From: an uncultured Acidobacteriaceae bacterium
GTDB taxonomy: Bacteria > Acidobacteriota > Terriglobia > Terriglobales > Acidobacteriaceae
Length of the DNA stretch: 64,000 nt
Assembly: GCA_963796535.1 (NCBI GenBank)
Contig: CAWCMO010000022.1
Coordinates: 147-64,146, forward strand
Direction: 5' to 3'
How positions within the stretch are numbered: the first letter of the stretch is position 1; each line of letters starts with the position of its first letter. The position numbers and the translations under genes were made by a program. The notes under the pieces are model-generated. The model saw only the letters and a program-made list of their open reading frames with translations, searched no databases and was not told the DNA's origin. Shown here piece after piece: positions 1 through 64,000 of the stretch.

Positions 1-259
1 TTTCACCTTGGTCTTGTGCCAGTACTGAAAAGGGTCTTCGTATAGCTCGCCCTCAAGATCCATCACCCGCTGCTGCAGTCCGGACCTGGGCATCAGCGAT
101 CGCCTGGTTATAGATCGCCGGCCCAATCTCCTCCACGAAGTATTTCAGAAGCAAACCAGCCGCAAGCTCGCCAATCGGCTCCGGCAAATTCTTCTCAAAG
201 TATTGCCGGATCGACGCAACCGCTTCGTCACGCACCTGCTTGGAAAGCTCAATACTCAT
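1..259 (-). CDS. DUF2164-like small protein, frameshifted at ~79 and running off the window start
   Basis: MSIELSKQ...[18 protein letters not shown]. Removing one base at ~79 continues the frame as [26 protein letters not shown]. Start overlaps the hisB stop. Confidence 0.7.
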
Positions 260-894
260 AGCAGCCCCTTGGTGCTTGGCAGCAGCTCCCGCATACGTTC
301 GTCGCGCGAACAGGCGCCACGCAAAGCTCGTGCAAACGCCTTGAAGATAGCCTCAATCTTGTGATGATTGCTTCGGCCATACATGATCTTTACATGCACG
401 TTCGCTCTCGCTCCTCGAGCAAATCCATCAAAGAAGTCCGCAACAAGCTCAGATTGAAGATCGCCCACTACGGGAACATCCACCTGGTCGTCGACCACGT
501 AGGCGACACGCCCAGATAGATCGACCGCCGCAATCGCAAGCGTCTCATCCATCGGCATCACGAAATAACCCGCGCGCAAAATGCCTTTCTTGTCTCCGAG
601 CGCCTCCGCAAACGCCTCGCCAAGCGCGATGCCAACATCCTCGACCGTGTGATGCTGGTCGACATCAAGGTCTCCAATGCACTTGAGTTGCAGGTCAAAG
701 CCTCCGTGACGTGTGAAGAGCTCCAGCATGTGATCAAAGAAGCGTATCCCGGTCGATACGACATAGCTTCCCTTTCCATCAACATTGAGGCGCAGGGAGA
801 TTTTCGTCTCAGTCGTGTTCCGCTCAACGATCCCAATGCGCTCGGGCCCACTAGGCTCCGGTGCAACTCCCACTTCCTGTGGAAGATCGCTCAT
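256..894 (-). CDS. hisB: Imidazoleglycerol-phosphate dehydratase
   Basis: [32 protein letters not shown] and [12 protein letters not shown] motifs. ATG at 894 overlaps the hisC stop (ATGA). Confidence 0.97.
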
Positions 895-2004
895 GCTCGA
901 CCTCTGCCTTCCGCCGGCGTCCAACCCATAGCAGACAACGACTCCCGTAACGCCACGATTCCGCGCGTTACATGATCCTCGACACCGACCGTGATGCGCA
1001 CGTACCCTTCACAACCCGGGTCGGCCGAGCGGTCGCGCAACAGCACGCCGCGCTTGTGCATCTCGACACAAAGCTCCTTGTGTCTCGGGCCGATGTCCAT
1101 CAAGACGAAGTTCGCCGCGCTTGGCCATGTTCGTACTCCAAGCTCTTTCAGAGCCGCGAAAATGCGCTCGCGGCCCGCTGCGGACCTGCTCCACATACCA
1201 CTGCAGGTACGCCTCGTCAGCCACTGCCTCAGGAAGCACAGCGAGCGCCACGCCATTCACGTTATACGGCGAGCAGACCTTGCGAATGTAGCTGATCAAC
1301 CGTGCGCCCCCAGCCAGCATCCCCACACGCAGATTCGCCAGACCATACGCTTTAGAAAATGTGCGCGCAACAATGAGGTTTGGGATTTCCCCAACGTCGC
1401 CGAGAGTAGTCTCTCCGTGAAAGTGGAAGTACGCCTCATCGACCATCAGCAACGCTTGAGGGGCTGCGGCTGCAATCGCGAGCAAATGCTCCCGGCTGAC
1501 GGTAGCGCCCGTAGGATTGTTGGGAGACGCAACGATGATCAACTTCGTCTTTGGCGTAATGGCGGCAAGGAAGCGTTCGAAAGGAAAACTAAGAGAATCG
1601 TCAGACTGCACTCGGATGAGGCCCGAGGTCATCAGGCCGATCGATACGTCGTACATAAAGAAGGTCGGGGTACAGATAAGCGCTTCGTCCCCTTCCTCAA
1701 GAAACGTGCACGCGACCAGGTGAATCGCTTCGTCCACGCCGTTTGTCAAAAGCAGTTGATCGCGCTCGAGGCCGAAATGCTGCGCCACCGCGCGCTCAAT
1801 CGGCTCCCGCTCGGGATAGATCGTCAAGCCTTCCGCCGTAAGGCGCTGCAATCGCCGCAAAACAGTTGGACTAGGACTGAAGGTGTTCTCATTGAAATCG
1901 AGACGAAGGGCATCGCGACCAGCGAGCGGCGGATGATACTCAGGCATTGCCAGCACGGCCTTACGGGGTTGAACCACTGTCGTCTGCTCCAGAATTGTGC
2001 TCAT
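891..2004 (-). CDS. hisC: Histidinol-phosphate aminotransferase, with an apparent +1 frameshift at ~1175
   Basis: LDFNEN, NGVDEAI, SPNNPTG, VDEAY and [10 protein letters not shown] motifs. The C-terminus (RERIFAAL...PSAANFVL...VRITVG) is in ORF 891..1256; one extra G lies in a G run. Confidence 0.93.
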
Positions 2005-3260
2005 CTCATCCTCACGCGCACGCTCTCGGCGTGGCCGACCAAACCCTCTGCTTCCGCCAGCGCGATCGTATGGGGACCAACCTCGCGGAGCGCATTGAGA
2101 GTGTATTGCTGCACAGTAATTACCTTCACAAAGTCAAACACGCTAAGGCCTCCGCGAACACGCCCGTTACGTCCCGTTGGAAGCACGTGGTTTGGCCCGC
2201 TGATGTAGTCGCCCATCGACTGCGGCGTGTGGTGGCCAATGAAAATCGATCCCGCGTTTTTCACCCAACGCAGATCCGCGCCCGCATCCACCGTCAGATG
2301 TTCAGGCGCCAGCCGATTCGTAAGCAGGTGCGCCTCCTCCACTGTCTTCGTGACAAAGGCGACGCCTTGGGCGGCAAGCGATTGTTGGGCGATGGGGTTA
2401 CCCTGCGACTGGCGCTTCACCTCCAGAACCACCTCAAGCGCAAGTTCGGGCTTGCTGGTAATAAAGACGGCAAGCGCCTCTGGATCATGCTCCGCCTGTG
2501 CAACGAGGTCAGCAGCAATGCCCGTCGAGTCACCATCTTCACTTGCCACCACAATCTCAGTCGGCCCCGCAGGCATGTCGACGCCGGTGTGTTGAGACAC
2601 AGCCATCTTTGCAGCGGTCACGTAAAGATTGCCGGGGCCGACAATCTTGTCGACCGCTGACACCGTCTCCGTACCGTACGCCAGTGCGGCAATCGCCTGA
2701 GCTCCTCCAATACGATAAAACTCGGTGACGCCGCACAGATAAGCGGCCGCCATCGTTTCTCGCGCAGGCTTGGGCGAGCACACCACGATGCGCTCGACTC
2801 CTGCCACCTGCGCCGGCGTTACGGTCATCAACAGCGTAGACGGAAGCGGATAGCGTCCTCCCGGCACATAGCACCCAACGGATCCAAGCGGCCGCACAAT
2901 CTGGCCTACCTCCATACCCTCGACAGGCCGAAAACTCCACGCGTGCGGAAGTTGCCTTTCAGCGAAGCCTCGTATGTTCGCCTGGGCAAGCCGCATCGCG
3001 GCCCTGAGTTCCTCGCTGGTGCTGTCCCACGCCGCTTGCATCTCGGCGCGGCTGACGAGCAGTGATTCAACTTCCGCAAGGCCGTCGAGCTTCGTCGCAA
3101 ACTCGCGTAAGGCCGCATCGCCCCGCTGCTGCACAGCCGAAAGAATGTCGCGAACGACCCCGTCGACCTTAGCGGTATTGACGGTGCCACGCTGCTCGAG
3201 CTGCTGGATTGCCGCATCTGCAGCTGAAGCTTCGGCGCCAAATGTCTTCAAAATCTTCAT
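2001..3260 (-). CDS. hisD: Histidinol dehydrogenase
   Basis: GCYVPGG, GGAQAIAALAYG, KIVGPGNLYV, AGPTE, QAEHD, APEHL and GPNHVLPT motifs. Confidence 0.98.
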   Translation of the reverse strand: MKILKTFGAEASAADAAIQQLEQRGTVNTAKVDGVVRDILSAVQQRGDAALREFATKLDGLAEVESLLVSRAEMQAAWDSTSEELRAAMRLAQANIRGFAERQLPHAWSFRPVEGMEVGQIVRPLGSVGCYVPGGRYPLPSTLLMTVTPAQVAGVERIVVCSPKPARETMAAAYLCGVTEFYRIGGAQAIAALAYGTETVSAVDKIVGPGNLYVTAAKMAVSQHTGVDMPAGPTEIVVASEDGDSTGIAADLVAQAEHDPEALAVFITSKPELALEVVLEVKRQSQGNPIAQQSLAAQGVAFVTKTVEEAHLLTNRLAPEHLTVDAGADLRWVKNAGSIFIGHHTPQSMGDYISGPNHVLPTGRNGRVRGGLSVFDFVKVITVQQYTLNALREVGPHTIALAEAEGLVGHAESVRVRMR

Positions 3261-3271
3261 TGCATCCTTTG

Positions 3272-4153
3272 CTACAAAACAACTTTGCTCAGCGGGTATT
3301 CGACGATGCCCGTTCCGCCAGCAGCCTTAAGTTTTGGAATGACATCGCGAACCAAATGCGTCTCGAGGATCGTGTTCAGCGCCACCCAATCTTCATCACG
3401 CAACTGGGAGATCGTCGGCGAATTCAGCGCTGGAAGAACAGCGAGAACCTTATCGAGATCAGCCTTCCTCGCGTTGAGCATGAGCCCAACCTGATTCTGA
3501 GCGTCGATCGCGCCGTTCAGCATGAGCGATAGTGTCTCGATCTTGGATCGTTTCCAGTCATTCGCCCATGCACCTTTATTGGCGATGAGTTGGGTCTCCG
3601 ATTCCATTAGCGTCTCGATGATGCGGAGACGATTCGCCCGCAGAGAGCTGCCCGTCTCCGTGACTTCCACAATCGCGTCGGCAAGCATCGGAGGTTTCAC
3701 CTCGGTAGCGCCCCAGCTAAACTCAACCTTCACCGGAATATTCTTCCCCGCGAAGTAACGCTTCGTGTACTCAACTAGTTCTGTGGCAATCGTCTTGCCA
3801 GCAAGGTCTTCGGGCTTCTGGAAAGAGGAGTCTTCAGGGACAGCGAGCACCCACTTCACAGGCACTCGAGATTGCTTGGAATAGGTCAGAGAGGTAATTC
3901 GCTCGACGTCGGATTGATTCTCCAGCACCCAGTCATTGCCCGTCAGACCCGCATCCAGGGCGCCATGTTCAACATAGCGAGCCATCTCCTGGGCGCGAAC
4001 CAGCATGCACTCTATCTCGGAGTCGTCGATCGTTGGAAAGTAGCTTCGGCCACTCGCGTAGATACGCCAGCCTGCGCGCTCGAAAAGAGCGATGGTGGCG
4101 TCCTGCAGGCTTCCCTTTGGAATGCCAAGCTTCAACTTATTCTTCTGCGCCAT
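3272..4153 (-). CDS. hisG: ATP phosphoribosyltransferase (long form)
   Basis: GIPKGSL, SWGATE and [16 protein letters not shown] motifs, plus the C-terminal regulatory domain. Confidence 0.97.
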
Positions 4154-4503
4154 TACTTGCTCCCTGTCTGGATCGGCTTGGTAAAGCAGCTAACGGTGCC
4201 TTCGTGACAAACCAGCCCATCGCCCTCGACTTCCACACGAAACAGCAGTGCATCGTTGTCACAGTCAGTGCTTGCTGAAACTACGCGCAAGCGATTGCCG
4301 CTCGTCTCGCCTTTCATCCATAGTTTGGAACGGGTGCGCGACCAAAACGTAACGAAACCACTTTCGATGGTCCTGCGGTAGCTCTCTTCGTTCAGGAAGC
4401 CGAGCATCAGCACCTCGTTGCTCTTGGCGTCCTGCACAATGCCGGCTACCATGCCTCCGGCCTTTGCGAAATCGATCGATATCATCTCTGCTGAATCCGT
4501 CAT
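4153..4503 (-). CDS. hisI: Phosphoribosyl-AMP cyclohydrolase (monofunctional)
   Basis: [26 protein letters not shown] and CHEGTVSCF motifs. No HisE domain. Confidence 0.96.
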
Positions 4504-4565
4504 CTTGTTCCTCGTGGTTGTGTCGTCGTGTGGGCTGTTCGCAGATCAAACCAACGCCACACAGC

Positions 4566-4602
4566 AAAAAAGCCCGCTCGCGATGTGCGCGTCGGCGGGC
4601 TT
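4566..4602 (-). terminator. his attenuator terminator hairpin
   Basis: Minus strand AAGCCCGC...GCGGGC followed by TTTTTT, between the leader ORF and hisI. Confidence 0.85.
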
Positions 4603-4628
4603 GTCGTAAATCCTGGAGTGCTTGTTAC

Positions 4629-4712
4629 TTACTTTGCCGCCCCGGATACAGCCGCCAACATGCTATGCGCACGATGATGGTGATGCCCGAGATGGTGCAA
4701 CTGAACACTCAT
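4629..4712 (-). CDS. hisL: His operon leader peptide, 27 aa (absent from the ORF track)
   Basis: Translates as MSVQLHHLGHHHHRAHSMLAAVSGAAK*, with 7 His codons, directly upstream of the terminator and hisI. Confidence 0.9.
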   Translation of the reverse strand: MSVQLHHLGHHHHRAHSMLAAVSGAAK

Positions 4713-4720
4713 TGCTATTT

Positions 4721-4749
4721 ACGCTAAAGGGATCGCCTCTCAATGTCAA
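4721..4749 (-). promoter_or_regulatory. sigma70-type promoter of the his operon
   Basis: Minus strand TTGACA-N17-TAGCGT, ending 8 nt before the leader ATG. Confidence 0.75.
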
Positions 4750-4889
4750 TGAACTGCAGCACTGAAGTGGGAATAACAAAACATCCACTGAACTTTCGCG
4801 CTACGCAATCAGGCCACAACCCCATGCCCTGCGCGCCTCGCAAATTGCATCCGTATCTGTGGCGGCAACTTGCCAAGGAGATTTACCTT

Positions 4890-5159
4890 ATGACCGACTA
4901 CCGCGTACACGCTGGAGATGCCCAGGAAGATCAGGTGACTGCAGCCATCGAAAAATACACCGCGCCCGTTCCATCGAGCGCTTACCTTGGACTGGCCCTC
5001 GCCGCGATAGCAGCATCGATCACAATCCAGGTCACCCAAAAAGAAAAGGCGAATCCGGCATTGTTTGTAGGTCAGTGGGTCGCGCCCTTCCTCTTGCTCG
5101 GAATCTACAACAAGTTGGTAAAGCAACACGGATCAGATGCAAACGTTAAGCAGGGATAA
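4890..5159 (+). CDS. Small membrane protein, hypothetical
   Basis: AAGGAG RBS; MTDYRV...AIEKYTAPVPSSAYLGLA...FVGQWVAPFLLLGIYNKLVK; two hydrophobic segments. Confidence 0.75.
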   Translation: MTDYRVHAGDAQEDQVTAAIEKYTAPVPSSAYLGLALAAIAASITIQVTQKEKANPALFVGQWVAPFLLLGIYNKLVKQHGSDANVKQG

Positions 5160-5168
5160 CCGCAGCCT

Positions 5169-5831
5169 TCAGGCGCCGGTTGGGATTTCAATCCCAATCG
5201 GCGTAAAGCTGCGCTCACCGTCGGACGCAACCCGAACTTCACCGGTCCCAATGCTGTAAATCCAGCCAGAGATCGCGAGACTTCCCTTAGCAATAGCCCC
5301 GGCAACCGAGGGATGCGTCTTCAGGTGTTGCATCTGCAGCAGGACATTCTGTTCAGTAAGAATCTCGATCAATGGTTGTTCTGGGGGAGTCGCGATCGAC
5401 TGATCGTGCAGGCTCTCGGCGACGCGAAGCGCCGCATGAGCGTTGTGCAGCCACGCCTCAACGGTTGGCATGTTTGCCACCGACGCTGGATCGAGCAGCG
5501 CATGCATGGCCCCGCAGTGCGAATGGCCGCAGACCACAATGTGGCGAACTCCAAGCGAAGTGACAGCGAATTCGATGACCGCACTCACGCCCCCCAGCAT
5601 CTCGCCATAGGCTGGCACCATGTTCCCGATGTTCCGCGCGACAAATATCTCTCCCGTCGAAGAGCTCGTGATGGCGATTGGGTCAATGCGCGAGTCGGCG
5701 CACGTGATGAACAATGTGTGCGGAGATTGTTTTTCGCTTACAGCCTGCGCGAACATCTCTGCCTGCTCCGGGAAAACCTCTGTCTGAAACCGCCGAACCC
5801 CGTCCTCGAGTCGCTGTAATATCTCGTCCAT
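5169..5831 (-). CDS. Beta-class carbonic anhydrase
   Basis: CADSR, RNIGN and HSHCGAM zinc motifs; GGAGG before the ATG at 5831. Confidence 0.95.
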   Translation of the reverse strand: MDEILQRLEDGVRRFQTEVFPEQAEMFAQAVSEKQSPHTLFITCADSRIDPIAITSSSTGEIFVARNIGNMVPAYGEMLGGVSAVIEFAVTSLGVRHIVVCGHSHCGAMHALLDPASVANMPTVEAWLHNAHAALRVAESLHDQSIATPPEQPLIEILTEQNVLLQMQHLKTHPSVAGAIAKGSLAISGWIYSIGTGEVRVASDGERSFTPIGIEIPTGA

Positions 5832-5839
5832 CTGGCCTC

Positions 5840-6436
5840 CTAGACTTCCCGCCATTTGATGTTGCATCCAATGCTGCTGCGTTGTTCCGTGTTTGGCTGC
5901 CTTCCGGCAATGAGCGCATCCATCGCCGCCCGAAGGTCTTTTCCGGTCACCGGCTCATCATTACCAAAATCCTTGCGCCGCGGCCGGCTGGAATCGAGTT
6001 GACCTCGATAAACCAAATGCAACTCCGCATCGAATAGGAAGAAGTCGGGAGTGCAGGCGGCCTCATAAGACCGTGCAACTTCTTGGGTCGAGTCGAGCAG
6101 GTAGGGAAATCCCCAGCCCAGGCGAACGGCCTGTTCCCGCATAGCCTCCGGGCCGTCTTCAGGATATTGCTCAATATCATTGGACTGAATCGCGACCATC
6201 GCAATCGGGCCATCCCCGGACTTGCCGAAGTAATCCTCGCCGATCCGCGCTAACTCTTCCTCCACATGCTTCACGTAGGGACAATGAACGCAGATAAACA
6301 TCACCAGCAGACCAGATTTCTTCCCGGGTCCGCGAACTTCGTCGAGATTCATGGCCTTCTGGGTAACCACGTTGACTAGTTCGAAACTAGGAGCGACGGT
6401 TCCCAACCCGACCATCGAAGATTCAGTTCTGGACAT
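5840..6436 (-). CDS. Thioredoxin/AhpC-TSA family protein
   Basis: CVHCPYV, AACTPDFFLF, YRGQLD and SIGCNIKW motifs. Confidence 0.9.
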   Translation of the reverse strand: MSRTESSMVGLGTVAPSFELVNVVTQKAMNLDEVRGPGKKSGLLVMFICVHCPYVKHVEEELARIGEDYFGKSGDGPIAMVAIQSNDIEQYPEDGPEAMREQAVRLGWGFPYLLDSTQEVARSYEAACTPDFFLFDAELHLVYRGQLDSSRPRRKDFGNDEPVTGKDLRAAMDALIAGRQPNTEQRSSIGCNIKWREV

Positions 6437-6567
6437 AATGGCCTCCAGTAGACATCATAACTAGAGCACCACTTTGAGTTTCATAGCTGAACCTTCCCAG
6501 CGGTCCTACAACCGTAATTTCCCCGGAAGCAAATTCAGCATTTTTTTGTGATTAAATTCGAGGCCCG

Positions 6568-9168
6568 ATGTACTCCTGTTTTGCGATTCGTCATCGCCGT
6601 ACCCTCCTCTGCGCCTTGGTATTCGCGGTAGGTGGAGGCCTAGTCGTGTCTGGCCTGTCAGCTCAGACACACTCGGACGCGATTGCAAGCTTACAACCCG
6701 TAAAACAAGCGGATCGAATCTCACCCAATGCCGACTATAGGCCGTTGATGGCATTGCAGCAGAAGCTACCGGCCTGGGCCCGGCAGCCGAACCAGAGCGC
6801 GGAGCAGCCAGCTAACCTCGACGAGCCGCTTCATGTCTCGGTCCTGCTCAGCCGGGATGCTGTCGCGGAATCTGCATTCAGCCAGTTAGTGGCAAACCAG
6901 CAGAATCCCATGTCCCCGCAATACCACCAGTGGCTCACACCACAACAAGTTGGACAACTCTATGGTCCTACTGCGAACGATCTTGCAGCGATCACTTCCT
7001 GGCTCGCAAGCCAGGGACTGACAGTTGAATCGACCTCTCCAAACGGCTTAATCATCCGTGCCTCTGGCTCAATGGCAGCCGTTGGCGGCGCATTTCATAC
7101 CAGTTTCGGCATGTTTACCAATAACGGACGGCAGCGACTCTCCGCCATCTCCGAACCTTCGATTCCTTCCGCATTAAGCCCAGTCATCCGGTCGGTTCAG
7201 GGACTTACCCAGGTGCAGTATGAGCCGCAGTCAAGAGTCTCCGTGCGCACCTGGCCGACAGCGGGTATCAAGCCGCAGGTCGACCTGGGTCCCGGTTCGT
7301 ATGCGGTCTTACCGAATGATTTTTCGGTCATCTATGACATCGCCAGCATCTACGCCGCAGGCGACAAGGGCGCGACAATCGGACCCAAAGCACAGCATAT
7401 TGCGATCATCGGGAAGTCCCGGATTGTGGCGAGTGACATAACGAATTACGAAGCGTTGGCTGGACTTCCGAGCGTGCAACCGAATGTGGTGCTGGCCGGC
7501 GTAGATCCGGGAGTGGCGACGGGTTCCAACGTCGGATTTGCCAGTGAAGCTACGCTGGACGTCGACCGCGTGGTCGGTACCGCGCCGGGTGCGCAGCTCG
7601 ATCTGGTCATCAGCGCTGATTCGAATACGCACGACGGCGTCGATATCGGTATCGCGTACAACATTGACACACTTCGCGATCCAATCATGACGATCTCGTT
7701 CGGTAGCTGCGAGGCTCAAAACGGTTCAGCCGAGACGGACTATCTCAACACCCAGTTTGAGACCGCCGCAAGTGAGGGAATATCTACGTTTGTCTCCGCA
7801 GACGATTCCGGCGTTGCTGGCTGCGACACACCGTTTACGGTCGTCACGCCGGCGGAGACGCCGCAGGTTGCGAGCATCAACGCGCTCTGCTCCAGCAGTT
7901 ACGTGACGTGTGTCGGTGGCACTGAGTTCAACGATGAGGTAACTCCTTCAGTCTATTGGGCTTCCAGCAATGCGAACGCCGGATACCAATCAGCGCTCTC
8001 GTACATACCCGAGGGCGCATGGAACGAGTCTTCTACGATCGGCGCCAGCGGCGCGATGGTCTACCAGGTGGCGGCGGGAGGGGGTGGGGTTAGCGCCTAT
8101 ATTGCTAAACCCAACTGGCAGAGTGGATTAGGAGTTCCGGCGGATGGATTTCGCGACGTGCCGGACGTGTCGTTTACTGCGGCGGATCATGATGGCTATC
8201 TTGGCTGCTTCGCTGCCGGCGGTGGAAGTTGCGTTTCCAGTGCCAACGGAACGGAGATTACGGTGTTCAGCGGGACGTCGGCTGCGGCGCCAGGGATGGC
8301 CGGAATTGCGGCACTCTTGAATACCAAGTTGGGAGCAGCCCAAGGCAATCTCAATCCAATGCTCTACCGGCTGGCCGCCTCCACACCCACTGCATTTCAT
8401 GATGTAACTGTGGCAACTTCAGGGGTTGCAGGATGCTCGGTGGCGACGCCGTCGATGTGTGACAACAGCACCCCAGGAGAGTCAATCCTGACCGGCGGCC
8501 TGGCCGGATACGCCGTCGGCGCGGGATACGACCAGGCGACTGGGTTGGGATCGCTGGACGTCGCGAACTTCATCGCGGCGGCATCGGGCGGAGGAAACGG
8601 GGGAAACGGAGTTACCGGGAGTTTTACCCTGGCAGCCAGCCCTTCGACGCTGTCGGTCACACCGGTGGCGAATACGACGACCACAAGCACCTGGACCCTC
8701 ACGGGCGCATCTGTAGGTGGGTTTGCGGGTACGGTTTCGCTAAGCTGCTCAGTGTCACCAGTTACGGCGCAGCCGCCAACCTGCGCCGTATCGCCGGGCA
8801 GCCTGGGTCTGGCGGCTGGGGGGACGGGAACGGCCACCATCTCGCTAACCTCTGCGGGGCCTACCAACACTTGCCTTACGAACACGGCGACGAACCGGAC
8901 CGGTGTCGTCGGCGGGATGGCGCTGGCGGGATTTTTGTTGCTCCTGGTGCCCGCGCGGCGCCGGAAGTTGCTCCGCGGTGCGGCGCTTATGTTGTTGCTG
9001 GGATTGGGTTTAGGAATGATGAGCGGTTGTGCTGCCAACACCGTGGAAGTCTGTCCGAATGATGCGACGGCGGGAACGACGGCAGGGACCTATACCGTGA
9101 CCGTGACGGGAACCAGCGGAAGCCTATCGGTGACTGCGCCGGCGACGATTACAGTGACAGTGAATTAA
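6568..9168 (+). CDS. Secreted S53 (sedolisin/kumamolisin) peptidase with pro-domain, Ig-like region and C-terminal membrane tail
   Basis: Signal peptide; pro-domain YHQWLTPQQVG; EATLD, DVPDVS, GTSAAAP and GYDQATGLGS motifs. Confidence 0.9.
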   Translation: MYSCFAIRHRRTLLCALVFAVGGGLVVSGLSAQTHSDAIASLQPVKQADRISPNADYRPLMALQQKLPAWARQPNQSAEQPANLDEPLHVSVLLSRDAVAESAFSQLVANQQNPMSPQYHQWLTPQQVGQLYGPTANDLAAITSWLASQGLTVESTSPNGLIIRASGSMAAVGGAFHTSFGMFTNNGRQRLSAISEPSIPSALSPVIRSVQGLTQVQYEPQSRVSVRTWPTAGIKPQVDLGPGSYAVLPNDFSVIYDIASIYAAGDKGATIGPKAQHIAIIGKSRIVASDITNYEALAGLPSVQPNVVLAGVDPGVATGSNVGFASEATLDVDRVVGTAPGAQLDLVISADSNTHDGVDIGIAYNIDTLRDPIMTISFGSCEAQNGSAETDYLNTQFETAASEGISTFVSADDSGVAGCDTPFTVVTPAETPQVASINALCSSSYVTCVGGTEFNDEVTPSVYWASSNANAGYQSALSYIPEGAWNESSTIGASGAMVYQVAAGGGGVSAYIAKPNWQSGLGVPADGFRDVPDVSFTAADHDGYLGCFAAGGGSCVSSANGTEITVFSGTSAAAPGMAGIAALLNTKLGAAQGNLNPMLYRLAASTPTAFHDVTVATSGVAGCSVATPSMCDNSTPGESILTGGLAGYAVGAGYDQATGLGSLDVANFIAAASGGGNGGNGVTGSFTLAASPSTLSVTPVANTTTTSTWTLTGASVGGFAGTVSLSCSVSPVTAQPPTCAVSPGSLGLAAGGTGTATISLTSAGPTNTCLTNTATNRTGVVGGMALAGFLLLLVPARRRKLLRGAALMLLLGLGLGMMSGCAANTVEVCPNDATAGTTAGTYTVTVTGTSGSLSVTAPATITVTVN

Positions 9169-9308
9169 ACTCGGTTTTGCTGGGATTTTCGTAAATTTCG
9201 GGCTGCAAATCGACTGTCTTAGGTGGGTTTCGGGTTGCAAATCAGGGGCTTCAGCTGGGTTTGACTGACTAGTCAGACGGCTAAAGGACAAGAGAGCTGG
9301 AGTACAGC

Positions 9309-9337
9309 AAAAGGCCCGGACGGGTGTCCGGGCCTTT
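9309..9337. terminator. Bidirectional intrinsic terminator
   Basis: AAAAGGCCCGGAC-GGGT-GTCCGGGCCTTT between convergent genes. Confidence 0.85.
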
Positions 9338-9364
9338 CGGTTGGTCGAGTCTGGTGAACAAGAC

Positions 9365-10441
9365 CTAGGCGTGGACGAGCTCCCGTTCGTGGTGAGCAGC
9401 GGGTTTGGAGTGCGTGCCGGTGATGTCGAGGACGATGCGGCCGTCGATTTTGCCGGCGTGCATGCGCGCGAAGATGTCGTTGATGTTTTCGATCTTCTCT
9501 GCTGCTACGTGGGCGTGGACCATACCTTCCCCTGCGAATGAAAGAGCCTCGGCCAGATCCAGGCGCGTGCCCACGATGGAGCCGCGAATGGTGAGAGCCT
9601 TGAGCACTACCTCAAAGATAGGGAGTGGGAACGAGCCGGGAGGCAGACCGTTGAGCGCGATGGTAGCGCGCGGGCGGGCCATACCGATGGCTTGGGCGAA
9701 GGCAGGGAGGGAGGGTGCGGTGACGAGCACGGCGTTGGCTCCGCCGATTTCCTTCTGGAAGAAGGCTGCGGGATCCTGGTTCTTGGCGTTGACGGTGAGC
9801 TTGGCGCCGAGCGAACGAGCGAGCTCGAGCTTCTCATCGGAGACGTCGACTGCGGCAACATGGAAGCCCATGGCCTTGGCGTATTGAACGGCCAGATGAC
9901 CGAGGCCGCCGATGCCGGAGATGACGACCCAGTCGCCGGGCTTGGCGTTGGTGGACTTGAGGCCCTTGTACACCGTGACGCCGGCGCAGACGATGGGCGC
10001 GACTTCTACGAAGCCAACGTTCTTGGGCAGATGAGCGACGTAGTTCGGATCGGCCACTGCGTAGTCTGCATAGCCACCGTTCTTGGTGTAGCCGCCGAAC
10101 TCTGCCTTGGAGCAACAGGACTCTTGTCCCGCGAGGCAGTCGACGCACTGGCCGCAGGCCGAATAGAGCCACACGATGCCGACGCGATCGCCTTCCTTGA
10201 CGGTCTTGACGTTCCTGCCGACGCCGGAGACGAAGCCTACGCCTTCATGGCCGGGGATGAACGGGGGTGTGGGCTTGATGGGCCAGTCGCCTTCTGCAGC
10301 GTGCAGGTCGGTATGACAGACGCCGCAGGCTTCCATCTTGATCTGAATCTCTTCGGGACCCGGCTCGGGGATCGCCATCTCCTGGATGACGAGGGGCTTG
10401 CCGAACTCACGTACGACTGCCGCTTTCATAGTCTTTGCCAT
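9365..10441 (-). CDS. adhP: Zinc-dependent alcohol dehydrogenase
   Basis: CGVCHTDLH, GHEGVG, structural Zn cysteines, GIGGLGHLAVQYA and GSIVGTR motifs. Confidence 0.95.
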   Translation of the reverse strand: MAKTMKAAVVREFGKPLVIQEMAIPEPGPEEIQIKMEACGVCHTDLHAAEGDWPIKPTPPFIPGHEGVGFVSGVGRNVKTVKEGDRVGIVWLYSACGQCVDCLAGQESCCSKAEFGGYTKNGGYADYAVADPNYVAHLPKNVGFVEVAPIVCAGVTVYKGLKSTNAKPGDWVVISGIGGLGHLAVQYAKAMGFHVAAVDVSDEKLELARSLGAKLTVNAKNQDPAAFFQKEIGGANAVLVTAPSLPAFAQAIGMARPRATIALNGLPPGSFPLPIFEVVLKALTIRGSIVGTRLDLAEALSFAGEGMVHAHVAAEKIENINDIFARMHAGKIDGRIVLDITGTHSKPAAHHERELVHA

Positions 10442-10570
10442 TTTGAATTCCTTTCGTAATGCGTTTGGGATTGTGCCGGGGAGGGCACGGATCGTTGCGA
10501 TGTCTAGCGCGCCTGCGGACGCCGAAGTGGGCGTCCGCACGCCTCGCTGTAGGAGTTTCCAACTGCAGTC

Positions 10571-12121
10571 CTAGAACAGGCCGAGGGCCTTGGGGCTGTA
10601 GCTCACCAGCAGGTTCTTGGTCTGGCGATAGTGATCGAGGATCATCTTGTGGGTCTCGCGGCCGAAACCCGACTCCTTGTAGCCTCCGAAGGCAGCGCCC
10701 GCGGGATACAGGTGATAGCAGTTGGTCCAGCAGCGGCCAGCCTTGATACCACGGCCGATCCTGTAGGCATCTGTACCGTTACGCGACCACACGCCTGAGC
10801 CGAGACCGTAGGGGGTATCGTTGGCAATCTCGAGGGCTTCTTCGATAGTCGAGAACTTGGTGACCGACAGGACCGGTCCAAAGATCTCCTCCTGGAAGAT
10901 GCGCATCTTGTTGTTGCCGGAGAAGACGGTGGGCTGGATGTAGTAGCCGTTGGCCAGATCACCTTCGAGGTGAAGCTGCTCGCCGCCGGTGAGGCATTTT
11001 GCGCCTTCTGCCTTGCCGATCGCGATGTACTCGAGGATCTTCTCCTGCTGATCCTTCGAGGCCTGTGGGCCCATCTGTGTGGTTGGGTCGAGCGGGTTGC
11101 CAACCTTGATCTTGGCTACGCGAGCCACGGCACGTTTCACGAACTCATCAAAGATGGACTCGTGCACCAGCGCGCGCGACGGACAGGTGCAGACCTCGCC
11201 CTTGTTGAAGGCGAAGAGGGCAAAGCCTTCGAGAGCCTTGTCGAGGAAGTCGTCATCCTTGTCCATGACGTCGGCCATGAAGATGTTGGGGGACTTTCCA
11301 CCCAGCTCCAGGGTCTGCGGAATGATGGGCTCAGATGCGTACTGCATGATCAGGCGGCCCGTCGTCGTCTCTCCGGTGAAGGAGATCTTGGCGATGCGCG
11401 GGTTGCCGGCGAGTGCTTTACCGATTTCGCCGCCGGGGCCGGTGACGACGTTGATGACGCCAGCAGGAATGATGTCGGCGATGAGCGAGATGAAGGTGAG
11501 CAGGCTCAGCGGCGTGTTCGAGGCAGGCTTAATCACCGTGCAGTTACCCGCGGCGATGGCTGGTGCGATCTTCCATGCGGCCATCAACAGGGGAAAGTTC
11601 CAGGGGATGATCTGGCCAACGACGCCCATGGGCTCTTTGAAGTGGTAGGCGACGGTGTCCTTGTCGATCTCACCGGCCGTGCCCTCTTCGGCGCGTATGC
11701 AACCGGCGAAGTAGCGGAAGTGGTCGATGGATAGCGGGACGTCCGCGTTCATGGTCTCGCGAATCGGCTTGCCGTTGTCGAGGGTTTCGCATTTGGCGAG
11801 GAGTTCGAGGTTCTCTTCCATGCGGTCGGCGATCCGGTTAAGGATGGCGGCGCGTTCGGTGGACGAGATGGCGGCCCATGCGTCCTTGGCAGCGTGCGCG
11901 GCGTCGAGAGCGAGCTCTACGTCTTCTGCGGAGGACTTGGCGAACTCGGCAAGGTGGGCACCGTTGATTGGGCTCTTGTCGGTGAAGTACTTACCCTTGA
12001 TCGGGGCCACGAACTTGCCGCCGATGAAGTTGTCGTAGCGGGCGCGAACGCCATTTTTACGGATGGAGGCGACGGCCTCCTCGAAGAGTACGTCTTGAAT
12101 TTCTAAAGTTGCGGTGGACAT
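10571..12121 (-). CDS. aldB: Aldehyde dehydrogenase (AldB/ExaC type)
   Basis: [31 protein letters not shown] and EEIFGPV motifs; adjacent to adhP. Confidence 0.93.
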
Positions 12122-12427
12122 AGTTACCTTCTCCAGTGAAGATGTGGATCTATCAGCAGAGCGAGTCTCGACCCCGGAGACAACGGTTGGCTGTGATATG
12201 CGTCACTAGAGGCGGGATCTTTGGGGGAATAGAATGGAGTGGCTTGTTGTTTCAGCGGCGGGGCGCTGTGACTCACGAGAGTCTGGCGGGTGGGCTGGGC
12301 AAGTGGAGCCTCGCTGCGTGGGTCGCACGGCAAAGAATTCGCGTCGATGTTTGGACGCGGGGCGCCCCTGCCGGTGGCCGTTGTATGTTCTACCGGATGA
12401 GCAAGCGGCTCTCTGCTCTCGACTGCA

Positions 12428-12973
12428 TCACTTCTTCGCTGGACTCAAATCCACGCTCTCCTGCGTAGCGCCCTTGCTCCGCACCGCAATCACCTGGATC
12501 TCCACCAGCCCCCAATCCGTTGCCAGCGCCGCCACCTGCATCGCTGCGCGCACGGGCCGATTCGGCTGCTCTGCTGTCCCAAAGAACTTCGCATACGCCG
12601 CATTCAAGCCCGCGAAATCCATCTTGCCGCCCTTGGCCGGATCGCCCGCTAAAAAGCATTGCATCTCGACGACATCGCCCATGGTCAGCCCCTGCGTCTT
12701 CAGCAGCGCCTCTATCTTAGTGAGCACGCTCTCCGCCTGCGTTTGCGTATCGCCATACACCGCGGGCGTTCCCTTGGTCGCATCCGCTGGCGTCACTGGA
12801 CTAGCCATCTGCCCTGACAAATACAGTGTGTCCCCCGCCCAGATTGCCGCCGCGAACCTCTGCGACGCTACCGGCGTCCCTACCGAATAGATCCGCTTCA
12901 CCGTGGTCTGCGCCTGCACGCCGCAAGCGACCATCCCCAACGCCATCGCCAAACCCGCCACACGAATCTTCAT
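12428..12973 (-). CDS. Rid (YjgF/RidA) family protein with signal peptide
   Basis: LYLSGQ, YAKFFG, RPVRAAMQVAAL and VEIQVIA motifs; N-terminal Sec-type signal. Confidence 0.85.
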   Translation of the reverse strand: MKIRVAGLAMALGMVACGVQAQTTVKRIYSVGTPVASQRFAAAIWAGDTLYLSGQMASPVTPADATKGTPAVYGDTQTQAESVLTKIEALLKTQGLTMGDVVEMQCFLAGDPAKGGKMDFAGLNAAYAKFFGTAEQPNRPVRAAMQVAALATDWGLVEIQVIAVRSKGATQESVDLSPAKK

Positions 12974-13037
12974 CGCTCTCTCCTCAAATCAAGCTCCTGC
13001 CAGCCTCTCACGCTGAGAGCCTCACCACCAAAACATC

Positions 13038-14096
13038 TCACGGCTGCAGCGTCCCCGCATACCCCGCCTGCACAATGTTCGCCTGCACGGATTCCAGCGC
13101 GGACTGCGCGGGCATGCCCTTCGTCATCACGCCCTCGAAAAAGTATCCCGTCGCCCAGTTGCTGTTGTCGCCGCCAATGCCCAGGATGATGGCTCCCTCC
13201 TGCTGCATCGGCTGATACCCCGCCGGCAGCGGAAGCATCCCCGTCGTCGTCAGGCTTCCGCTCTGCGCATTGCCCTGGTAGATCGCGTAAAGATGCTGCC
13301 CATCGCTCGCTCCCATGTCCGTCAGAAATGCAGTTCCGCTCGGCACCGGCAGACTCCCGTAGATGCCGTTCTCCATATCCAGTCCCGCAGTCGGAGCGCA
13401 CGGGGATGCCCCCTGGCACATCACATTAATGGCATCCATGTGTCCTTTATCGTTGTCCAGATTGTTCACCTCCGCATTCCCGAAATCGAAGCAGCACTTC
13501 GTATTGAGATGGAGCGCCGAACTCACCATGTACACGCCCTCCGGCTGTCCGTGGACGGCTGTCCCCGTCGGCGCATCGTTGCGATAACCCATCCCTGCCG
13601 CAATCGCAATCCCGAACACCTTGTGCCCACCGACCATCGCCGGCAAAGCATTCGCCACGGCCGGCAAATCGTACCCACCCGGCCCCGGCCCCTTCGCCGC
13701 TCCACCCGGAGGAGCCGGCGTCAGGTCGTTATGATTCGCGGACTGGTCATAGATCTTCGTTATCGTGCACGTCGTGTTCGCGCAGAAGGTATCCTGCGCG
13801 GCCGCGTTGGCATATCCGTCCGACAGCAGCCCGATATCCGCAGTCGTGTTATCCGATTGCCGCGTCACCTGGTACAGCGCTCCCGTATAGCCCGAGTACA
13901 ACGCGCGCGTTGTGCTGATCGCCGCAACACACGGCGTCGTCGACGCAAGCAGGTCACACGGCTGCGGATTGGCAATCAGCACAATCACCCCTGTCCCCGT
14001 CACTGCGGCCGCGCAGCCCATGTTGATCGCAAACGCCGAGAAAAGAATCGGCAACGATAAGATCTTTCCAAAACAACCCTTCAATTTCTTTGCCAT
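13038..14096 (-). CDS. GH54 alpha-L-arabinofuranosidase B catalytic domain
   Basis: PCDL..TPCVAA.STTRALY, CCFDFGNAE, EGAIILGIGGDNS and FFEGVMTKG motifs. Start uncertain. Confidence 0.88.
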   Translation of the reverse strand: MAKKLKGCFGKILSLPILFSAFAINMGCAAAVTGTGVIVLIANPQPCDLLASTTPCVAAISTTRALYSGYTGALYQVTRQSDNTTADIGLLSDGYANAAAQDTFCANTTCTITKIYDQSANHNDLTPAPPGGAAKGPGPGGYDLPAVANALPAMVGGHKVFGIAIAAGMGYRNDAPTGTAVHGQPEGVYMVSSALHLNTKCCFDFGNAEVNNLDNDKGHMDAINVMCQGASPCAPTAGLDMENGIYGSLPVPSGTAFLTDMGASDGQHLYAIYQGNAQSGSLTTTGMLPLPAGYQPMQQEGAIILGIGGDNSNWATGYFFEGVMTKGMPAQSALESVQANIVQAGYAGTLQP

Positions 14097-14263
14097 CAAT
14101 GCGTCCGTCCTTGACTCGACCTGTAGTCTCCGGCGGCAGACATTTGCTTGTCTCACCGTAGTTTTGCCGCCAGTAAACGTTTAACCCGACACCCATACAT
14201 ACTCCCTCAAGCCCCGCCTATGCAACACCTGCCCACTCGCCGCATCTCAACCAAAAACGAAAG

Positions 14264-15610
14264 GTGGCTCCATTGCCCAACGATCTTGATGTGCTCATTC
14301 TGGGTGCAGGGATGGCCGGCCTCACCGCCGCGCGCACCCTCGCCGAACGCGGCCTGCGCGTCTGCATCCTCGAAGCCAGATCACGCGTAGGTGGACGAAT
14401 CCTCTCACAAAAAGTGGAGGGCGGCGGGACCGTGGAGCTCGGCGCCGAGTTTGTTCACGGACGCGCTCCAGAGCTCTGGACCCTCATCGAGGAAGCCGGC
14501 GCGAAGACCGTTGAGCGCCACGGGTCCATGCTGCGCGAACGCCGCCCCGGCAGCCTGGTCGCAGACGACCCGCAGGACAACTCGATGTTTGAACCGCTCG
14601 AGCAGCTCGAGGATCCAGACCTGCTCGAAAAGCTCACTACCCACGACCAGACCTTCGCCGACTGGCTCGCCGCCAGCAACGTCGCCGACGAACTCCGCCC
14701 CGGGCTCACCGCCTATGTCGAAGGCTTCAACGCCGCCGACGCCCAGCGCATCAGCGTTCGCTCGCTGGGTATCCAGCAGAAGGCAGAAGACGCCACCGAA
14801 GCAGATCGCTCCTGGCACCTTCCCGGCGGTTACGCGCAGTTGCCCGACTACCTCGCAGCCCGCCTGAAAGCGCTCGGTGGCGAGATCCGACTGGACTGTG
14901 AGGTTCTCGGGATCCGTTGGACCCCCGGCAACGTTCTCATCGAAACCACCCACGGGGAATTTATCGCCCCGCGATGCGTCGTGACCTTTCCGCTCGGCGT
15001 CCTGCACCAGGTCAACCGGCCCGGCGGAATTTCCATCACCCCCGAACCCGCCGCCGTCGCCCAATCCCGTCGTCTTGCGATGGGTCACGCCTCCCGTTTC
15101 ACGATGATTTTTAGCACCCAATACTGGCAGTTTTCACAGTTGATCGACCAGCAGACCCTGCGTAGCATGAGCTTCTTGTTTGCTTTCAGCCACAACCCGT
15201 CCGTGTGGTGGACGTCCCACCCGGATCCCGACGCCCTACCCGCGCTCACAGGATGGGTAGGTGGCCCGCGGGCCTCTGCGCTGGAAGGAAAAACCCCCGA
15301 CCAATTGGGATCGGCCGCCTGCACCGCGCTGGCGAAGATTTTCGCCTTGGACGAGCACCTCGTCCGCTCTGCCCTCGTCGCCACGTACTCGCACGATTGG
15401 GCTGCCGATCCCTTCGCACGAGGAGCCTACAGCTACGTCCCCGTCGGCGCCGTCGACGCCTCCGCCGACATGACCCAGCCTGAGGCCGACACTCTCTTCT
15501 TCGCCGGCGAGCATACCGACATTACCGGCAATTGGGGCACTGTGCATGCAGCTATTCGCAGCGGACTCCGCGCTGCCGCAGAGATTCTCAAAGAACGCGC
15601 AACAACATAA
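14264..15610 (+). CDS. Flavin monoamine oxidase family protein
   Basis: GAGMAG, EARSRVGGR, ELGAEFVHG, GAYSY and FAGEHT...GTVHAA motifs. Confidence 0.92.
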   Translation: MAPLPNDLDVLILGAGMAGLTAARTLAERGLRVCILEARSRVGGRILSQKVEGGGTVELGAEFVHGRAPELWTLIEEAGAKTVERHGSMLRERRPGSLVADDPQDNSMFEPLEQLEDPDLLEKLTTHDQTFADWLAASNVADELRPGLTAYVEGFNAADAQRISVRSLGIQQKAEDATEADRSWHLPGGYAQLPDYLAARLKALGGEIRLDCEVLGIRWTPGNVLIETTHGEFIAPRCVVTFPLGVLHQVNRPGGISITPEPAAVAQSRRLAMGHASRFTMIFSTQYWQFSQLIDQQTLRSMSFLFAFSHNPSVWWTSHPDPDALPALTGWVGGPRASALEGKTPDQLGSAACTALAKIFALDEHLVRSALVATYSHDWAADPFARGAYSYVPVGAVDASADMTQPEADTLFFAGEHTDITGNWGTVHAAIRSGLRAAAEILKERATT

Positions 15611-15644
15611 CGAAAACGCTCGTATTGCAGGAAGGAGGTACGCC

Positions 15645-17417
15645 ATGCCCTCCGAAATTGGCCCCGCTGTCCCCAAATATATCCCTCCTGCCCCACGTGC
15701 GTGCTTCCGCCAATTGGTCTGCCTCCTTCTTCTCGCATGCAGCCACTCCCTCTCGGCGCGTTCCCAGGGTCCCGCCCCGATGACGGACCTCCCCGACTCG
15801 ACCTCCGTGCCCAACCTACCCGACGCGCCCCGTCCGTACGCCTCTGACCTCGCAGACAGCAGCAACACGCCCGACGGCCTCGACTTACCCTCGAAGAGTT
15901 TTCTTCCGGATTCCGACGATGCGTCGTCGCAGGTGCCCAATCAGTCCGGGCCACCACGTTGGTGGAAGCAAGCCAGCTTCGACCCCGACGCGAAACCCGA
16001 TCCCGGCTACCTCGAACACTACCAATGGCGCGGCTTAATCTGGCAGAGTGTCGAGTTCAACGTCGTCGAAAATGGCTTTCGCGTCTCGAGCGATCCCGTC
16101 ATGCGCGACATCCTCGCCCACCGCCCCTTCTGGCACGATTGGCTGGCATCTACCAAGCAGTTCAACATGCGCCGCTGGAATGATGGCGACGCCTTCATCG
16201 TCAACTACGTTGGCCATCCCATGCAGGGCGCGATCGCCGCGTACATCGAGATCCAGAACAGCCCCACGGACCGCCGTCTGCAATGGGGCGAACCCGGTTA
16301 TGGCAAGTCCCGCTTTAAAGGTTTCCTCTGGTCCATCGTCTACAGCACCCACTCCGAGATCAGCCCCGCAGGCGAGGCCGGCGTCGGCAACGAAGGCGGC
16401 TTCACCTACCCCACAAACTGCCTCTACCAATCCTTTGACTTTCCGTTGGGCATTTGCAATCCAGGCACCAAATATACCAACAACACCGGTTGGGTTGATT
16501 TCATCATCACCCCCACCGTAGGCATGGTGTGGGTCACCGCCGAAGACCTCATCGACCGCTACGTCACCAGGCCGATGGTGCTGCGTCATCCCGACCGCTT
16601 CTGGCCTCTCGTGGTCCGCAGCGGCCTCAGCCCTTCGCGCTCCTTTGCCAACATGTTGCGCTGGAGGGTTCCGTGGTATCGCGACTATGAACAGGCCGTC
16701 CAGCCGCCCAACCGCGTCTACTGGTTCCCCTCCAAAGAAGTCGCCGAGTACCGCACCCTTCCGGACGTTCAGCTCGCGCCCTTCTGGAATAGCGTCAGCA
16801 TCGCTTCCAACACGTCCACCTGTTTCAACTGCCGCGAGACCACCATCGGCGGAGGGCTGCAGACGACACTCAAAATTCACGACTGGCTCGGCTTCGACAC
16901 CGCTGTCAGCTATCACCCCAATGCCAGCCCTCTGCCCAGCGACCGTGCCGGCGGCAACATGCTCGCAGCCTTCTTCGGCCTCAGCGCCAGCAAGCAATGG
17001 CACTACTACGCCCTCCACTTCGCCATGCGCCCCGGCATGATCGCGTTCAGCCAGGCCTATCTGTACAGCCCCGTCCTGTACTCCGTCCTCACCTCGCCTC
17101 CGCGCATCGCAACGACCGGCGGCAACGCAGATGGACTCCCCTACCCCGGCGTCACCGACGCCAACGGCACCCCCAACCAGCCGACCCTCGGCTCCATCCA
17201 TCACTTCGCCTGGGACTGGCAGCTTAGCGGCGACTACCGCGTGACCAAACGCATCGCCTTCCGCGTCGGCCTCGAAGAAGCCGTCGTCCGCTATCGCACC
17301 AACAAAGTGGATGACCCCGGCATTGGCGCACCCCCCTTCTTCAGTTGGCTCTCGAAAGAACAATTCATCAACCGCGGCAACTTCGTCCTCCAACTAGGCC
17401 CAGTCTTCAACTTCTAA
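15645..17417 (+). CDS. Putative outer-membrane protein (DUF3943-like segment plus C-terminal beta-barrel)
   Basis: AGGAGG RBS; signal-like N-terminus; WNDGD.FIVNYVGHPMQG; amphipathic strands ending GPVFNF. Confidence 0.65.
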   Translation: MPSEIGPAVPKYIPPAPRACFRQLVCLLLLACSHSLSARSQGPAPMTDLPDSTSVPNLPDAPRPYASDLADSSNTPDGLDLPSKSFLPDSDDASSQVPNQSGPPRWWKQASFDPDAKPDPGYLEHYQWRGLIWQSVEFNVVENGFRVSSDPVMRDILAHRPFWHDWLASTKQFNMRRWNDGDAFIVNYVGHPMQGAIAAYIEIQNSPTDRRLQWGEPGYGKSRFKGFLWSIVYSTHSEISPAGEAGVGNEGGFTYPTNCLYQSFDFPLGICNPGTKYTNNTGWVDFIITPTVGMVWVTAEDLIDRYVTRPMVLRHPDRFWPLVVRSGLSPSRSFANMLRWRVPWYRDYEQAVQPPNRVYWFPSKEVAEYRTLPDVQLAPFWNSVSIASNTSTCFNCRETTIGGGLQTTLKIHDWLGFDTAVSYHPNASPLPSDRAGGNMLAAFFGLSASKQWHYYALHFAMRPGMIAFSQAYLYSPVLYSVLTSPPRIATTGGNADGLPYPGVTDANGTPNQPTLGSIHHFAWDWQLSGDYRVTKRIAFRVGLEEAVVRYRTNKVDDPGIGAPPFFSWLSKEQFINRGNFVLQLGPVFNF

Positions 17418-17418
17418 C

Positions 17419-17801
17419 TCAAGCCCCCTGCTCCACCCACTGCTTGCGCCACGCCGGCGCCTCAAATGGATCCGCAAAATACTGCGTCTCGTGCGCCACC
17501 TTGCCGTCGCGAAACTCCATGATGCTCACGGTGAACGCAGGCTTCCCCTGGTAGACGATCGTATATTCCGTAACCCAAAGATCCTCTCGCCCAATCATCC
17601 GCCGAACCTTGAACCCTGAAGGCTTTCCCGGATGATGGCTCCGCAACGCCTGCAAATTCCGTCTCCCCAAAATCCGCTCGCCCGACTGCGGATAATCGCA
17701 GATCGAGTCGTCCGCATAGATATCATGCTCCGGCTCAACATCACCATCCGCCGAAGCCGCCAATGCGCATTCAACGCTTCACGGATTTGTTCTTCGCCCA
17801 T
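17419..17801 (-). CDS. SnoaL/NTF2-like protein, with an apparent -1 frameshift at ~17760
   Basis: MGEEQIREALNAHW joins AASADGDVEPEHDIY...YPQSGERILGR...ETQYFADPF if one G is added to the GG run. Confidence 0.8.
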
Positions 17802-17909
17802 ACGCTGCTCCCGGTACGTTCGCACTCCATGCTAGTCACTCAGACGGCGACGGTGCAACGACGACCATCCGAATTAGACGGCCAGCAACGCGCGCTTTAT
17901 AACAGAGGG

Positions 17910-19697
17910 ATGACGAAAATCGGTGGCAATAGAATCACGAAAACGGCAACAGCCCTCTTGTCGATCCTCGCAAGCGCGTTCGCCGCGCCAATCCTCGCTC
18001 AAAGCGCACCCAACGTTGCGCTCGGCAGCATCGCCGCAGTGGAGGCCTCCGTCAGTGCGAACAACATCCGGACCCAGGATCAGTTCATCTCCGACGACCT
18101 CTTCGAAGGCCGCTATCCCGGACTTCGCGGCGGCGAGCTTGCCGCTAAATACATCGCCACGCAATTCGCTACGTACGGCCTCGTCCCCGCCGGCGACAAC
18201 GGCACCTACCTCCAGGAAGTTAACTTCGTCGGCATGAAAGCCATCCCCGACCAGACCACCTTCAGCCTCATCCCCGCCACTGGCCAACCCGTCCTGCTGA
18301 AATTCGGCGACGACTTCGTAGTCTCCAACCAAACCCTCACGCCCACCACCACGCTCGACGCCCCCATCGTCTTCGTCGGCTACGGCGCCACCGCCCCCGA
18401 GTACCACTGGGACGACTACGCGGGCGTCGACGTCAAGGGCAAGGTCATCCTCTGCATCGTCGGCGACCCACCATCGGATGATCCCAATTTCTTCGGCGGC
18501 AAAGCCCTCACCTACTACGGCCGCTGGACCTACAAGTTCGAGCAGGCCGCGCGCAAAGGAGCCATCGGCGCGCTCATCATCCATCGCACCGACCTTGCCA
18601 GCTACGGATGGGGCGTCGTTCAGCACTCCAACTCCGGCGAACGAACGTTTCTCCGCGACGACGCCAACCCCCGCCTCCAGGCCGCCAGCTGGATTCAGCT
18701 AGACGTAGCCCGCAAACTTTTCGAGATGAGCAACCTCGACCTCGACAAAGAATTCGAAGCCGCCGGCAAGCCCGGCTTCCACGCCATCGAACTCCCCGTC
18801 CGCCTCAAGGCCACCGTAACCAGCACCGTCCGCCCTTTCCAAAGCCCCAACGTTGTAGGCATGATTCAAGGTTCCAACGCAAAGTTGGCTCCTCATCAAT
18901 CATGTGCGGGCCTATGTCGAGGCCCAGACCAGGCTGTTCTTTACACCGCCCACTACGACCACTTGGGCTTTGTCCCCAACATGCCCGGAGACAACATCTA
19001 CAACGGCGCCGCCGACAACGGCACCGGAGTTGCGATGTTATTAGAAATAGCTCGTGCGTGGGCCGATGCTGCAAAGCCTGCTTGTATTGATCAGGGCGAT
19101 AGCCTTCACTCGAAGTTCTGCACGAGCAAACTGCCGCACTCCGTAATCTTCGCCGCCGTCACCGCCGAAGAACAAGGCCTCCTGGGCTCCGAATACCTAG
19201 GCCAGCACCCACCCATCCCCGCCGCACAAATCTCGCTAGACATCAACTTCGACATGCTCCTCCCCATCGGCGTGCAACAAGAAATCAACGTCAACGGAGC
19301 CCAGCGCACCACCTTCTACCCGCGCGTCGAAGCAACCGCCAAACGCTTCAACCTAACCATCGTCCCCGACCCGCGCCCCGAAGCCGGCAGCTACTATCGC
19401 AGCGACCACTTTAGCCTCTCCCGCGTCGGCATCCCGGCCTTCTCCGTCGACGCCGGGCAACTATACGAAGGCCATGATCGCGCTTGGGGCGCAGCGCAGG
19501 AGAAGGACTTCAACGACAACCACTACCACAACTTCTCCGACAACTTTGACCCCAAGTGGGACTTCACCGGCGACGCCAAGCTAGCCCGCTTCGGCATCGA
19601 CCTCGGCTGGCAAGTCCTCAACGCTTCCCACACCGTGGAGTGGAACAAGGGCGATGAATTCGCGCCCGCCCGCATCGCCAGCGAGACGTCCCACTAG
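17910..19697 (+). CDS. Secreted M28 peptidase with PA domain
   Basis: TAHYDHLG, NGAADNGTG, TAEEQGLLGS, RSDHF and YHNFSD motifs. Confidence 0.92.
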   Translation: MTKIGGNRITKTATALLSILASAFAAPILAQSAPNVALGSIAAVEASVSANNIRTQDQFISDDLFEGRYPGLRGGELAAKYIATQFATYGLVPAGDNGTYLQEVNFVGMKAIPDQTTFSLIPATGQPVLLKFGDDFVVSNQTLTPTTTLDAPIVFVGYGATAPEYHWDDYAGVDVKGKVILCIVGDPPSDDPNFFGGKALTYYGRWTYKFEQAARKGAIGALIIHRTDLASYGWGVVQHSNSGERTFLRDDANPRLQAASWIQLDVARKLFEMSNLDLDKEFEAAGKPGFHAIELPVRLKATVTSTVRPFQSPNVVGMIQGSNAKLAPHQSCAGLCRGPDQAVLYTAHYDHLGFVPNMPGDNIYNGAADNGTGVAMLLEIARAWADAAKPACIDQGDSLHSKFCTSKLPHSVIFAAVTAEEQGLLGSEYLGQHPPIPAAQISLDINFDMLLPIGVQQEINVNGAQRTTFYPRVEATAKRFNLTIVPDPRPEAGSYYRSDHFSLSRVGIPAFSVDAGQLYEGHDRAWGAAQEKDFNDNHYHNFSDNFDPKWDFTGDAKLARFGIDLGWQVLNASHTVEWNKGDEFAPARIASETSH

Positions 19698-19715
19698 CCC
19701 TCACGCAACGCAAGC

Positions 19716-19740
19716 AAAGGCGGCCCACTCGGGCCGCCTG
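19716..19740. terminator. Hairpin terminator
   Basis: AAAGGCGGCCC-ACTC-GGGCCGCC between convergent genes. Confidence 0.6.
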
Positions 19741-19750
19741 TCTGCTTCTA

Positions 19751-19822
19751 GGTACCCCAAGGCTTTAGCCTTGGGTCTCATACTGTCGTAACGGATCCGG
19801 GCTTTAGCCCCTGGGGTATGCC
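19751..19822. repeat. REP-like double palindrome
   Basis: CCCAAGGCT-TT-AGCCTTGGG and GGGCT-TT-AGCCC, enclosed by GTACCCCA...TGGGGTAT. Confidence 0.65.
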
Positions 19823-19850
19823 TTCTTATCCCGGGCCGCCTTCTTCTTGA

Positions 19851-20171
19851 TCACCGCTGACGAGTATTCGCCAGCGCCCGCAAAATCGTGCGCGTGTTCT
19901 TGTTCATCTGTTGCCGCAGATACATCGTGATCGCGAACAGCAGCACCAAAAAGAAAAGATCCACACGCAAAATCGAGTGCAACAAATTCGCCAGCGTCTC
20001 TGGCGGAAACATGTACAGGTGCATCCAGATAAAGACGACGACCGCCAGAACAGCCAGCACGCCAACCACAATGCGCGACGTTCGTTCCGACCGATCAGCG
20101 TCCGCCAAGGCTTGTTGCACAAACGCGCGTTCGCCGCTCATGTCTTCGGGGTTAATCGATTCAGGGCTCAT
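19851..20171 (-). CDS. Two-TM membrane protein, putative partner (anti-sigma) of the ECF sigma factor
   Basis: ATGA overlap with the sigma gene; two hydrophobic helices. Confidence 0.65.
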   Translation of the reverse strand: MSPESINPEDMSGERAFVQQALADADRSERTSRIVVGVLAVLAVVVFIWMHLYMFPPETLANLLHSILRVDLFFLVLLFAITMYLRQQMNKNTRTILRALANTRQR

Positions 20172-20737
20172 GCTGGTTTCCTCTCCTCAGTCAAAAATTT
20201 GCGAAGCATAGTCACTCCGTAGTGCAGCCGCGACTTCGCGGTGCCCACTGGAATCTCCAAAATCGCAGCAGCTTCTTCCAACGACAAATCCTGCTGATAC
20301 CGCAGCAGCAGCACCGCCCGGCTCGCAGGCGACACATTCTCCACCAACCGCAAAAACCCCTCATCCGGCGGCTCACCCATCCCCGCATCGAACGTAGTCA
20401 GTTGGTCCAGCGGCGCATCCTCCAGCGGTTGCCACCGCCGCGCGCTCTTCAACTGCGCGAACGCAATCCGCGAAGCGATCCGGAATGTCCATGGCCGAAA
20501 CACCGCCGGTTCGCGCAGATGCGGCAGCTTGCGAAAGATCTGCAGCGACGTCTCCTGCAGAATGTCATCGGCCAACGCAGCGCCGGCGAGATAGGTAATG
20601 TACCGCCGCAACGGCGCATACGCCTCGCGCAGAAGTTGTTCCAGCGCGCCCCGGTCGCCGCTCTGCGCCAGCAGCACCAGCAGCGTTTGGTCTTGCGTCG
20701 CGGGATCCTTCGCTTCTGTTCGGGGCTGCATGCTCAA
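20168..20737 (-). CDS. ECF RNA polymerase sigma factor
   Basis: AQSGDRGALEQL, DDILQE and FRPWTFRIA motifs; region 4 LSLEEAAAILEIPVGTAKSRLH. Confidence 0.93.
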   Translation of the reverse strand: MSMQPRTEAKDPATQDQTLLVLLAQSGDRGALEQLLREAYAPLRRYITYLAGAALADDILQETSLQIFRKLPHLREPAVFRPWTFRIASRIAFAQLKSARRWQPLEDAPLDQLTTFDAGMGEPPDEGFLRLVENVSPASRAVLLLRYQQDLSLEEAAAILEIPVGTAKSRLHYGVTMLRKFLTEERKPA

Positions 20738-20976
20738 GAGAGGCCTTGCGGTCTTAGAAAGTTCGGTCCTGACGACAAATAATTATGAGCGCGCAAGACC
20801 GGCCATGGCTCATGGCCTGGAATCCCCGTCGCGGAAATGCTGATCTGAATAAACTTCTGTGCCCTTCTGTCCCACCTGCGAATGGTCGCGATTCTCCCAC
20901 ACGATCAGCCAGCACAATGGCTCATAGGCACTCCGCAAGAGTTGTAAACCTGGACTCGATCTAATAGCCGAAACCC

Positions 20977-22282
20977 CGAAGTTTCCGAAAACCCGACTTT
21001 CGAGGAGCTAGGCTGAAGGCTGGAAACACTTGGTATAATCCGGCTACGATGAAACGCGCTCTCATTGCAACAGCCATCGTTTTTATGTTCGTCATCAGCG
21101 TAGGCGGATTAGTGGTGTATCAGCGCGTGCGGCACTTTTTTGCTGACATACCGGCGATGCAGAAAGTTCCTGAACAATTGAAGGCCGCTAGCGTTCTCTA
21201 TGGCAGGACAGAGCTCGTAAAGGCGTCGTATCTCAAGACGAATGGGGTTGGCACCATCACTGAGATAGATGAACATGCGGACGGGACACTGACCCTGGTT
21301 GGCAAAAACGGAGCAACCGATTTCGGAGCCGATCTATCGCTCAAAGAGACAATTACCTTCGATTCCTGTAGCGACGAAGTTGTGTCCGCTCCAATCGGTA
21401 AGGGTAGATTCTTTTGCCGCTCTCACTCGCCGATGGGAGGACCATCGCTGATCGATGCCAAGGGCAATCGTCTTTGGACTTACTCCGACCGCAGTGATGG
21501 TTTTGGCATTAGCGCGGACGACGCCGCAGCAGGAGAGTTGGGCCGTGCTAATACGCCGGGAGTGGCCGTAGGCATGAATGGTGACGGCGGTGTCCGCCTG
21601 CTCACACCGGATGGGAAAGAGGTCTGGAGAAAGCCTGACGGGAATGTGTGGCATATCGAAATCATGCCGCGCAGCGATGATTCCGGGAGCGTGATCGTGC
21701 ATAGTAATGCTCCGGGCAAGCTCACGGTGCGAGATGAGTACGGCAATGTGATGGGACTATATGACGCGGAGATTTATCTAAGCGAGTTTTCACCTACTGC
21801 CTGGGGTCAGAGCGCCTTACGAGACAAGATTCTGGCAGCGACCAACCAGTCTATCTATGTGTTGTCGACGGACGGAAAAACGTTGGCCAAGCTTCCCGCA
21901 CCAGAAGTTTTGGACGACGCGGGACCAAAGGTTGCGGGGGTTCCTGTTCGTTTTACGAGTGGCGACCCTTATTATGCAGCGATCGTACGCCATCAGCAGT
22001 GGAAGCGTACGCAGCTTTATGTTTACGACGGTGCGAACAAGATGGTCTATGACGAAGTGCTCGACCAGGATTGTGCGGCGCTTGCCCCTCTTAGGAAGCA
22101 GGACGGAACGGAGCACTTGCTAATGGGGTGCGATGACTCGGTGATGGAGTATTCACTGTCGGGACAAGCAGGAAGACTTTCACGGGATTGATCCTTACTT
22201 TCGCCAAGCGCGACGCTCCTGTCCAGTTCGCAGCAGGTGATCGATGGAGAAGCTGTTCGCGAAAAACGGCGTCACCAAGTTC
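20977..22282 (+). mobile_element. Putative gene cassette 1 bounded by inverted dif-like sites S1/S2
   Basis: S1 (20977-21008) CGAA-GTTTCCGAAAA-CCCGAC-TTTCGAGGAGC; S2 (minus, 22255-22282) GAACTTGGTGA-CGCCGT-TTTTCGCGAAC, with a degenerate outer arm. Confidence 0.55.
21049..22191 (+). CDS. Hypothetical membrane-anchored protein, possibly beta-propeller-like
   Basis: 380-aa ORF; N-terminal TM; repeated DxxG.xxW motifs; TATAAT 9 nt upstream. Confidence 0.75.
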   Translation: MKRALIATAIVFMFVISVGGLVVYQRVRHFFADIPAMQKVPEQLKAASVLYGRTELVKASYLKTNGVGTITEIDEHADGTLTLVGKNGATDFGADLSLKETITFDSCSDEVVSAPIGKGRFFCRSHSPMGGPSLIDAKGNRLWTYSDRSDGFGISADDAAAGELGRANTPGVAVGMNGDGGVRLLTPDGKEVWRKPDGNVWHIEIMPRSDDSGSVIVHSNAPGKLTVRDEYGNVMGLYDAEIYLSEFSPTAWGQSALRDKILAATNQSIYVLSTDGKTLAKLPAPEVLDDAGPKVAGVPVRFTSGDPYYAAIVRHQQWKRTQLYVYDGANKMVYDEVLDQDCAALAPLRKQDGTEHLLMGCDDSVMEYSLSGQAGRLSRD

Positions 22283-22303
22283 ATTCAGGCGAAGGGATAT
22301 TGG

Positions 22304-22948
22304 CGAACTTAGACAAAACCCGACTTTTCGGGACCTGCTAGAACCAACTCTGGTTTGGCGGTGATTCAACAGCGACATTCTGGTATCCACTTCGTTAGCT
22401 TTGCGAGATAATCGAAGCTCGCTGGCGGAGTTCTGTGAGGCGTCCATGACGGATTTACTGTTCAAGTGCGGAAACGTTTTAGCCGCATACGTTTGGATCT
22501 GCTTCATTGGCCCATGGCTCGCCCGTCTCTGCGGCATCCCTGTCCCTACCGAATTCTGGAAGAAGGACTGGCAGAAGATGCATTTCAGCCGACTTCGATT
22601 CGTTTGGGCATTTGGAGTGCTGATTTTCGGCTTCGGTATGTTCCTGTTCAACTTGGACCACGATGTTATTAACAGGGTTCTTCTGGATAGACGTTGGAGT
22701 GCGAAGCTGTCTCATGTGGCATTTGCCCTAGCATTTCCCATTTTCATGACCAGCGTGATCGCGTTCTGGTGTGCGCCAACCCTATCTGATAAATCTCCCG
22801 TAACAGAGCTTGGGCTTTGCCGGCGACAATAGTCGTGGTTGACGGTCGGATCAGTCGCTAGGATTGCATCGCCTTAGTCGAGTAGTCGCCGTCCACTAGA
22901 CGCTGGGTCTACTGCCATGCGTGAAAAACGGGGTTTTGGGAAACTTCG
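22304..22948 (+). mobile_element. Putative gene cassette 2 bounded by inverted dif-like sites S3/S4
   Basis: S3 (22304-22335) CGAA-CTTAGACAAAA-CCCGAC-TTTTCGGGACC; S4 (minus, 22917-22948) CGAA-GTTTCCCAAAA-CCCCGT-TTTTCACGCAT. Confidence 0.55.
22446..22832 (+). CDS. Hypothetical three-TM membrane protein
   Basis: GAGG before the ATG; three hydrophobic, aromatic-rich segments. Confidence 0.6.
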   Translation: MTDLLFKCGNVLAAYVWICFIGPWLARLCGIPVPTEFWKKDWQKMHFSRLRFVWAFGVLIFGFGMFLFNLDHDVINRVLLDRRWSAKLSHVAFALAFPIFMTSVIAFWCAPTLSDKSPVTELGLCRRQ

Positions 22949-23073
22949 ACTTGGAGAAGGCGAGCAGACCGGATGGGTACCGGCAAACTCGCTTCTCTCT
23001 GCGTGACTCACCGTCTCATTCTCCGCCCGGGACGATACAGTGGGAAGGACGCTTCTCAACCAGCGTCCTACTC

Positions 23074-23382
23074 ATGACCGACGCCGACCTCCTCCACTTG
23101 CTACGCGACTGCTACACCCCCGCCGGCCCCAACATCGTCGCCGCCGGCCTCGTCCGTTCCGCCACCCTCACCCCCGACCTCGACGCACCGGGCGCCAACG
23201 TCCCCGGTGTCCCGCCGCGCTTCATCGCAGCCATCACCCTCCACGCCGTCGGCGCCGGCAACGCCACCGACGATCCTGCGAACGCCCAGCTCACGGCCCA
23301 GGTCGAAAATCGCCTGCTCGGCCTCCCCTCCATCTCCCGCGTCCAGATCAACCTCCTGCCCGCACTGTTTCCCATCCTCTAA
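23074..23382 (+). CDS. DUF59/Fe-S assembly-like small protein
   Basis: LLRDCY...NIVAAGLV...QVENRLLGLPSISRVQI pattern; codon style matches the host. Confidence 0.6.
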   Translation: MTDADLLHLLRDCYTPAGPNIVAAGLVRSATLTPDLDAPGANVPGVPPRFIAAITLHAVGAGNATDDPANAQLTAQVENRLLGLPSISRVQINLLPALFPIL

Positions 23383-23478
23383 AATCCGCGTTACCCGAAA
23401 CCAGGCTAAGCCCATCGCTGCGTCACCCGAAACAGGGCTAAGTCGTCACCAAACGCACCCGATTTCCCCGAATATTCC

Positions 23479-24204
23479 ATGCCGAGACCCAAGCCCGAAC
23501 CCGCCATCCATCCCTTCGACCAGCTCCACGGCACCGACACCTCCGGCCTCATCCCCGGCCACATCATCGCCGAAGGAACCGACGCACGGGTCTCCGAACT
23601 CACCGCCTACTACGGCGTCGCGCCCTCTATCCTCCATGGTTTGTTAGACATCTGGATCCAGCGCACGAGTCCCCAACCCATCGAGCGCACCGTCTTCCTC
23701 GACATCGGCGCCGGCAAAGGCCGCGCCATGCTCCTCGCCTCCCAGTTCCCCTTCCTCCGCGTCGAAGGGGTCGAGCTCAACGCCGACCTCGCGCGTATCG
23801 CCAACGCCAATATCTCCCTCTGGCACAACGACTTGCAAGCCAACGCCCTCTCCCCCCTGAGCCTTCATCACGCCGACGCGACCACCCATCCCCTTCCCCC
23901 CGAGCCCACCCTGGCCTTCCTCTTCCATCCCTTCGAACTCCCCATCCTGCGCCGCTTCCTCCGCCACGTAGAGCAGTCTATCTCCAACAATCCAAGGCCC
24001 TTCGATCTCCTCTACGTCAACGCCGAACACGACTCCTACCTCGACCACCACCCCGCCTTCACCCGCCTCTGGACCGGCCTCGTCCCCATGTCCCCCGCCG
24101 ACCACGCTGCCGACATGGCCGCCATCGCCCAGCAAAAAGAATACGGATCCACCGGCGACGAACTCTGCGCCATCTACCGCTATAAGGGCCGCAAATCGCT
24201 ATAA
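23479..24204 (+). CDS. Class I SAM-dependent methyltransferase
   Basis: FLDIGAGKGR, VEGVEL, DA and FLFHPF motifs. Confidence 0.88.
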   Translation: MPRPKPEPAIHPFDQLHGTDTSGLIPGHIIAEGTDARVSELTAYYGVAPSILHGLLDIWIQRTSPQPIERTVFLDIGAGKGRAMLLASQFPFLRVEGVELNADLARIANANISLWHNDLQANALSPLSLHHADATTHPLPPEPTLAFLFHPFELPILRRFLRHVEQSISNNPRPFDLLYVNAEHDSYLDHHPAFTRLWTGLVPMSPADHAADMAAIAQQKEYGSTGDELCAIYRYKGRKSL

Positions 24205-24248
24205 ATTGCAGCGGTAAATCAAATAAATTCGATTCACTGCCCTTTCAC

Positions 24249-24409
24249 GGAACCAACCCGCCGCAACCCCCGTATTACAAACCAGACCTGATTCGCCCCG
24301 TTTTTCCCAATAAACTAGGGGTTGCGTGCGAATAGCGGCCAAGAAGAGCGATAACCAGAGGACAAAAAGTTTGAGTCTAATGGAACCATTCGCACCTCTT
24401 ATACGTAAC
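24249..24409 (+). promoter_or_regulatory. Two tandem ECF-type promoter motifs
   Basis: GGAACC-N16-CGTATT (24249-24276) and GGAACC-N16-CGTAAC (24382-24409). Confidence 0.55.
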
Positions 24410-24639
24410 AGGTTGTGTGCACAACACCCGGGAACGCTCCTCAAACTGAGCGACCGACCCGTGAATGATCGATCCTGGTGAGCTCCTGGGACCGCACAAG
24501 CCTTAAACTTTCCCGCGACCGCGACGGCTGAGTCAAGATCTCATCACCGGCGGCACGGACCACATCACTGATACCAAACGCTTTAGTAGAGCGCCGCAAT
24601 CCCGGCCTGCCCGGTCGCGCGCGCCAAAGGAGAAACACT

Positions 24640-24744
24640 ATGTACCTCGCACTCGTAGCACTCGCTTCCGCTTCCACCATCTTCGTTCCCAGCTTCATCG
24701 CCATCCGCGACCGTACGAACGCTGACTGGCACGGCCGCTCCTAA
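24640..24744 (+). CDS. 34-aa small hydrophobic protein (absent from the ORF track)
   Basis: AAAGGAGA RBS; MYLALVALASASTIFVPSFIAIRDRTNADWHGRS*; followed by a terminator. Confidence 0.7.
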   Translation: MYLALVALASASTIFVPSFIAIRDRTNADWHGRS

Positions 24745-24767
24745 TTGAGCTAGCCCAAACCCAACGA

Positions 24768-24800
24768 GCAAAAGGCCGCGATCAATTCGCGGCCTTTTGC
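24768..24800. terminator. Bidirectional intrinsic terminator
   Basis: GCAAAAGGCCGCGA-TCAAT-TCGCGGCCTTTTGC. Confidence 0.88.
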
Positions 24801-24815
24801 TTTCCTCTCAGGGCC

Positions 24816-25259
24816 TTACCACCGCAGCATCAGCAGTCGCTCATTTTCAGCCTCGCCCTGCCCAATCGCAATCTCTGCGTCCGCCCGCTCCATGACGCTT
24901 GCAAACCGGTCGCCCCACTCCACCATTATCAGCGCATCCGGAGCCTCGGCCATCTCCCACAACCCGATCCCTTCGATCTCCCGTTCCTCCTCCAACCGAT
25001 ACAGATCCAGGTGAATCAGACGCGTCTTGCGCCCTTTGTACTCGTGCACCAGCGTAAAGGTCGGACTCGTCACCTCCGTGGGATCAGCGCCCAGCGCAGC
25101 GGCCATCCCGCGCACCAGGGTCGTCTTTCCCATCCCCAGATCGCCGCGTAAGACCACCAGCTTGGGCGCGGGCAGCAACTCCGTCAGCAACTCGCCGAGT
25201 GCCAGCGTTCCATTCTCACTGCGCGTGCGCAACCGCTTCTCCCGCGTCCACTCCTTCAT
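24816..25259 (-). CDS. tsaE: tRNA t6A biosynthesis ATPase
   Basis: GDLGMGKTT, VTSPTFTLVHEY, HLDLYRL and VEW motifs; ATGA overlap with nnr. Confidence 0.95.
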   Translation of the reverse strand: MKEWTREKRLRTRSENGTLALGELLTELLPAPKLVVLRGDLGMGKTTLVRGMAAALGADPTEVTSPTFTLVHEYKGRKTRLIHLDLYRLEEEREIEGIGLWEMAEAPDALIMVEWGDRFASVMERADAEIAIGQGEAENERLLMLRW

Positions 25260-26914
25260 CCCACCACCCCATTCCCCGCCGTCCCCGCAATCCAAGTCAA
25301 CCCATCCGCGTCCTGTACCCGGGCGCGAAACGCCTGCCACAGATGTCCCACGGTATCTGTTGCCAGCACCGTATGTTCATCCTGCGCCCGGCATGCGGAG
25401 TCTCCAGCCAGGCCATGCAGAAACACCGCAGCCTCCACCGCAGCCGCGACGTTATCAGGGTATTGCGCGAGCATGGCGCACACGATCCCTGTCAGAATAT
25501 CTCCACTACCGCCTTTGGCCATCGACGGATTCCCCGTCGTATTCACCGCAATCCGTCCATCCGGATGCGCCACCAGCGACCGCCAACCCTTTAGCACCAG
25601 CGTCACGCCATGCTCGGTCGCAAATCGCCGCGCCAGCCCCACGCGATCCGCTTCAACCTCCTTCACACTCATATCCACCAGTCGCGCCATCTCTCCGGGA
25701 TGCGGTGTCAGCACAATCGTCCGCCCCTTCTTCGTAACGTCCTTCAGCAGCGACGTCCTCCCTGCGAGCGCATTCAGCGCATCTGCATCGATGACCATCG
25801 GAAGCGTAACCCGTCCCACAAACGTCCGCACCCACTGCGGCGTTGTTCCCTCCTGCCCCAGCCCCGGCCCAACCCCCACCACCGTCATGCCCTTCAGCAG
25901 GGCCTTCAGCTCTTCGGTCTCCAACTGGTCGAGCGCCAATCCACCCACCTCAAACCCCGAGCCGTGGACCCTGGCATCGGAACTCTGCTCCTCCAGTGGC
26001 GTCAGCATCAACTCGGGCGCAACCGCTGCCACCAGCGGCAGAATCTCTCGCGGCACTGCGGCCGTCACCAAGCCGGCACCCGTGCGCAGCGCAGCCAGGC
26101 TAGCCATGGAGGGCGCGCCCGCCTTGCCATACGATCCGCCCACAAGCAGCACGTGTCCCAGCCGGCCCTTGTTTCCGTTGATCGCCCGTGGCGCCTCCGC
26201 AATCGACTTCGCGCTCCCGCCCCACGTCAGCCGGGTCGCCGACTCAATCGCCGAAGCCGGCGTCCCAATTCCCGCGACCACTACTGGCCCAAACGTCTCC
26301 TCCGTCAAGTGTCCAAATACATGCGCAAGTTTAGGAGCTGTAAACGTCACCACGGCATCCGCGCGAAAGGCCCCCTCGGCCTTCTCTTCCATCGAATCCG
26401 CATCCCACCCACTCGGCAGATCCACAGCCACCACCGGCACTCCGCTCTCCGCCAACAATCCCTGCGCCACCGCCGCAAGCCCGCGCAACGGCGGCTTGAA
26501 CCCCGTCCCCACCACTGCATCGATCACCAGCGCGGCACTCTGCAGAGCCGCCCGCAACCCCGCCTCATCCTCAATCTCGAGCACTTCAACGCCGCTTGGT
26601 TCGCCGCCCGCTCTGTCCAGCTTCGCCCGATAAAACGCGCGCTCTGCTTCACCCTTTAGATCACTCGCCTTTCCCAGCAGCGCCACCCGCACTGGCCGCC
26701 CAGCCTCCGCCAGTCGCCGCGCCGCGACCATCCCATCACCGCCATTATTTCCCTTGCCGGCGAGCACCACCACCAGCCCGTCGCTGTCGAATCGTCTCAG
26801 GCAAAACCGCGCCACGGCGTCGCCCGCATGCTGCATCAGTGTCTCCACCGACACGCCCGCCTCAACCGACCGCCGGTCCGCCCCACCCATCTCTTCCGCT
26901 GTAAGAATCTTCAT
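25256..26914 (-). CDS. nnr: Bifunctional NAD(P)H-hydrate epimerase/dehydratase (YjeF)
   Basis: GKGNNGGDG, VDLPSG, GPGLG, IDADAL, TPHPGE and GGSGDILTG motifs. Confidence 0.95.
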   Translation of the reverse strand: MKILTAEEMGGADRRSVEAGVSVETLMQHAGDAVARFCLRRFDSDGLVVVLAGKGNNGGDGMVAARRLAEAGRPVRVALLGKASDLKGEAERAFYRAKLDRAGGEPSGVEVLEIEDEAGLRAALQSAALVIDAVVGTGFKPPLRGLAAVAQGLLAESGVPVVAVDLPSGWDADSMEEKAEGAFRADAVVTFTAPKLAHVFGHLTEETFGPVVVAGIGTPASAIESATRLTWGGSAKSIAEAPRAINGNKGRLGHVLLVGGSYGKAGAPSMASLAALRTGAGLVTAAVPREILPLVAAVAPELMLTPLEEQSSDARVHGSGFEVGGLALDQLETEELKALLKGMTVVGVGPGLGQEGTTPQWVRTFVGRVTLPMVIDADALNALAGRTSLLKDVTKKGRTIVLTPHPGEMARLVDMSVKEVEADRVGLARRFATEHGVTLVLKGWRSLVAHPDGRIAVNTTGNPSMAKGGSGDILTGIVCAMLAQYPDNVAAAVEAAVFLHGLAGDSACRAQDEHTVLATDTVGHLWQAFRARVQDADGLTWIAGTAGNGVVG

Positions 26915-26969
26915 CGTGCGTCACTGCCTCATCCATTAGGATGCAACAGGTCCGGCAGTATGCGCACCC

Positions 26970-28244
26970 CTACTGCTGCGCCGCGCCGCCGGTCCCTACC
27001 AGGGCAGCCGTCTCCGGCTTGGACTGCAGGAAGTAGTTCCGGTCAAACATCGCGCGATAGAACTGGCCCGTCAACTCGGCTGCCTTCGGCCCGAAGGTAT
27101 CTCTGCCGCCTTCGAGGAAGATCACCGTCACGATACGTCCCGTCGGCGCATCGCCATAGCTCACAAACCATCCAAACCGCGTCCCGTTATCGGAGCAGGT
27201 ACCAGTCTTCCCGAACACCGGGAAGGACTCAAAGTTCGTCCGCAGCGAACGCGCCGTCCCATCGCGGAAGTCGACCGCGCCCTCCATGCCAGGCAGAATC
27301 TGCGGAATCACATCCTTGATATCCAGCAGCCGCTTCACCTGGGGCTGAAAGTTCGTAACCTCAGCCTGCGTCGTCGGATGCTGCAGGTAATACAGTGTGC
27401 CGCCATTCGCAATCGCGCTCACCAGCGCGCCCAGTTGAAGCGGCGTCATGCTGATGCTCTCGCCAAACGAGCACATCCGTCCCACCCCACCACTCGCCGC
27501 CGGCAGCACCGTATCGGGATACACGCCGAGGTGCTCGCCGGGAATGTTATACCCCGCCAGCTCACCCAGGCCAAACTCATTCGCATAGTGCTTTACTCGT
27601 TCAAACCCCATCGAGCGCCCCAGCACTTCGAAGTACAGATTGATCGACCGTGCCAGCGCATGCGTCAAATCCACCGAATAATGTCCGCCCAGGTTCACCG
27701 GCGTATCGGCCTTCACCAAACCTTCCTTTAGCGCCGACAACGCCACTGCCACCTTGATCGTCGAGCAGGGCTCCGCACCCGCGCTCAGCGCGAGCTTCTG
27801 GTTCACCATCGCCAGGATGCGCCCGTCGGAAGGATCAATGGCCAGCACCGTTCCGTTCATATTGCCAAGGGCCTCAATCGCCGCGGCGCGCACCACTGGA
27901 TCTTCCCCCGCCGTCACATCATTCATCGTCAGCAGATTCTGATCGGTAAAGCTGCTCGCCGTAAACCGCTCCCCGTAATACCGAACCCGTGCCCGCTTGC
28001 CCCTCACATACACCATCGTGGCGTGTCCGTGCGCCGACACACGACCCGCAACATGCGCAACCTCCGCATGCCCATACGCCGCCCCAGCCCGCGCCCGCGC
28101 AGCGCTGTGCGCCACCAGCCGATGCGACGTGCTCGCCGCCACCATCTTGTGCCTATGTCGAGCCGGCGTTATCGTCGCATGCGCGCTCAGCACGCCCGCA
28201 AGCATGACCAACCCCATCACCAGCCCTGAAATCCTTCGTCCCAT
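26970..28244 (-). CDS. Secreted penicillin-binding transpeptidase-domain protein
   Basis: SxxK (STIK), SxN (SIN) and KTG (KTGT); signal peptide plus a His/Ala/Arg-rich N-region. Confidence 0.85.
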   Translation of the reverse strand: MGRRISGLVMGLVMLAGVLSAHATITPARHRHKMVAASTSHRLVAHSAARARAGAAYGHAEVAHVAGRVSAHGHATMVYVRGKRARVRYYGERFTASSFTDQNLLTMNDVTAGEDPVVRAAAIEALGNMNGTVLAIDPSDGRILAMVNQKLALSAGAEPCSTIKVAVALSALKEGLVKADTPVNLGGHYSVDLTHALARSINLYFEVLGRSMGFERVKHYANEFGLGELAGYNIPGEHLGVYPDTVLPAASGGVGRMCSFGESISMTPLQLGALVSAIANGGTLYYLQHPTTQAEVTNFQPQVKRLLDIKDVIPQILPGMEGAVDFRDGTARSLRTNFESFPVFGKTGTCSDNGTRFGWFVSYGDAPTGRIVTVIFLEGGRDTFGPKAAELTGQFYRAMFDRNYFLQSKPETAALVGTGGAAQQ

Positions 28245-28409
28245 CTTCTCTCTTCTCTACCGAAATTCGACCATCTACTAACGTTCATGCCTTGCGGCCG
28301 TTCCGTTCGTGATCAAAAACACGCTGAACGAAACTACCGCAATCTTCTAATACATCTCATCGGCCACGCTGCCCGAAACTCCAGCGTCATCATCCTCAAG
28401 GCCAATCGT

Positions 28410-30224
28410 CTACTGCTTGCGCCGCAAAAACGCTGGAATATCCAGCTCATCGTTCTCCGCGGCCGGTTCCCCTGCATATCCTGCGAACGACGGAACCCTG
28501 GCATCCGGCCACGCGTTGTTTGCGGTATTCTCGGCCGCCTTTGCCTCGGCGACATCTTCCTTCGGCTTCCGGAAAAACTCATCGTCGAACACCGACGCCT
28601 TCGCCGGCGCAGTCTCCGCAGGAGATCCCGTCTCCGCTGGTGCCTGCTCGGTCACCTGCGGAATGTGCTCCACAACCATGGCAACCGGAGCAGTCGCCGA
28701 CTCGGAAATCACCGCAGCCTTCGCCTTCTCGACCGCCTCTGCCGGAGCCGCCACGGAAGGTTCAACAGACTCCACCGGATGCTGCGGGTACTCGACCCGC
28801 GGCAGCTCATGCCATGCCTGCCGCCGCGCCGTCTCGTAGTACGACGACACAGGATACGTCGGCCGTTGCGCTGGTGCCTCAACGGCCGCTTCGGCAGCTG
28901 CCGGCGCCGCCGCTACGGGTACTGCAACTGGCGGTGTCGCGACGGTGGACGCCTTCGGCTCGGCAACCGCCGCGCTACCCAGCGCCTCCTCTACCTCAGT
29001 CTCGCTCGCAAATCGAACGGCCGGTTTCTGCGCCTGTGATCCGAAAACCAAGGGCTGCGTCTCCTCGGCTGCCTTCGGCTTTTCAACCGGCGTAGACACC
29101 GGTACCAGTGGCCGCGAGACAACTCTCGGCGGCACAATCTCGTGATGCGCTGTCGGCAGCGCCGAAGCCGCCATCATGCGCTCCCGCCGCGCCGGCATCT
29201 CCTCGCGGAAACCCGTTGCGATCACCGTAAACTTCACGCTGTCGCCCAGATCCTCATCCAGCACGGCGCCAAAGATAATGTTCGCGTCCTCGTGCGCTGC
29301 CTCCTGGATAATCGACGACGCCTCGATGACCTCGCTCAGCTTCAGGCTGCTCGATCCCGTGATGTTGATCAGGATCCCGCGCGCTCCATCGATCGCTCCT
29401 GCCTCCAGCAGCGGCGAAGCAATCGCAGCCTTTGCCGCTTCCGTCGACCGGTCTGGCCCCGACCGAACCGCCGTTCCCATCACCGAATAGCCCATCCCGG
29501 CCATCGTCGTCTTCACGTCCGCGAAGTCGCGATTGATCACGCCGGGAATCGTGATGATGTCCGAAATTCCCTGCACACCCTGGCGCAAAATATCATCGGC
29601 GATCCGGAAGCTCTCAAAGAAGCCCGCATCCTTCGCGGTCGTGAGCAGCTTGTCGTTCGGAATCACGATCAGCGTGTCGACCGACTCCAGCAGCTCCTGC
29701 AGACCGCGTTCCGCCTGCATTGCCCTTCGTTTGCCTTCGAACCCAAACGGCCGCGTCACGACAGCAATTGTCAGCGCGCCCATCTCGCTCGCCAGCGACG
29801 CGATCACCGGCGCCGCGCCTGTGCCCGTTCCGCCGCCCAGGCCGGCCGTCACAAATACCAGGTCCGCGCCCTCGAGCGCTTCAATAATCTTGTCCGAATC
29901 TTCCAGCGCCGCCCGCCGCCCCACGTCCGGATTCGCTCCCGCGCCCAAACCGCTGGTCAGCTTCACGCCCAGCTGAAGCTTTACCGGCGCATGCGACCCT
30001 TCCAGCGCCTGCACGTCCGTGTTGGCGGAAATAAACTCAACGCCCTGAACATTCGCCTCGATCATGCGGTTGATGGCGTTGTTGCCGCCACCGCCCACAC
30101 CAATCACCTTGATCCGCGCGTTCCGCCGCGTCTCGTCGTGAAATTGAATCCGCAGCGAATCCGGCTGCTTGTCGTCGAGCGAGTCCTGCGGAACGCCGGG
30201 TGTGTCTTCAGGCGGCATGGGCAT
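28410..30224 (-). CDS. ftsZ: Cell division protein FtsZ with a long linker
   Basis: [18 protein letters not shown] and DFADV motifs; C-terminal LDIPAFLR. Confidence 0.98.
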
Positions 30225-30377
30225 CAGCGTATCTCCTTCGGCGTTGGCGATTCACTTCTCTTCATTCTGCACGGCGAACGCCTCAAGTGCATTCACGAAA
30301 TCCGTCGTGGACCTAAGTCGGTTACCGGTGCATTCCGTTCCTGCACCGGTCTCCTCATCCAAACCTGTCGCACAAAC

Positions 30378-31043
30378 CTACCTGGAAGACGGCAAATGAA
30401 ACACAACCGAAGCACCAATCGACAGCAAACCCACCGAACTCGGCCCATCCACGACCGCACCGCTGTTGCCAACCCGGTTCATGTTCCCGATCCCCAGCTC
30501 TACCGGCCGTAGGTCAATGATCGAGAAGATCGGGATGGACAACCCGGCAAACCCTTCATACATGATGTAGCTGTCTTCCACGCGCGGCTGCAGCGGCGGC
30601 TCCTGGCTCGTCCCGAACGGCAGCGTCGCATTGCTGCGCCCATACCCAGCCGATACCTGCACATACGGTTTCAGCCACGAAATCGGCGTGTGAAATGTCC
30701 CCCGCACCCCCAGCAGCGCGTTGTCCAATACCGTCGTGTCGCTACCACCGGCCGAGCTCGTCGCCGACTTGTTCGAGTGCATCACGCCACCCCGGAAATC
30801 CACTCCCAGCCGCATCGGCCCAACGTTGCGAAAGTCGTAATACGCACCCGCCTGCCAGCCTGCCGGGTTCACCTTGCCGCCTGTGCTCGAGCACTGCAGT
30901 GGGGCCGGCTCAAAGCATGTAATGCCACGCAACTGCGTCGCCTGATACCCGATATACACACCTGCCTGGGCATGTGCCGCTGCGGCACCCCCAAATCCGA
31001 AAAGTACGATCAAAACTGCATACAGCCCTTTGCAAAATCTCAT
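30378..31043 (-). CDS. Outer-membrane beta-barrel protein
   Basis: Signal peptide AHA-Q; KPYVQVSAGYG; alternating strands ending ASVVFHL. Confidence 0.75.
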   Translation of the reverse strand: MRFCKGLYAVLIVLFGFGGAAAAHAQAGVYIGYQATQLRGITCFEPAPLQCSSTGGKVNPAGWQAGAYYDFRNVGPMRLGVDFRGGVMHSNKSATSSAGGSDTTVLDNALLGVRGTFHTPISWLKPYVQVSAGYGRSNATLPFGTSQEPPLQPRVEDSYIMYEGFAGLSIPIFSIIDLRPVELGIGNMNRVGNSGAVVDGPSSVGLLSIGASVVFHLPSSR

Positions 31044-31154
31044 ATACACCCAGTCTATCGTCATCCAGCGCCTTCTGGCCGCACCTCCCCAGCCTTAACC
31101 GCCGTTTTCCTCGCCCTTAGCCCCGAAGTCTCCGGCGTCCGCTCTTGCCGTTGC

Positions 31155-31190
31155 CTTTCTTTCTGTCATTCCCTCCGGGAATCTGCTTCT
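31155..31190 (+). repeat. GTCATTCCC palindromic repeat, copy 1 of 9
   Basis: CTTTCTTTCTGTCATTCCC-TCC-GGGAATCTGCTTCT. Confidence 0.9.
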
Positions 31191-31207
31191 GCCTTTGCCC
31201 ACCCAAA

Positions 31208-31235
31208 CACTAACCACTAGCCACTAACCACTGCC
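31208..31235 (-). repeat. Heptad array after the ftsA stop
   Basis: + strand CACTAAC CACTAGC CACTAAC CACTGCC. Confidence 0.75.
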
Positions 31236-31236
31236 T

Positions 31237-32464
31237 TTAAAAACTCCCCGCGAAGATCGACTTCAGCTTCTGCGCCAGTCCCTGTTCTTCGCTCGCCTTG
31301 CGTACCTGCGTGCGATGCGTATACAGCAACATGCCAATCGCGACGGAAAACTCTGGCTTCGCCAGCTCTGGCGGCATCCGGCTCAACGGCACCGGATATC
31401 CGATCCGCGCCGGCACCCGCAGCAAACTCTCCGCGTTATCCAGGAAGCCCACCAGGTGAGCGCCGCCGCCGGTAAATACGCAGCCCGCGCCCATCGCCTC
31501 CAGCACCCCGCCGGTGCGAAGATTGTCGCGCAGCATGGTCAGCAACTCGCGCGCCCGCGGCTCCAGGATCTCCGCCAGAAACCGCTGCCGCACCAACCGC
31601 ACCGATTGCCCTCCAACTGCCAGGTCGCTGCCAATCTCAATCTCGTTCATCTGCGGAATCGACGTCACCACGCAGTTGCCATACATCCGCTTCAACTGCT
31701 CGGCCTCTTCCACGCTCACATGCAGACCCACCGCAAGATCATTGGTAAAGTGATCCCCGCCGATCGGCAGGACCGCGGTATGCGCCACGCTGCCTTCGAA
31801 GAACACCACCAGCTCGGTCGAGCTCGCGCCAATATCCACCACGCAAACGCCCAGCTCGCGCTCGTCGGCCGACAGCACCGCCTCCGCCGCAGCAATCCCT
31901 TCAAACACCGTGTCCACTACCTCGAGCCCCGCCCGATTCGCGCACGTCACCGCGCTCTGCGACGCCGAACCTGAGCACGTTGAGAGATGCAGACAAACTT
32001 CCAGCCGGTTCCCCACCATCCCCACCGGATCATGGATTCCGTTCTGGTCGTCGAGAATAAATTGTTGCGGCAACAGGTGCAGAATCTCTCTATCCGGCGC
32101 CAGACCCACGCTCCGTGCCCGGTCGATCGCACGACCGCACATCCTCGCGCGTAATCTCTTTCATCCGGCTGCCCATGCTGATGCCGCCCTGCGAGTTCAT
32201 CCCGCGCACATGCGGCCCGCCAACCCCAACCACCGCCGTCTCAATCGGAGCCTTCGCCGAACGCTCCGCCGTCAACGCCGCCGCATTGATCGCCTTCGCC
32301 GCCGGCCCCAGATCCGAGATCACCCCGCGCCGCATTCCGCGCGACGCCTCGATTCCATGCCCCCGATATCGCAGCACGCCATCAATCAACTCCGCCACCA
32401 GCACGCAGCTCTTCGAGCTTCCCGCGTCCAGCACCGTGATCAGGTTGTCCATCTTTGCATTCAT
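31237..32464 (-). CDS. ftsA: Cell division protein FtsA, with an apparent +1 frameshift at ~32133
   Basis: LDAGSSKS...EITREDVR joins AIDRARSV...VVDIGASST...GGDHFTNDL...FTGGGA. Confidence 0.95.
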
Positions 32465-34095
32465 GGATTAGCTCCAGTCTTCGTGCTCACGCTGCCAGCG
32501 CCGGCTTTACTTGCTCCCGGCTTCGCATTTTTCGCAACGCTCCCCGTTCCCGCCTTATGTTGCTTCGCCAACTCAGCCTGATGCTCTGCCGCCAGCCGCT
32601 CAAACACCTTCTCATTGGCCGCGCTCATGCCAGATCCCGGCTTCGCCTTCCCAGCCACCGGCTTCGCCACAGGCTTCTTCGCCACAGGCGGACTCGCCTT
32701 CGCCGTCACCAGTTTTGACGTACCAACGGTCTTCGGGGCAGCAGGCTTCGTAGCCGGGGCGTTCATCACCACAGGCTTCGGCGCCGCAGCCTTCGGCATA
32801 TCCGCATGCGAGAAGTCAGGATTCACCACAGGCGGCTTCGTCGCACCAACATTCACCACAGCAGGCTTCACCACCGGTGGCTTCGACGCACCAACATTCA
32901 CCGCGCCAGGCTTCGCCGCAGGTAGCTTCGACGCACCGACATTCACTGCAGCAGGCTTCACCGCAACAGGCTTCGGCGCTGCAGGCTTCACACTCGCAAC
33001 CGGCTTTGGCACCATCGGCGCTGGACTCGCCACGCTGGTTGTCTGCGCCGCGCCTGTCCCGCCGGCCGCTGCCTTACCATCCCCCTGCATCTCCAGCACA
33101 ATCTGCCCTTCATACCGCATGTCCGCGGACGCCAGCTTCGGATACTGCTGCTTCCACTCCTGCAGATGCGCCTCGAACTGCTGGTACCGCTGCAGAAACT
33201 GTTCCTGCCCAAAGTGCACCAGCACGTCTGAACTTCCCGACGTAATCAGCGCCTTCACATCCTCCGGATCCGCAACATCCACCTCGCTCACCGACTCCGT
33301 CAAGCGCTGCCCCGATGCATCCAGGTCATGCATAAACTGCTCGAAGATCTCCATCTTCGCCGCGCGCTCCGACCCCGCTTCATCCGCCGACAATCCCGTG
33401 AGCACCGGAAACGAATAGTGCGGATCCCCGGCCGCATCCGCCGGCATATCCAGCAGCACGCCACTAGCATCCACCAGCCCGATCTGCGACCCCTGCCGCA
33501 CAAACGCCACCGGCGTCCGCTCCGCAATCTCTACACGCAGCACATTCGGCAACAGCCGCATCACCGTCGCATGGCCCACCCAGGGCAACCGCTCCAGGTC
33601 GGCCTGCCGCTCCCCCAGCGATACTCGAAAGATATTCCGCTCCAGGTCGGCGCCAAACACGCTCACAATCTGGTCGCGCGTCAGGTGGTCCGCGCCGGTG
33701 ATCTGGATGTCATCCGAACTCGCCAGCACAAACCGCGCATCGTGCATCAGGTAAGAGCGCACGCCGGCAACCGCGACCGCAACGGCCGCCAGCAACGAGA
33801 ACGCCACGACACCCAGAACGATCCGCCCGGCCACGCTGCGCGGCAGGCTGCGAAATCGCAGCAGCTTCCCGCGCTGCGGAACATACTCGGACTCGTCCGG
33901 ATAGGAGCTCTCAGCCCCCGCTTCCCCGTAGCGATTGATACCATACCCGCGCTGCAGCGCGCCCGCCGGCGCCGGCCCTTTGCGCCCTCCCCGAACCTCA
34001 GCCTCGGAAGCGTAGCTCTCCTCAGGCGCCGTCAGCACCGCCGAGCCCAGTCCGGAGTCATACCCGGACACGCGCTTCGCACCTGTCTTCTTCAT
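32461..34095 (-). CDS. ftsQ: Cell division protein FtsQ/DivIB with a long Pro/Lys/Ala-rich tail
   Basis: TM, POTRA-like (LPWVGHATVMRLLP, ERTPVA) and DMRY; located between murC and ftsA. Confidence 0.9.
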   Translation of the reverse strand: MKKTGAKRVSGYDSGLGSAVLTAPEESYASEAEVRGGRKGPAPAGALQRGYGINRYGEAGAESSYPDESEYVPQRGKLLRFRSLPRSVAGRIVLGVVAFSLLAAVAVAVAGVRSYLMHDARFVLASSDDIQITGADHLTRDQIVSVFGADLERNIFRVSLGERQADLERLPWVGHATVMRLLPNVLRVEIAERTPVAFVRQGSQIGLVDASGVLLDMPADAAGDPHYSFPVLTGLSADEAGSERAAKMEIFEQFMHDLDASGQRLTESVSEVDVADPEDVKALITSGSSDVLVHFGQEQFLQRYQQFEAHLQEWKQQYPKLASADMRYEGQIVLEMQGDGKAAAGGTGAAQTTSVASPAPMVPKPVASVKPAAPKPVAVKPAAVNVGASKLPAAKPGAVNVGASKPPVVKPAVVNVGATKPPVVNPDFSHADMPKAAAPKPVVMNAPATKPAAPKTVGTSKLVTAKASPPVAKKPVAKPVAGKAKPGSGMSAANEKVFERLAAEHQAELAKQHKAGTGSVAKNAKPGASKAGAGSVSTKTGANP

Positions 34096-34232
34096 CTCCG
34101 CCTGGCCCTGAGCAAGGCCGCGGAAGAATCGCCGTTACCACAACTATAACGGCCCCCACTCCCCCCGCCGAAATACCTCTCCCCGGGGTACCCCATCAGG
34201 AACATTTGCCACCCTAATTCCAAACGCCGTCC

Positions 34233-35732
34233 TTAATTCCCGCCGTCCGCGGAGGATCGCAAAGCATCCAGCAGCATCGGCCCCGCCTGCGACACGCTCC
34301 CCGCCCCCAGCGTCAAAATCATCTCGCCCGGCCGCGCATCCTCCGCCAACCGCTCCACCGCCTCCGCCATCGACGCCGCGTACATCACGCGCCCCCCGCC
34401 CCTCTCGCGAATCGCCGCCGCCAGCGTCTCGCCCGTGATCCCCTCAATCGGCGACTCACTCGCCGCGTAAATGTCCAGCACCTGCACGGCGTCGGCATCC
34501 CCAAACGCCCCCGCAAAGTCCTCCATCAAATCCCTCGTCCTTGTATAACGATGTGGCTGGAACAGCACCAGCACCCGTCCATACCCACACTCCCGAGCCG
34601 CCTGCAGCGTCGCCCGAATCTCCGTCGGATGATGCCCATAGTCATCAATCACGGTCACCCCACGCTCCACGCCGCGCACCTGAAATCTTCTATCCACCCC
34701 CCGAAACGTAGCCAGCCCCGCAGCAATCGCCTCAGGAGTAAGTCCCAACTGCACCCCAATCGCCACCGCCGCCGTAGCATTCAGCACATTATGCCGCCCC
34801 GGCACATGCAGCTCAAACGGCCCCAGCACCAACCCCCGCGCATTCACCTCAAACCGCGCATGCGCCTCCCCACCACCCGCTACACCAACCCCCGCATCCC
34901 CACGGAACTGGGTGCCCCGGGTCCGGATTTTCGGACCCGGGTTTACAGATTCGCCCGGCAACATCCTCAACCGAAAGTCCGCCTCCGCGCTCGCGCCATA
35001 CGTATAAACCCGCCGCCTCACCCGCGGCAGAATCCCCCGCAGCCGCGCGTCATCCACGCAAGCCGTCACCGCTCCATAAAACGGCACCTTATCCATGAAC
35101 TCCACAAAGCAGTTCTCCACATCGGCCATGTCCTTATACGAATCCATGTGTTCGCGATCAAGATTCGTCACCACCGCAAGAATCGGTGACAGCATCAGAA
35201 AGCTCCGATCACTCTCATCAGCTTCTGCAACGAGATATTGCGAACGACCCAGCCGCGCATTCGATCCCATAGCATCCACGCGACCGCCTACCACCACCGT
35301 CGGATCCAGCTCCCCGCCCGCCAGCACGGCCGCCACCATGCTCGTCGTCGTGGTCTTCCCATGCATCCCGGCAATCGCAATCCCATACTTCAGCCGCATC
35401 AACTCCGCCAGCATCTCCGCCCGCTGAATCACCGGAATCTTCCGCGCCCGCGCCTCCACCACCTCAGGATTATCCCTAGCCACCGCCGAGCTAGTCACCA
35501 CCACATCACTAGCCGCAGCATTGCCCGCCGCATGCCCCAAATAAATCACAGCCCCCAACCGTTCCAATCGCTCCGTAGTAGCCGACGCCCGCAGGTCCGA
35601 CCCCGAAACCGCATACCCCATCGTCAGCAGGATCTCCGCGATCCCACTCATCCCAATCCCGCCAATCCCAATAAAGTGCACCCTCTGCGAAGGCGCAAAC
35701 ATAGCATGTTCCGGCAATCCCGAAGTCTTCAT
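34233..35732 (-). CDS. murC: UDP-N-acetylmuramate--L-alanine ligase
   Basis: HFIGIGGIGMSG, GMHGKTTTT, EADESD, DDYGHHPTE and FQPHRYTR motifs. Start uncertain (35732 or 35750). Confidence 0.97.
   Translation of the reverse strand: MKTSGLPEHAMFAPSQRVHFIGIGGIGMSGIAEILLTMGYAVSGSDLRASATTERLERLGAVIYLGHAAGNAAASDVVVTSSAVARDNPEVVEARARKIPVIQRAEMLAELMRLKYGIAIAGMHGKTTTTSMVAAVLAGGELDPTVVVGGRVDAMGSNARLGRSQYLVAEADESDRSFLMLSPILAVVTNLDREHMDSYKDMADVENCFVEFMDKVPFYGAVTACVDDARLRGILPRVRRRVYTYGASAEADFRLRMLPGESVNPGPKIRTRGTQFRGDAGVGVAGGGEAHARFEVNARGLVLGPFELHVPGRHNVLNATAAVAIGVQLGLTPEAIAAGLATFRGVDRRFQVRGVERGVTVIDDYGHHPTEIRATLQAARECGYGRVLVLFQPHRYTRTRDLMEDFAGAFGDADAVQVLDIYAASESPIEGITGETLAAAIRERGGGRVMYAASMAEAVERLAEDARPGEMILTLGAGSVSQAGPMLLDALRSSADGGN
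34910..34942 (+). repeat. Palindrome inside the murC coding sequence
   Basis: GGGTGC-CCCGGGTCCG-GATTTT-CGGACCCGGG, a perfect 10-bp stem. Confidence 0.7.
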
Positions 35733-35780
35733 CGCTATGTATTGTCCCACCCTCGGACCTTGTGCATGCTATACAAACTC

Positions 35781-36842
35781 ATGCGCCCAGCCCACCTCCT
35801 CCTAGCCGCCGTCCTCGCCGCGCCCCTATATGCCCAGACCACCCACACCCTCCTGGCCACGCCCTCCACCGTTGCCTGGGGCTATTACTCTGCGCACGCC
35901 AAGCCCGTCCTCACCGTTCACTCCGGCGACACCGTCATCATGCAGACCGCCTCCACCTGCGGCCCACCCGAGCGCCTCCAGTCCGAAGGCGTCGCCCCCG
36001 ACAGAATCCCCGCCTGGCTAGCTCCCCTCTACGCCGGCGTCCCTGCATCCGACCGCGGCCCCGGCGGCCACATCTTGACTGGCCCGGTAGCAGTGGCCGA
36101 TGCAGCACCCGGCGACATCCTCGAAGTCCGCGTCCTCAAAATCGACATCACCACTGACTTCGCCTGCAACGGCTTCGGCGCCGGCCGCGGCTTCCTCCCC
36201 GACGACTATCCCTACGGCCGCACCAAAATCATCCCCCTCAACCGCGAGAAGATGACGGCGGACTTCGCCTCCGGCATCACCATTCCTCTCCGTCCCTTCT
36301 TCGGCTCCATGGGCATCGCACCACCCGAGTCCGCCGGCAAGTGGAACTCCGCGCCCCCCTGGATGCACGGCGGCAACATGGACAACAAGGAGCTCACCGC
36401 TGGCTCCGTCATCTTCTACCCTGTCCACGCCGAAGGCGCCCTCTTCGAAGCTGGTGACGGCCACGCCGGCCAGGGCAACGGCGAAGTCGACATCACCGCC
36501 CTCGAAACCTTCCTCACCGGCACCTTCCAATTCGTCCTCCACAAGGGCGAAGCCACGCGCCAGCGCCTCCTCTGGCCCCGCGCAGAAACCCCTACCGCCT
36601 ACATCGCGATGGGTTTTTCGCCTGACTTAAAGACCGCCACCGAGATGGCCGTCCGCAACATGATTACCTTCCTCTCCGACCAAAACCCCGACTACCCCCA
36701 CCTCTCCCGCGACGACGCCTACGCCCTCATCTCCACCGCCTGCGACGTAGACATCACCCAACTCGTCGACACCAACGACGGCGTCCACGTCCTCTGCCCC
36801 AAGTCCCTCTTCACCGGCCCCAAATCCCCACCTAAACCATAA
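35781..36842 (+). CDS. Secreted acetamidase/formamidase family protein
   Basis: GHILTGPV, PFFGSMG, HGGNMD and GDGHAGQGNGEV..TALE motifs. Confidence 0.92.
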   Translation: MRPAHLLLAAVLAAPLYAQTTHTLLATPSTVAWGYYSAHAKPVLTVHSGDTVIMQTASTCGPPERLQSEGVAPDRIPAWLAPLYAGVPASDRGPGGHILTGPVAVADAAPGDILEVRVLKIDITTDFACNGFGAGRGFLPDDYPYGRTKIIPLNREKMTADFASGITIPLRPFFGSMGIAPPESAGKWNSAPPWMHGGNMDNKELTAGSVIFYPVHAEGALFEAGDGHAGQGNGEVDITALETFLTGTFQFVLHKGEATRQRLLWPRAETPTAYIAMGFSPDLKTATEMAVRNMITFLSDQNPDYPHLSRDDAYALISTACDVDITQLVDTNDGVHVLCPKSLFTGPKSPPKP

Positions 36843-36855
36843 ACAGTCGTAGCAG

Positions 36856-38791
36856 CGAACTTGCCGATAACGTGATTTTGCAGGAACCTCCCCTGAAGAC
36901 TCTGCCTTCGTCGATGAGTGACTCGGCGATAATGCGCCAATTGAGAGAGTCGACGAAATTTCGGTAGTGAGGAACCACCGAACCTTCGTGATCGTATGTG
37001 CTTTTATGCCAGCACCATTCCATCGGATCTGTGTCATATCGTTCATGCTTGCCACAACGGCCTCTCTTGCACCAGGTCAGGCGGCGATGCCACCTGCCGG
37101 TTCCGCGACGACAGCCGACTTTCCTGTGTGGGGAGATTTGCGGCCCGGGACCTACAGCGCCGGATTTAAGAGCATCTTCCGGTACGACAACTCACGCACC
37201 TGGAAATCCACCCGAAGCTACACCGGCGCATTTTCCCCTGATTTAGATGGGCGGCCCATCCAGATCAGCATCTGGTATCCAGCGAACGCAGGCTCATCGG
37301 ACAAGAGGATGACCTTCGCCGACTACGTGGATCAGAGTGCTCCGCAGAACTTCACCCAACTCAATGGCATCATGAAGCAACGCAGCCGCGGCGACGCCGC
37401 AGGCTCTGTCCCACACAGCGAGCTTTCTGCACTGCAGTCGCTCACGATGAACGCATATCGAAATGCCCAGCCAGCCGCAGGGCGTTTCCCTGTGGTGCTT
37501 TACTTCGCTGGATTGAGTGCTCCGATCAACTCCAATGCCATCATGTCCGAGTATCTCGCAAGCCACGGCTACATCGTCGCCAGCATCTCCTTGATTGGCC
37601 CATCCGATGAAGAGACCTTTCAATCGCGCACCTCGAACGACTTTGAAGCCACAGTCCGTGACATGGAGTTTGCCTGGTCCGTACTTCAGGATCAGCCGAA
37701 CGCAGATAGCGCGCGCCTGGCCGTGATGGGACACAGCGTAGGCGCCATCGAAGCCGTCATCCTGGGCATGCGCAATGCAAACGTCTCGGCCGTGATCGCT
37801 CTCGATGGGACCTACGGCTTTGAAGGGCTCTCTTCAACACTGACCAACTCCTACGCGTATGACCCTGGAAAGATGCGAGCTGCTTTTCTCGATCTGCGGC
37901 GTGCCAGAGGTGCGCAGGGCAATGAACCACTGAACCTCAGTGCAGTCGAGTCATTTCGTCATGCCAACCGTACCTTCATCACCATCGACAAGATGCATCA
38001 CAGCGACTTCACTTCGTTTGCCATGATTGGAGCGTATTTTCATTCGCCACTCCCAACCGGTTATCCACTCAACGGCTGGAATCGCGAGACAGGTCGCGCT
38101 GGCTACCAGGCCGTATGCAGAATCGTGCTCTCCACACTCGACGCAGACTTGAAGTCAGATTCCACGGCAATGGCCATGACGGAACGCGAGATGCAGCAGA
38201 GGAGCGGAATCACTATTCGACATGAAAGCGCTGTTCCACCTCCGCCGTCGCCGCTGGAGGCCGCGGCGCTCGCTGCCAGCAAAGGCCTCGATGCCGCAGA
38301 GTCTGCCTTCACCGTCAGTTGCGGACAAGACGCACTCGCGTCGTGCATGAATGTAGATCGCTTCAACACATGGGGCTACAACCTTCTCGGACAGCAACGA
38401 TCAAAGGATGCTCTGGCGGTATTTCAATTGAATGCCTGGGCCCACCCGCAAAGCGCGAACGCGCAAGACAGCTTGTCCGACGCCTTCGGCGCAGTCGGAG
38501 ATAAGAAAAGTGCGAAGGGCGCGATTGAGCGAGCGATCGCTCTTGCGCCCGCCGATCCCTCTTTTGATTCCACTGCAAGATCGGCCTTCCTGTCCGAGGA
38601 GAACGCTAAGCTCCAGCAATTCAAATAGGTTGTCAATCGAACCGTCTATCGAACTCCCGCGCTTGCCACTGACATGCGGATGTCTAATGAACAAGCCGGT
38701 CTTCCTGTCGACTGTCGCCAACAGGCCGAGCCACTCATCGAGGGTTCTCGGATTCGAGATTCCCCGCAAAACGGCGCTATCGGAAACTTCG
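36856..38791 (+). mobile_element. Putative gene cassette 3 bounded by inverted dif-like sites S5/S6
   Basis: S5 (36856-36887) CGAA-CTTGCCGATAA-CGTGAT-TTTGCAGGAAC; S6 (minus, 38760-38791) CGAA-GTTTCCGATAG-CGCCGT-TTTGCGGGGAA; 23/32 identical by hand count. Confidence 0.6.
37006..38628 (+). CDS. Secreted alpha/beta hydrolase with a C-terminal TPR-like region
   Basis: GRFPVVLY, LASHGYIV, nucleophile GHSVG, HSDF and NAQDSLSDA. Start uncertain. Confidence 0.8.
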   Translation: MPAPFHRICVISFMLATTASLAPGQAAMPPAGSATTADFPVWGDLRPGTYSAGFKSIFRYDNSRTWKSTRSYTGAFSPDLDGRPIQISIWYPANAGSSDKRMTFADYVDQSAPQNFTQLNGIMKQRSRGDAAGSVPHSELSALQSLTMNAYRNAQPAAGRFPVVLYFAGLSAPINSNAIMSEYLASHGYIVASISLIGPSDEETFQSRTSNDFEATVRDMEFAWSVLQDQPNADSARLAVMGHSVGAIEAVILGMRNANVSAVIALDGTYGFEGLSSTLTNSYAYDPGKMRAAFLDLRRARGAQGNEPLNLSAVESFRHANRTFITIDKMHHSDFTSFAMIGAYFHSPLPTGYPLNGWNRETGRAGYQAVCRIVLSTLDADLKSDSTAMAMTEREMQQRSGITIRHESAVPPPPSPLEAAALAASKGLDAAESAFTVSCGQDALASCMNVDRFNTWGYNLLGQQRSKDALAVFQLNAWAHPQSANAQDSLSDAFGAVGDKKSAKGAIERAIALAPADPSFDSTARSAFLSEENAKLQQFK

Positions 38792-38810
38792 CCCGCTTGC
38801 CCTCAAACCT

Positions 38811-39127
38811 TGTCAACCCCCGAAACCCCTAGAAAATCGCCAAAACCCCTGTCAACACTGGCGATTTATATTTTCAAAACTTGGCATAGTACCCCCCACC
38901 CACCAACTACAATAGAGATCGCCCCCACCATCCGTTACCACCACCATCCCAATCCTGCCCGAACGGAACCTAACCCCTTTAGAATACCTATTTTCCCCGT
39001 AAGCCTTCTGGATAGAATAGTTACGAGCCATTTTCACTCGCAAACCCACAAGGACCTTGCCACTTAACCGCCTCATTATCAATTGCTTATCCCCCGTTTT
39101 CACCTCTGAGGGGGAGGGCGTACCCCC
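38811..39127 (+). repeat. Long non-coding element, copy A
   Basis: TGTCAACCCC...AACTTGGCATAGT...CTACAAT...TAA-N18/19-TTA x2...GGGGGAGGGCGTACCCCC; paralogous to 59662-60086. Confidence 0.7.
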
Positions 39128-39349
39128 ACCCACGCCAAGATTCCCTCCGCGGCCCCAACCGGGGAGGCGGCGATCAGCAACCGCGTGCAATTCTTGAAAT
39201 CAGTCCTCAGACACCGAAACAAATTGCCTTAAATACGTGTCTAATCTGATCGAGAGCCGGATTCGGAGAACCAACCATCCGGACTCTCCTCGCCGCCCTC
39301 GCAGACCTTGCTACAATCTTGCGAACGCCGGCCGGAAGGTTAGGATTCC

Positions 39350-40240
39350 ATGCAACTCACCCACCCACTTCGCATCTCTCTCACCGCGCTGACAATCGGC
39401 ACAGCCGCACTCATGGCCGCGCCAGCGTCGCACGCGCAAAACTATTCGGACCCTCAGGCTCAGACGTACCAGGGCCAGCCTCCTCCTCCTCCTCAGGGCC
39501 AGTATCCTCAGGATCAGGACGACCAGGGTTATCAGGCTCCTCGCCCACCCGCAATCCAAGCCAACGTCGCACCCCCGCCCATCCCTGTCTATGATCAGCC
39601 AGAAATCCCCGGCGACGGCTACCTCTGGACGCCCGGCTACTGGGCCTGGGGCGGTAACAGCTACTACTGGGTCAACGGCGCCTGGGTGCTTCCTCCCTAC
39701 TCCGGAGCCCTGTGGACCCCCGGCTACTGGGGCTACGGTGGTGGCTACTACGGCTGGTATCCCGGCTACTGGGGCCTGACCATCGGCTACTATGGCGGCA
39801 TCAACTACGGCTGGGGCTACTTCGGCATCGGCTTCTACGGCGGCTACTGGCGCGGAGGCCACTTCTGGTATAACGGCGCCTACGGCCACTATGGCGCCGG
39901 CTTCCACGGCAACACCTATCACCAGGAGTACGCCGGCTACCATGGCGGCGGATTCGGCGGCCATGCCGGCGGAGCCTCCTACGCCCATACCAGCTATAAC
40001 GGCGGCGGCAGCAGCTACCGTGGCTCTGGCATCAACGGCGCCAGCCGCGGAGGCTACAGTGGCGAAAGCCACGGCAGCTACAGCGGTAATGCAAGCCACG
40101 GCAGTTACGGCGGCGGCAGCTACGGCGGCGGCAACGCAAGCCATGGCAACTACAGCGGCGGCGCCGGTCACTACAGCGGCGGTGGCGGCGGACACGGCGG
40201 CGGTGGTGGTCACGGTGGTGGCGGCGGCGGACATCACTAA
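39350..40240 (+). CDS. Secreted YXWGXW-repeat protein with a Gly/His/Ser/Tyr-rich tail
   Basis: Signal peptide; APPPIPVYDQP; repeated WTPGYW/WVNGAW. Confidence 0.88.
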   Translation: MQLTHPLRISLTALTIGTAALMAAPASHAQNYSDPQAQTYQGQPPPPPQGQYPQDQDDQGYQAPRPPAIQANVAPPPIPVYDQPEIPGDGYLWTPGYWAWGGNSYYWVNGAWVLPPYSGALWTPGYWGYGGGYYGWYPGYWGLTIGYYGGINYGWGYFGIGFYGGYWRGGHFWYNGAYGHYGAGFHGNTYHQEYAGYHGGGFGGHAGGASYAHTSYNGGGSSYRGSGINGASRGGYSGESHGSYSGNASHGSYGGGSYGGGNASHGNYSGGAGHYSGGGGGHGGGGGHGGGGGGHH

Positions 40241-40268
40241 TCAGCGAATCTGCTGACCAACAAGAATC

Positions 40269-40297
40269 AAGGGCTGAGGATAAATTCCTCAGCCCTT
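40269..40297. terminator. Bidirectional terminator after murG
   Basis: AAGGGCTGAGGA-TAAAT-TCCTCAGCCCTT. Confidence 0.85.
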
Positions 40298-40314
40298 CTT
40301 CTTTGTTCCCGAAT

Positions 40315-41400
40315 TTATCGCCCGGCCAGCCGCAACACCATTTCCGCAATCCGCTGCAGCGCTCCTGGCCGCGCCAGCGAACGCGCTCTCTCCGACATCG
40401 CGGCGCGCCTCGGCGCATCCGTCAGCAATCCAACCAGCGCAGCTAGCAGCGTCTCCGGTGTCACCTCCCGCTGCAACAACATCTCCGCCGCGTCCGCCTC
40501 CACCAGCACCTCGGCATTCTTCCGCTGGTGATCATCCGCCGCTCCCGCAAACGGCACCAGCAGCGACGGCTTCCCTGCCGCGCACAACTCCGCCACCGTG
40601 CTTCCTGACCGCGCCAGCACCACATCCGCGGCCGCATACTGCTGTGGCATATCCGTCAGAAACGCTTCCACCACCCATCGCGCGGCATCCGCTCCACTCG
40701 CTGCATACGCGGCCCGCGTAGTCTCCAGTTGCCTCGGCCCTGACTGGTGCACAATCGTCAGCCCCGCCACATCCTCCAGCAGCCGAGCCGCAATCAACGG
40801 CATCGTCTCATTGAAAATGAGCGCACCATTACTCCCAGCCGTCACCAGCAGCCGAGGCGCCGCGTCCACCGGCCTCGCCGGCAACGCAAAGATCTCCGGC
40901 CGCACCGGAACCCCCGTCACCTCGGCATTGCGAAAGTACTTCGCCGTCTGCCCAAAGTTGACCGCCGCCGCGCTCACCCGTTTCCCCACCACCCGATTCG
41001 TCATCCCCGGCACCGCATTCGGCTCATACGCCAGCGTAGGAATCCGCAACAGCAGAGCCGCAATCATCGCCGGCCCGCTCGCATAGCCACCCACCCCCAC
41101 CACCACCTGTGCCTTAAACTCCCGCAGCAATGACACGCAGCGCAACACGCCCCGCGGCAGATCCATCATGGTCCGCAACCGCGTCGCGACGCTCACATTC
41201 TTCAACTGCCCGGAACGCACCAGCTCCAGCCGAAATCCCGCCTCCGGCACCAGCCGTGTCTCCAACCCGCGCGCCGTCCCCACAAACCAAACCTCGGCCC
41301 CATGCACATCGCGCAGCTCCCGCCCGATCGCCAGCGCCGGCACCACATGCCCACCCGTCCCGCCACCAGCGATCATCACCCGCAACGCGTCGTCTTTCAC
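40315..41400 (-). CDS. murG: Undecaprenyl-PP-MurNAc-pentapeptide GlcNAc transferase
   Basis: GGGTGGHVVP, GGYASGP, EPNAVPG and DDHQRKNA motifs. Confidence 0.97.
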   Translation of the reverse strand: MKDDALRVMIAGGGTGGHVVPALAIGRELRDVHGAEVWFVGTARGLETRLVPEAGFRLELVRSGQLKNVSVATRLRTMMDLPRGVLRCVSLLREFKAQVVVGVGGYASGPAMIAALLLRIPTLAYEPNAVPGMTNRVVGKRVSAAAVNFGQTAKYFRNAEVTGVPVRPEIFALPARPVDAAPRLLVTAGSNGALIFNETMPLIAARLLEDVAGLTIVHQSGPRQLETTRAAYAASGADAARWVVEAFLTDMPQQYAAADVVLARSGSTVAELCAAGKPSLLVPFAGAADDHQRKNAEVLVEADAAEMLLQREVTPETLLAALVGLLTDAPRRAAMSERARSLARPGALQRIAEMVLRLAGR

Positions 41401-41432
41401 TATCCTCTACACTCTATCCCCTACACCCTGTT
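41398..41432 (-). repeat. Heptad array filling the ftsW-murG spacer
   Basis: + strand CACTATC CTCTACA CTCTATC CCCTACA CCCTGTT. Confidence 0.8.
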
Positions 41433-41433
41433 C

Positions 41434-42528
41434 TCAATCGATCTCGCGCGTCACATTCAGCAGCACGCCCATACACGCCAGCGTCACAAACACGCTCGTT
41501 CCGCCCGAAGAAATAAACGGCAGCGGAATTCCCTTGGTCGGCAGCAGCGCCAGCACCACGCTCATGTTGAAGAACGCCTGCACAAGGATAATCGTCGTCA
41601 ACCCAAACGCCAGGAACCGCGCAAACGGGTCAGTCGAAAGGAACGCCGCCTTCAGCCCGCGATACCCCAATATGCAGAACGCCGCCAGCACGCAGAGCGC
41701 GCCCAGCAGCCCCAGCTCTTCCGAGATATTCGCGAAGATAAAATCCGTGTGCGGCTCTGGCAGATAGAACAGCTTCTGCCGCCCTTCCATCAATCCCAGC
41801 CCGCGAATCCCGCCCGTCCCCACCGCGATCAGCGACTGCATAATATGAAATCCAGCGCCCTTTGGATCCGCCTCGGGATGCAGGAACACCAGCATGCGCT
41901 TCGCTCTCCACGCCACGTGAAACAGCATGTAATACATGACCGGCGAAGCCGCCGCCGCGCCCACCAGCAGCCACTTCATCTGCATCCCCGCCAGGAACAG
42001 CATCAGCATCAACACCGCCGCACACACCAGCGCCGTACCTAAATCCGGCTCCAGCAAAATCAGCCCGACAAACAAAAGCGGAGGAACCACCGCCGGCAGA
42101 ATCGTCTCCTTCACGTTGTCGATCGTATGGATCCGCGTCTGCAGAAACCACGCCAGGAACAACACGATCACCGGCTTGGCCAGCTCCGACGGCTCCAGCG
42201 TTCCCAACCCCGGAATCCGCACCCACCGATGCGCCCCATTCATCCCGCCCCACGCAAACACCGCCAGCAACAGCAGCCCCGTAATCGCCATCAACGGAAA
42301 GATCAGCTTTGGGTTGTTGTACTTCCTATAGTCCACGCGCATCAGCACAAACAGCGCCACCATCCCCGCCAGCGCAAACCCCGCCTGCTTCATCACGTAC
42401 GCATACGGCGATCCCAGCGTAGCCTTCGCAATCACCGCCGAAGCCGAAAACACCGACACCAATCCAAACAGCACCAGCAGCAGCACCGTTCCAAACAACC
42501 ATTTATCGACGCCAACCCGCTTCGCCAT
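41434..42528 (-). CDS. ftsW: SEDS peptidoglycan polymerase FtsW
   Basis: GAHRW, EPSELAK, EPDLGT, LPEPHTDFIF and KGIPLPFISSGG motifs. Confidence 0.97.
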   Translation of the reverse strand: MAKRVGVDKWLFGTVLLLVLFGLVSVFSASAVIAKATLGSPYAYVMKQAGFALAGMVALFVLMRVDYRKYNNPKLIFPLMAITGLLLLAVFAWGGMNGAHRWVRIPGLGTLEPSELAKPVIVLFLAWFLQTRIHTIDNVKETILPAVVPPLLFVGLILLEPDLGTALVCAAVLMLMLFLAGMQMKWLLVGAAAASPVMYYMLFHVAWRAKRMLVFLHPEADPKGAGFHIMQSLIAVGTGGIRGLGLMEGRQKLFYLPEPHTDFIFANISEELGLLGALCVLAAFCILGYRGLKAAFLSTDPFARFLAFGLTTIILVQAFFNMSVVLALLPTKGIPLPFISSGGTSVFVTLACMGVLLNVTREID

Positions 42529-42640
42529 CTCTCTCTACACCCATTCGCTCTACGTTGCGAAACTTAGCGCTTTCCTTTGCGCCCTTTGCGTCAGCGCCCT
42601 CGGTGTTGCCCTGGCACTGGTATTTGTTGTTGCCCGTGCT

Positions 42641-42675
42641 TTTCTTTCTGTCATTCCCTCTGGGAATCTGCTTCT
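42641..42675 (+). repeat. GTCATTCCC palindromic repeat, copy 2
   Basis: TTTCTTTCTGTCATTCCC-TCT-GGGAATCTGCTTCT. Confidence 0.9.
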
Positions 42676-42691
42676 TCTTTCGCTTTTGCCT

Positions 42692-44044
42692 CTACAACGC
42701 AGCCACAAGCTCCTTGAACACGCGACCGCGCTGCTCATAATTCTCAAACTGATCGAAGCTCGCGCACGCCGGAGCCAGCAGCACCGTATCGCCCGCCACA
42801 GCCGCTTCGTGCGCAAACGCCACAGCCCGCTGCAGCGTCTCCGCTCTCTCTATCTTTACGACCCCGTCGAGCTGGTGCTCAATCTTTTCTGCCGCGGAAC
42901 CAATCGTGATAACCGTCTTCACCCGCGCGCGCAGCAGCGGCTCCAGCACCCTATAATCCGATCCCTTGTCCTTCCCGCCCAGGATCAAGTGAATCCCACC
43001 CGCGAACGCCTCCACCGCCTTCATCGTCGCGTCCACATTCGTAGCCTTCGAGTCGTTGTAGTACCGCACGCCGCCCACCTCGCGCACAAACTCCAGCCGA
43101 TGCTCGACCGCCTTAAAGTCCCGCACCGCCGCCCGAATCGTCTCGCTCTCCACCCCCGCCAGCCGAGCCGCGCACACCGCTGCCAACACGTTCTCCACGT
43201 TGTGCGCCCCAGCCAGCGAAATCTCCGCCACCGGCATCACCGGCTCCGCCTTCGCTCCCTCGCGCGCCACAAACAGGATCGACTCGCCATGCACAAACGC
43301 TCCCTGCTTCATCGGCCGCCGCCCGCTGAACCAGTACACCTGCGCCTTCGTCTTGGCCGCAATCATCTGCGTCTCTTTATCCTCGCCATTCAAGACGAGA
43401 AAATCCTCCGCCGTCTGAAACTCCGTAATCCGAGCCTTCAGCGCCGCATACGCCTCAAACGTTCCATGCCGATCCAAATGGTCCGGCGTAATATTCAGCA
43501 CCAGCGCAATCCGCGGCTTGAACGTCTCCACCGTCTCCAGCTGAAAACTAGAAACCTCCAGCACGCTCCAACTCTCCGCCGTGCTCTCCTCCACCATCGC
43601 CGTAACCGGCCGCCCAATATTCCCGCCCACCAGCGTCGCCCGTCCCGCCGCCTTCAAAATCTCCCCAATCAAAGTAGTGGTCGTCGTCTTTCCATTCGAC
43701 CCCGTAACCGCCACCACCTCGCCCTTCAAATATTCAAACCCCAACTCCAGCTCGCCGATAATATGCGCCCCCATCGCCCGTACCTGTTTCAACTCCGGCG
43801 TCGACATCGGCACCCCCGGACTCACCACGATCAAATCCTGCCGCCGAAACGTCAGCAACCCATGGCTCCCCGCCTCCACCATGAACCCCTGGTCCAGCAA
43901 CTCCGAAAGCTCCGCAATCAGCGTCGCAGGCCGCGCATCGCTCACGGTCACCCGCGCGCCCAGCGTCTTCAAAAACCGCGCCGCCGCCAACCCGCTCTTC
44001 CCCAGCCCCACCACCAACACGCGCTTATTCTTCAACTCCAACAT
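42692..44044 (-). CDS. murD: UDP-MurNAc-L-Ala--D-Glu ligase
   Basis: GLGKSG, GSNGKTTT, EVSSFQL, NDSKATN and APACASFDQF motifs. Confidence 0.97.
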   Translation of the reverse strand: MLELKNKRVLVVGLGKSGLAAARFLKTLGARVTVSDARPATLIAELSELLDQGFMVEAGSHGLLTFRRQDLIVVSPGVPMSTPELKQVRAMGAHIIGELELGFEYLKGEVVAVTGSNGKTTTTTLIGEILKAAGRATLVGGNIGRPVTAMVEESTAESWSVLEVSSFQLETVETFKPRIALVLNITPDHLDRHGTFEAYAALKARITEFQTAEDFLVLNGEDKETQMIAAKTKAQVYWFSGRRPMKQGAFVHGESILFVAREGAKAEPVMPVAEISLAGAHNVENVLAAVCAARLAGVESETIRAAVRDFKAVEHRLEFVREVGGVRYYNDSKATNVDATMKAVEAFAGGIHLILGGKDKGSDYRVLEPLLRARVKTVITIGSAAEKIEHQLDGVVKIERAETLQRAVAFAHEAAVAGDTVLLAPACASFDQFENYEQRGRVFKELVAAL

Positions 44045-44057
44045 GCAGCCTCGCCTC

Positions 44058-44092
44058 TTCTACGCTCTACACTCTATTCTCTACGCTCTGCG
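44058..44092 (-). repeat. Heptad array after the mraY stop
   Basis: + strand TTCTACG CTCTACA CTCTATT CTCTACG CTCTGCG. Confidence 0.85.
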
Positions 44093-45229
44093 TTATCTCA
44101 GCTTCAGCGTCGTCAGCGCAAACAGCGCAAACACCAGCGCCGTAATCCAAAACCGCGTAATCACCTTCGACTCCGACCACCCCATCAACTCAAAATGATG
44201 ATGCAGCGGCGCCATCCTGAAAATCCTCTTCCCATTCCGCAGCTTATAACTCCCCACCTGCAAAATCACGCTCATGATCTCGAGCACAAACACGCCACCA
44301 ATAAACGGCAGCAGCAGCTCCTGCTTGATAATCACCGCGACGGTCCCAATCACCCCACCCAGCGCCAGCGACCCCACATCGCCCATAAACACCTCAGCCG
44401 GATGTGCGTTGTACCAAAGAAAACCGATACTCGCCCCCACCATTGCACCGCAAAAAATCGTCAGCTCGCTCACCATCGGCATGCGCTGCAGCTCAAGATA
44501 ATCCGCGAACACCACATGCCCGCTCACATACGTCAGCACCGTCAGCGCGCCCGCCGCAATAATCGTGCACCCAATCGCCAGCCCGTCCAGCCCGTCCGTT
44601 AAATTCACCGCGTTACTCGACCCCGTAATCACCAGCATCACGAAGATCACAAACGGCACAAACGCCAGCGGCCACAGGTGCGGATAGCTCAGCAAACTGC
44701 TGATAATCAAGTCCGGCCGGAAGCGCTTAACAAACGGCACCATCAATCGCGTCGAGTACGCATGCTCGCCCCGCAACACCAGCAGCGTAATCGCAATCGC
44801 TCCACTCACCAGCAGTTGCAGCGCCAGCTTCTGCCACGACGTCAGCCCGAGGTTCCGTTTCTTCACGACCTTGATGTAGTCATCGGCAAACCCAATCCCG
44901 CCAAACGCCAGCGTCGACAACATCACCATCCAGATATACGGATTGGTCAGGTTCGCCCACAACAACGTCGGCACCAGGATCGAAATACAAATCAGCACCC
45001 CGCCCATCGTCGGTGTGCCGCCTTTTTTCTGATGACTCTGCGGTCCATCCTCGCGAATGAACTGCCCGATCTGAAACTCCCGCAGCCGTTCAATCACGAA
45101 CGGCCCAATCAGCAGGCCGATCAGCATCGCCGTCATGCTCGCAAACGCGCAGCGAAACGTTACATAGCGGAAGATCCGGAACACCGGAAAGTATGGAAAC
45201 AACTTTTGATAGAGCAACCAATAGAGCAA
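44093..45229 (-). CDS. mraY: Phospho-MurNAc-pentapeptide transferase
   Basis: [32 protein letters not shown] and MAPLHHHFE motifs. Confidence 0.98.
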
Positions 45230-45373
45230 CGGATCTTGCCTCGTCTGTATCGTCGAACCGGATCGTGCAGCCGCAGTTCTCCGCTAATCTTACCGCCCAA
45301 CCTTGTGCTTGCTCTGTGATTCCTTCACGTAACCACCGCGGGGAATCTCCCTCTGTACGCTCATGCCTTTGTT

Positions 45374-45408
45374 TTTCTTTCTGTCATTCCCCCTGGGAAT
45401 CTGCTTCT
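45374..45408 (+). repeat. GTCATTCCC palindromic repeat, copy 3
   Basis: TTTCTTTCTGTCATTCCC-CCT-GGGAATCTGCTTCT. Confidence 0.9.
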
Positions 45409-45412
45409 GTAC

Positions 45413-46809
45413 TTAAGTCCGCCCCTTCGCCGAACCCAGTACCTCCAACGCCCGCTCCAGCCGCACTCCCCGCGAAGCCTTCAGCAACACCACATCGCCC
45501 TCCCGCAGATTATCCCGCATCCACTCCCCCGCCATCTCCGGTGCCTCCACAAACTCCGCCTTCACGCCCAATGCCCGCGCCCCCGCAACAATCTCCCGCG
45601 CCAACCCCCTCACCCCCACCACCACATCCACGCCCACCATCGCCTGCCCGCAAGCCTCATGCAGCCGAGCACCCTCCGGCCCCAGCTCCAGCATCTCGCC
45701 CGCCACGACAATCCGCCGCTTCGCCTCCGTCTTCCTCAGCGCCTCCACCATCCCCTCCAGCGCCTTAGGATTCGAGTTATACGTGTCATTCACAATCTCC
45801 GCGCCGCCCCACTCGATCAAATTTCCGCGCTTCTCCCCAGGCCGCATCCGCTCCAACGCACCCACCGCATCGAACTGCTCCACGCCGCTCCAACGCCCCA
45901 CCGCATACCCCGCCAGCGCATTGAGCACGTTGTGCCTTCCCGGCAGGTGAAGCACCATCGGCCACAACATCGGCCGCGCTCCCGCCACCAACTCGAACTC
46001 CGTTCCCCTCAGCCCATGATCGTCAATCTGCACGGCCCGCACCGCCGCCTTCTCGCTGGTCCCAAACAGCACGACGCGTTCGCCCATGCCCTTCCCAAAC
46101 TCCCGCACCCGCTCATCATCCGCATTCAGAAACGCAATCCCATCCGCGGGCAGCGCCTCGACCAGCTCATACTTCGCCCGCGCAATCCCCTCAATCCCAT
46201 CCGCGAAAAATTCCAGGTGCACTGGCCCCACGTTACTCACCACCGCCCAATTCGGCTCCGCGATCTTCGCCAGCGCGCGAATCTCCCCCGCATGATTCAT
46301 CCCCATCTCGAGCACGGCCACCTCGTGCTCCGGCTCCAGCCGCAACAGCGTCAGCGGCAATCCAAAATGATTATTGAAATTCCCTTCCGTCTTCAGCACC
46401 TTGAATTTCGTCGCCAGCACCGCCGCAATACATTCCTTCGTCGTAGTCTTTCCCGCCGACCCAGTCACCCCGATCACGCGCCCACCCCAGGCCCGCCGCA
46501 CGCGATTCGCCAGTATCTGCATCGACCCCAGCACACAATCCGCATCCGTATCCGGAACCCTCAACAGCCGCGCCTCGTCCACCAGCGCCGGCTTCAACCA
46601 CCGCATGCTCACGACGGCAGCCACCGCCCCATCCGCCAGCGCCGTCTCGACATAATCATGCCCATCCACCCGCTCTCCGCGCACCGCAAAAAACAACTCC
46701 CCCGCACCAATCGTCCGCGAGTCAATCGAGTACCCCACTGCCTCCGCCTCGTATCAAACTCACCCTCCGCATGAATCCAATCCGCAATCTGTCCCAGCGT
46801 CAGCCTCAT
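45413..46809 (-). CDS. murF: UDP-MurNAc-tripeptide--D-Ala-D-Ala ligase, with an apparent -1 frameshift at ~46750
   Basis: MRLTLGQIADW...EFDT joins EAEAVGYSIDSRT...GSAGKTTTK...NDTYNSNP...KASRG if one G is added. Confidence 0.95.
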
Positions 46810-46849
46810 GCCATCACCTCCATCCAATCCTTACCCACCCATAAATCTC

Positions 46850-47012
46850 GTCATCTCGACCGGAGCATCACGTCGTTGTCTCTGTGATACGCAGTGGAGA
46901 GACCCCTGTATTGGCTCTTGCCGTTGTCTTTCTTTCTGTCATTCCCTTTGGGAATCTGCTTCTGCGTTCGCCCTTGCCTTCCTTTCTGTCATTCCCTCTG
47001 TGAATCTGCTTT
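46850..47012 (+). repeat. Composite repeat: GTCATCTCGACCGGAGC element plus GTCATTCCC copies 4 and 5
   Basis: 46850-46912 matches 59169-59232; palindromes at 46928-46963 and 46978-47012. Confidence 0.88.
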
Positions 47013-48512
47013 CCCCATCTCCCGCAACACCTTCTCCGCCTCTTCCACATCATCGAAGTGCACTGCCCCACCGGCAAACGTCTGCGTCTTCTCATGCCCC
47101 TTCCCCGCCAGCAACACAATATCCCCCACCCGCGCCGCACGAATCGCCACCCCAATCGCCACCCGCCGATCCACCTCCACCAGGCACTTCACCGACGTCT
47201 CCCGTACCCCCACCAAAATCTCCTCCATGATCGCCAACGGATCTTCACTGCGCGGATTATCACTAGTCACAACCACCAAATCACTACCCTCCCCAGCAAC
47301 CCGCCCCATCTTCGGCCGCTTCGTCTTATCCCGATCCCCACCACACCCAAACATCGTAATCACCCGCCCATCGCCCACCAGCTTGCGCGCAAATCCAATC
47401 ACGTTTTCGAGTGCATCATCGGTATGCGCATAATCCACCACCACCGTAAACCCAAGCTCGTTGGGCACTGGCTCAAACCGCCCCGGCGCCGGCCGAATCG
47501 TCGCCGCACATCGCACCACCTCATCCAGCGTCAATCCGCGCGCCACCGCCGCCGCCATCGCCGCCACCAGGTTGTCCACATTGAACCACCCAAACAGCGG
47601 GGACTTCACCCCGCGCTGGCCTTCCGGTGAAACCAACTCAAACGTCGCACCGCGCGCGCTCAGCGCCACATCCTTCGCGAGAAAATCCGCAGCCCCACGA
47701 TGGCCATACGTCCAAACCGTCCCCACACCGCCAGCCGCACCCTGCATCATTGCCCCATACACATCATCCGCATTAATCACCGCCACGCGCGGCGCCCCAG
47801 CTCCCACGCCCTCAAACAACTTTGCCTTCGCCGCAGCATACTTCTCCATCGTCCCGTGATAATCCAAATGATCCTGCGTCAGATTCGTAAACATCGCCAC
47901 ATCCACCGGAATCCCCCACACCCGTTCCTGCTCGAGCGCGTGGCTCGACATCTCCATCACCACCTCCGTGCACCCCGCCCTCACGCCCTCGGCAAACAAC
48001 GCCAGCACATCCCGGCTCTCCGGAGTCGTATGTTCGCTCTCCCGCACCACATCGCCCACATGCGTCTCAATCGTCCCCAACAGCACGCACTTCCGCCCCA
48101 CGCTCCTCAGCATCTGCTCGAGCAGAAACGCAGTCGTCGTCTTCCCATTCGTCCCCGTCACCGCGCTGACCTTGAGCTTTTTCTCAGGAACACCAAAAAC
48201 CGCCGAGCTAATCTCCGCCAGCGCCCTTCTCCCACCATTCTCCTCGCGATCCACCAACGCCAGCGCCAGTTCCGGCTGCTGCGTCCGCAGATCCACAAAC
48301 CTCTCCAGCGAGTCCGTCACAACAGCCGCCGCACCCTTGCGAATCGCCGCATCAATAAAATTGTTCCCATCCGAAGTCCCACCGCGCATCGCCACAAACA
48401 CATCGCCCGCGCTGACCTTGCGCGAGTCATACTGCACGCCGCGCACCTCCACATCGCCCCGCCCGGCAGTCTCCACCGTGCGCACTCCCGCCACCGCCTC
48501 ACTCCATTGCAT
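46989..48512 (-). CDS. murE: UDP-MurNAc-dipeptide--meso-DAP ligase
   Basis: GTNGKTTT, EMSSHAL, DHLDYH, DYAHT, SDNPR (DAP-type) and GKGHE motifs. Confidence 0.97.
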   Translation of the reverse strand: MQWSEAVAGVRTVETAGRGDVEVRGVQYDSRKVSAGDVFVAMRGGTSDGNNFIDAAIRKGAAAVVTDSLERFVDLRTQQPELALALVDREENGGRRALAEISSAVFGVPEKKLKVSAVTGTNGKTTTAFLLEQMLRSVGRKCVLLGTIETHVGDVVRESEHTTPESRDVLALFAEGVRAGCTEVVMEMSSHALEQERVWGIPVDVAMFTNLTQDHLDYHGTMEKYAAAKAKLFEGVGAGAPRVAVINADDVYGAMMQGAAGGVGTVWTYGHRGAADFLAKDVALSARGATFELVSPEGQRGVKSPLFGWFNVDNLVAAMAAAVARGLTLDEVVRCAATIRPAPGRFEPVPNELGFTVVVDYAHTDDALENVIGFARKLVGDGRVITMFGCGGDRDKTKRPKMGRVAGEGSDLVVVTSDNPRSEDPLAIMEEILVGVRETSVKCLVEVDRRVAIGVAIRAARVGDIVLLAGKGHEKTQTFAGGAVHFDDVEEAEKVLREMGKADSQRE

Positions 48513-48540
48513 AAGTCAATTCTAGGCCCGCAAAGGCCCT

Positions 48541-48575
48541 CTCTATCCTCTATCCTCTACACTCTATCCCCTGCT
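48541..48575 (-). repeat. Heptad array after the ftsI stop
   Basis: + strand CTCTATC CTCTATC CTCTACA CTCTATC CCCTGCT. Confidence 0.85.
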
Positions 48576-48576
48576 T

Positions 48577-50910
48577 TTACCGCGTAAACCGCACCACGAT
48601 CTCAGTCCCCAGCGGCACCAGCGTCCCCGCCAACGGAGCCTGCTCCATCGCCAGCCCACTGCCCAGCGTCCGCACTCGCAGCCGCAGCCCGCCCGCGCGC
48701 TCCACCACCGACCGCAGATCGTTCCCATGAAAATCCGGCACCGCCACACGCTTCCCCGGATCAACCACCACCGCCCCATTCTCCCGCACCTGCACCTGCG
48801 GCCGAATCACCGGGGCGCTCACCGTCTCCTCGCGCGCTGTGAATTCCGGCGCACCCGCCGACGCGCCGCCGCGCTTATGAATTGCCTCCAGCACCTTGTC
48901 CGGCAGCGCCGCCAGCCCGGCTGGCTTCGGCTTCTCTTTCGCCGCCTCCTCGAACGCAGCGTCCGCATTACGATTCTCCGCCATCGCCGCCGCGTTCGCC
49001 GGCTGCCGCAGCGGATCATCCGCCGGCAAACTGTTCACCTCGTCGAACTCCGCAGTCAGATCCCCCAGGTGCTGATCCGGAACATCATCCAGATCCACCG
49101 CGTTCTGCGCTTCCTTCATCTGTTGCGCCGACTTCAACGCCTGATCATGCGGCACGCCCAGGTACTCCAGCACCTCCTGCGCCACCTCGCGAAACACCGG
49201 CGCACTCACCTCCGCGCCAAACAGAATCCCCACGGTCGGCTGATCGATCACCACCGTCACCGAGATGGCCGGATGGTTCACCGGCGCAAATCCCGCAAAG
49301 CTCGCCACCACCTTCGTATGCGAGTACGTGTGCGTCACCTCATCCACCTTCTGCGCCGTGCCCGTCTTTCCCGCCGAGCTGTATCCGTTCAACTGCGCCG
49401 CCTTGCCCGTCCCCTCCGTCACCACGCCCGCCATCATCTGCCGCATCGTCGACGAGGTCGCCTCGCTGATCACCCGATGTGCTCCGTCCGGCAACGTCGC
49501 CGGCAGCGCATCCGCAGGATGGAACGCGCTCGCCACCATGTGCTGCCCTCCGTTCAATGCGTCGCTCGATTGCAAAAGAATGTGCGGCGGCAGATACACG
49601 CCCCCGTTCGCAATCGCCGACACCATCGACACCAACTGCACCGGCGTTACCGCCACCTCCTGTCCAATCGCAATCGACAAAATGCTCGTCGATCCCCACT
49701 TCCGCGGCGGCGCCAGCAAACCACGTGTCTCGCTCGGCAACTCCACTCCGCTCCGGTCTCCAAATCCAAACCCCTTGATGTACTTGTAGAACGTGTCCGG
49801 ACCCACCTTCAGCGCCATCTTCGCCGCGCCCACGTCGCTCGAAACCTCCAGCGCCTTCTGCACCGTCACCACCCCGAAGTGGTCGGTCTTCACATCATGC
49901 AGCGTCCGCCCGTACATCGTCATCGCGCCGCCCTGGCAATCCACCATGTCCGTCGGCTTCGCCTTCCCCGCATCAATCGCAGCCGAGTACGTCACCAGCT
50001 TGAACGTCGACCCCGGCTCATACACGTCACTCACGGCAAGATCGGTCAGGTCCTGCGGATCCACATGCATCGCATCATTCGGATTGAACCGCGGACTCAC
50101 CGCCAGCGCCAGGATCTGCCCCGTATTCGGGTCCTGCACCACAATCGTCCCGTGCGAAGCCTTCACCTTCGCCATCTGTTTATCCAGCGCCTCTTCGGCC
50201 ATGTGCTGAATATTCGAGTCGATCGTCAGCTGCAGATTCTCTCCCGGAATTGGATCGCTCTCATCCGATCCCAGCACATGCCGCTTGGCATCGATCGCCG
50301 TGTACTCATGCCCCGATTGTCCATGCAGCTCTTCATCAAACTTCGCCTCCAACCCACCCAACCCGTTGTCATCGGTGCCCACATACCCCAGCACGTGCGA
50401 CCCCAGATCCCCATTGGGATAAAACCTCTTGAACTCCTTCTGCAGATAAATTCCCTTCAGATTAAGCTGCTGCACGCGCGCCGCAATATCGGGAGTCACC
50501 TTGCGCGCTACCCACGCAAAATGCTTCGACGCATTGAACCGCGCATCGATCTCCTTCTCCTTCGTGAAGCCATCCAGCGGATCGGCGTGCACGATCCTGG
50601 CCAGCAGCGCCGCATCATCCGCGCGATTGTCTCCCAGCTCGCTGGGCACCGCATAAATACTGTCCACCAGCACCGTCATGGCCAGCGGATGCATGTTGCG
50701 GTCGTACAGCACACCCCGGTGCGGCGCGACTTCAAACGTCCGCTGCTGTTGCTGCTTGGCGCGCTCGACCCAGGTGCCGTGCTGCACCACTTGCAGCCAC
50801 GTCAACCGCACCGCAATCGCGCCTGCCCAGAAACAGAAAAACATCGCGACATAGACAAACCGCACCCTGCGTATCGGTGCGGTAAGCTTCTGACGCGACG
50901 TCTCATTCAT
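48577..50910 (-). CDS. ftsI: Class B PBP FtsI with a C-terminal PASTA-like domain
   Basis: RGVLYDRN, RFYP, YEPGSTFK, SSD and KTGTAQK motifs; VPDFHG tail. Confidence 0.93.
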   Translation of the reverse strand: MNETSRQKLTAPIRRVRFVYVAMFFCFWAGAIAVRLTWLQVVQHGTWVERAKQQQQRTFEVAPHRGVLYDRNMHPLAMTVLVDSIYAVPSELGDNRADDAALLARIVHADPLDGFTKEKEIDARFNASKHFAWVARKVTPDIAARVQQLNLKGIYLQKEFKRFYPNGDLGSHVLGYVGTDDNGLGGLEAKFDEELHGQSGHEYTAIDAKRHVLGSDESDPIPGENLQLTIDSNIQHMAEEALDKQMAKVKASHGTIVVQDPNTGQILALAVSPRFNPNDAMHVDPQDLTDLAVSDVYEPGSTFKLVTYSAAIDAGKAKPTDMVDCQGGAMTMYGRTLHDVKTDHFGVVTVQKALEVSSDVGAAKMALKVGPDTFYKYIKGFGFGDRSGVELPSETRGLLAPPRKWGSTSILSIAIGQEVAVTPVQLVSMVSAIANGGVYLPPHILLQSSDALNGGQHMVASAFHPADALPATLPDGAHRVISEATSSTMRQMMAGVVTEGTGKAAQLNGYSSAGKTGTAQKVDEVTHTYSHTKVVASFAGFAPVNHPAISVTVVIDQPTVGILFGAEVSAPVFREVAQEVLEYLGVPHDQALKSAQQMKEAQNAVDLDDVPDQHLGDLTAEFDEVNSLPADDPLRQPANAAAMAENRNADAAFEEAAKEKPKPAGLAALPDKVLEAIHKRGGASAGAPEFTAREETVSAPVIRPQVQVRENGAVVVDPGKRVAVPDFHGNDLRSVVERAGGLRLRVRTLGSGLAMEQAPLAGTLVPLGTEIVVRFTR

Positions 50911-50969
50911 CCTGGAATTCCTGTTCCTGACTCAAACTCTCCGCGACGCATCCTGGCCATCGCGAACCC

Positions 50970-51503
50970 CTAGTTGCCCGTCAGCTTTTCCGTGAGTCCC
51001 GGAATCCGCGCCTGCGCCATCACTGCCGCCGTGCCGCTCATCCCATCCGGCTGCACCACCTGTCCCGGCTGCGGTGTGTCGAGTCCCAGCTGCTTCGCAA
51101 TCTTGTCAATCCGGCCCGGATCGCTTAACTGCGCCTCGGTCAGCTCCAGTTGCCGATTCTTCTCCTGCAACTGCGCCACCGCCGTCTTCTGCGCCTCTAC
51201 CCGGTAGCCCACTTCAATCGCCGAAAAGTGCTGCCACACATACACCATCGTCAACAGAAAAAACATCGTCATCGCGATCGTGAAGCTGCGCATCTCCTTG
51301 CGCCGCTCTGGATCATCCGCCTTCACAATCCGGCTGTTGTCGATGTGCTTGGCGAAAAACATCTCAGGCGTCGGTCCACGACGGCGCGCGCGCTGCTGCT
51401 CGAACAGCTCGCGGTTCCGCTCAGCGACACTCGCCCCGCGCCGCACGCTGGGCCTCGCCTGCATCTCCGCCATCTCTTGTCCGCCAATCGCCATCGTCGC
51501 CAT
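50970..51503 (-). CDS. ftsL: Cell division protein FtsL
   Basis: Single TM, coiled coil and LSDPGRIDKIAKQLGL; lies between rsmH and ftsI; GGAGG RBS. Confidence 0.85.
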   Translation of the reverse strand: MATMAIGGQEMAEMQARPSVRRGASVAERNRELFEQQRARRRGPTPEMFFAKHIDNSRIVKADDPERRKEMRSFTIAMTMFFLLTMVYVWQHFSAIEVGYRVEAQKTAVAQLQEKNRQLELTEAQLSDPGRIDKIAKQLGLDTPQPGQVVQPDGMSGTAAVMAQARIPGLTEKLTGN

Positions 51504-51661
51504 CGCGCATCCTCCGCCTTGCAATCTCAAACTCTTCATCCCTTTTCCCCGACTCGCTTTGCGAGTGCAACCCGGGCCGGGGTTGCTGATGGGGGAAGGG
51601 AATTTTGAAACATTGGTTGTCTTTCGCCTGAAAGCACGGCAGGACAACCCCGGCCCGATCT

Positions 51662-52588
51662 CTAAAACCTTTTGTACTTCTTCGCTGAGCTCTTCTCAAT
51701 CCGCTCAGCCGCTCTCAACTTCGCGCTTCTTGATCTTGGATTTCTCAGCGCTTCTTGTTCAATCGCCGTCACTGGCTTCTTCGTCAAAATCTCCAACTCG
51801 CCCAGCCTCGCGCTCTCGCGAAAACTGTCCTTCACCAGCCGGTCCTCCAACGAGTGAAAGCTAATCATCACCACTCGCCCGCCCGGCTTCAGCAGAGACC
51901 CCGCGCTTTTCAGCAGCGTTTGAATCTCGCCCAGCTCATCATTCACGCGAATTCGAAGTGCCTGGAAAGTCTTGGTCGCCGGATGTAAATGATCGCCTTT
52001 TATTGGCGGGGCAACGGCCGATATCACTCGAGCAAGTTCTGCTGTCGTCGATAACGGCCGCGCCCGCACAATAGCTCTGGCGATTCTCCGCGACCTCCTT
52101 TCCTCTCCGAATTCGTAAATCAGGTTGGCGAGATCTTCTTCGTCCGCCTGATTTACCACTTGTTCGGCCGTCAACCCTTTGCGCGTATCCATCCGCATGT
52201 CTAAAGGGCCATCCGACCGGAAACTAAAACCTCTGTGCGCTTCATCCAGCTGCATGCTGCTCACGCCAAAATCTGCAAGCAGCCCATCCAGCGTGCCCGG
52301 CGAGATCACCTCGGCAATCTCTGAGAACGGCCGCCCCACAAATTCAACCGTGGGCATCTCGCCTCCCAGCTCCGAAGCCAATCCCGCCAGCCTCGCTTTG
52401 GCCAACTCCATTGCCTGCTCATCGCGATCGAAGCAGATCAACCTGCCCGACCCTCCAAGCCTCTTTGCAATTGCCAAAGAGTGGCCGCCAAACCCGAGCG
52501 TGCAATCAACCATCACGCCGCCCGCGCGCACATTCAGAAAGTTCAAACTCTCTTCCAAAAGAACCGGTACATGTTGCGGTTCAGCCAT
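51662..52588 (-). CDS. rsmH: 16S rRNA m4C1402 methyltransferase
   Basis: HVPVLL, DCTLGFGGHS, GVSSMQLD, FQALRI and NPRSRSAKLR motifs. Confidence 0.98.
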   Translation of the reverse strand: MAEPQHVPVLLEESLNFLNVRAGGVMVDCTLGFGGHSLAIAKRLGGSGRLICFDRDEQAMELAKARLAGLASELGGEMPTVEFVGRPFSEIAEVISPGTLDGLLADFGVSSMQLDEAHRGFSFRSDGPLDMRMDTRKGLTAEQVVNQADEEDLANLIYEFGEERRSRRIARAIVRARPLSTTAELARVISAVAPPIKGDHLHPATKTFQALRIRVNDELGEIQTLLKSAGSLLKPGGRVVMISFHSLEDRLVKDSFRESARLGELEILTKKPVTAIEQEALRNPRSRSAKLRAAERIEKSSAKKYKRF

Positions 52589-52627
52589 GCCATCCGCCTC
52601 ATGCGCCCCACTCAGGGGCTTTCAAAC

Positions 52628-53065
52628 CTAAATTCCTGCCGCTCCCAACGCATCCATATCTGCGTCCGTCAGCGGATTCTCCTCAAGCGACGCCTTGTGC
52701 TTCTTGTCATCGGCGACCGCCAGGTACGTCTGCATTCCCAGCACCGCAACATCGCTTGCCAGCGTCGCAGCCTCGCGCAGCAACTGCGGAATCAACAACC
52801 TTCCCTGCGCGTCCATCTCCACTACCTGGCCGTAATAGTTCGTCACGTCCAGAAACTTCTTCTTCGCAGCGCTCGAAGGTGCCTTCGCCAGCGCATCCTC
52901 AATCCGCTCCCATTCCTTCATCGGGTACAGCTCAGCCCGCTTCCCGTCCTTGCTGGTAATAAAAAACTGCGGCCCATACAGCTCATCCACACGGCGCTTG
53001 AAGTCAGCCGGGATCTTTAACCGGCCCTTCTCATCAACACGCGCTGGGTGATTGCCGCGAAACAT
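52628..53065 (-). CDS. mraZ: Division/cell wall cluster repressor MraZ
   Basis: MFRG, DEKGRLKIP and DAQGRLLIP motifs. Confidence 0.96.
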   Translation of the reverse strand: MFRGNHPARVDEKGRLKIPADFKRRVDELYGPQFFITSKDGKRAELYPMKEWERIEDALAKAPSSAAKKKFLDVTNYYGQVVEMDAQGRLLIPQLLREAATLASDVAVLGMQTYLAVADDKKHKASLEENPLTDADMDALGAAGI

Positions 53066-53184
53066 TTCAAAACCTCATCCCGAAAACCGAACCAAAACCC
53101 GAAGGGTACCTGCCCGAAGACTCACTACCAGCCTTGTTTTGCCGTACGATCAACTCAGATTCGGGCTGTCGTCGACTGTTTTGA

Positions 53185-53210
53185 CCACTTTGTTCCACTT
53201 CGTTCCACTA
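53185..53210 (-). promoter_or_regulatory. MraZ binding repeats
   Basis: Three AGTGG units at a 10-bp period on the minus strand upstream of mraZ. Confidence 0.8.
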
Positions 53211-53279
53211 AGAATGTAGTGTAAGACGCTGGATAGCAAGCGAAATCTCAGGGTTCCGTTCCCGGTTTTCCGAAGGAAA

Positions 53280-53334
53280 TGTGGAAAATCCACCATCTAG
53301 TGGATATTTAGTCCCTCACCCCTACATCTTGTGT
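53280..53334. promoter_or_regulatory. DnaA box plus tandem NrdR-like boxes
   Basis: TGTGGAAAA (53280-53288); ATCCACCATCTAGTGG (53288-53303) and CCCCTACATCTTGTGT (53319-53334), 31 bp apart. Confidence 0.6.
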
Positions 53335-53413
53335 TATCTCGAATGATTCGCCCCACCTTGGGTACTTGTCAGCCCATTCCGCTTGTTGTAAGCGAAATAA
53401 AAGCGAAAATCCC

Positions 53414-53947
53414 CTACCCCTGGCCGTCCCCGCCGTACGTCACGCTCTCATCCTGCCGCCGCTTTTTCAGAATCCACACCAGGTACAGCAGCACCGCCAG
53501 GTTGATCACCAGCAGCACTACCTTGTACGGCGAATACCTCTCCATCAGCTCATAGCTCTCCCACGGCAAACCCATCGACGTCAGGATCACCGTGAAGTAC
53601 TCGGCCCAGCGTTTCTCCAGGATCAACCCCGTACCTTCCACCACGCAGACCATCGCATACAGGAACGACAAGATCCCCGCCCTCTTTAGCGCCGAAGGCT
53701 GGATAAGTCCCGCATGCTCCATCAATATCCCGACAAAGTGCCGCTCCGGATCGATCCGCAGCGCGTCGATCACGCGCAATAAGACGTCGCTGATGTTCTT
53801 GTTCATCAGGTCCAGCGCACCCGCGCCGACAGCGGTAAAGAAGATCGCTTTGCTCAGCTTGAAGATCCCCACCAGCAGCAGCCCGCGCTCGTGGCCAACG
53901 CGCGCCAACGCCACCCTGATCCGCGATTGATCACCTCTCTCGTGCAT
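53414..53947 (-). CDS. DUF2127-like membrane protein
   Basis: GLLLVGIFKLSK, VEGTGL...RWAEYFT, LPWESYEL and INLAVLLYL motifs. Confidence 0.8.
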   Translation of the reverse strand: MHERGDQSRIRVALARVGHERGLLLVGIFKLSKAIFFTAVGAGALDLMNKNISDVLLRVIDALRIDPERHFVGILMEHAGLIQPSALKRAGILSFLYAMVCVVEGTGLILEKRWAEYFTVILTSMGLPWESYELMERYSPYKVVLLVINLAVLLYLVWILKKRRQDESVTYGGDGQG

Positions 53948-54347
53948 TCTTCCTCGAAACTCCCGTTGCTTACCCATACGCTTGCTTCAGTTGACGGTCG
54001 CCCTGCCCCTTTGTCAATGCACCCGAACCACAACCGCACACCCCTTCGTCACTCTGCTCCCCCGTGCGTCTTCCCTTTGATTCCCTCTAGCGCTCTACGC
54101 ACCGAACAATTTTCAGCTCTTTAGTCCACGCGCTCAAACCGCAGCTCTTTCTCCCTCCCGCGACCACTGCGAATAGCCCCACAATTAATTGTCGCCGTCC
54201 GCGCAAGACCAATCCACTTGCAACTGACCAGCGTAGATAGGATGTGCGTCTCCGCGAAACAGCGAGACCAAACAACAGACATTGTTCCTCACCTTGACCT
54301 ATCGGCACCAACGATCTTCAGCAACAACCTTTGAAAGGGAAAACAAA

Positions 54348-54905
54348 ATGAAGAAGTCTCTGATCACCCTCGTGGCAAGCGCAGCGCTCGCCATTACCTC
54401 CTTCGCAGCCAACGCCCAGATGAAGGACCCCACCGTCGGCGGCGCCGAAATGTTCCCCACCAAGAACATCGTCGAGAACGCCGTAAACTCGCCCATCCAC
54501 AAGACCCTCGTCGCCGCCGTCAAGGCTGCAGGCCTGGTCGACACCCTCGAAGGCCCTGGCCCCTTCACGGTCTTCGCCCCCACGGACGACGCCTTCGCCA
54601 AACTCCCCGCAGGCACCGTCGACAACCTCGTCAAGCCTGAGAACAAAGACACCCTCGTCAAGATCCTCACCTACCACGTCGTCCCCGGCGCCATCACGAC
54701 CAAGGACCTCAAGGAGTGGATCAAGAAGGGCAATGGCAGCTACATGGCAAAGACAGTGCAAGGTGGAAGCCTCACCTTCACCGACCACATGGGCCACATC
54801 GTGATCACCGACGAGAAGGGTGGCAAGGCAGAGATCACCACCGCCAACGTCATTCAGTCCAACGGCGTCATCCAGGTCATCAACGCCGTCCTGATGCCCA
54901 ACTAA
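54348..54905 (+). CDS. Secreted fasciclin (FAS1) domain protein
   Basis: [20 protein letters not shown] and [14 protein letters not shown] motifs. Confidence 0.95.
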
Positions 54906-54933
54906 CCTCACCTAGCGCAACATTTCTCCAACC

Positions 54934-54964
54934 GACGATGGCGTCCTTGAGGACGCCATCGTTT
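54934..54964 (+). terminator. Hairpin terminator
   Basis: ACGATGGCGTCCT-TG-AGGACGCCATCGTTT. Confidence 0.75.
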
Positions 54965-55022
54965 CGTAGCCGGTTTCCATCTTCGGCATTCCTCTCGTCT
55001 TCGCTTCTGCATTTGCCGTTGT

Positions 55023-55172
55023 CTTTCTTTCTGTCATTCCCTTCGGGAATCTGCTTCTGCTCTTGCTGGTTTGAATCGCAGCCCAAGCGCAAACACGCGC
55101 CCCTATTTTCGCGTTTGTTTTTCTCATGACAATTTCTTCCAGAAATTGTCATTCCGAGCGAAGCGAGGAACC
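55023..55172 (+). repeat. GTCATTCCC copy 6 plus a GACAATTTCT/AGAAATTGTCATTCCGAGCGAAGCGAG element
   Basis: Palindrome at 55023-55058; 55128-55172 matches 59487-59533. Confidence 0.85.
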
Positions 55173-55216
55173 GGTCGTCTCCCGTACTTCCCCACCCCCC
55201 GATACACTCACAAAGA

Positions 55217-55744
55217 ATGCGTCTCCACTTCCAAACGGAACAGCGTCTGCCCTACCCCATCGAGCAAGTCTTCGCCTTCTTCGCCGACCCAACCAATCTC
55301 CCCCGCCTCATGCCCGCCTGGCAGCACGCGCGCATCGAGCGCGCCATCTATGTCTCGCCGCCCCCGCCACCCGATCCCTTCCCCGGCTCCTACCGGGTCA
55401 CCGCCGGCACAGGCACGCGCCTCACCCTCACCATTCGCCCCATCCCGTTCTCTCCCATCCGCCTAACCTGGGACGCCCTCATCGAAGACTTCCGCTGGCT
55501 CGAAGGCTTCTGCGACATCCAGCTCCGCGGCCCTTTCAAATACTGGCACCACTGCCACACCGTCCGACCCCACCGCAGCGGCACCCTCCTCCAAGATGTC
55601 GTCGAGTACGAACTCCCTCTAGGCCCCCTCGGTCTACTAGCAGACAAGCTCTTCGTCCACCGCCAGCTCGCCGCCACCTTCACCTACCGCCACCGCCGCA
55701 CCCTGGAGCTCCTCGCCCTCGAAACCACCCAGCAACCCCTCTAA
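55217..55744 (+). CDS. SRPBCC family protein
   Basis: VFAFFADPTNLPRLMP, GPFKYWHHCH and DVVEYELPLG motifs. Confidence 0.88.
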   Translation: MRLHFQTEQRLPYPIEQVFAFFADPTNLPRLMPAWQHARIERAIYVSPPPPPDPFPGSYRVTAGTGTRLTLTIRPIPFSPIRLTWDALIEDFRWLEGFCDIQLRGPFKYWHHCHTVRPHRSGTLLQDVVEYELPLGPLGLLADKLFVHRQLAATFTYRHRRTLELLALETTQQPL

Positions 55745-57621
55745 CGCGTTAAAACCCCAACCGCCCGCTTCAAAAACGGCCGCGCCCTCTCCATCGCCGC
55801 CTCTGCCGTCAGCCCGTACTTCGCGCGCAGCGCCTCCACCTTCCCATGCTCAATGAACGCATCCGGCCACCCCACCCTTACCACCGGAACCTCCATCGAA
55901 TGCGCATTCAAACACTCCAGCACGGCCGACCCAAACCCACCCGCCAGCACATGGTCCTCCATCGTCACCAGCAACTCACACCGCGAACCATACCGCACAA
56001 CACACTCTTCGTCGATCGGCTTGGCGAACCGCGCATTGATCACCGCAACGCTGTGACCCTCGGCCTCCAACAGCTTCGCCAGCCGATCCGCCTCGGCAAC
56101 CATTGCGCCCAGAGCGAAGATCGCAACATCGCGCCCATCCCGCAACACCTCAGCCTTGCCAATCTCCAGTGCCACCGGCCGCGCCTTCACCTCAACGCCC
56201 GTCCCAATCCCCCGCGGATACCGAATCGCGCTCGGCCCCTCATGCTCCAGCGCCGTAAACATCATGTCCTGCAACTCGTCCTCATCCATCGGATCCATAT
56301 GGATCAAATTCGGCACGCCCCGCAGATAGCTGATGTCGAATAGCCCGTGATGCGTCGGCCCGTCATCGCCGCTCAGACCGCCGCGATCCATGCAGAACAC
56401 CACCGGAAGATTCTGCAGCGCGACATCATGCACCACCTGGTCAAACGCCCGCTGCAAGAACGTCGAGTAGATCGCGCAGAATGGCCGATATCCCTTGGTC
56501 GCCATCCCCGCGGCAAACAACACCGCATGCTCCTCCGCAATCCCCACGTCGAAGTACCGTGTCGGATGGTGCGGCCGAAATAAATCCAGCGCGGTCCCAT
56601 TCGGCATAGCCGCCGTAATCGCGACCACCTTGTCATTTTGATTCGCAAGCTTCGTCAGGCTCTCCGCAAACACCTCCGAGTAGGTCTTCTGCCCCGTCGA
56701 CTTCGTAGCTCCCGTCTCAGGATCAAACGACCCCAGCCCATGAAACTTCTTCTGCTGCTCCATCGCCGGCTGGAACCCTCGGCCTTTCTGCGTCAGCGCA
56801 TGCAGCACCACTGGCCGCTTCTGCTTCTTCAGGAACTTGAACGTCTCAATCAGCATCGGCAGATTATGCCCATCCACCGGCCCAAAATAATTCAGCCCAA
56901 ACTCCTCAAAGATCATGCCCCGCCCGACAATCCCCTTAGCCGCCTCTTCCGCCTTGCGCGCAATATGCCTGGCCGCCTTGCCGCCAAACTTCTCCACCAG
57001 CATTGCCGCCCGGTCATGCATGCTCACATACGTCGGGTTGGTCGCAATCTTGTGGAAGTACTCGGCAATTGCCCCAACATTCTTATCAATCGACCACTCG
57101 TTATCATTCAGCACGATGATCATCCGCTTCGTCGACGCCATATTATTCAGCGCCTCGTAGCTGATCCCATTGGTAAACGCCGCATCCCCTGCCAGCGCCA
57201 CAATGTGCTCGTCTCCGCCGCTCATGTCCCGAGCCACGGCCATCCCCAGCGCCGCACTCAGCGCCGTCCCGGCATGCCCCGCCCCAAAGCTGTCGTGCTC
57301 GCTCTCCGTCCGCAGCATAAAGCCATTCAGCCCACCAGGCTGCCGAATCGTCTCAAACTGGCTCTCCCGCCCCGTCAGCAGCTTGTGCACATAGCTCTGG
57401 TGGCTCACGTCGAACACAAAACTATCCCGCGGCGTATCAAACACGTAATGCATCGCGATGGTCAGCTCGACCACCCCAAGGTTCGGCCCGATATGCCCAC
57501 CCGTCTTCGCCACGCCCACGATCAGGCGCTCGCGGATCTCCTCCGCCAGACGCTCCAGCTCCACGAGGCCAAGCTTCTTTACATCCCCCGGCGACTTGAT
57601 CTTGCTTAAATATTCGCTCAT
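55741..57621 (-). CDS. dxs: 1-deoxy-D-xylulose-5-phosphate synthase
   Basis: GGHIGPNLGVVEL, DVSHQSYVHK, GPVDGH, DVGIAEEHA and DGPTHHG motifs. Confidence 0.98.
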   Translation of the reverse strand: MSEYLSKIKSPGDVKKLGLVELERLAEEIRERLIVGVAKTGGHIGPNLGVVELTIAMHYVFDTPRDSFVFDVSHQSYVHKLLTGRESQFETIRQPGGLNGFMLRTESEHDSFGAGHAGTALSAALGMAVARDMSGGDEHIVALAGDAAFTNGISYEALNNMASTKRMIIVLNDNEWSIDKNVGAIAEYFHKIATNPTYVSMHDRAAMLVEKFGGKAARHIARKAEEAAKGIVGRGMIFEEFGLNYFGPVDGHNLPMLIETFKFLKKQKRPVVLHALTQKGRGFQPAMEQQKKFHGLGSFDPETGATKSTGQKTYSEVFAESLTKLANQNDKVVAITAAMPNGTALDLFRPHHPTRYFDVGIAEEHAVLFAAGMATKGYRPFCAIYSTFLQRAFDQVVHDVALQNLPVVFCMDRGGLSGDDGPTHHGLFDISYLRGVPNLIHMDPMDEDELQDMMFTALEHEGPSAIRYPRGIGTGVEVKARPVALEIGKAEVLRDGRDVAIFALGAMVAEADRLAKLLEAEGHSVAVINARFAKPIDEECVVRYGSRCELLVTMEDHVLAGGFGSAVLECLNAHSMEVPVVRVGWPDAFIEHGKVEALRAKYGLTAEAAMERARPFLKRAVGVLTR

Positions 57622-57841
57622 GTTCGAAATCCGTGGGACCCTTCACCTCATGCGTATAGGACGCAATCTGTATCTCTCCAGTGTACCAACCCCCGGCATT
57701 TCCTTGCCCACCCCACCAACACCCCTCCCCTAACCCGTTGCCACCATCAACACCGCCGAATTTTCCCGCCGAGCCTCCCTTTCCGTAACCCCCAAATTCC
57801 AATCCAGATCTTCCCCCCGCCCATGTGTTTTCGCAGTTGTT

Positions 57842-57876
57842 TTTCTTTCTGTCATTCCCCCTGGGAATCTGCTTCT
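57842..57876 (+). repeat. GTCATTCCC palindromic repeat, copy 7
   Basis: TTTCTTTCTGTCATTCCC-CCT-GGGAATCTGCTTCT. Confidence 0.9.
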
Positions 57877-57995
57877 GATCTTTGCCTCTGTTCGCCACGA
57901 ATCTCACTCTCGACGTCCCCGCGAAGCCCCCTCTCTTCGGCGATAGCCCTCTCCAATCCGCGCAGGACTGCAAGACTGGGATTAGTATGGTCGGC

Positions 57996-59123
57996 ATGAA
58001 ACGCCTCTCCCCCGCTCTCGGCCTCGCAACCTTTGTACTCGCCTCCACCGCCCTGTTCCCAACCGCCCGCGCCCAAACCGTTCCCCTCACCCTCCCCCTC
58101 TGGCCCCACGCCACGCCCGAGCCGCCCCAGACCACCGAGCCCGAAACCGACACCACCAAGCCCACCGACAACTTCATCAGCGGCCGTCGCGTCGTCCGCC
58201 TCACCAACGTGACGGTCCCCACCCTCACCGTCTATCCTCCCCACGGCCAGAACACCGGCGCCGCGGTCCTCGTCTTCCCCGGCGGCGGCTACCGCATCCT
58301 CGTAACCGACGGCGAAGGAACCGACGCCTGCCACTGGCTCAACTCCATCGGCATCACCTGCATCCTCGTCAAGTACCGCGTTCCCCAGCCCCCAGGCGAC
58401 GCCGGCCACTATCCTGCCGACCCCTCTGATCTCGAAGACGCCCAGCAAGCCATGCGCCTCACCCGCGCCCACGCCGCTGAGTGGAACATCGATCCCACCC
58501 ACATCGGCGTCATGGGCTTCTCCGCCGGCGCCAACCTCGCCGTCCTCCTCTCCACCCATCCCAACGACGACCACGTCGCCTCCACTCCCGCAGCCCCCGA
58601 CACCAACCCAGCCATCAACGCCCGCGCCGACTTCGCCATCATCGTCTACCCCGCCTACCTCGCCATCCCGCCTGAAAACAAGGAACTCAACCCCACCTAC
58701 GCCCCCAACGAGTTCACCCCTTCCACCTTCCTCATCCAGGCCGAAAACGATCGCAGCTACGGCCGCAACGCCCTCGTCTATTACGGTGCCCTCCTCGACG
58801 CCCACATCCCCGCCGAGCTCCACTATTACGCCACCGGCGGTCATGGCTTCGGCATGCACCCACCCAACGCCCCCGAAGAGGACTGGCCTCACCTGGCCAC
58901 GGCCTGGCTCCGCTCCATCAACATCCTTCCACCCCGCGACGACAATCGCCGCAACAACCGTGGAGCCAGCGACAACGGCGGCACTCCCTCCCCCTGCCCC
59001 ACGCCACAACCACCCGGACCCGGCCGCCCCGCCACCACGCCTCCCATCAACCAACCGTCCCCCAACGCCACCTCCTCATCCACCACCCAACCCAACCCCA
59101 ACTGCTGGTCCACCCAACCCTGA
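57996..59123 (+). CDS. Secreted alpha/beta hydrolase (esterase-like) with a Pro/Thr-rich tail
   Basis: FPGGGY, GFSAG and GGHGFG motifs. Confidence 0.88.
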   Translation: MKRLSPALGLATFVLASTALFPTARAQTVPLTLPLWPHATPEPPQTTEPETDTTKPTDNFISGRRVVRLTNVTVPTLTVYPPHGQNTGAAVLVFPGGGYRILVTDGEGTDACHWLNSIGITCILVKYRVPQPPGDAGHYPADPSDLEDAQQAMRLTRAHAAEWNIDPTHIGVMGFSAGANLAVLLSTHPNDDHVASTPAAPDTNPAINARADFAIIVYPAYLAIPPENKELNPTYAPNEFTPSTFLIQAENDRSYGRNALVYYGALLDAHIPAELHYYATGGHGFGMHPPNAPEEDWPHLATAWLRSINILPPRDDNRRNNRGASDNGGTPSPCPTPQPPGPGRPATTPPINQPSPNATSSSTTQPNPNCWSTQP

Positions 59124-59168
59124 CGGATACCCGCCCCGCCATGCCTTCCTCTCCGTCACCAAAACTCT

Positions 59169-59533
59169 GTCATCTCGACCGGAGCATCACGCACCTGCCT
59201 TTGTGATGCGGGGGTGGAGAGATCCCTGTATTTGCTCTTGCCTTTGCTTCTGCCGTTGCGGTTGCCGTTGCCAGTTTTACGCCGTCATCCTAGAGCGAAG
59301 CGAAGGATCCCTGTATTTGCCTTTGCCTTTGCCTTTGCCTTTGCTCTTTGCCTTGTTGTTGGTTGCCCTTGCCTTTCTTTCTGTCATTCCCTCCGGGAAT
59401 CTGCTTCTTCCTTTGCCCTTGCCCTTGCCTTTCTTTCTGTCATTCCCTCCGGGAATCTGCTTCTTCCTATGCACTTGCCTTTCTTCGACAATTTCTAAAA
59501 GAAATTGTCATTCCGGGCGCAGCGAGCGAACCC
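59169..59533 (+). repeat. Mosaic cluster of GTCAT-tagged palindromes (copies 8 and 9) with TTGCCT hexamer runs
   Basis: Elements at 59169-59232, 59284-59320, 59373-59408, 59429-59464 and 59487-59533. Confidence 0.9.
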
Positions 59534-59661
59534 TCTGTCTCCCGTTCTTGCCCTTGCCTTCCGTCGGAAAGTAGTGGCTTCCGATGGCGTGCGCGTTCTT
59601 CCCATTACCCACCAAAAATAAATCTCCTCGAACCACCCTCAAAAACAACCCAAAATCCGCA

Positions 59662-60086
59662 TGTCAACCCCCCACCACCCACCGAATCCCACAAAACCCC
59701 CACCGCCATTGCCGATTTCTCTCCAACCAACTTGGCATAGTTACCCCCACCCACCCACTACAATTGAACTAGACCCTCACATCGAAACGAATCCAGACCA
59801 AACCCAAAACGGGCCAACGCCCGACAGGATTGGGTAATCGCACACCTTCGTGCCAATCGCCCCTAAAGTCTTTAGATCGTCTCTACCCTTAACCCGTCTG
59901 CATGGCATACCTTACAAGCCAAAAACGCTCTGCGAGAGTGGGGATACTTTCGTACCTAACCCCAACGACGTCCATCACTTACAAGCCAAAACCACTCCTG
60001 GCGACGGTAGTACTTTGGTACTTAAAACCTGCATCGTCTATCACTTACGATCCAAAATTCACTCCATGGGGGGGAGGGGGGTCCCC
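59662..60086 (+). repeat. Long non-coding element, copy B
   Basis: Same motif order as 38811-39127; three TAA-N19-TTA units at a 66-67 bp period. Confidence 0.7.
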
Positions 60087-60126
60087 TGCCGGCGTTCTTC
60101 GCCCGCTGGGGTGAGAGAGGGGTCGC

Positions 60127-61512
60127 CTAGACCTTCGCCCCCTCCAGCACCGCCTCACTCGGAGCCTCGCTCCCAAACTCGCCCTCCCACTTCGCGATCA
60201 CCACGCTCGCCAAACAGTTCCCCACGACATTCACAGTAGTCCGCGCCATATCCATCAGCGCGTCAATTCCGAGGATCACGAAAATCGGCTCCATCGGCAG
60301 ATGGAACTGCGAGGCCGTAGCCAGCAACACCACCAGCATCGCCCGCGGAACTCCTGCGACGCCTTTGCTGGTCAGCATCAGCGTCAACATCATCACCAAC
60401 TGCTGGCCCAGCGTCAGGTGCATCCCCGCCGCCTGCGCCACAAAGATGCTAGCCACGGCAAGATACAGCGTCGACCCATCCAGGTTGAAGCTGTATCCCG
60501 CCGGAATCACGAACGCCACAATCCGCCGCGGAACCCCAAGCGCCTCCATCTGCTCCATCGCGCTCGGCAGCGCAGCTTCACTGGTCGACGTAGCAAACGC
60601 AATCGTCGCCGGCTCCGCCACCGCGCGCAGAAACCGCAGCACCGGCACACGGAACAGCAGGGCCACCGGCAACAGCACGCACACCCCAAACACCACTAGT
60701 GCGCCATACAACGTCACCAGCAGCTTCGTCAGATTCACCAGCACTCCCAGTCCCATGTTCCCGACGGTATAAGCCATCGCCGCCCCCACCGCCACCGGAG
60801 CAAAGTACATCACCACATTCGTAAACCGGAACATTACTTCGCTAAGGCTCTCGCATAGCCTCAACACCGGAGCGCGCTTGGCCTCACTCACCGTCGCCAG
60901 CGCAATCCCGAACAGCACGGCGAACACCACCACTTGCAGCACCTGGCCTTCTGCAATACTCTTCGCGAGGTTCTCCGGAAACACATGCAGCAACACCTCG
61001 TCCCACCGCGTGGCGACCGGCGCAGTCACGATAGGAGCCGCACCTGAGACCGTCAATCCAACCCCAGCCTTACTCACATTGATCGCCACCAGCCCCACCG
61101 CCAGCGCCAGCGTAGTCACCACCTCGAAGTACACCAGCGCCTTCAACCCCATGCGCCCAACGCCCTTCAAATCCCCATGCCCGGCAATCCCAACAATCAG
61201 CGTCGCCAAAATCAGCGGAGCCACAATCGTACGAATCAGCCGCAGAAAGATATCCGAGAACACCCGCAACTGCACCGCAACATGCGGCGCATCGAACCCC
61301 AACTCCGCTCCCGCCACCATCGCGACAAAGATCCACGGCGTAAGACTCTTCCGCCGCCACGCATACACCATCATCAGCGCAACACCGAGCCATCGCACCG
61401 CCAGACTCAACCCATGCGGCGCATGCACTGCTCCCATCACCACGCCCGCAGCCAGCACCGCTCCACCTGCCGCAGCCGCCAGCATCTCACCCATCGCCCG
61501 ACTGTGTGCCAT
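60127..61512 (-). CDS. Dicarboxylate/amino acid:cation symporter (GltP/DctA family)
   Basis: FATSTSEAALP, GYSFNLDGST, SKGVAGVP and DMARTTVNVVGN motifs. Confidence 0.93.
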   Translation of the reverse strand: MAHSRAMGEMLAAAAGGAVLAAGVVMGAVHAPHGLSLAVRWLGVALMMVYAWRRKSLTPWIFVAMVAGAELGFDAPHVAVQLRVFSDIFLRLIRTIVAPLILATLIVGIAGHGDLKGVGRMGLKALVYFEVVTTLALAVGLVAINVSKAGVGLTVSGAAPIVTAPVATRWDEVLLHVFPENLAKSIAEGQVLQVVVFAVLFGIALATVSEAKRAPVLRLCESLSEVMFRFTNVVMYFAPVAVGAAMAYTVGNMGLGVLVNLTKLLVTLYGALVVFGVCVLLPVALLFRVPVLRFLRAVAEPATIAFATSTSEAALPSAMEQMEALGVPRRIVAFVIPAGYSFNLDGSTLYLAVASIFVAQAAGMHLTLGQQLVMMLTLMLTSKGVAGVPRAMLVVLLATASQFHLPMEPIFVILGIDALMDMARTTVNVVGNCLASVVIAKWEGEFGSEAPSEAVLEGAKV

Positions 61513-61570
61513 GGCCCGAAGCATATCAGCCGCGCCCGCCCAGCCGTCTCGGAGACGTACAATTCTCCTC

Positions 61571-62146
61571 ATGAGTCGACTAGCCCTCGCCCTTCTGCTC
61601 ACCGCCATGCCCCTCGGCCTTTCCGCGCAGAACCTTCCACCGGCCAGCGCCGTCAGCCCCTCCACCAACCCGGCCGTCCCTCCACCCGCGAATCCCGCGA
61701 AGCCGGCTTTCACTTACACGCCGATGCACATGCCGAATCTTCCCCCGGGCGTTCTCGAGTTGCTCAAGCTCGAAGGGCAGTTCTCCCAGGCCGTCTCCGA
61801 TGGCGGCGGCAAGGTCTTCAGCACCTGGTTCGCCGACGACGGCGTCACCCTAAATGATGGTCAGCCCGCCGTCCTCGGCCGCTCTGCCATCGCCTCCATC
61901 GCCAATTGGGATCCCGCCGTCTACAAGCTCAGCTGGTACGCCCAGGGAGCTCAGATGGGCCCGTCCAACGATGCCGGCTTCACCTGGGGTCACTATGACG
62001 CCACCACCATCGGCAAGGACGGCAAATCCTCCACCACCAGCGGCCGCTACATCACCTTCTGGAAGAAGGTTCACGGAGAGTGGAAGGTAGCCCTGGACGC
62101 CAGTGCCAACGAGCCTCCAGGCAGCAATGGTCTGCCCACACCATGA
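61571..62146 (+). CDS. Secreted NTF2-like (DUF4440/YybH) protein
   Basis: Signal peptide; DAGFTWGHY and GRYITFWKK..GEWKV motifs. Confidence 0.85.
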   Translation: MSRLALALLLTAMPLGLSAQNLPPASAVSPSTNPAVPPPANPAKPAFTYTPMHMPNLPPGVLELLKLEGQFSQAVSDGGGKVFSTWFADDGVTLNDGQPAVLGRSAIASIANWDPAVYKLSWYAQGAQMGPSNDAGFTWGHYDATTIGKDGKSSTTSGRYITFWKKVHGEWKVALDASANEPPGSNGLPTP

Positions 62147-62637
62147 GCGCTTCTCCCTCCATCCATCCGCAAACCCGCATGGGTCACGTTCACCTCCGCG
62201 TCGCCGACCTCGACCGCGCCCTCGCCTTCTATCACGGCATCCTCGGATTCGACATCACGCTGCGCATGGGCGACTCCGCCGCGTTTCTCTCGGCCGGCGG
62301 CTATCACCACCACATCGGCCTCAACACCTGGGAATCCCTCGGCGGCCAGCCGCCGCCACCCGGAACCACCGGCCTCTACCACCTCGCCGTACTCTACCCC
62401 ACGCGAGCAGCCCTGGCCGACGCCCTCCGCCGCCTCATCGCCGCCAACATCTCTCTCGACGGCGCAGCCGACCACGGCGTCAGCGAAGCCCTCTACCTCC
62501 ACGACCCAGACCTCAACGGCGTCGAGCTCTACTGGGACCGCCCCGAATCCGAATGGCCGCGAGACCCCACCGGAAACCTAACAATGTACACCCGCCCCCT
62601 CGACCTAAAGGGCCTGCTAGCCACCCACGAAGCCTAG
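62143..62637 (+). CDS. VOC/glyoxalase family protein (CatE-like)
   Basis: GHVHLRV, GGYHHHIGLNTW and DHGVSEALYLHDPDLNGVELY motifs. Confidence 0.92.
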   Translation: MSASPSIHPQTRMGHVHLRVADLDRALAFYHGILGFDITLRMGDSAAFLSAGGYHHHIGLNTWESLGGQPPPPGTTGLYHLAVLYPTRAALADALRRLIAANISLDGAADHGVSEALYLHDPDLNGVELYWDRPESEWPRDPTGNLTMYTRPLDLKGLLATHEA

Positions 62638-62644
62638 CTCCGCG

Positions 62645-62679
62645 CAGTTGTCAGTTGTTAGTTCTTAGTTGTCAGTAGC
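62645..62679 (+). repeat. Heptad array after the VOC gene stop
   Basis: CAGTTGT CAGTTGT TAGTTCT TAGTTGT CAGTAGC. Confidence 0.8.
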
Positions 62680-62711
62680 AGCCTCGTCGCCCTTACTGAC
62701 AACCTTCTCCT

Positions 62712-63455
62712 CTACACCAGCGTGTTCCCGCCATTCACCGCGATCTTCTGGCCCGTAACAAACGAAGCAGCATCGCTAGCCAGAAACGCCACCACTTGCC
62801 CAACCTCTTGCGGCAATCCCATCCGTCCCAGCGCAACCCCACGCACATAGCCAAGCTTCTCTTCGTCGGTCGCCTCAAACGCCCGCTCCGTAGGAATCCA
62901 TCCCGGGGCCACCAGGTTCACCGTAATCCCAGACCCTCCGAGCTCACGCGCCCACGACCGCGTCTGTCCCAGCTGCGCCGACTTCGCTGCCACATAATTT
63001 GCAAACCGCGGATTCCCCAACTCCACCACCTCGCTGCCAATCTGGATCACCCGCCCAAACCCGCGCGTGCGCATCCCCGGCAACACCGCCTTCAATAGCA
63101 GCAATGGAGACTTCACAAAAAATTCAAGCTGATCCAGATATGCCTGCCATGTCTGCTCTTCAATCGACAGCAACGGCTGATGTCCCGTAGCATTCACCAC
63201 CAGCACCTCAATCGCCCCAAGCTTTGCCTCAACCTCCCCAACCAGCCGCGCGACCTCAGCCTCATCCCGCACATCCCCCTGGAACGCCTGCGCCACGAAC
63301 CCCCGCGCACACAGCCCTGCACAAAGTTCCTCAGCCCGCGCCGCGCGCTCAAAGTAATTCACCACCACGCGATGCCCGGCCTCGGCCAGCGCCACCGCCA
63401 TCGCCGCGCCCAACCCTCGCGAAGCTCCCGTCACCAACGCAACCCGTCCACTCAT
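62712..63455 (-). CDS. SDR family oxidoreductase
   Basis: TGASRGLG, YVAAK, VNLVAPG and VTGQKIAVNGG motifs. Confidence 0.93.
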   Translation of the reverse strand: MSGRVALVTGASRGLGAAMAVALAEAGHRVVVNYFERAARAEELCAGLCARGFVAQAFQGDVRDEAEVARLVGEVEAKLGAIEVLVVNATGHQPLLSIEEQTWQAYLDQLEFFVKSPLLLLKAVLPGMRTRGFGRVIQIGSEVVELGNPRFANYVAAKSAQLGQTRSWARELGGSGITVNLVAPGWIPTERAFEATDEEKLGYVRGVALGRMGLPQEVGQVVAFLASDAASFVTGQKIAVNGGNTLV

Positions 63456-63472
63456 ACCGACAGCATAGCCTC

Positions 63473-64000
63473 CTATGGCTTCACCGAGCTCAACTGCTCA
63501 TCCTGGTACACCCGCACATAATCCACCAGCATCTCCACGGTCGCCGGAGTAGTCGCCGCCGGCGGTCCCGGCCAATCCCCACCCATCGCCAAATTCAACA
63601 TAAAGAAATACCGCCCATCATCGAACGGCCACACCGCACCCTTGGGCAGATCTTCCCGCGTGTACGTGACATACGGATGAGCCGGATCATCCACGTAATA
63701 CTGCACCCTTCCCGGCGACCAGATCATGCCATACGCATGAAACCCCGCAGCAAACTCCGCGTCCCCCGGCAGCGTAGCCACCGTCGTCAGCGGGGTGCCC
63801 GTAAACCCAATCCCATGCACCGACCCATGAATCTTCCCCGGCTCCTTGCCAATGTTCTCCATGATGTCCAGCTCGCCACACGCCGGCCACGGCCGCTGAT
63901 CGATATTGTCGCCAAGCATCCAGAACGCCGGCCACACGCCCGGACCCGCAGGAATCTGGATCCGCGCCTCAATCCGCCCATACTGAAAACTCTGCAGCCC
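63473..64000 (-). CDS. GH16 glycoside hydrolase (5' end outside the window)
   Basis: FQYGRIEARI, WPAFWML, catalytic ELDIME and VDYVRVY motifs. Confidence 0.92.
   Translation of the reverse strand, partial: GLQSFQYGRIEARIQIPAGPGVWPAFWMLGDNIDQRPWPACGELDIMENIGKEPGKIHGSVHGIGFTGTPLTTVATLPGDAEFAAGFHAYGMIWSPGRVQYYVDDPAHPYVTYTREDLPKGAVWPFDDGRYFFMLNLAMGGDWPGPPAATTPATVEMLVDYVRVYQDEQLSSVKP

Follow-up and report, generated by a model that had tools for sequence, protein, structure and literature searches.

The window, by which we mean the whole 64-kb stretch of DNA that was analysed, contains six related sites (S1 to S6) among chromosomal dcw genes, and the positions and strands given for them in a preliminary description hold for all six. 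S1 (20977..21008, plus strand, 46 bits on the matrix of the family, F1) is an L-class site with spacer CCCGAC at the left end of a putative chromosomal docking platform, and is followed by cargo 1 (21049..22191, plus strand), a 380-aa ORF with a hydrophobic N-terminus and no Pfam family, of which a 76% identical copy occurs in genome G065 with no sites surrounding it. S2 (22255..22283, minus strand, R-class, spacer CGCCGT) was rightly called degenerate, as its outer arm has a 3-nt deletion; because the arm is short by these 3 nt the site obtains no ungapped score on the F1 matrix, and it is likely weak or dead. S2 and S3 stand with their outer arms back to back, and a 20-bp linker (22284..22303) joins these arms as a minimal outer-arm module. 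S3 (22304..22335, plus strand, L-class, spacer CCCGAC, 33 bits) and S4 (22917..22948, minus strand, R-class, spacer CCCCGT, 39 bits) enclose cargo 2 (22446..22832, plus strand), a 128-aa hydrophobic ORF, again with no Pfam family, whose Atlas look-alikes are all below 0.9. Host homology is back within ~6 bp of the outer edge of S4, at the position of which G070 has a decayed look-alike.

The third pair, S5 (36856..36887, plus strand, L-class, 43 bits) and S6 (38760..38791, minus strand, R-class, spacer CGCCGT, 32 bits), had been described as enclosing a single gene, cargo 3 (37006..38628, plus strand), an alpha/beta hydrolase of 540 aa whose N-terminus is signal-like. This inventory missed a second pair nested within the first and belonging to another family, F2, with 14-6-14 sites in two classes, at 36911..36944 (plus strand, spacer GGCGAT, 44 bits) and at 38708..38741 (minus strand, other class, spacer GGCCTG, 38 bits). 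Copies of cargo 3 that are 93.7% identical lie between other sites on the recombinase-bearing contigs L174 and L175, and its neighbours change exactly at both F2 spacers: homology to L174/L175 begins at the spacer of the left site, and homology to L175 stops at that of the right. The three enclosed ORFs have a GC content of 0.50–0.57 and a skew of -0.09 to +0.14, compared to 0.62–0.67 and -0.16 to -0.40 in five flanking genes, bearing out the view that the genes enclosed by the inverted pairs lack the C-skewed style of the host. No recombinase gene is present among the 31 scanned ORFs of the window, in agreement with the preliminary description. Relatives also carry variable DNA at both window loci, with 0 matches of at least 8 bits in 58 loci, which makes both places general hot spots; clean empty sites were not found there in the relatives, other inserts being present instead. 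Two apparent joints, 22326-36917 and 22948-20980, were rejected as rearrangements within the window, the former having L174/L175 context and the latter being one that any array junction can yield.

Within the window S1, S3, S4, S5 and S6, at 32–46 bits, are the only matches of at least 8 bits to the F1 matrix. As had been anticipated for a genome scan, a matrix built from these five intact sites gave 43 matches of at least 20 bits across the genome of 3.16 Mb, the 5 seeds among them, compared to 0–1 in three local shuffles, and the iterated matrix gave 46 sites at 18 bits, again against 0–1. F1 sites consist of a 15-bp outer arm, a 6-bp spacer and an 11-bp inner arm (15-6-11), so that the 11-6-11 core originally proposed stands, while the conserved outer arm is longer and CGAA is part of it. 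The outer arm consensus is STTKCCGAWAA and that of the inner arm TTTNNRGGAR; in this architecture the sites are of the tyrosine-recombinase type. Their spacers form two classes, L (NNN-GAC) and R (NNN-CGT), the last three spacer bases of unique sites being GAC in 330, CGT in 228 and the next commonest triplet in 10. The claim that spacers sort by side is thus extended to classes, with the exception of S5, whose spacer CGTGAT departs from the L consensus in its last base. Converging neighbours pair L with R around a cargo in 146/149 cases, and short back-to-back neighbours are an L and an R in 125/125. GC is higher outside than inside at 37 of the 46 genome sites, and absolute skew at 36. Cargo is varied and points either way (longest ORF on the plus strand in 70 and on the minus strand in 71 of the L..R units, n=142), and a Pfam family is absent from 94 of the 146 cargo ORFs tested, a set drawn from the 160 longest with ten dropped and four further short ones left out. 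A target duplication of at least 4 bp was found in none of 146 L..R units, as first noted for the window, and there is no RNA holder among those listed. F1 sites delimit genes selected for mobility. A search of the L..R units for an autonomous element, its transposase or recombinase enclosed by the two sites, was negative; the long ORFs that recur in these units encode regulators.

Homology between loci is lost within the spacer. Among 617 site contexts, 48 pairs have only the outer flank in common, with identity of ~0.9 up to position 15 and at background from 16 on, and 15 pairs have only the inner flank in common, keeping inner arm and spacer with an outer arm near background; these pairs are interdependent, many coming from few recombinase modules. 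The outer pairs are older than the inner pairs, so that the order of strand exchange cannot be read from which spacer half goes with which flank. The expected synteny breaks at sites are equally evident in relatives: of four loci of this genome compared with five relatives, all four have orthologous sites in G001 and/or G056 behind which the cargo is unrelated. In peat contigs (contigs only, from runs that may be one campaign), positions 20663-21007 are matched by X1 record 3 (6 differences) and X3 record 23 (9 differences), both of which then continue into other DNA, and X3 record 24 carries S1 with cargo 1. Taken together, the spacer breaks, the orthologous sites with different cargo and the peat joins indicate that cargo is exchanged at the sites. 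At C3:60987-61755, 860 bp are absent from G075 and G085; this gap exceeds the unit by 28 and 62 bp, so that seeding is not readable there. The C4 locus has two matches in G085. Sites occur in 5 of 41 congener genomes and are absent from 36.

The candidate enzyme is a 318-aa tyrosine recombinase whose sequence preserves the catalytic motifs (R-K-H-R-H-Y). When loci were selected solely by this protein, the 81 obtained carried 157 sites in 460 kb, compared to 0 in three shuffles, with a site upstream of the gene in 31/69 and downstream in 19/74. Site placement is fixed around one recombinase clade: by hand count an F1 site lies beside the gene in 40/58 members of one clade, at fixed offsets, versus 2/74 outside it, the remaining 18/58 having no site above threshold (clades are from quick trees, matches under 250 aa excluded). 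The gene lies between outer arms, as its own module. Sister clades, read by eye, have other arms and the same two-class logic; F2 would be tied to these and orthogonal to F1, the link to clades A–C being over threshold in 5/74, at few loci and as read by eye. A truncated remnant of a recombinase module (C6:41119-41584, 83–88% identical) is present in the genome, and an intact gene, ACIX9_RS23090, lies among 17 sites on the conjugative plasmid pACIX905 (rep_cluster_93, MOBF) of Granulicella tundricola MP5ACTX9. At E 1e-30, no intact copy was detected in this assembly (71% complete) or in the site-bearing G012 (97% complete) and G024 (86%), and viral contigs held one distant recombinase. The protein scores 46 bits on the integron integrase model TIGR02249 (cut-off 265) and 112 and 101 bits on the XerC and XerD equivalog models (cut-offs 335 and 330), and is 29–32% identical to host Xer over ~150 aa. 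No sites are found near the genome's three other integrases.

The preliminary description had named host Xer or another tyrosine recombinase as the mover, and called for a comparison with the chromosomal dif. It is the other recombinase that gains from the clade linkage; host XerCD is probably not the mover and no longer the leading option, because dif differs from the sites, the sites are patchy and a dedicated clade carries them. In that comparison, host dif has another spacer and another XerD arm (TTCTGTATA), both with negative scores on the F1 matrix. This assembly (71% complete) yielded no dif and no xerC/xerD, and a first dif candidate proved to be coding DNA. Hosts G001, G003 and G075 do have xerC/xerD, and the last eight bases of the F1 outer arm are those of the host dif XerC arm AYGTCCGATAA. 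Both points would suit a hybrid synapse in which host XerC occupies the outer arm and XerD's place on the inner arm is taken by the recombinase of the element, as would the variability of the spacer beside the outer arm, which mirrors the tolerance of pdif sites beside XerC in the portion of PMC13141974 available. We nevertheless consider it unlikely, since in reverse the inner arm is a repeat of the outer half-site, an arrangement suited to a single protein, dif has neither the invariant TT nor the CGAA extension of the outer arm, published dif XerC arms obtain -7 to 5.6 of 19.9 bits on the F1 matrix, and F2 arms have no XerC likeness. True dif modules moved by host XerC/XerD, with the recombinase gene as a passenger module, would fit the 11-6-11 core and alternating modules seen in Acinetobacter and the persistence of arrays in genomes where no recombinase was found, yet this is rendered quite improbable by an inner arm unlike the host XerD arm, by arms that vary with recombinase clade, and by the 36 relatives missing the sites, among them G003, which has xerC/xerD.

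Could the sites instead be terminal inverted repeats of non-autonomous DDE or HUH transposons inserting beside their own ends? The sharp outer edge abutting host DNA and the phased short linkers fit end-targeted insertion, and platforms may have been seeded in this way; as an account of exchange it is largely refuted, with breakpoints inside the spacer and not at the edge, no target duplications, and no recurrent transposase in L..R units except IS110, which interrupts sites, and we give it very little credence overall. It is harder still to believe that these are regulator binding sites on foreign genes with no recombination. They are palindromes beside accessory genes, at which the recombinase could merely autoregulate, but they stand at both gene ends regardless of direction, in two strictly paired classes, with exchange points marked to the base.

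We therefore favour, as a probable reading of the comparative sequence data, that the sites are two-class crossover points at which loci and strains have traded cargo in what would be a natural recombinase-mediated cassette exchange; the likely agent is a mobile tyrosine recombinase that is dedicated to the sites and works in trans. With spacers of two classes and crossovers that fall within them, this reading upholds the chromosomal cassette system with dif-like cores, mobilised in trans, that was first suggested. A homotetramer of the recombinase would bind both arms; all tyrosine recombinases assemble into similar tetramers, so a predicted complex would not discriminate between these readings. 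The class-pure exchanges suggest that like spacers recombine and unlike ones do not; each class would recombine with its own kind alone, presumably since the three spacer bases beside the inner arm have to match, while mismatches beside the outer arm would be tolerated. A pair of outer arms in host DNA could then serve as a docking platform, at which a single crossover to a donor (a plasmid, or an excised circle of cargo, R, linker and L), L with L or R with R, would yield a longer array, and a second crossover at the other class would swap one cargo for another. Direct repeats of L-L or R-R would permit excision of a unit, and the L-R mismatch would prevent inversion of cargo. If sister clades act likewise via F2 arms, cargo 3 may be movable by two orthogonal systems.

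The F1 system works like the dif modules of Acinetobacter and is not one of them. In the available portions of PMC13141974, PMC12907356 and PMC10132070 those modules have 11-6-11 cores, inverted sites per module, alternating kinds and crossover in the spacer; follow a like-spacer rule with tolerance on one side; allow a single-module swap by two crossovers; and occur in plasmid and chromosomal arrays with a site-hunting IS. The F1 system shares the core of two arms and a 6-bp spacer, crossover in the spacer, inverted sites and alternating modules; it likewise has arrays on plasmid and chromosome and an IS that targets its sites, and it would follow the like-spacer rule and swap single modules by two crossovers. 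It is unlike dif modules in that its sites are not host dif and the gene of the probable dedicated recombinase is a module of its own, and in having two spacer classes only, with fixed L-to-R polarity, a module kind reduced to a phased linker of 1–25 bp, platforms by the dozen across the chromosome and at least two orthogonal, nesting site families; moreover the window sites lie in chromosomal dcw genes and the plasmid is MOBF, not Rep_3/OrfX. Integrons and CALINs combine a tyrosine recombinase with arrays whose cassettes mostly carry one gene each, with functions that are varied or unknown; the arrays persist without the integrase, and IS110-family elements target their sites. The F1 system resembles them in its tyrosine recombinase, arrays of diverse cargo, persistence without the enzyme and IS110-targeted sites, and differs in its 32-bp sites, in which no attC hairpin or GTTRRRY core is evident, in two site classes that permit replacement as well as insertion, and in having no common cassette promoter, as its cargo points either way. 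In engineered recombinase-mediated cassette exchange, the cassette to be replaced is flanked by two heterospecific lox or FRT sites, which have similar arms and differ in their spacers; the F1 system would be a natural, multi-copy version spread by mobile recombinase modules. XerS/difSL and XerH/difH act at a single terminus site in dimer resolution, and F1 hosts differ from theirs in having ordinary xerC/xerD and dif besides. A single Xer-like enzyme genetically linked to its own site is what the accessible part of PMC2731167 describes for those pairs, and the F1 system would resemble them in this.

In the literature searched we found no description of such a gene-cassette system. On balance we lean towards the view that a mobile tyrosine recombinase family found across the class Terriglobia runs bacterial gene cassettes of a third kind, next to those of integrons and dif modules, with clade-specific heterospecific site pairs, dozens of inherited platforms, natural cassette exchange and nested-doll cassettes. 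Accounts of dif-module logic have tied it to host Xer and centred it on Acinetobacter; if our reading is true, it would occur here in orthogonal versions and with an enzyme dedicated to it. The system is a possible mechanism of accessory-gene turnover in abundant and hardly tractable soil bacteria, whose 'phage integrases' were previously read as relics of old phage, at least in the available text of PMC3174227 and PMC3469429. The recombinase clades and their ready heterospecific site pairs may also be a source of orthogonal genome-engineering tools, and the system is directly testable, as a cultured type strain holds both enzyme and array on a conjugative plasmid.

The six dif-like sites that the preliminary description had placed in the window (S1 to S6) are all present, five of them intact, while the outer arm of S2 lacks 3 nt and has no ungapped matrix score. 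Both locations are chromosomal: S1–S4 adjoin an ECF sigma gene, and S5–S6 are flanked by murC and murG of the dcw cluster. As had been remarked, no recombinase is encoded nearby (0 in 31 window ORFs scanned). A matrix built from the five intact sites gave 43 matches of at least 20 bits in the 3.16-Mb assembly, compared to 0–1 in three shuffles, and on iteration converged on 46 sites. Information in this family, termed F1, is limited to 32 bp, consisting of CGAA, an 11-bp outer arm, a 6-bp spacer and an inner 11-bp arm that is a weaker inverted repeat of the outer one. Inner-side DNA has lower GC than the outer side at 37 of the 46 sites and weaker skew at 36. Local C/G skew in this assembly is very strong (up to 0.45) and changes sign within contigs. 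A dispersed host repeat (38805–38930; ∼110–260 bp, ∼20 genome copies, 69–86% identity) starts just beyond S6.

Spacers of unique sites end in GAC (class L, 330) or CGT (class R, 228), the next triplet occurring 10 times, with the first three bases variable. Converging neighbours pair L with R in 146/149 cases and short back-to-back neighbours in 125/125, while neighbours in direct order are L-L (63), R-R (12) or mixed (6); the array order is L-cargo-R, linker, L-cargo-R. Linkers of up to 30 bp fall into classes of 1–4, 12–15 or 22–25 bp, about one helical turn apart, in 112 of 124 cases (classes set only after inspection of an earlier linker count), suggesting that adjacent cores need to lie on one face of the helix. 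Cargo orientation is unbiased (70 vs 71 of 142) and cargo is diverse, with a Pfam family in 52 of the 146 longest ORFs searched out of 160. Target duplications, reported absent from the window, are also absent at 4 bp or longer across 146 L-to-R units. Two 15–16-kb blocks of the assembly (C6:26216–41142 and C6:42573–58378) are also bracketed by sites, in one case by two L sites in inverted order, an arrangement that might allow inversion. An IS110-family element lies between F1 spacer and inner arm in several loci (L109:3647–5070, L094, L053, L038, L089, L152, L159 and L407); each of the 8 distinct left ends is preceded by a spacer (R in 7, L in 1), and in 2/2 checked the inner arm continues past the right end, resembling the site-hunting insertion sequences of attC and pdif.

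Comparison of 617 site contexts yielded 48 pairs with only the outer flank in common, in which identity is ∼0.9 up to the end of the outer arm and drops to background as soon as the spacer begins, and 15 pairs with only the inner flank in common, in which spacer and inner arm are kept and the outer arm is near background. Although the pairs are not mutually independent, both sets locate the crossover within the spacer, as in tyrosine recombinases. When four loci of this assembly were compared with five congeners, G001 and/or G056 had sites at orthologous positions with unrelated DNA within at 4/4 loci, at both ends for C5:77183–78198 and C20:79032–80482 (the latter orthologous by position, with diverged flanks) and at one end for the other two; G075 and G085 are site-free at the loci on C3 and C5. 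In peat contigs, 20663–21007 recurs in X1 record 3 (6 differences) and X3 record 23 (9 differences), both of which then continue into other DNA, whereas X3 record 24 carries S1 together with cargo 1, the ORF at 21049. A caution is that relatives, too, are variable at both window loci yet site-free (match of 8 bits at 0/58 loci), with a single decayed look-alike of S4 in G070. The ∼180 bp that separate S1 from the ECF sigma gene (20798–20976), which match nothing in the relatives and loci compared and occur in peat contigs with other cargo, may be part of the platform. Near the S4-orthologous position of G056 (L267), a terminator-like hairpin contains the bases of the R spacer and of the inner arm, precisely in register with S4, with no outer arm, through chance, decay or target capture.

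Mobilisation had been attributed to host Xer or another tyrosine recombinase. The genes xerC and xerD are adjacent in hosts, and dif sites (three rows of acidobacterial predictions in PMC3025954 plus the conserved site of this genus) have TCCGATAA in common with the F1 outer arm, on which host XerC might act as a partner, though this is the less probable reading. Their spacers and XerD arms differ, the spacers scoring −17 to −19 bits on the F1 matrix and the XerD arms −6 to −10, so that host XerCD alone is unlikely to be the mover, leaving the other half of the attribution, with which a clade-linked enzyme agrees. The genus dif (L347, L351, L354) has a non-canonical XerD arm, TTCTGT for TTATGT.

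This enzyme, a 318-aa tyrosine recombinase found by clustering ORFs near sites, has its stop codon 3 bp ahead of an L site and a second site 40–130 bp upstream, with outer arms facing the gene. Independently, 81 loci retrieved with the protein as the sole query contained 157 sites over 460 kb, where three shuffles gave 0, with a site upstream of the gene in 31/69 and downstream in 19/74. In a tree of 132 genes an F1 site lies beside the gene in 40/58 of one clade (FastTree support 0.89; 99 in a 55-row version) compared to 2/74 outside it, by hand count. The protein is none of XerC, XerD or IntI, and its family is large (8000/8000 scored candidates). A search of this assembly found no intact copy; C6:41119–41584 is a truncated remnant of the recombinase module, 83–88% identical, with an L site at its end. 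In Granulicella tundricola, an intact copy (84% identical) is carried by the conjugative plasmid pACIX905 among 17 sites in 31 kb (shuffles, 0), a plausible donor. The recombinase search gave no match in site-bearing G012 (97% complete) and G024 (86%). Small serine recombinases recur near or inside arrays (L030:3283–3990, L082, L102, L103, L425), and on pACIX905 one adjoins an HNH gene, twice.

Within S5/S6, cargo 3 (a 540-aa alpha/beta hydrolase) is enclosed by a nested inverted pair (36911–36944 and 38708–38741) of a second, 14-6-14 family, F2, which has its own two classes, with spacers ending GAT or CTG, and 11 copies in the genome vs 0–1 in shuffles. L174/L175 hold copies of cargo 3 with 93.7% identity, which ends at both F2 spacers, and 47 of 114 F2 matches lie at most 120 bp inside an F1 site. 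Among the loci listed, judged by eye, F2-type sites flank sister-clade recombinases (5/74 over threshold) and other clades have F1-like spacers with different arms. This change of arms with recombinase clade is the best argument that the element’s own enzyme would read the arms.

Taken together, the comparative sequence data describe a genuine gene-exchange system, a variant of dif modules that has a recombinase family to itself and orthogonal sites nested within one another; cargo has been exchanged at its two-class spacer sites, likely by a dedicated recombinase acting in trans. Like spacers would recombine and unlike spacers would not; outer-arm pairs in host DNA would serve as platforms, where a single crossover with a donor would lengthen the array, two would swap cargo, and direct repeats would allow excision of a cargo-linker unit. 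Host homology comes to a few bases from the outer edge of S4 and likewise of S5; a search for a clean empty allele found none. The same logic is described for Acinetobacter dif modules in excerpts of PMC13141974, PMC10132070 and PMC12907356, but those are defined by a host-dif site, which F1 sites are not. Excerpts of acidobacterial mobile-element papers (PMC3174227, PMC3469429) report many integrases without mentioning such sites, and the literature searched, outside subscription journals and bioRxiv supplements, held no description of such a system.

The L-type pattern is present in 5 of 41 related genomes, and an exact pattern scan of GTDB genomes found 96 stretches, all 80 titles listed being Acidobacteriaceae or Acidobacteriota; the pattern is narrow, as G016 and G021 carry a variant with a different inner arm. 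These variant sites (G016 C12–C14, G021 C5, L420 and L424) make up a third family; their spacers are GCCGAC/CGGCGT, their inner arm is TTATGAGGA, and they occur beside clade-E recombinases as well.
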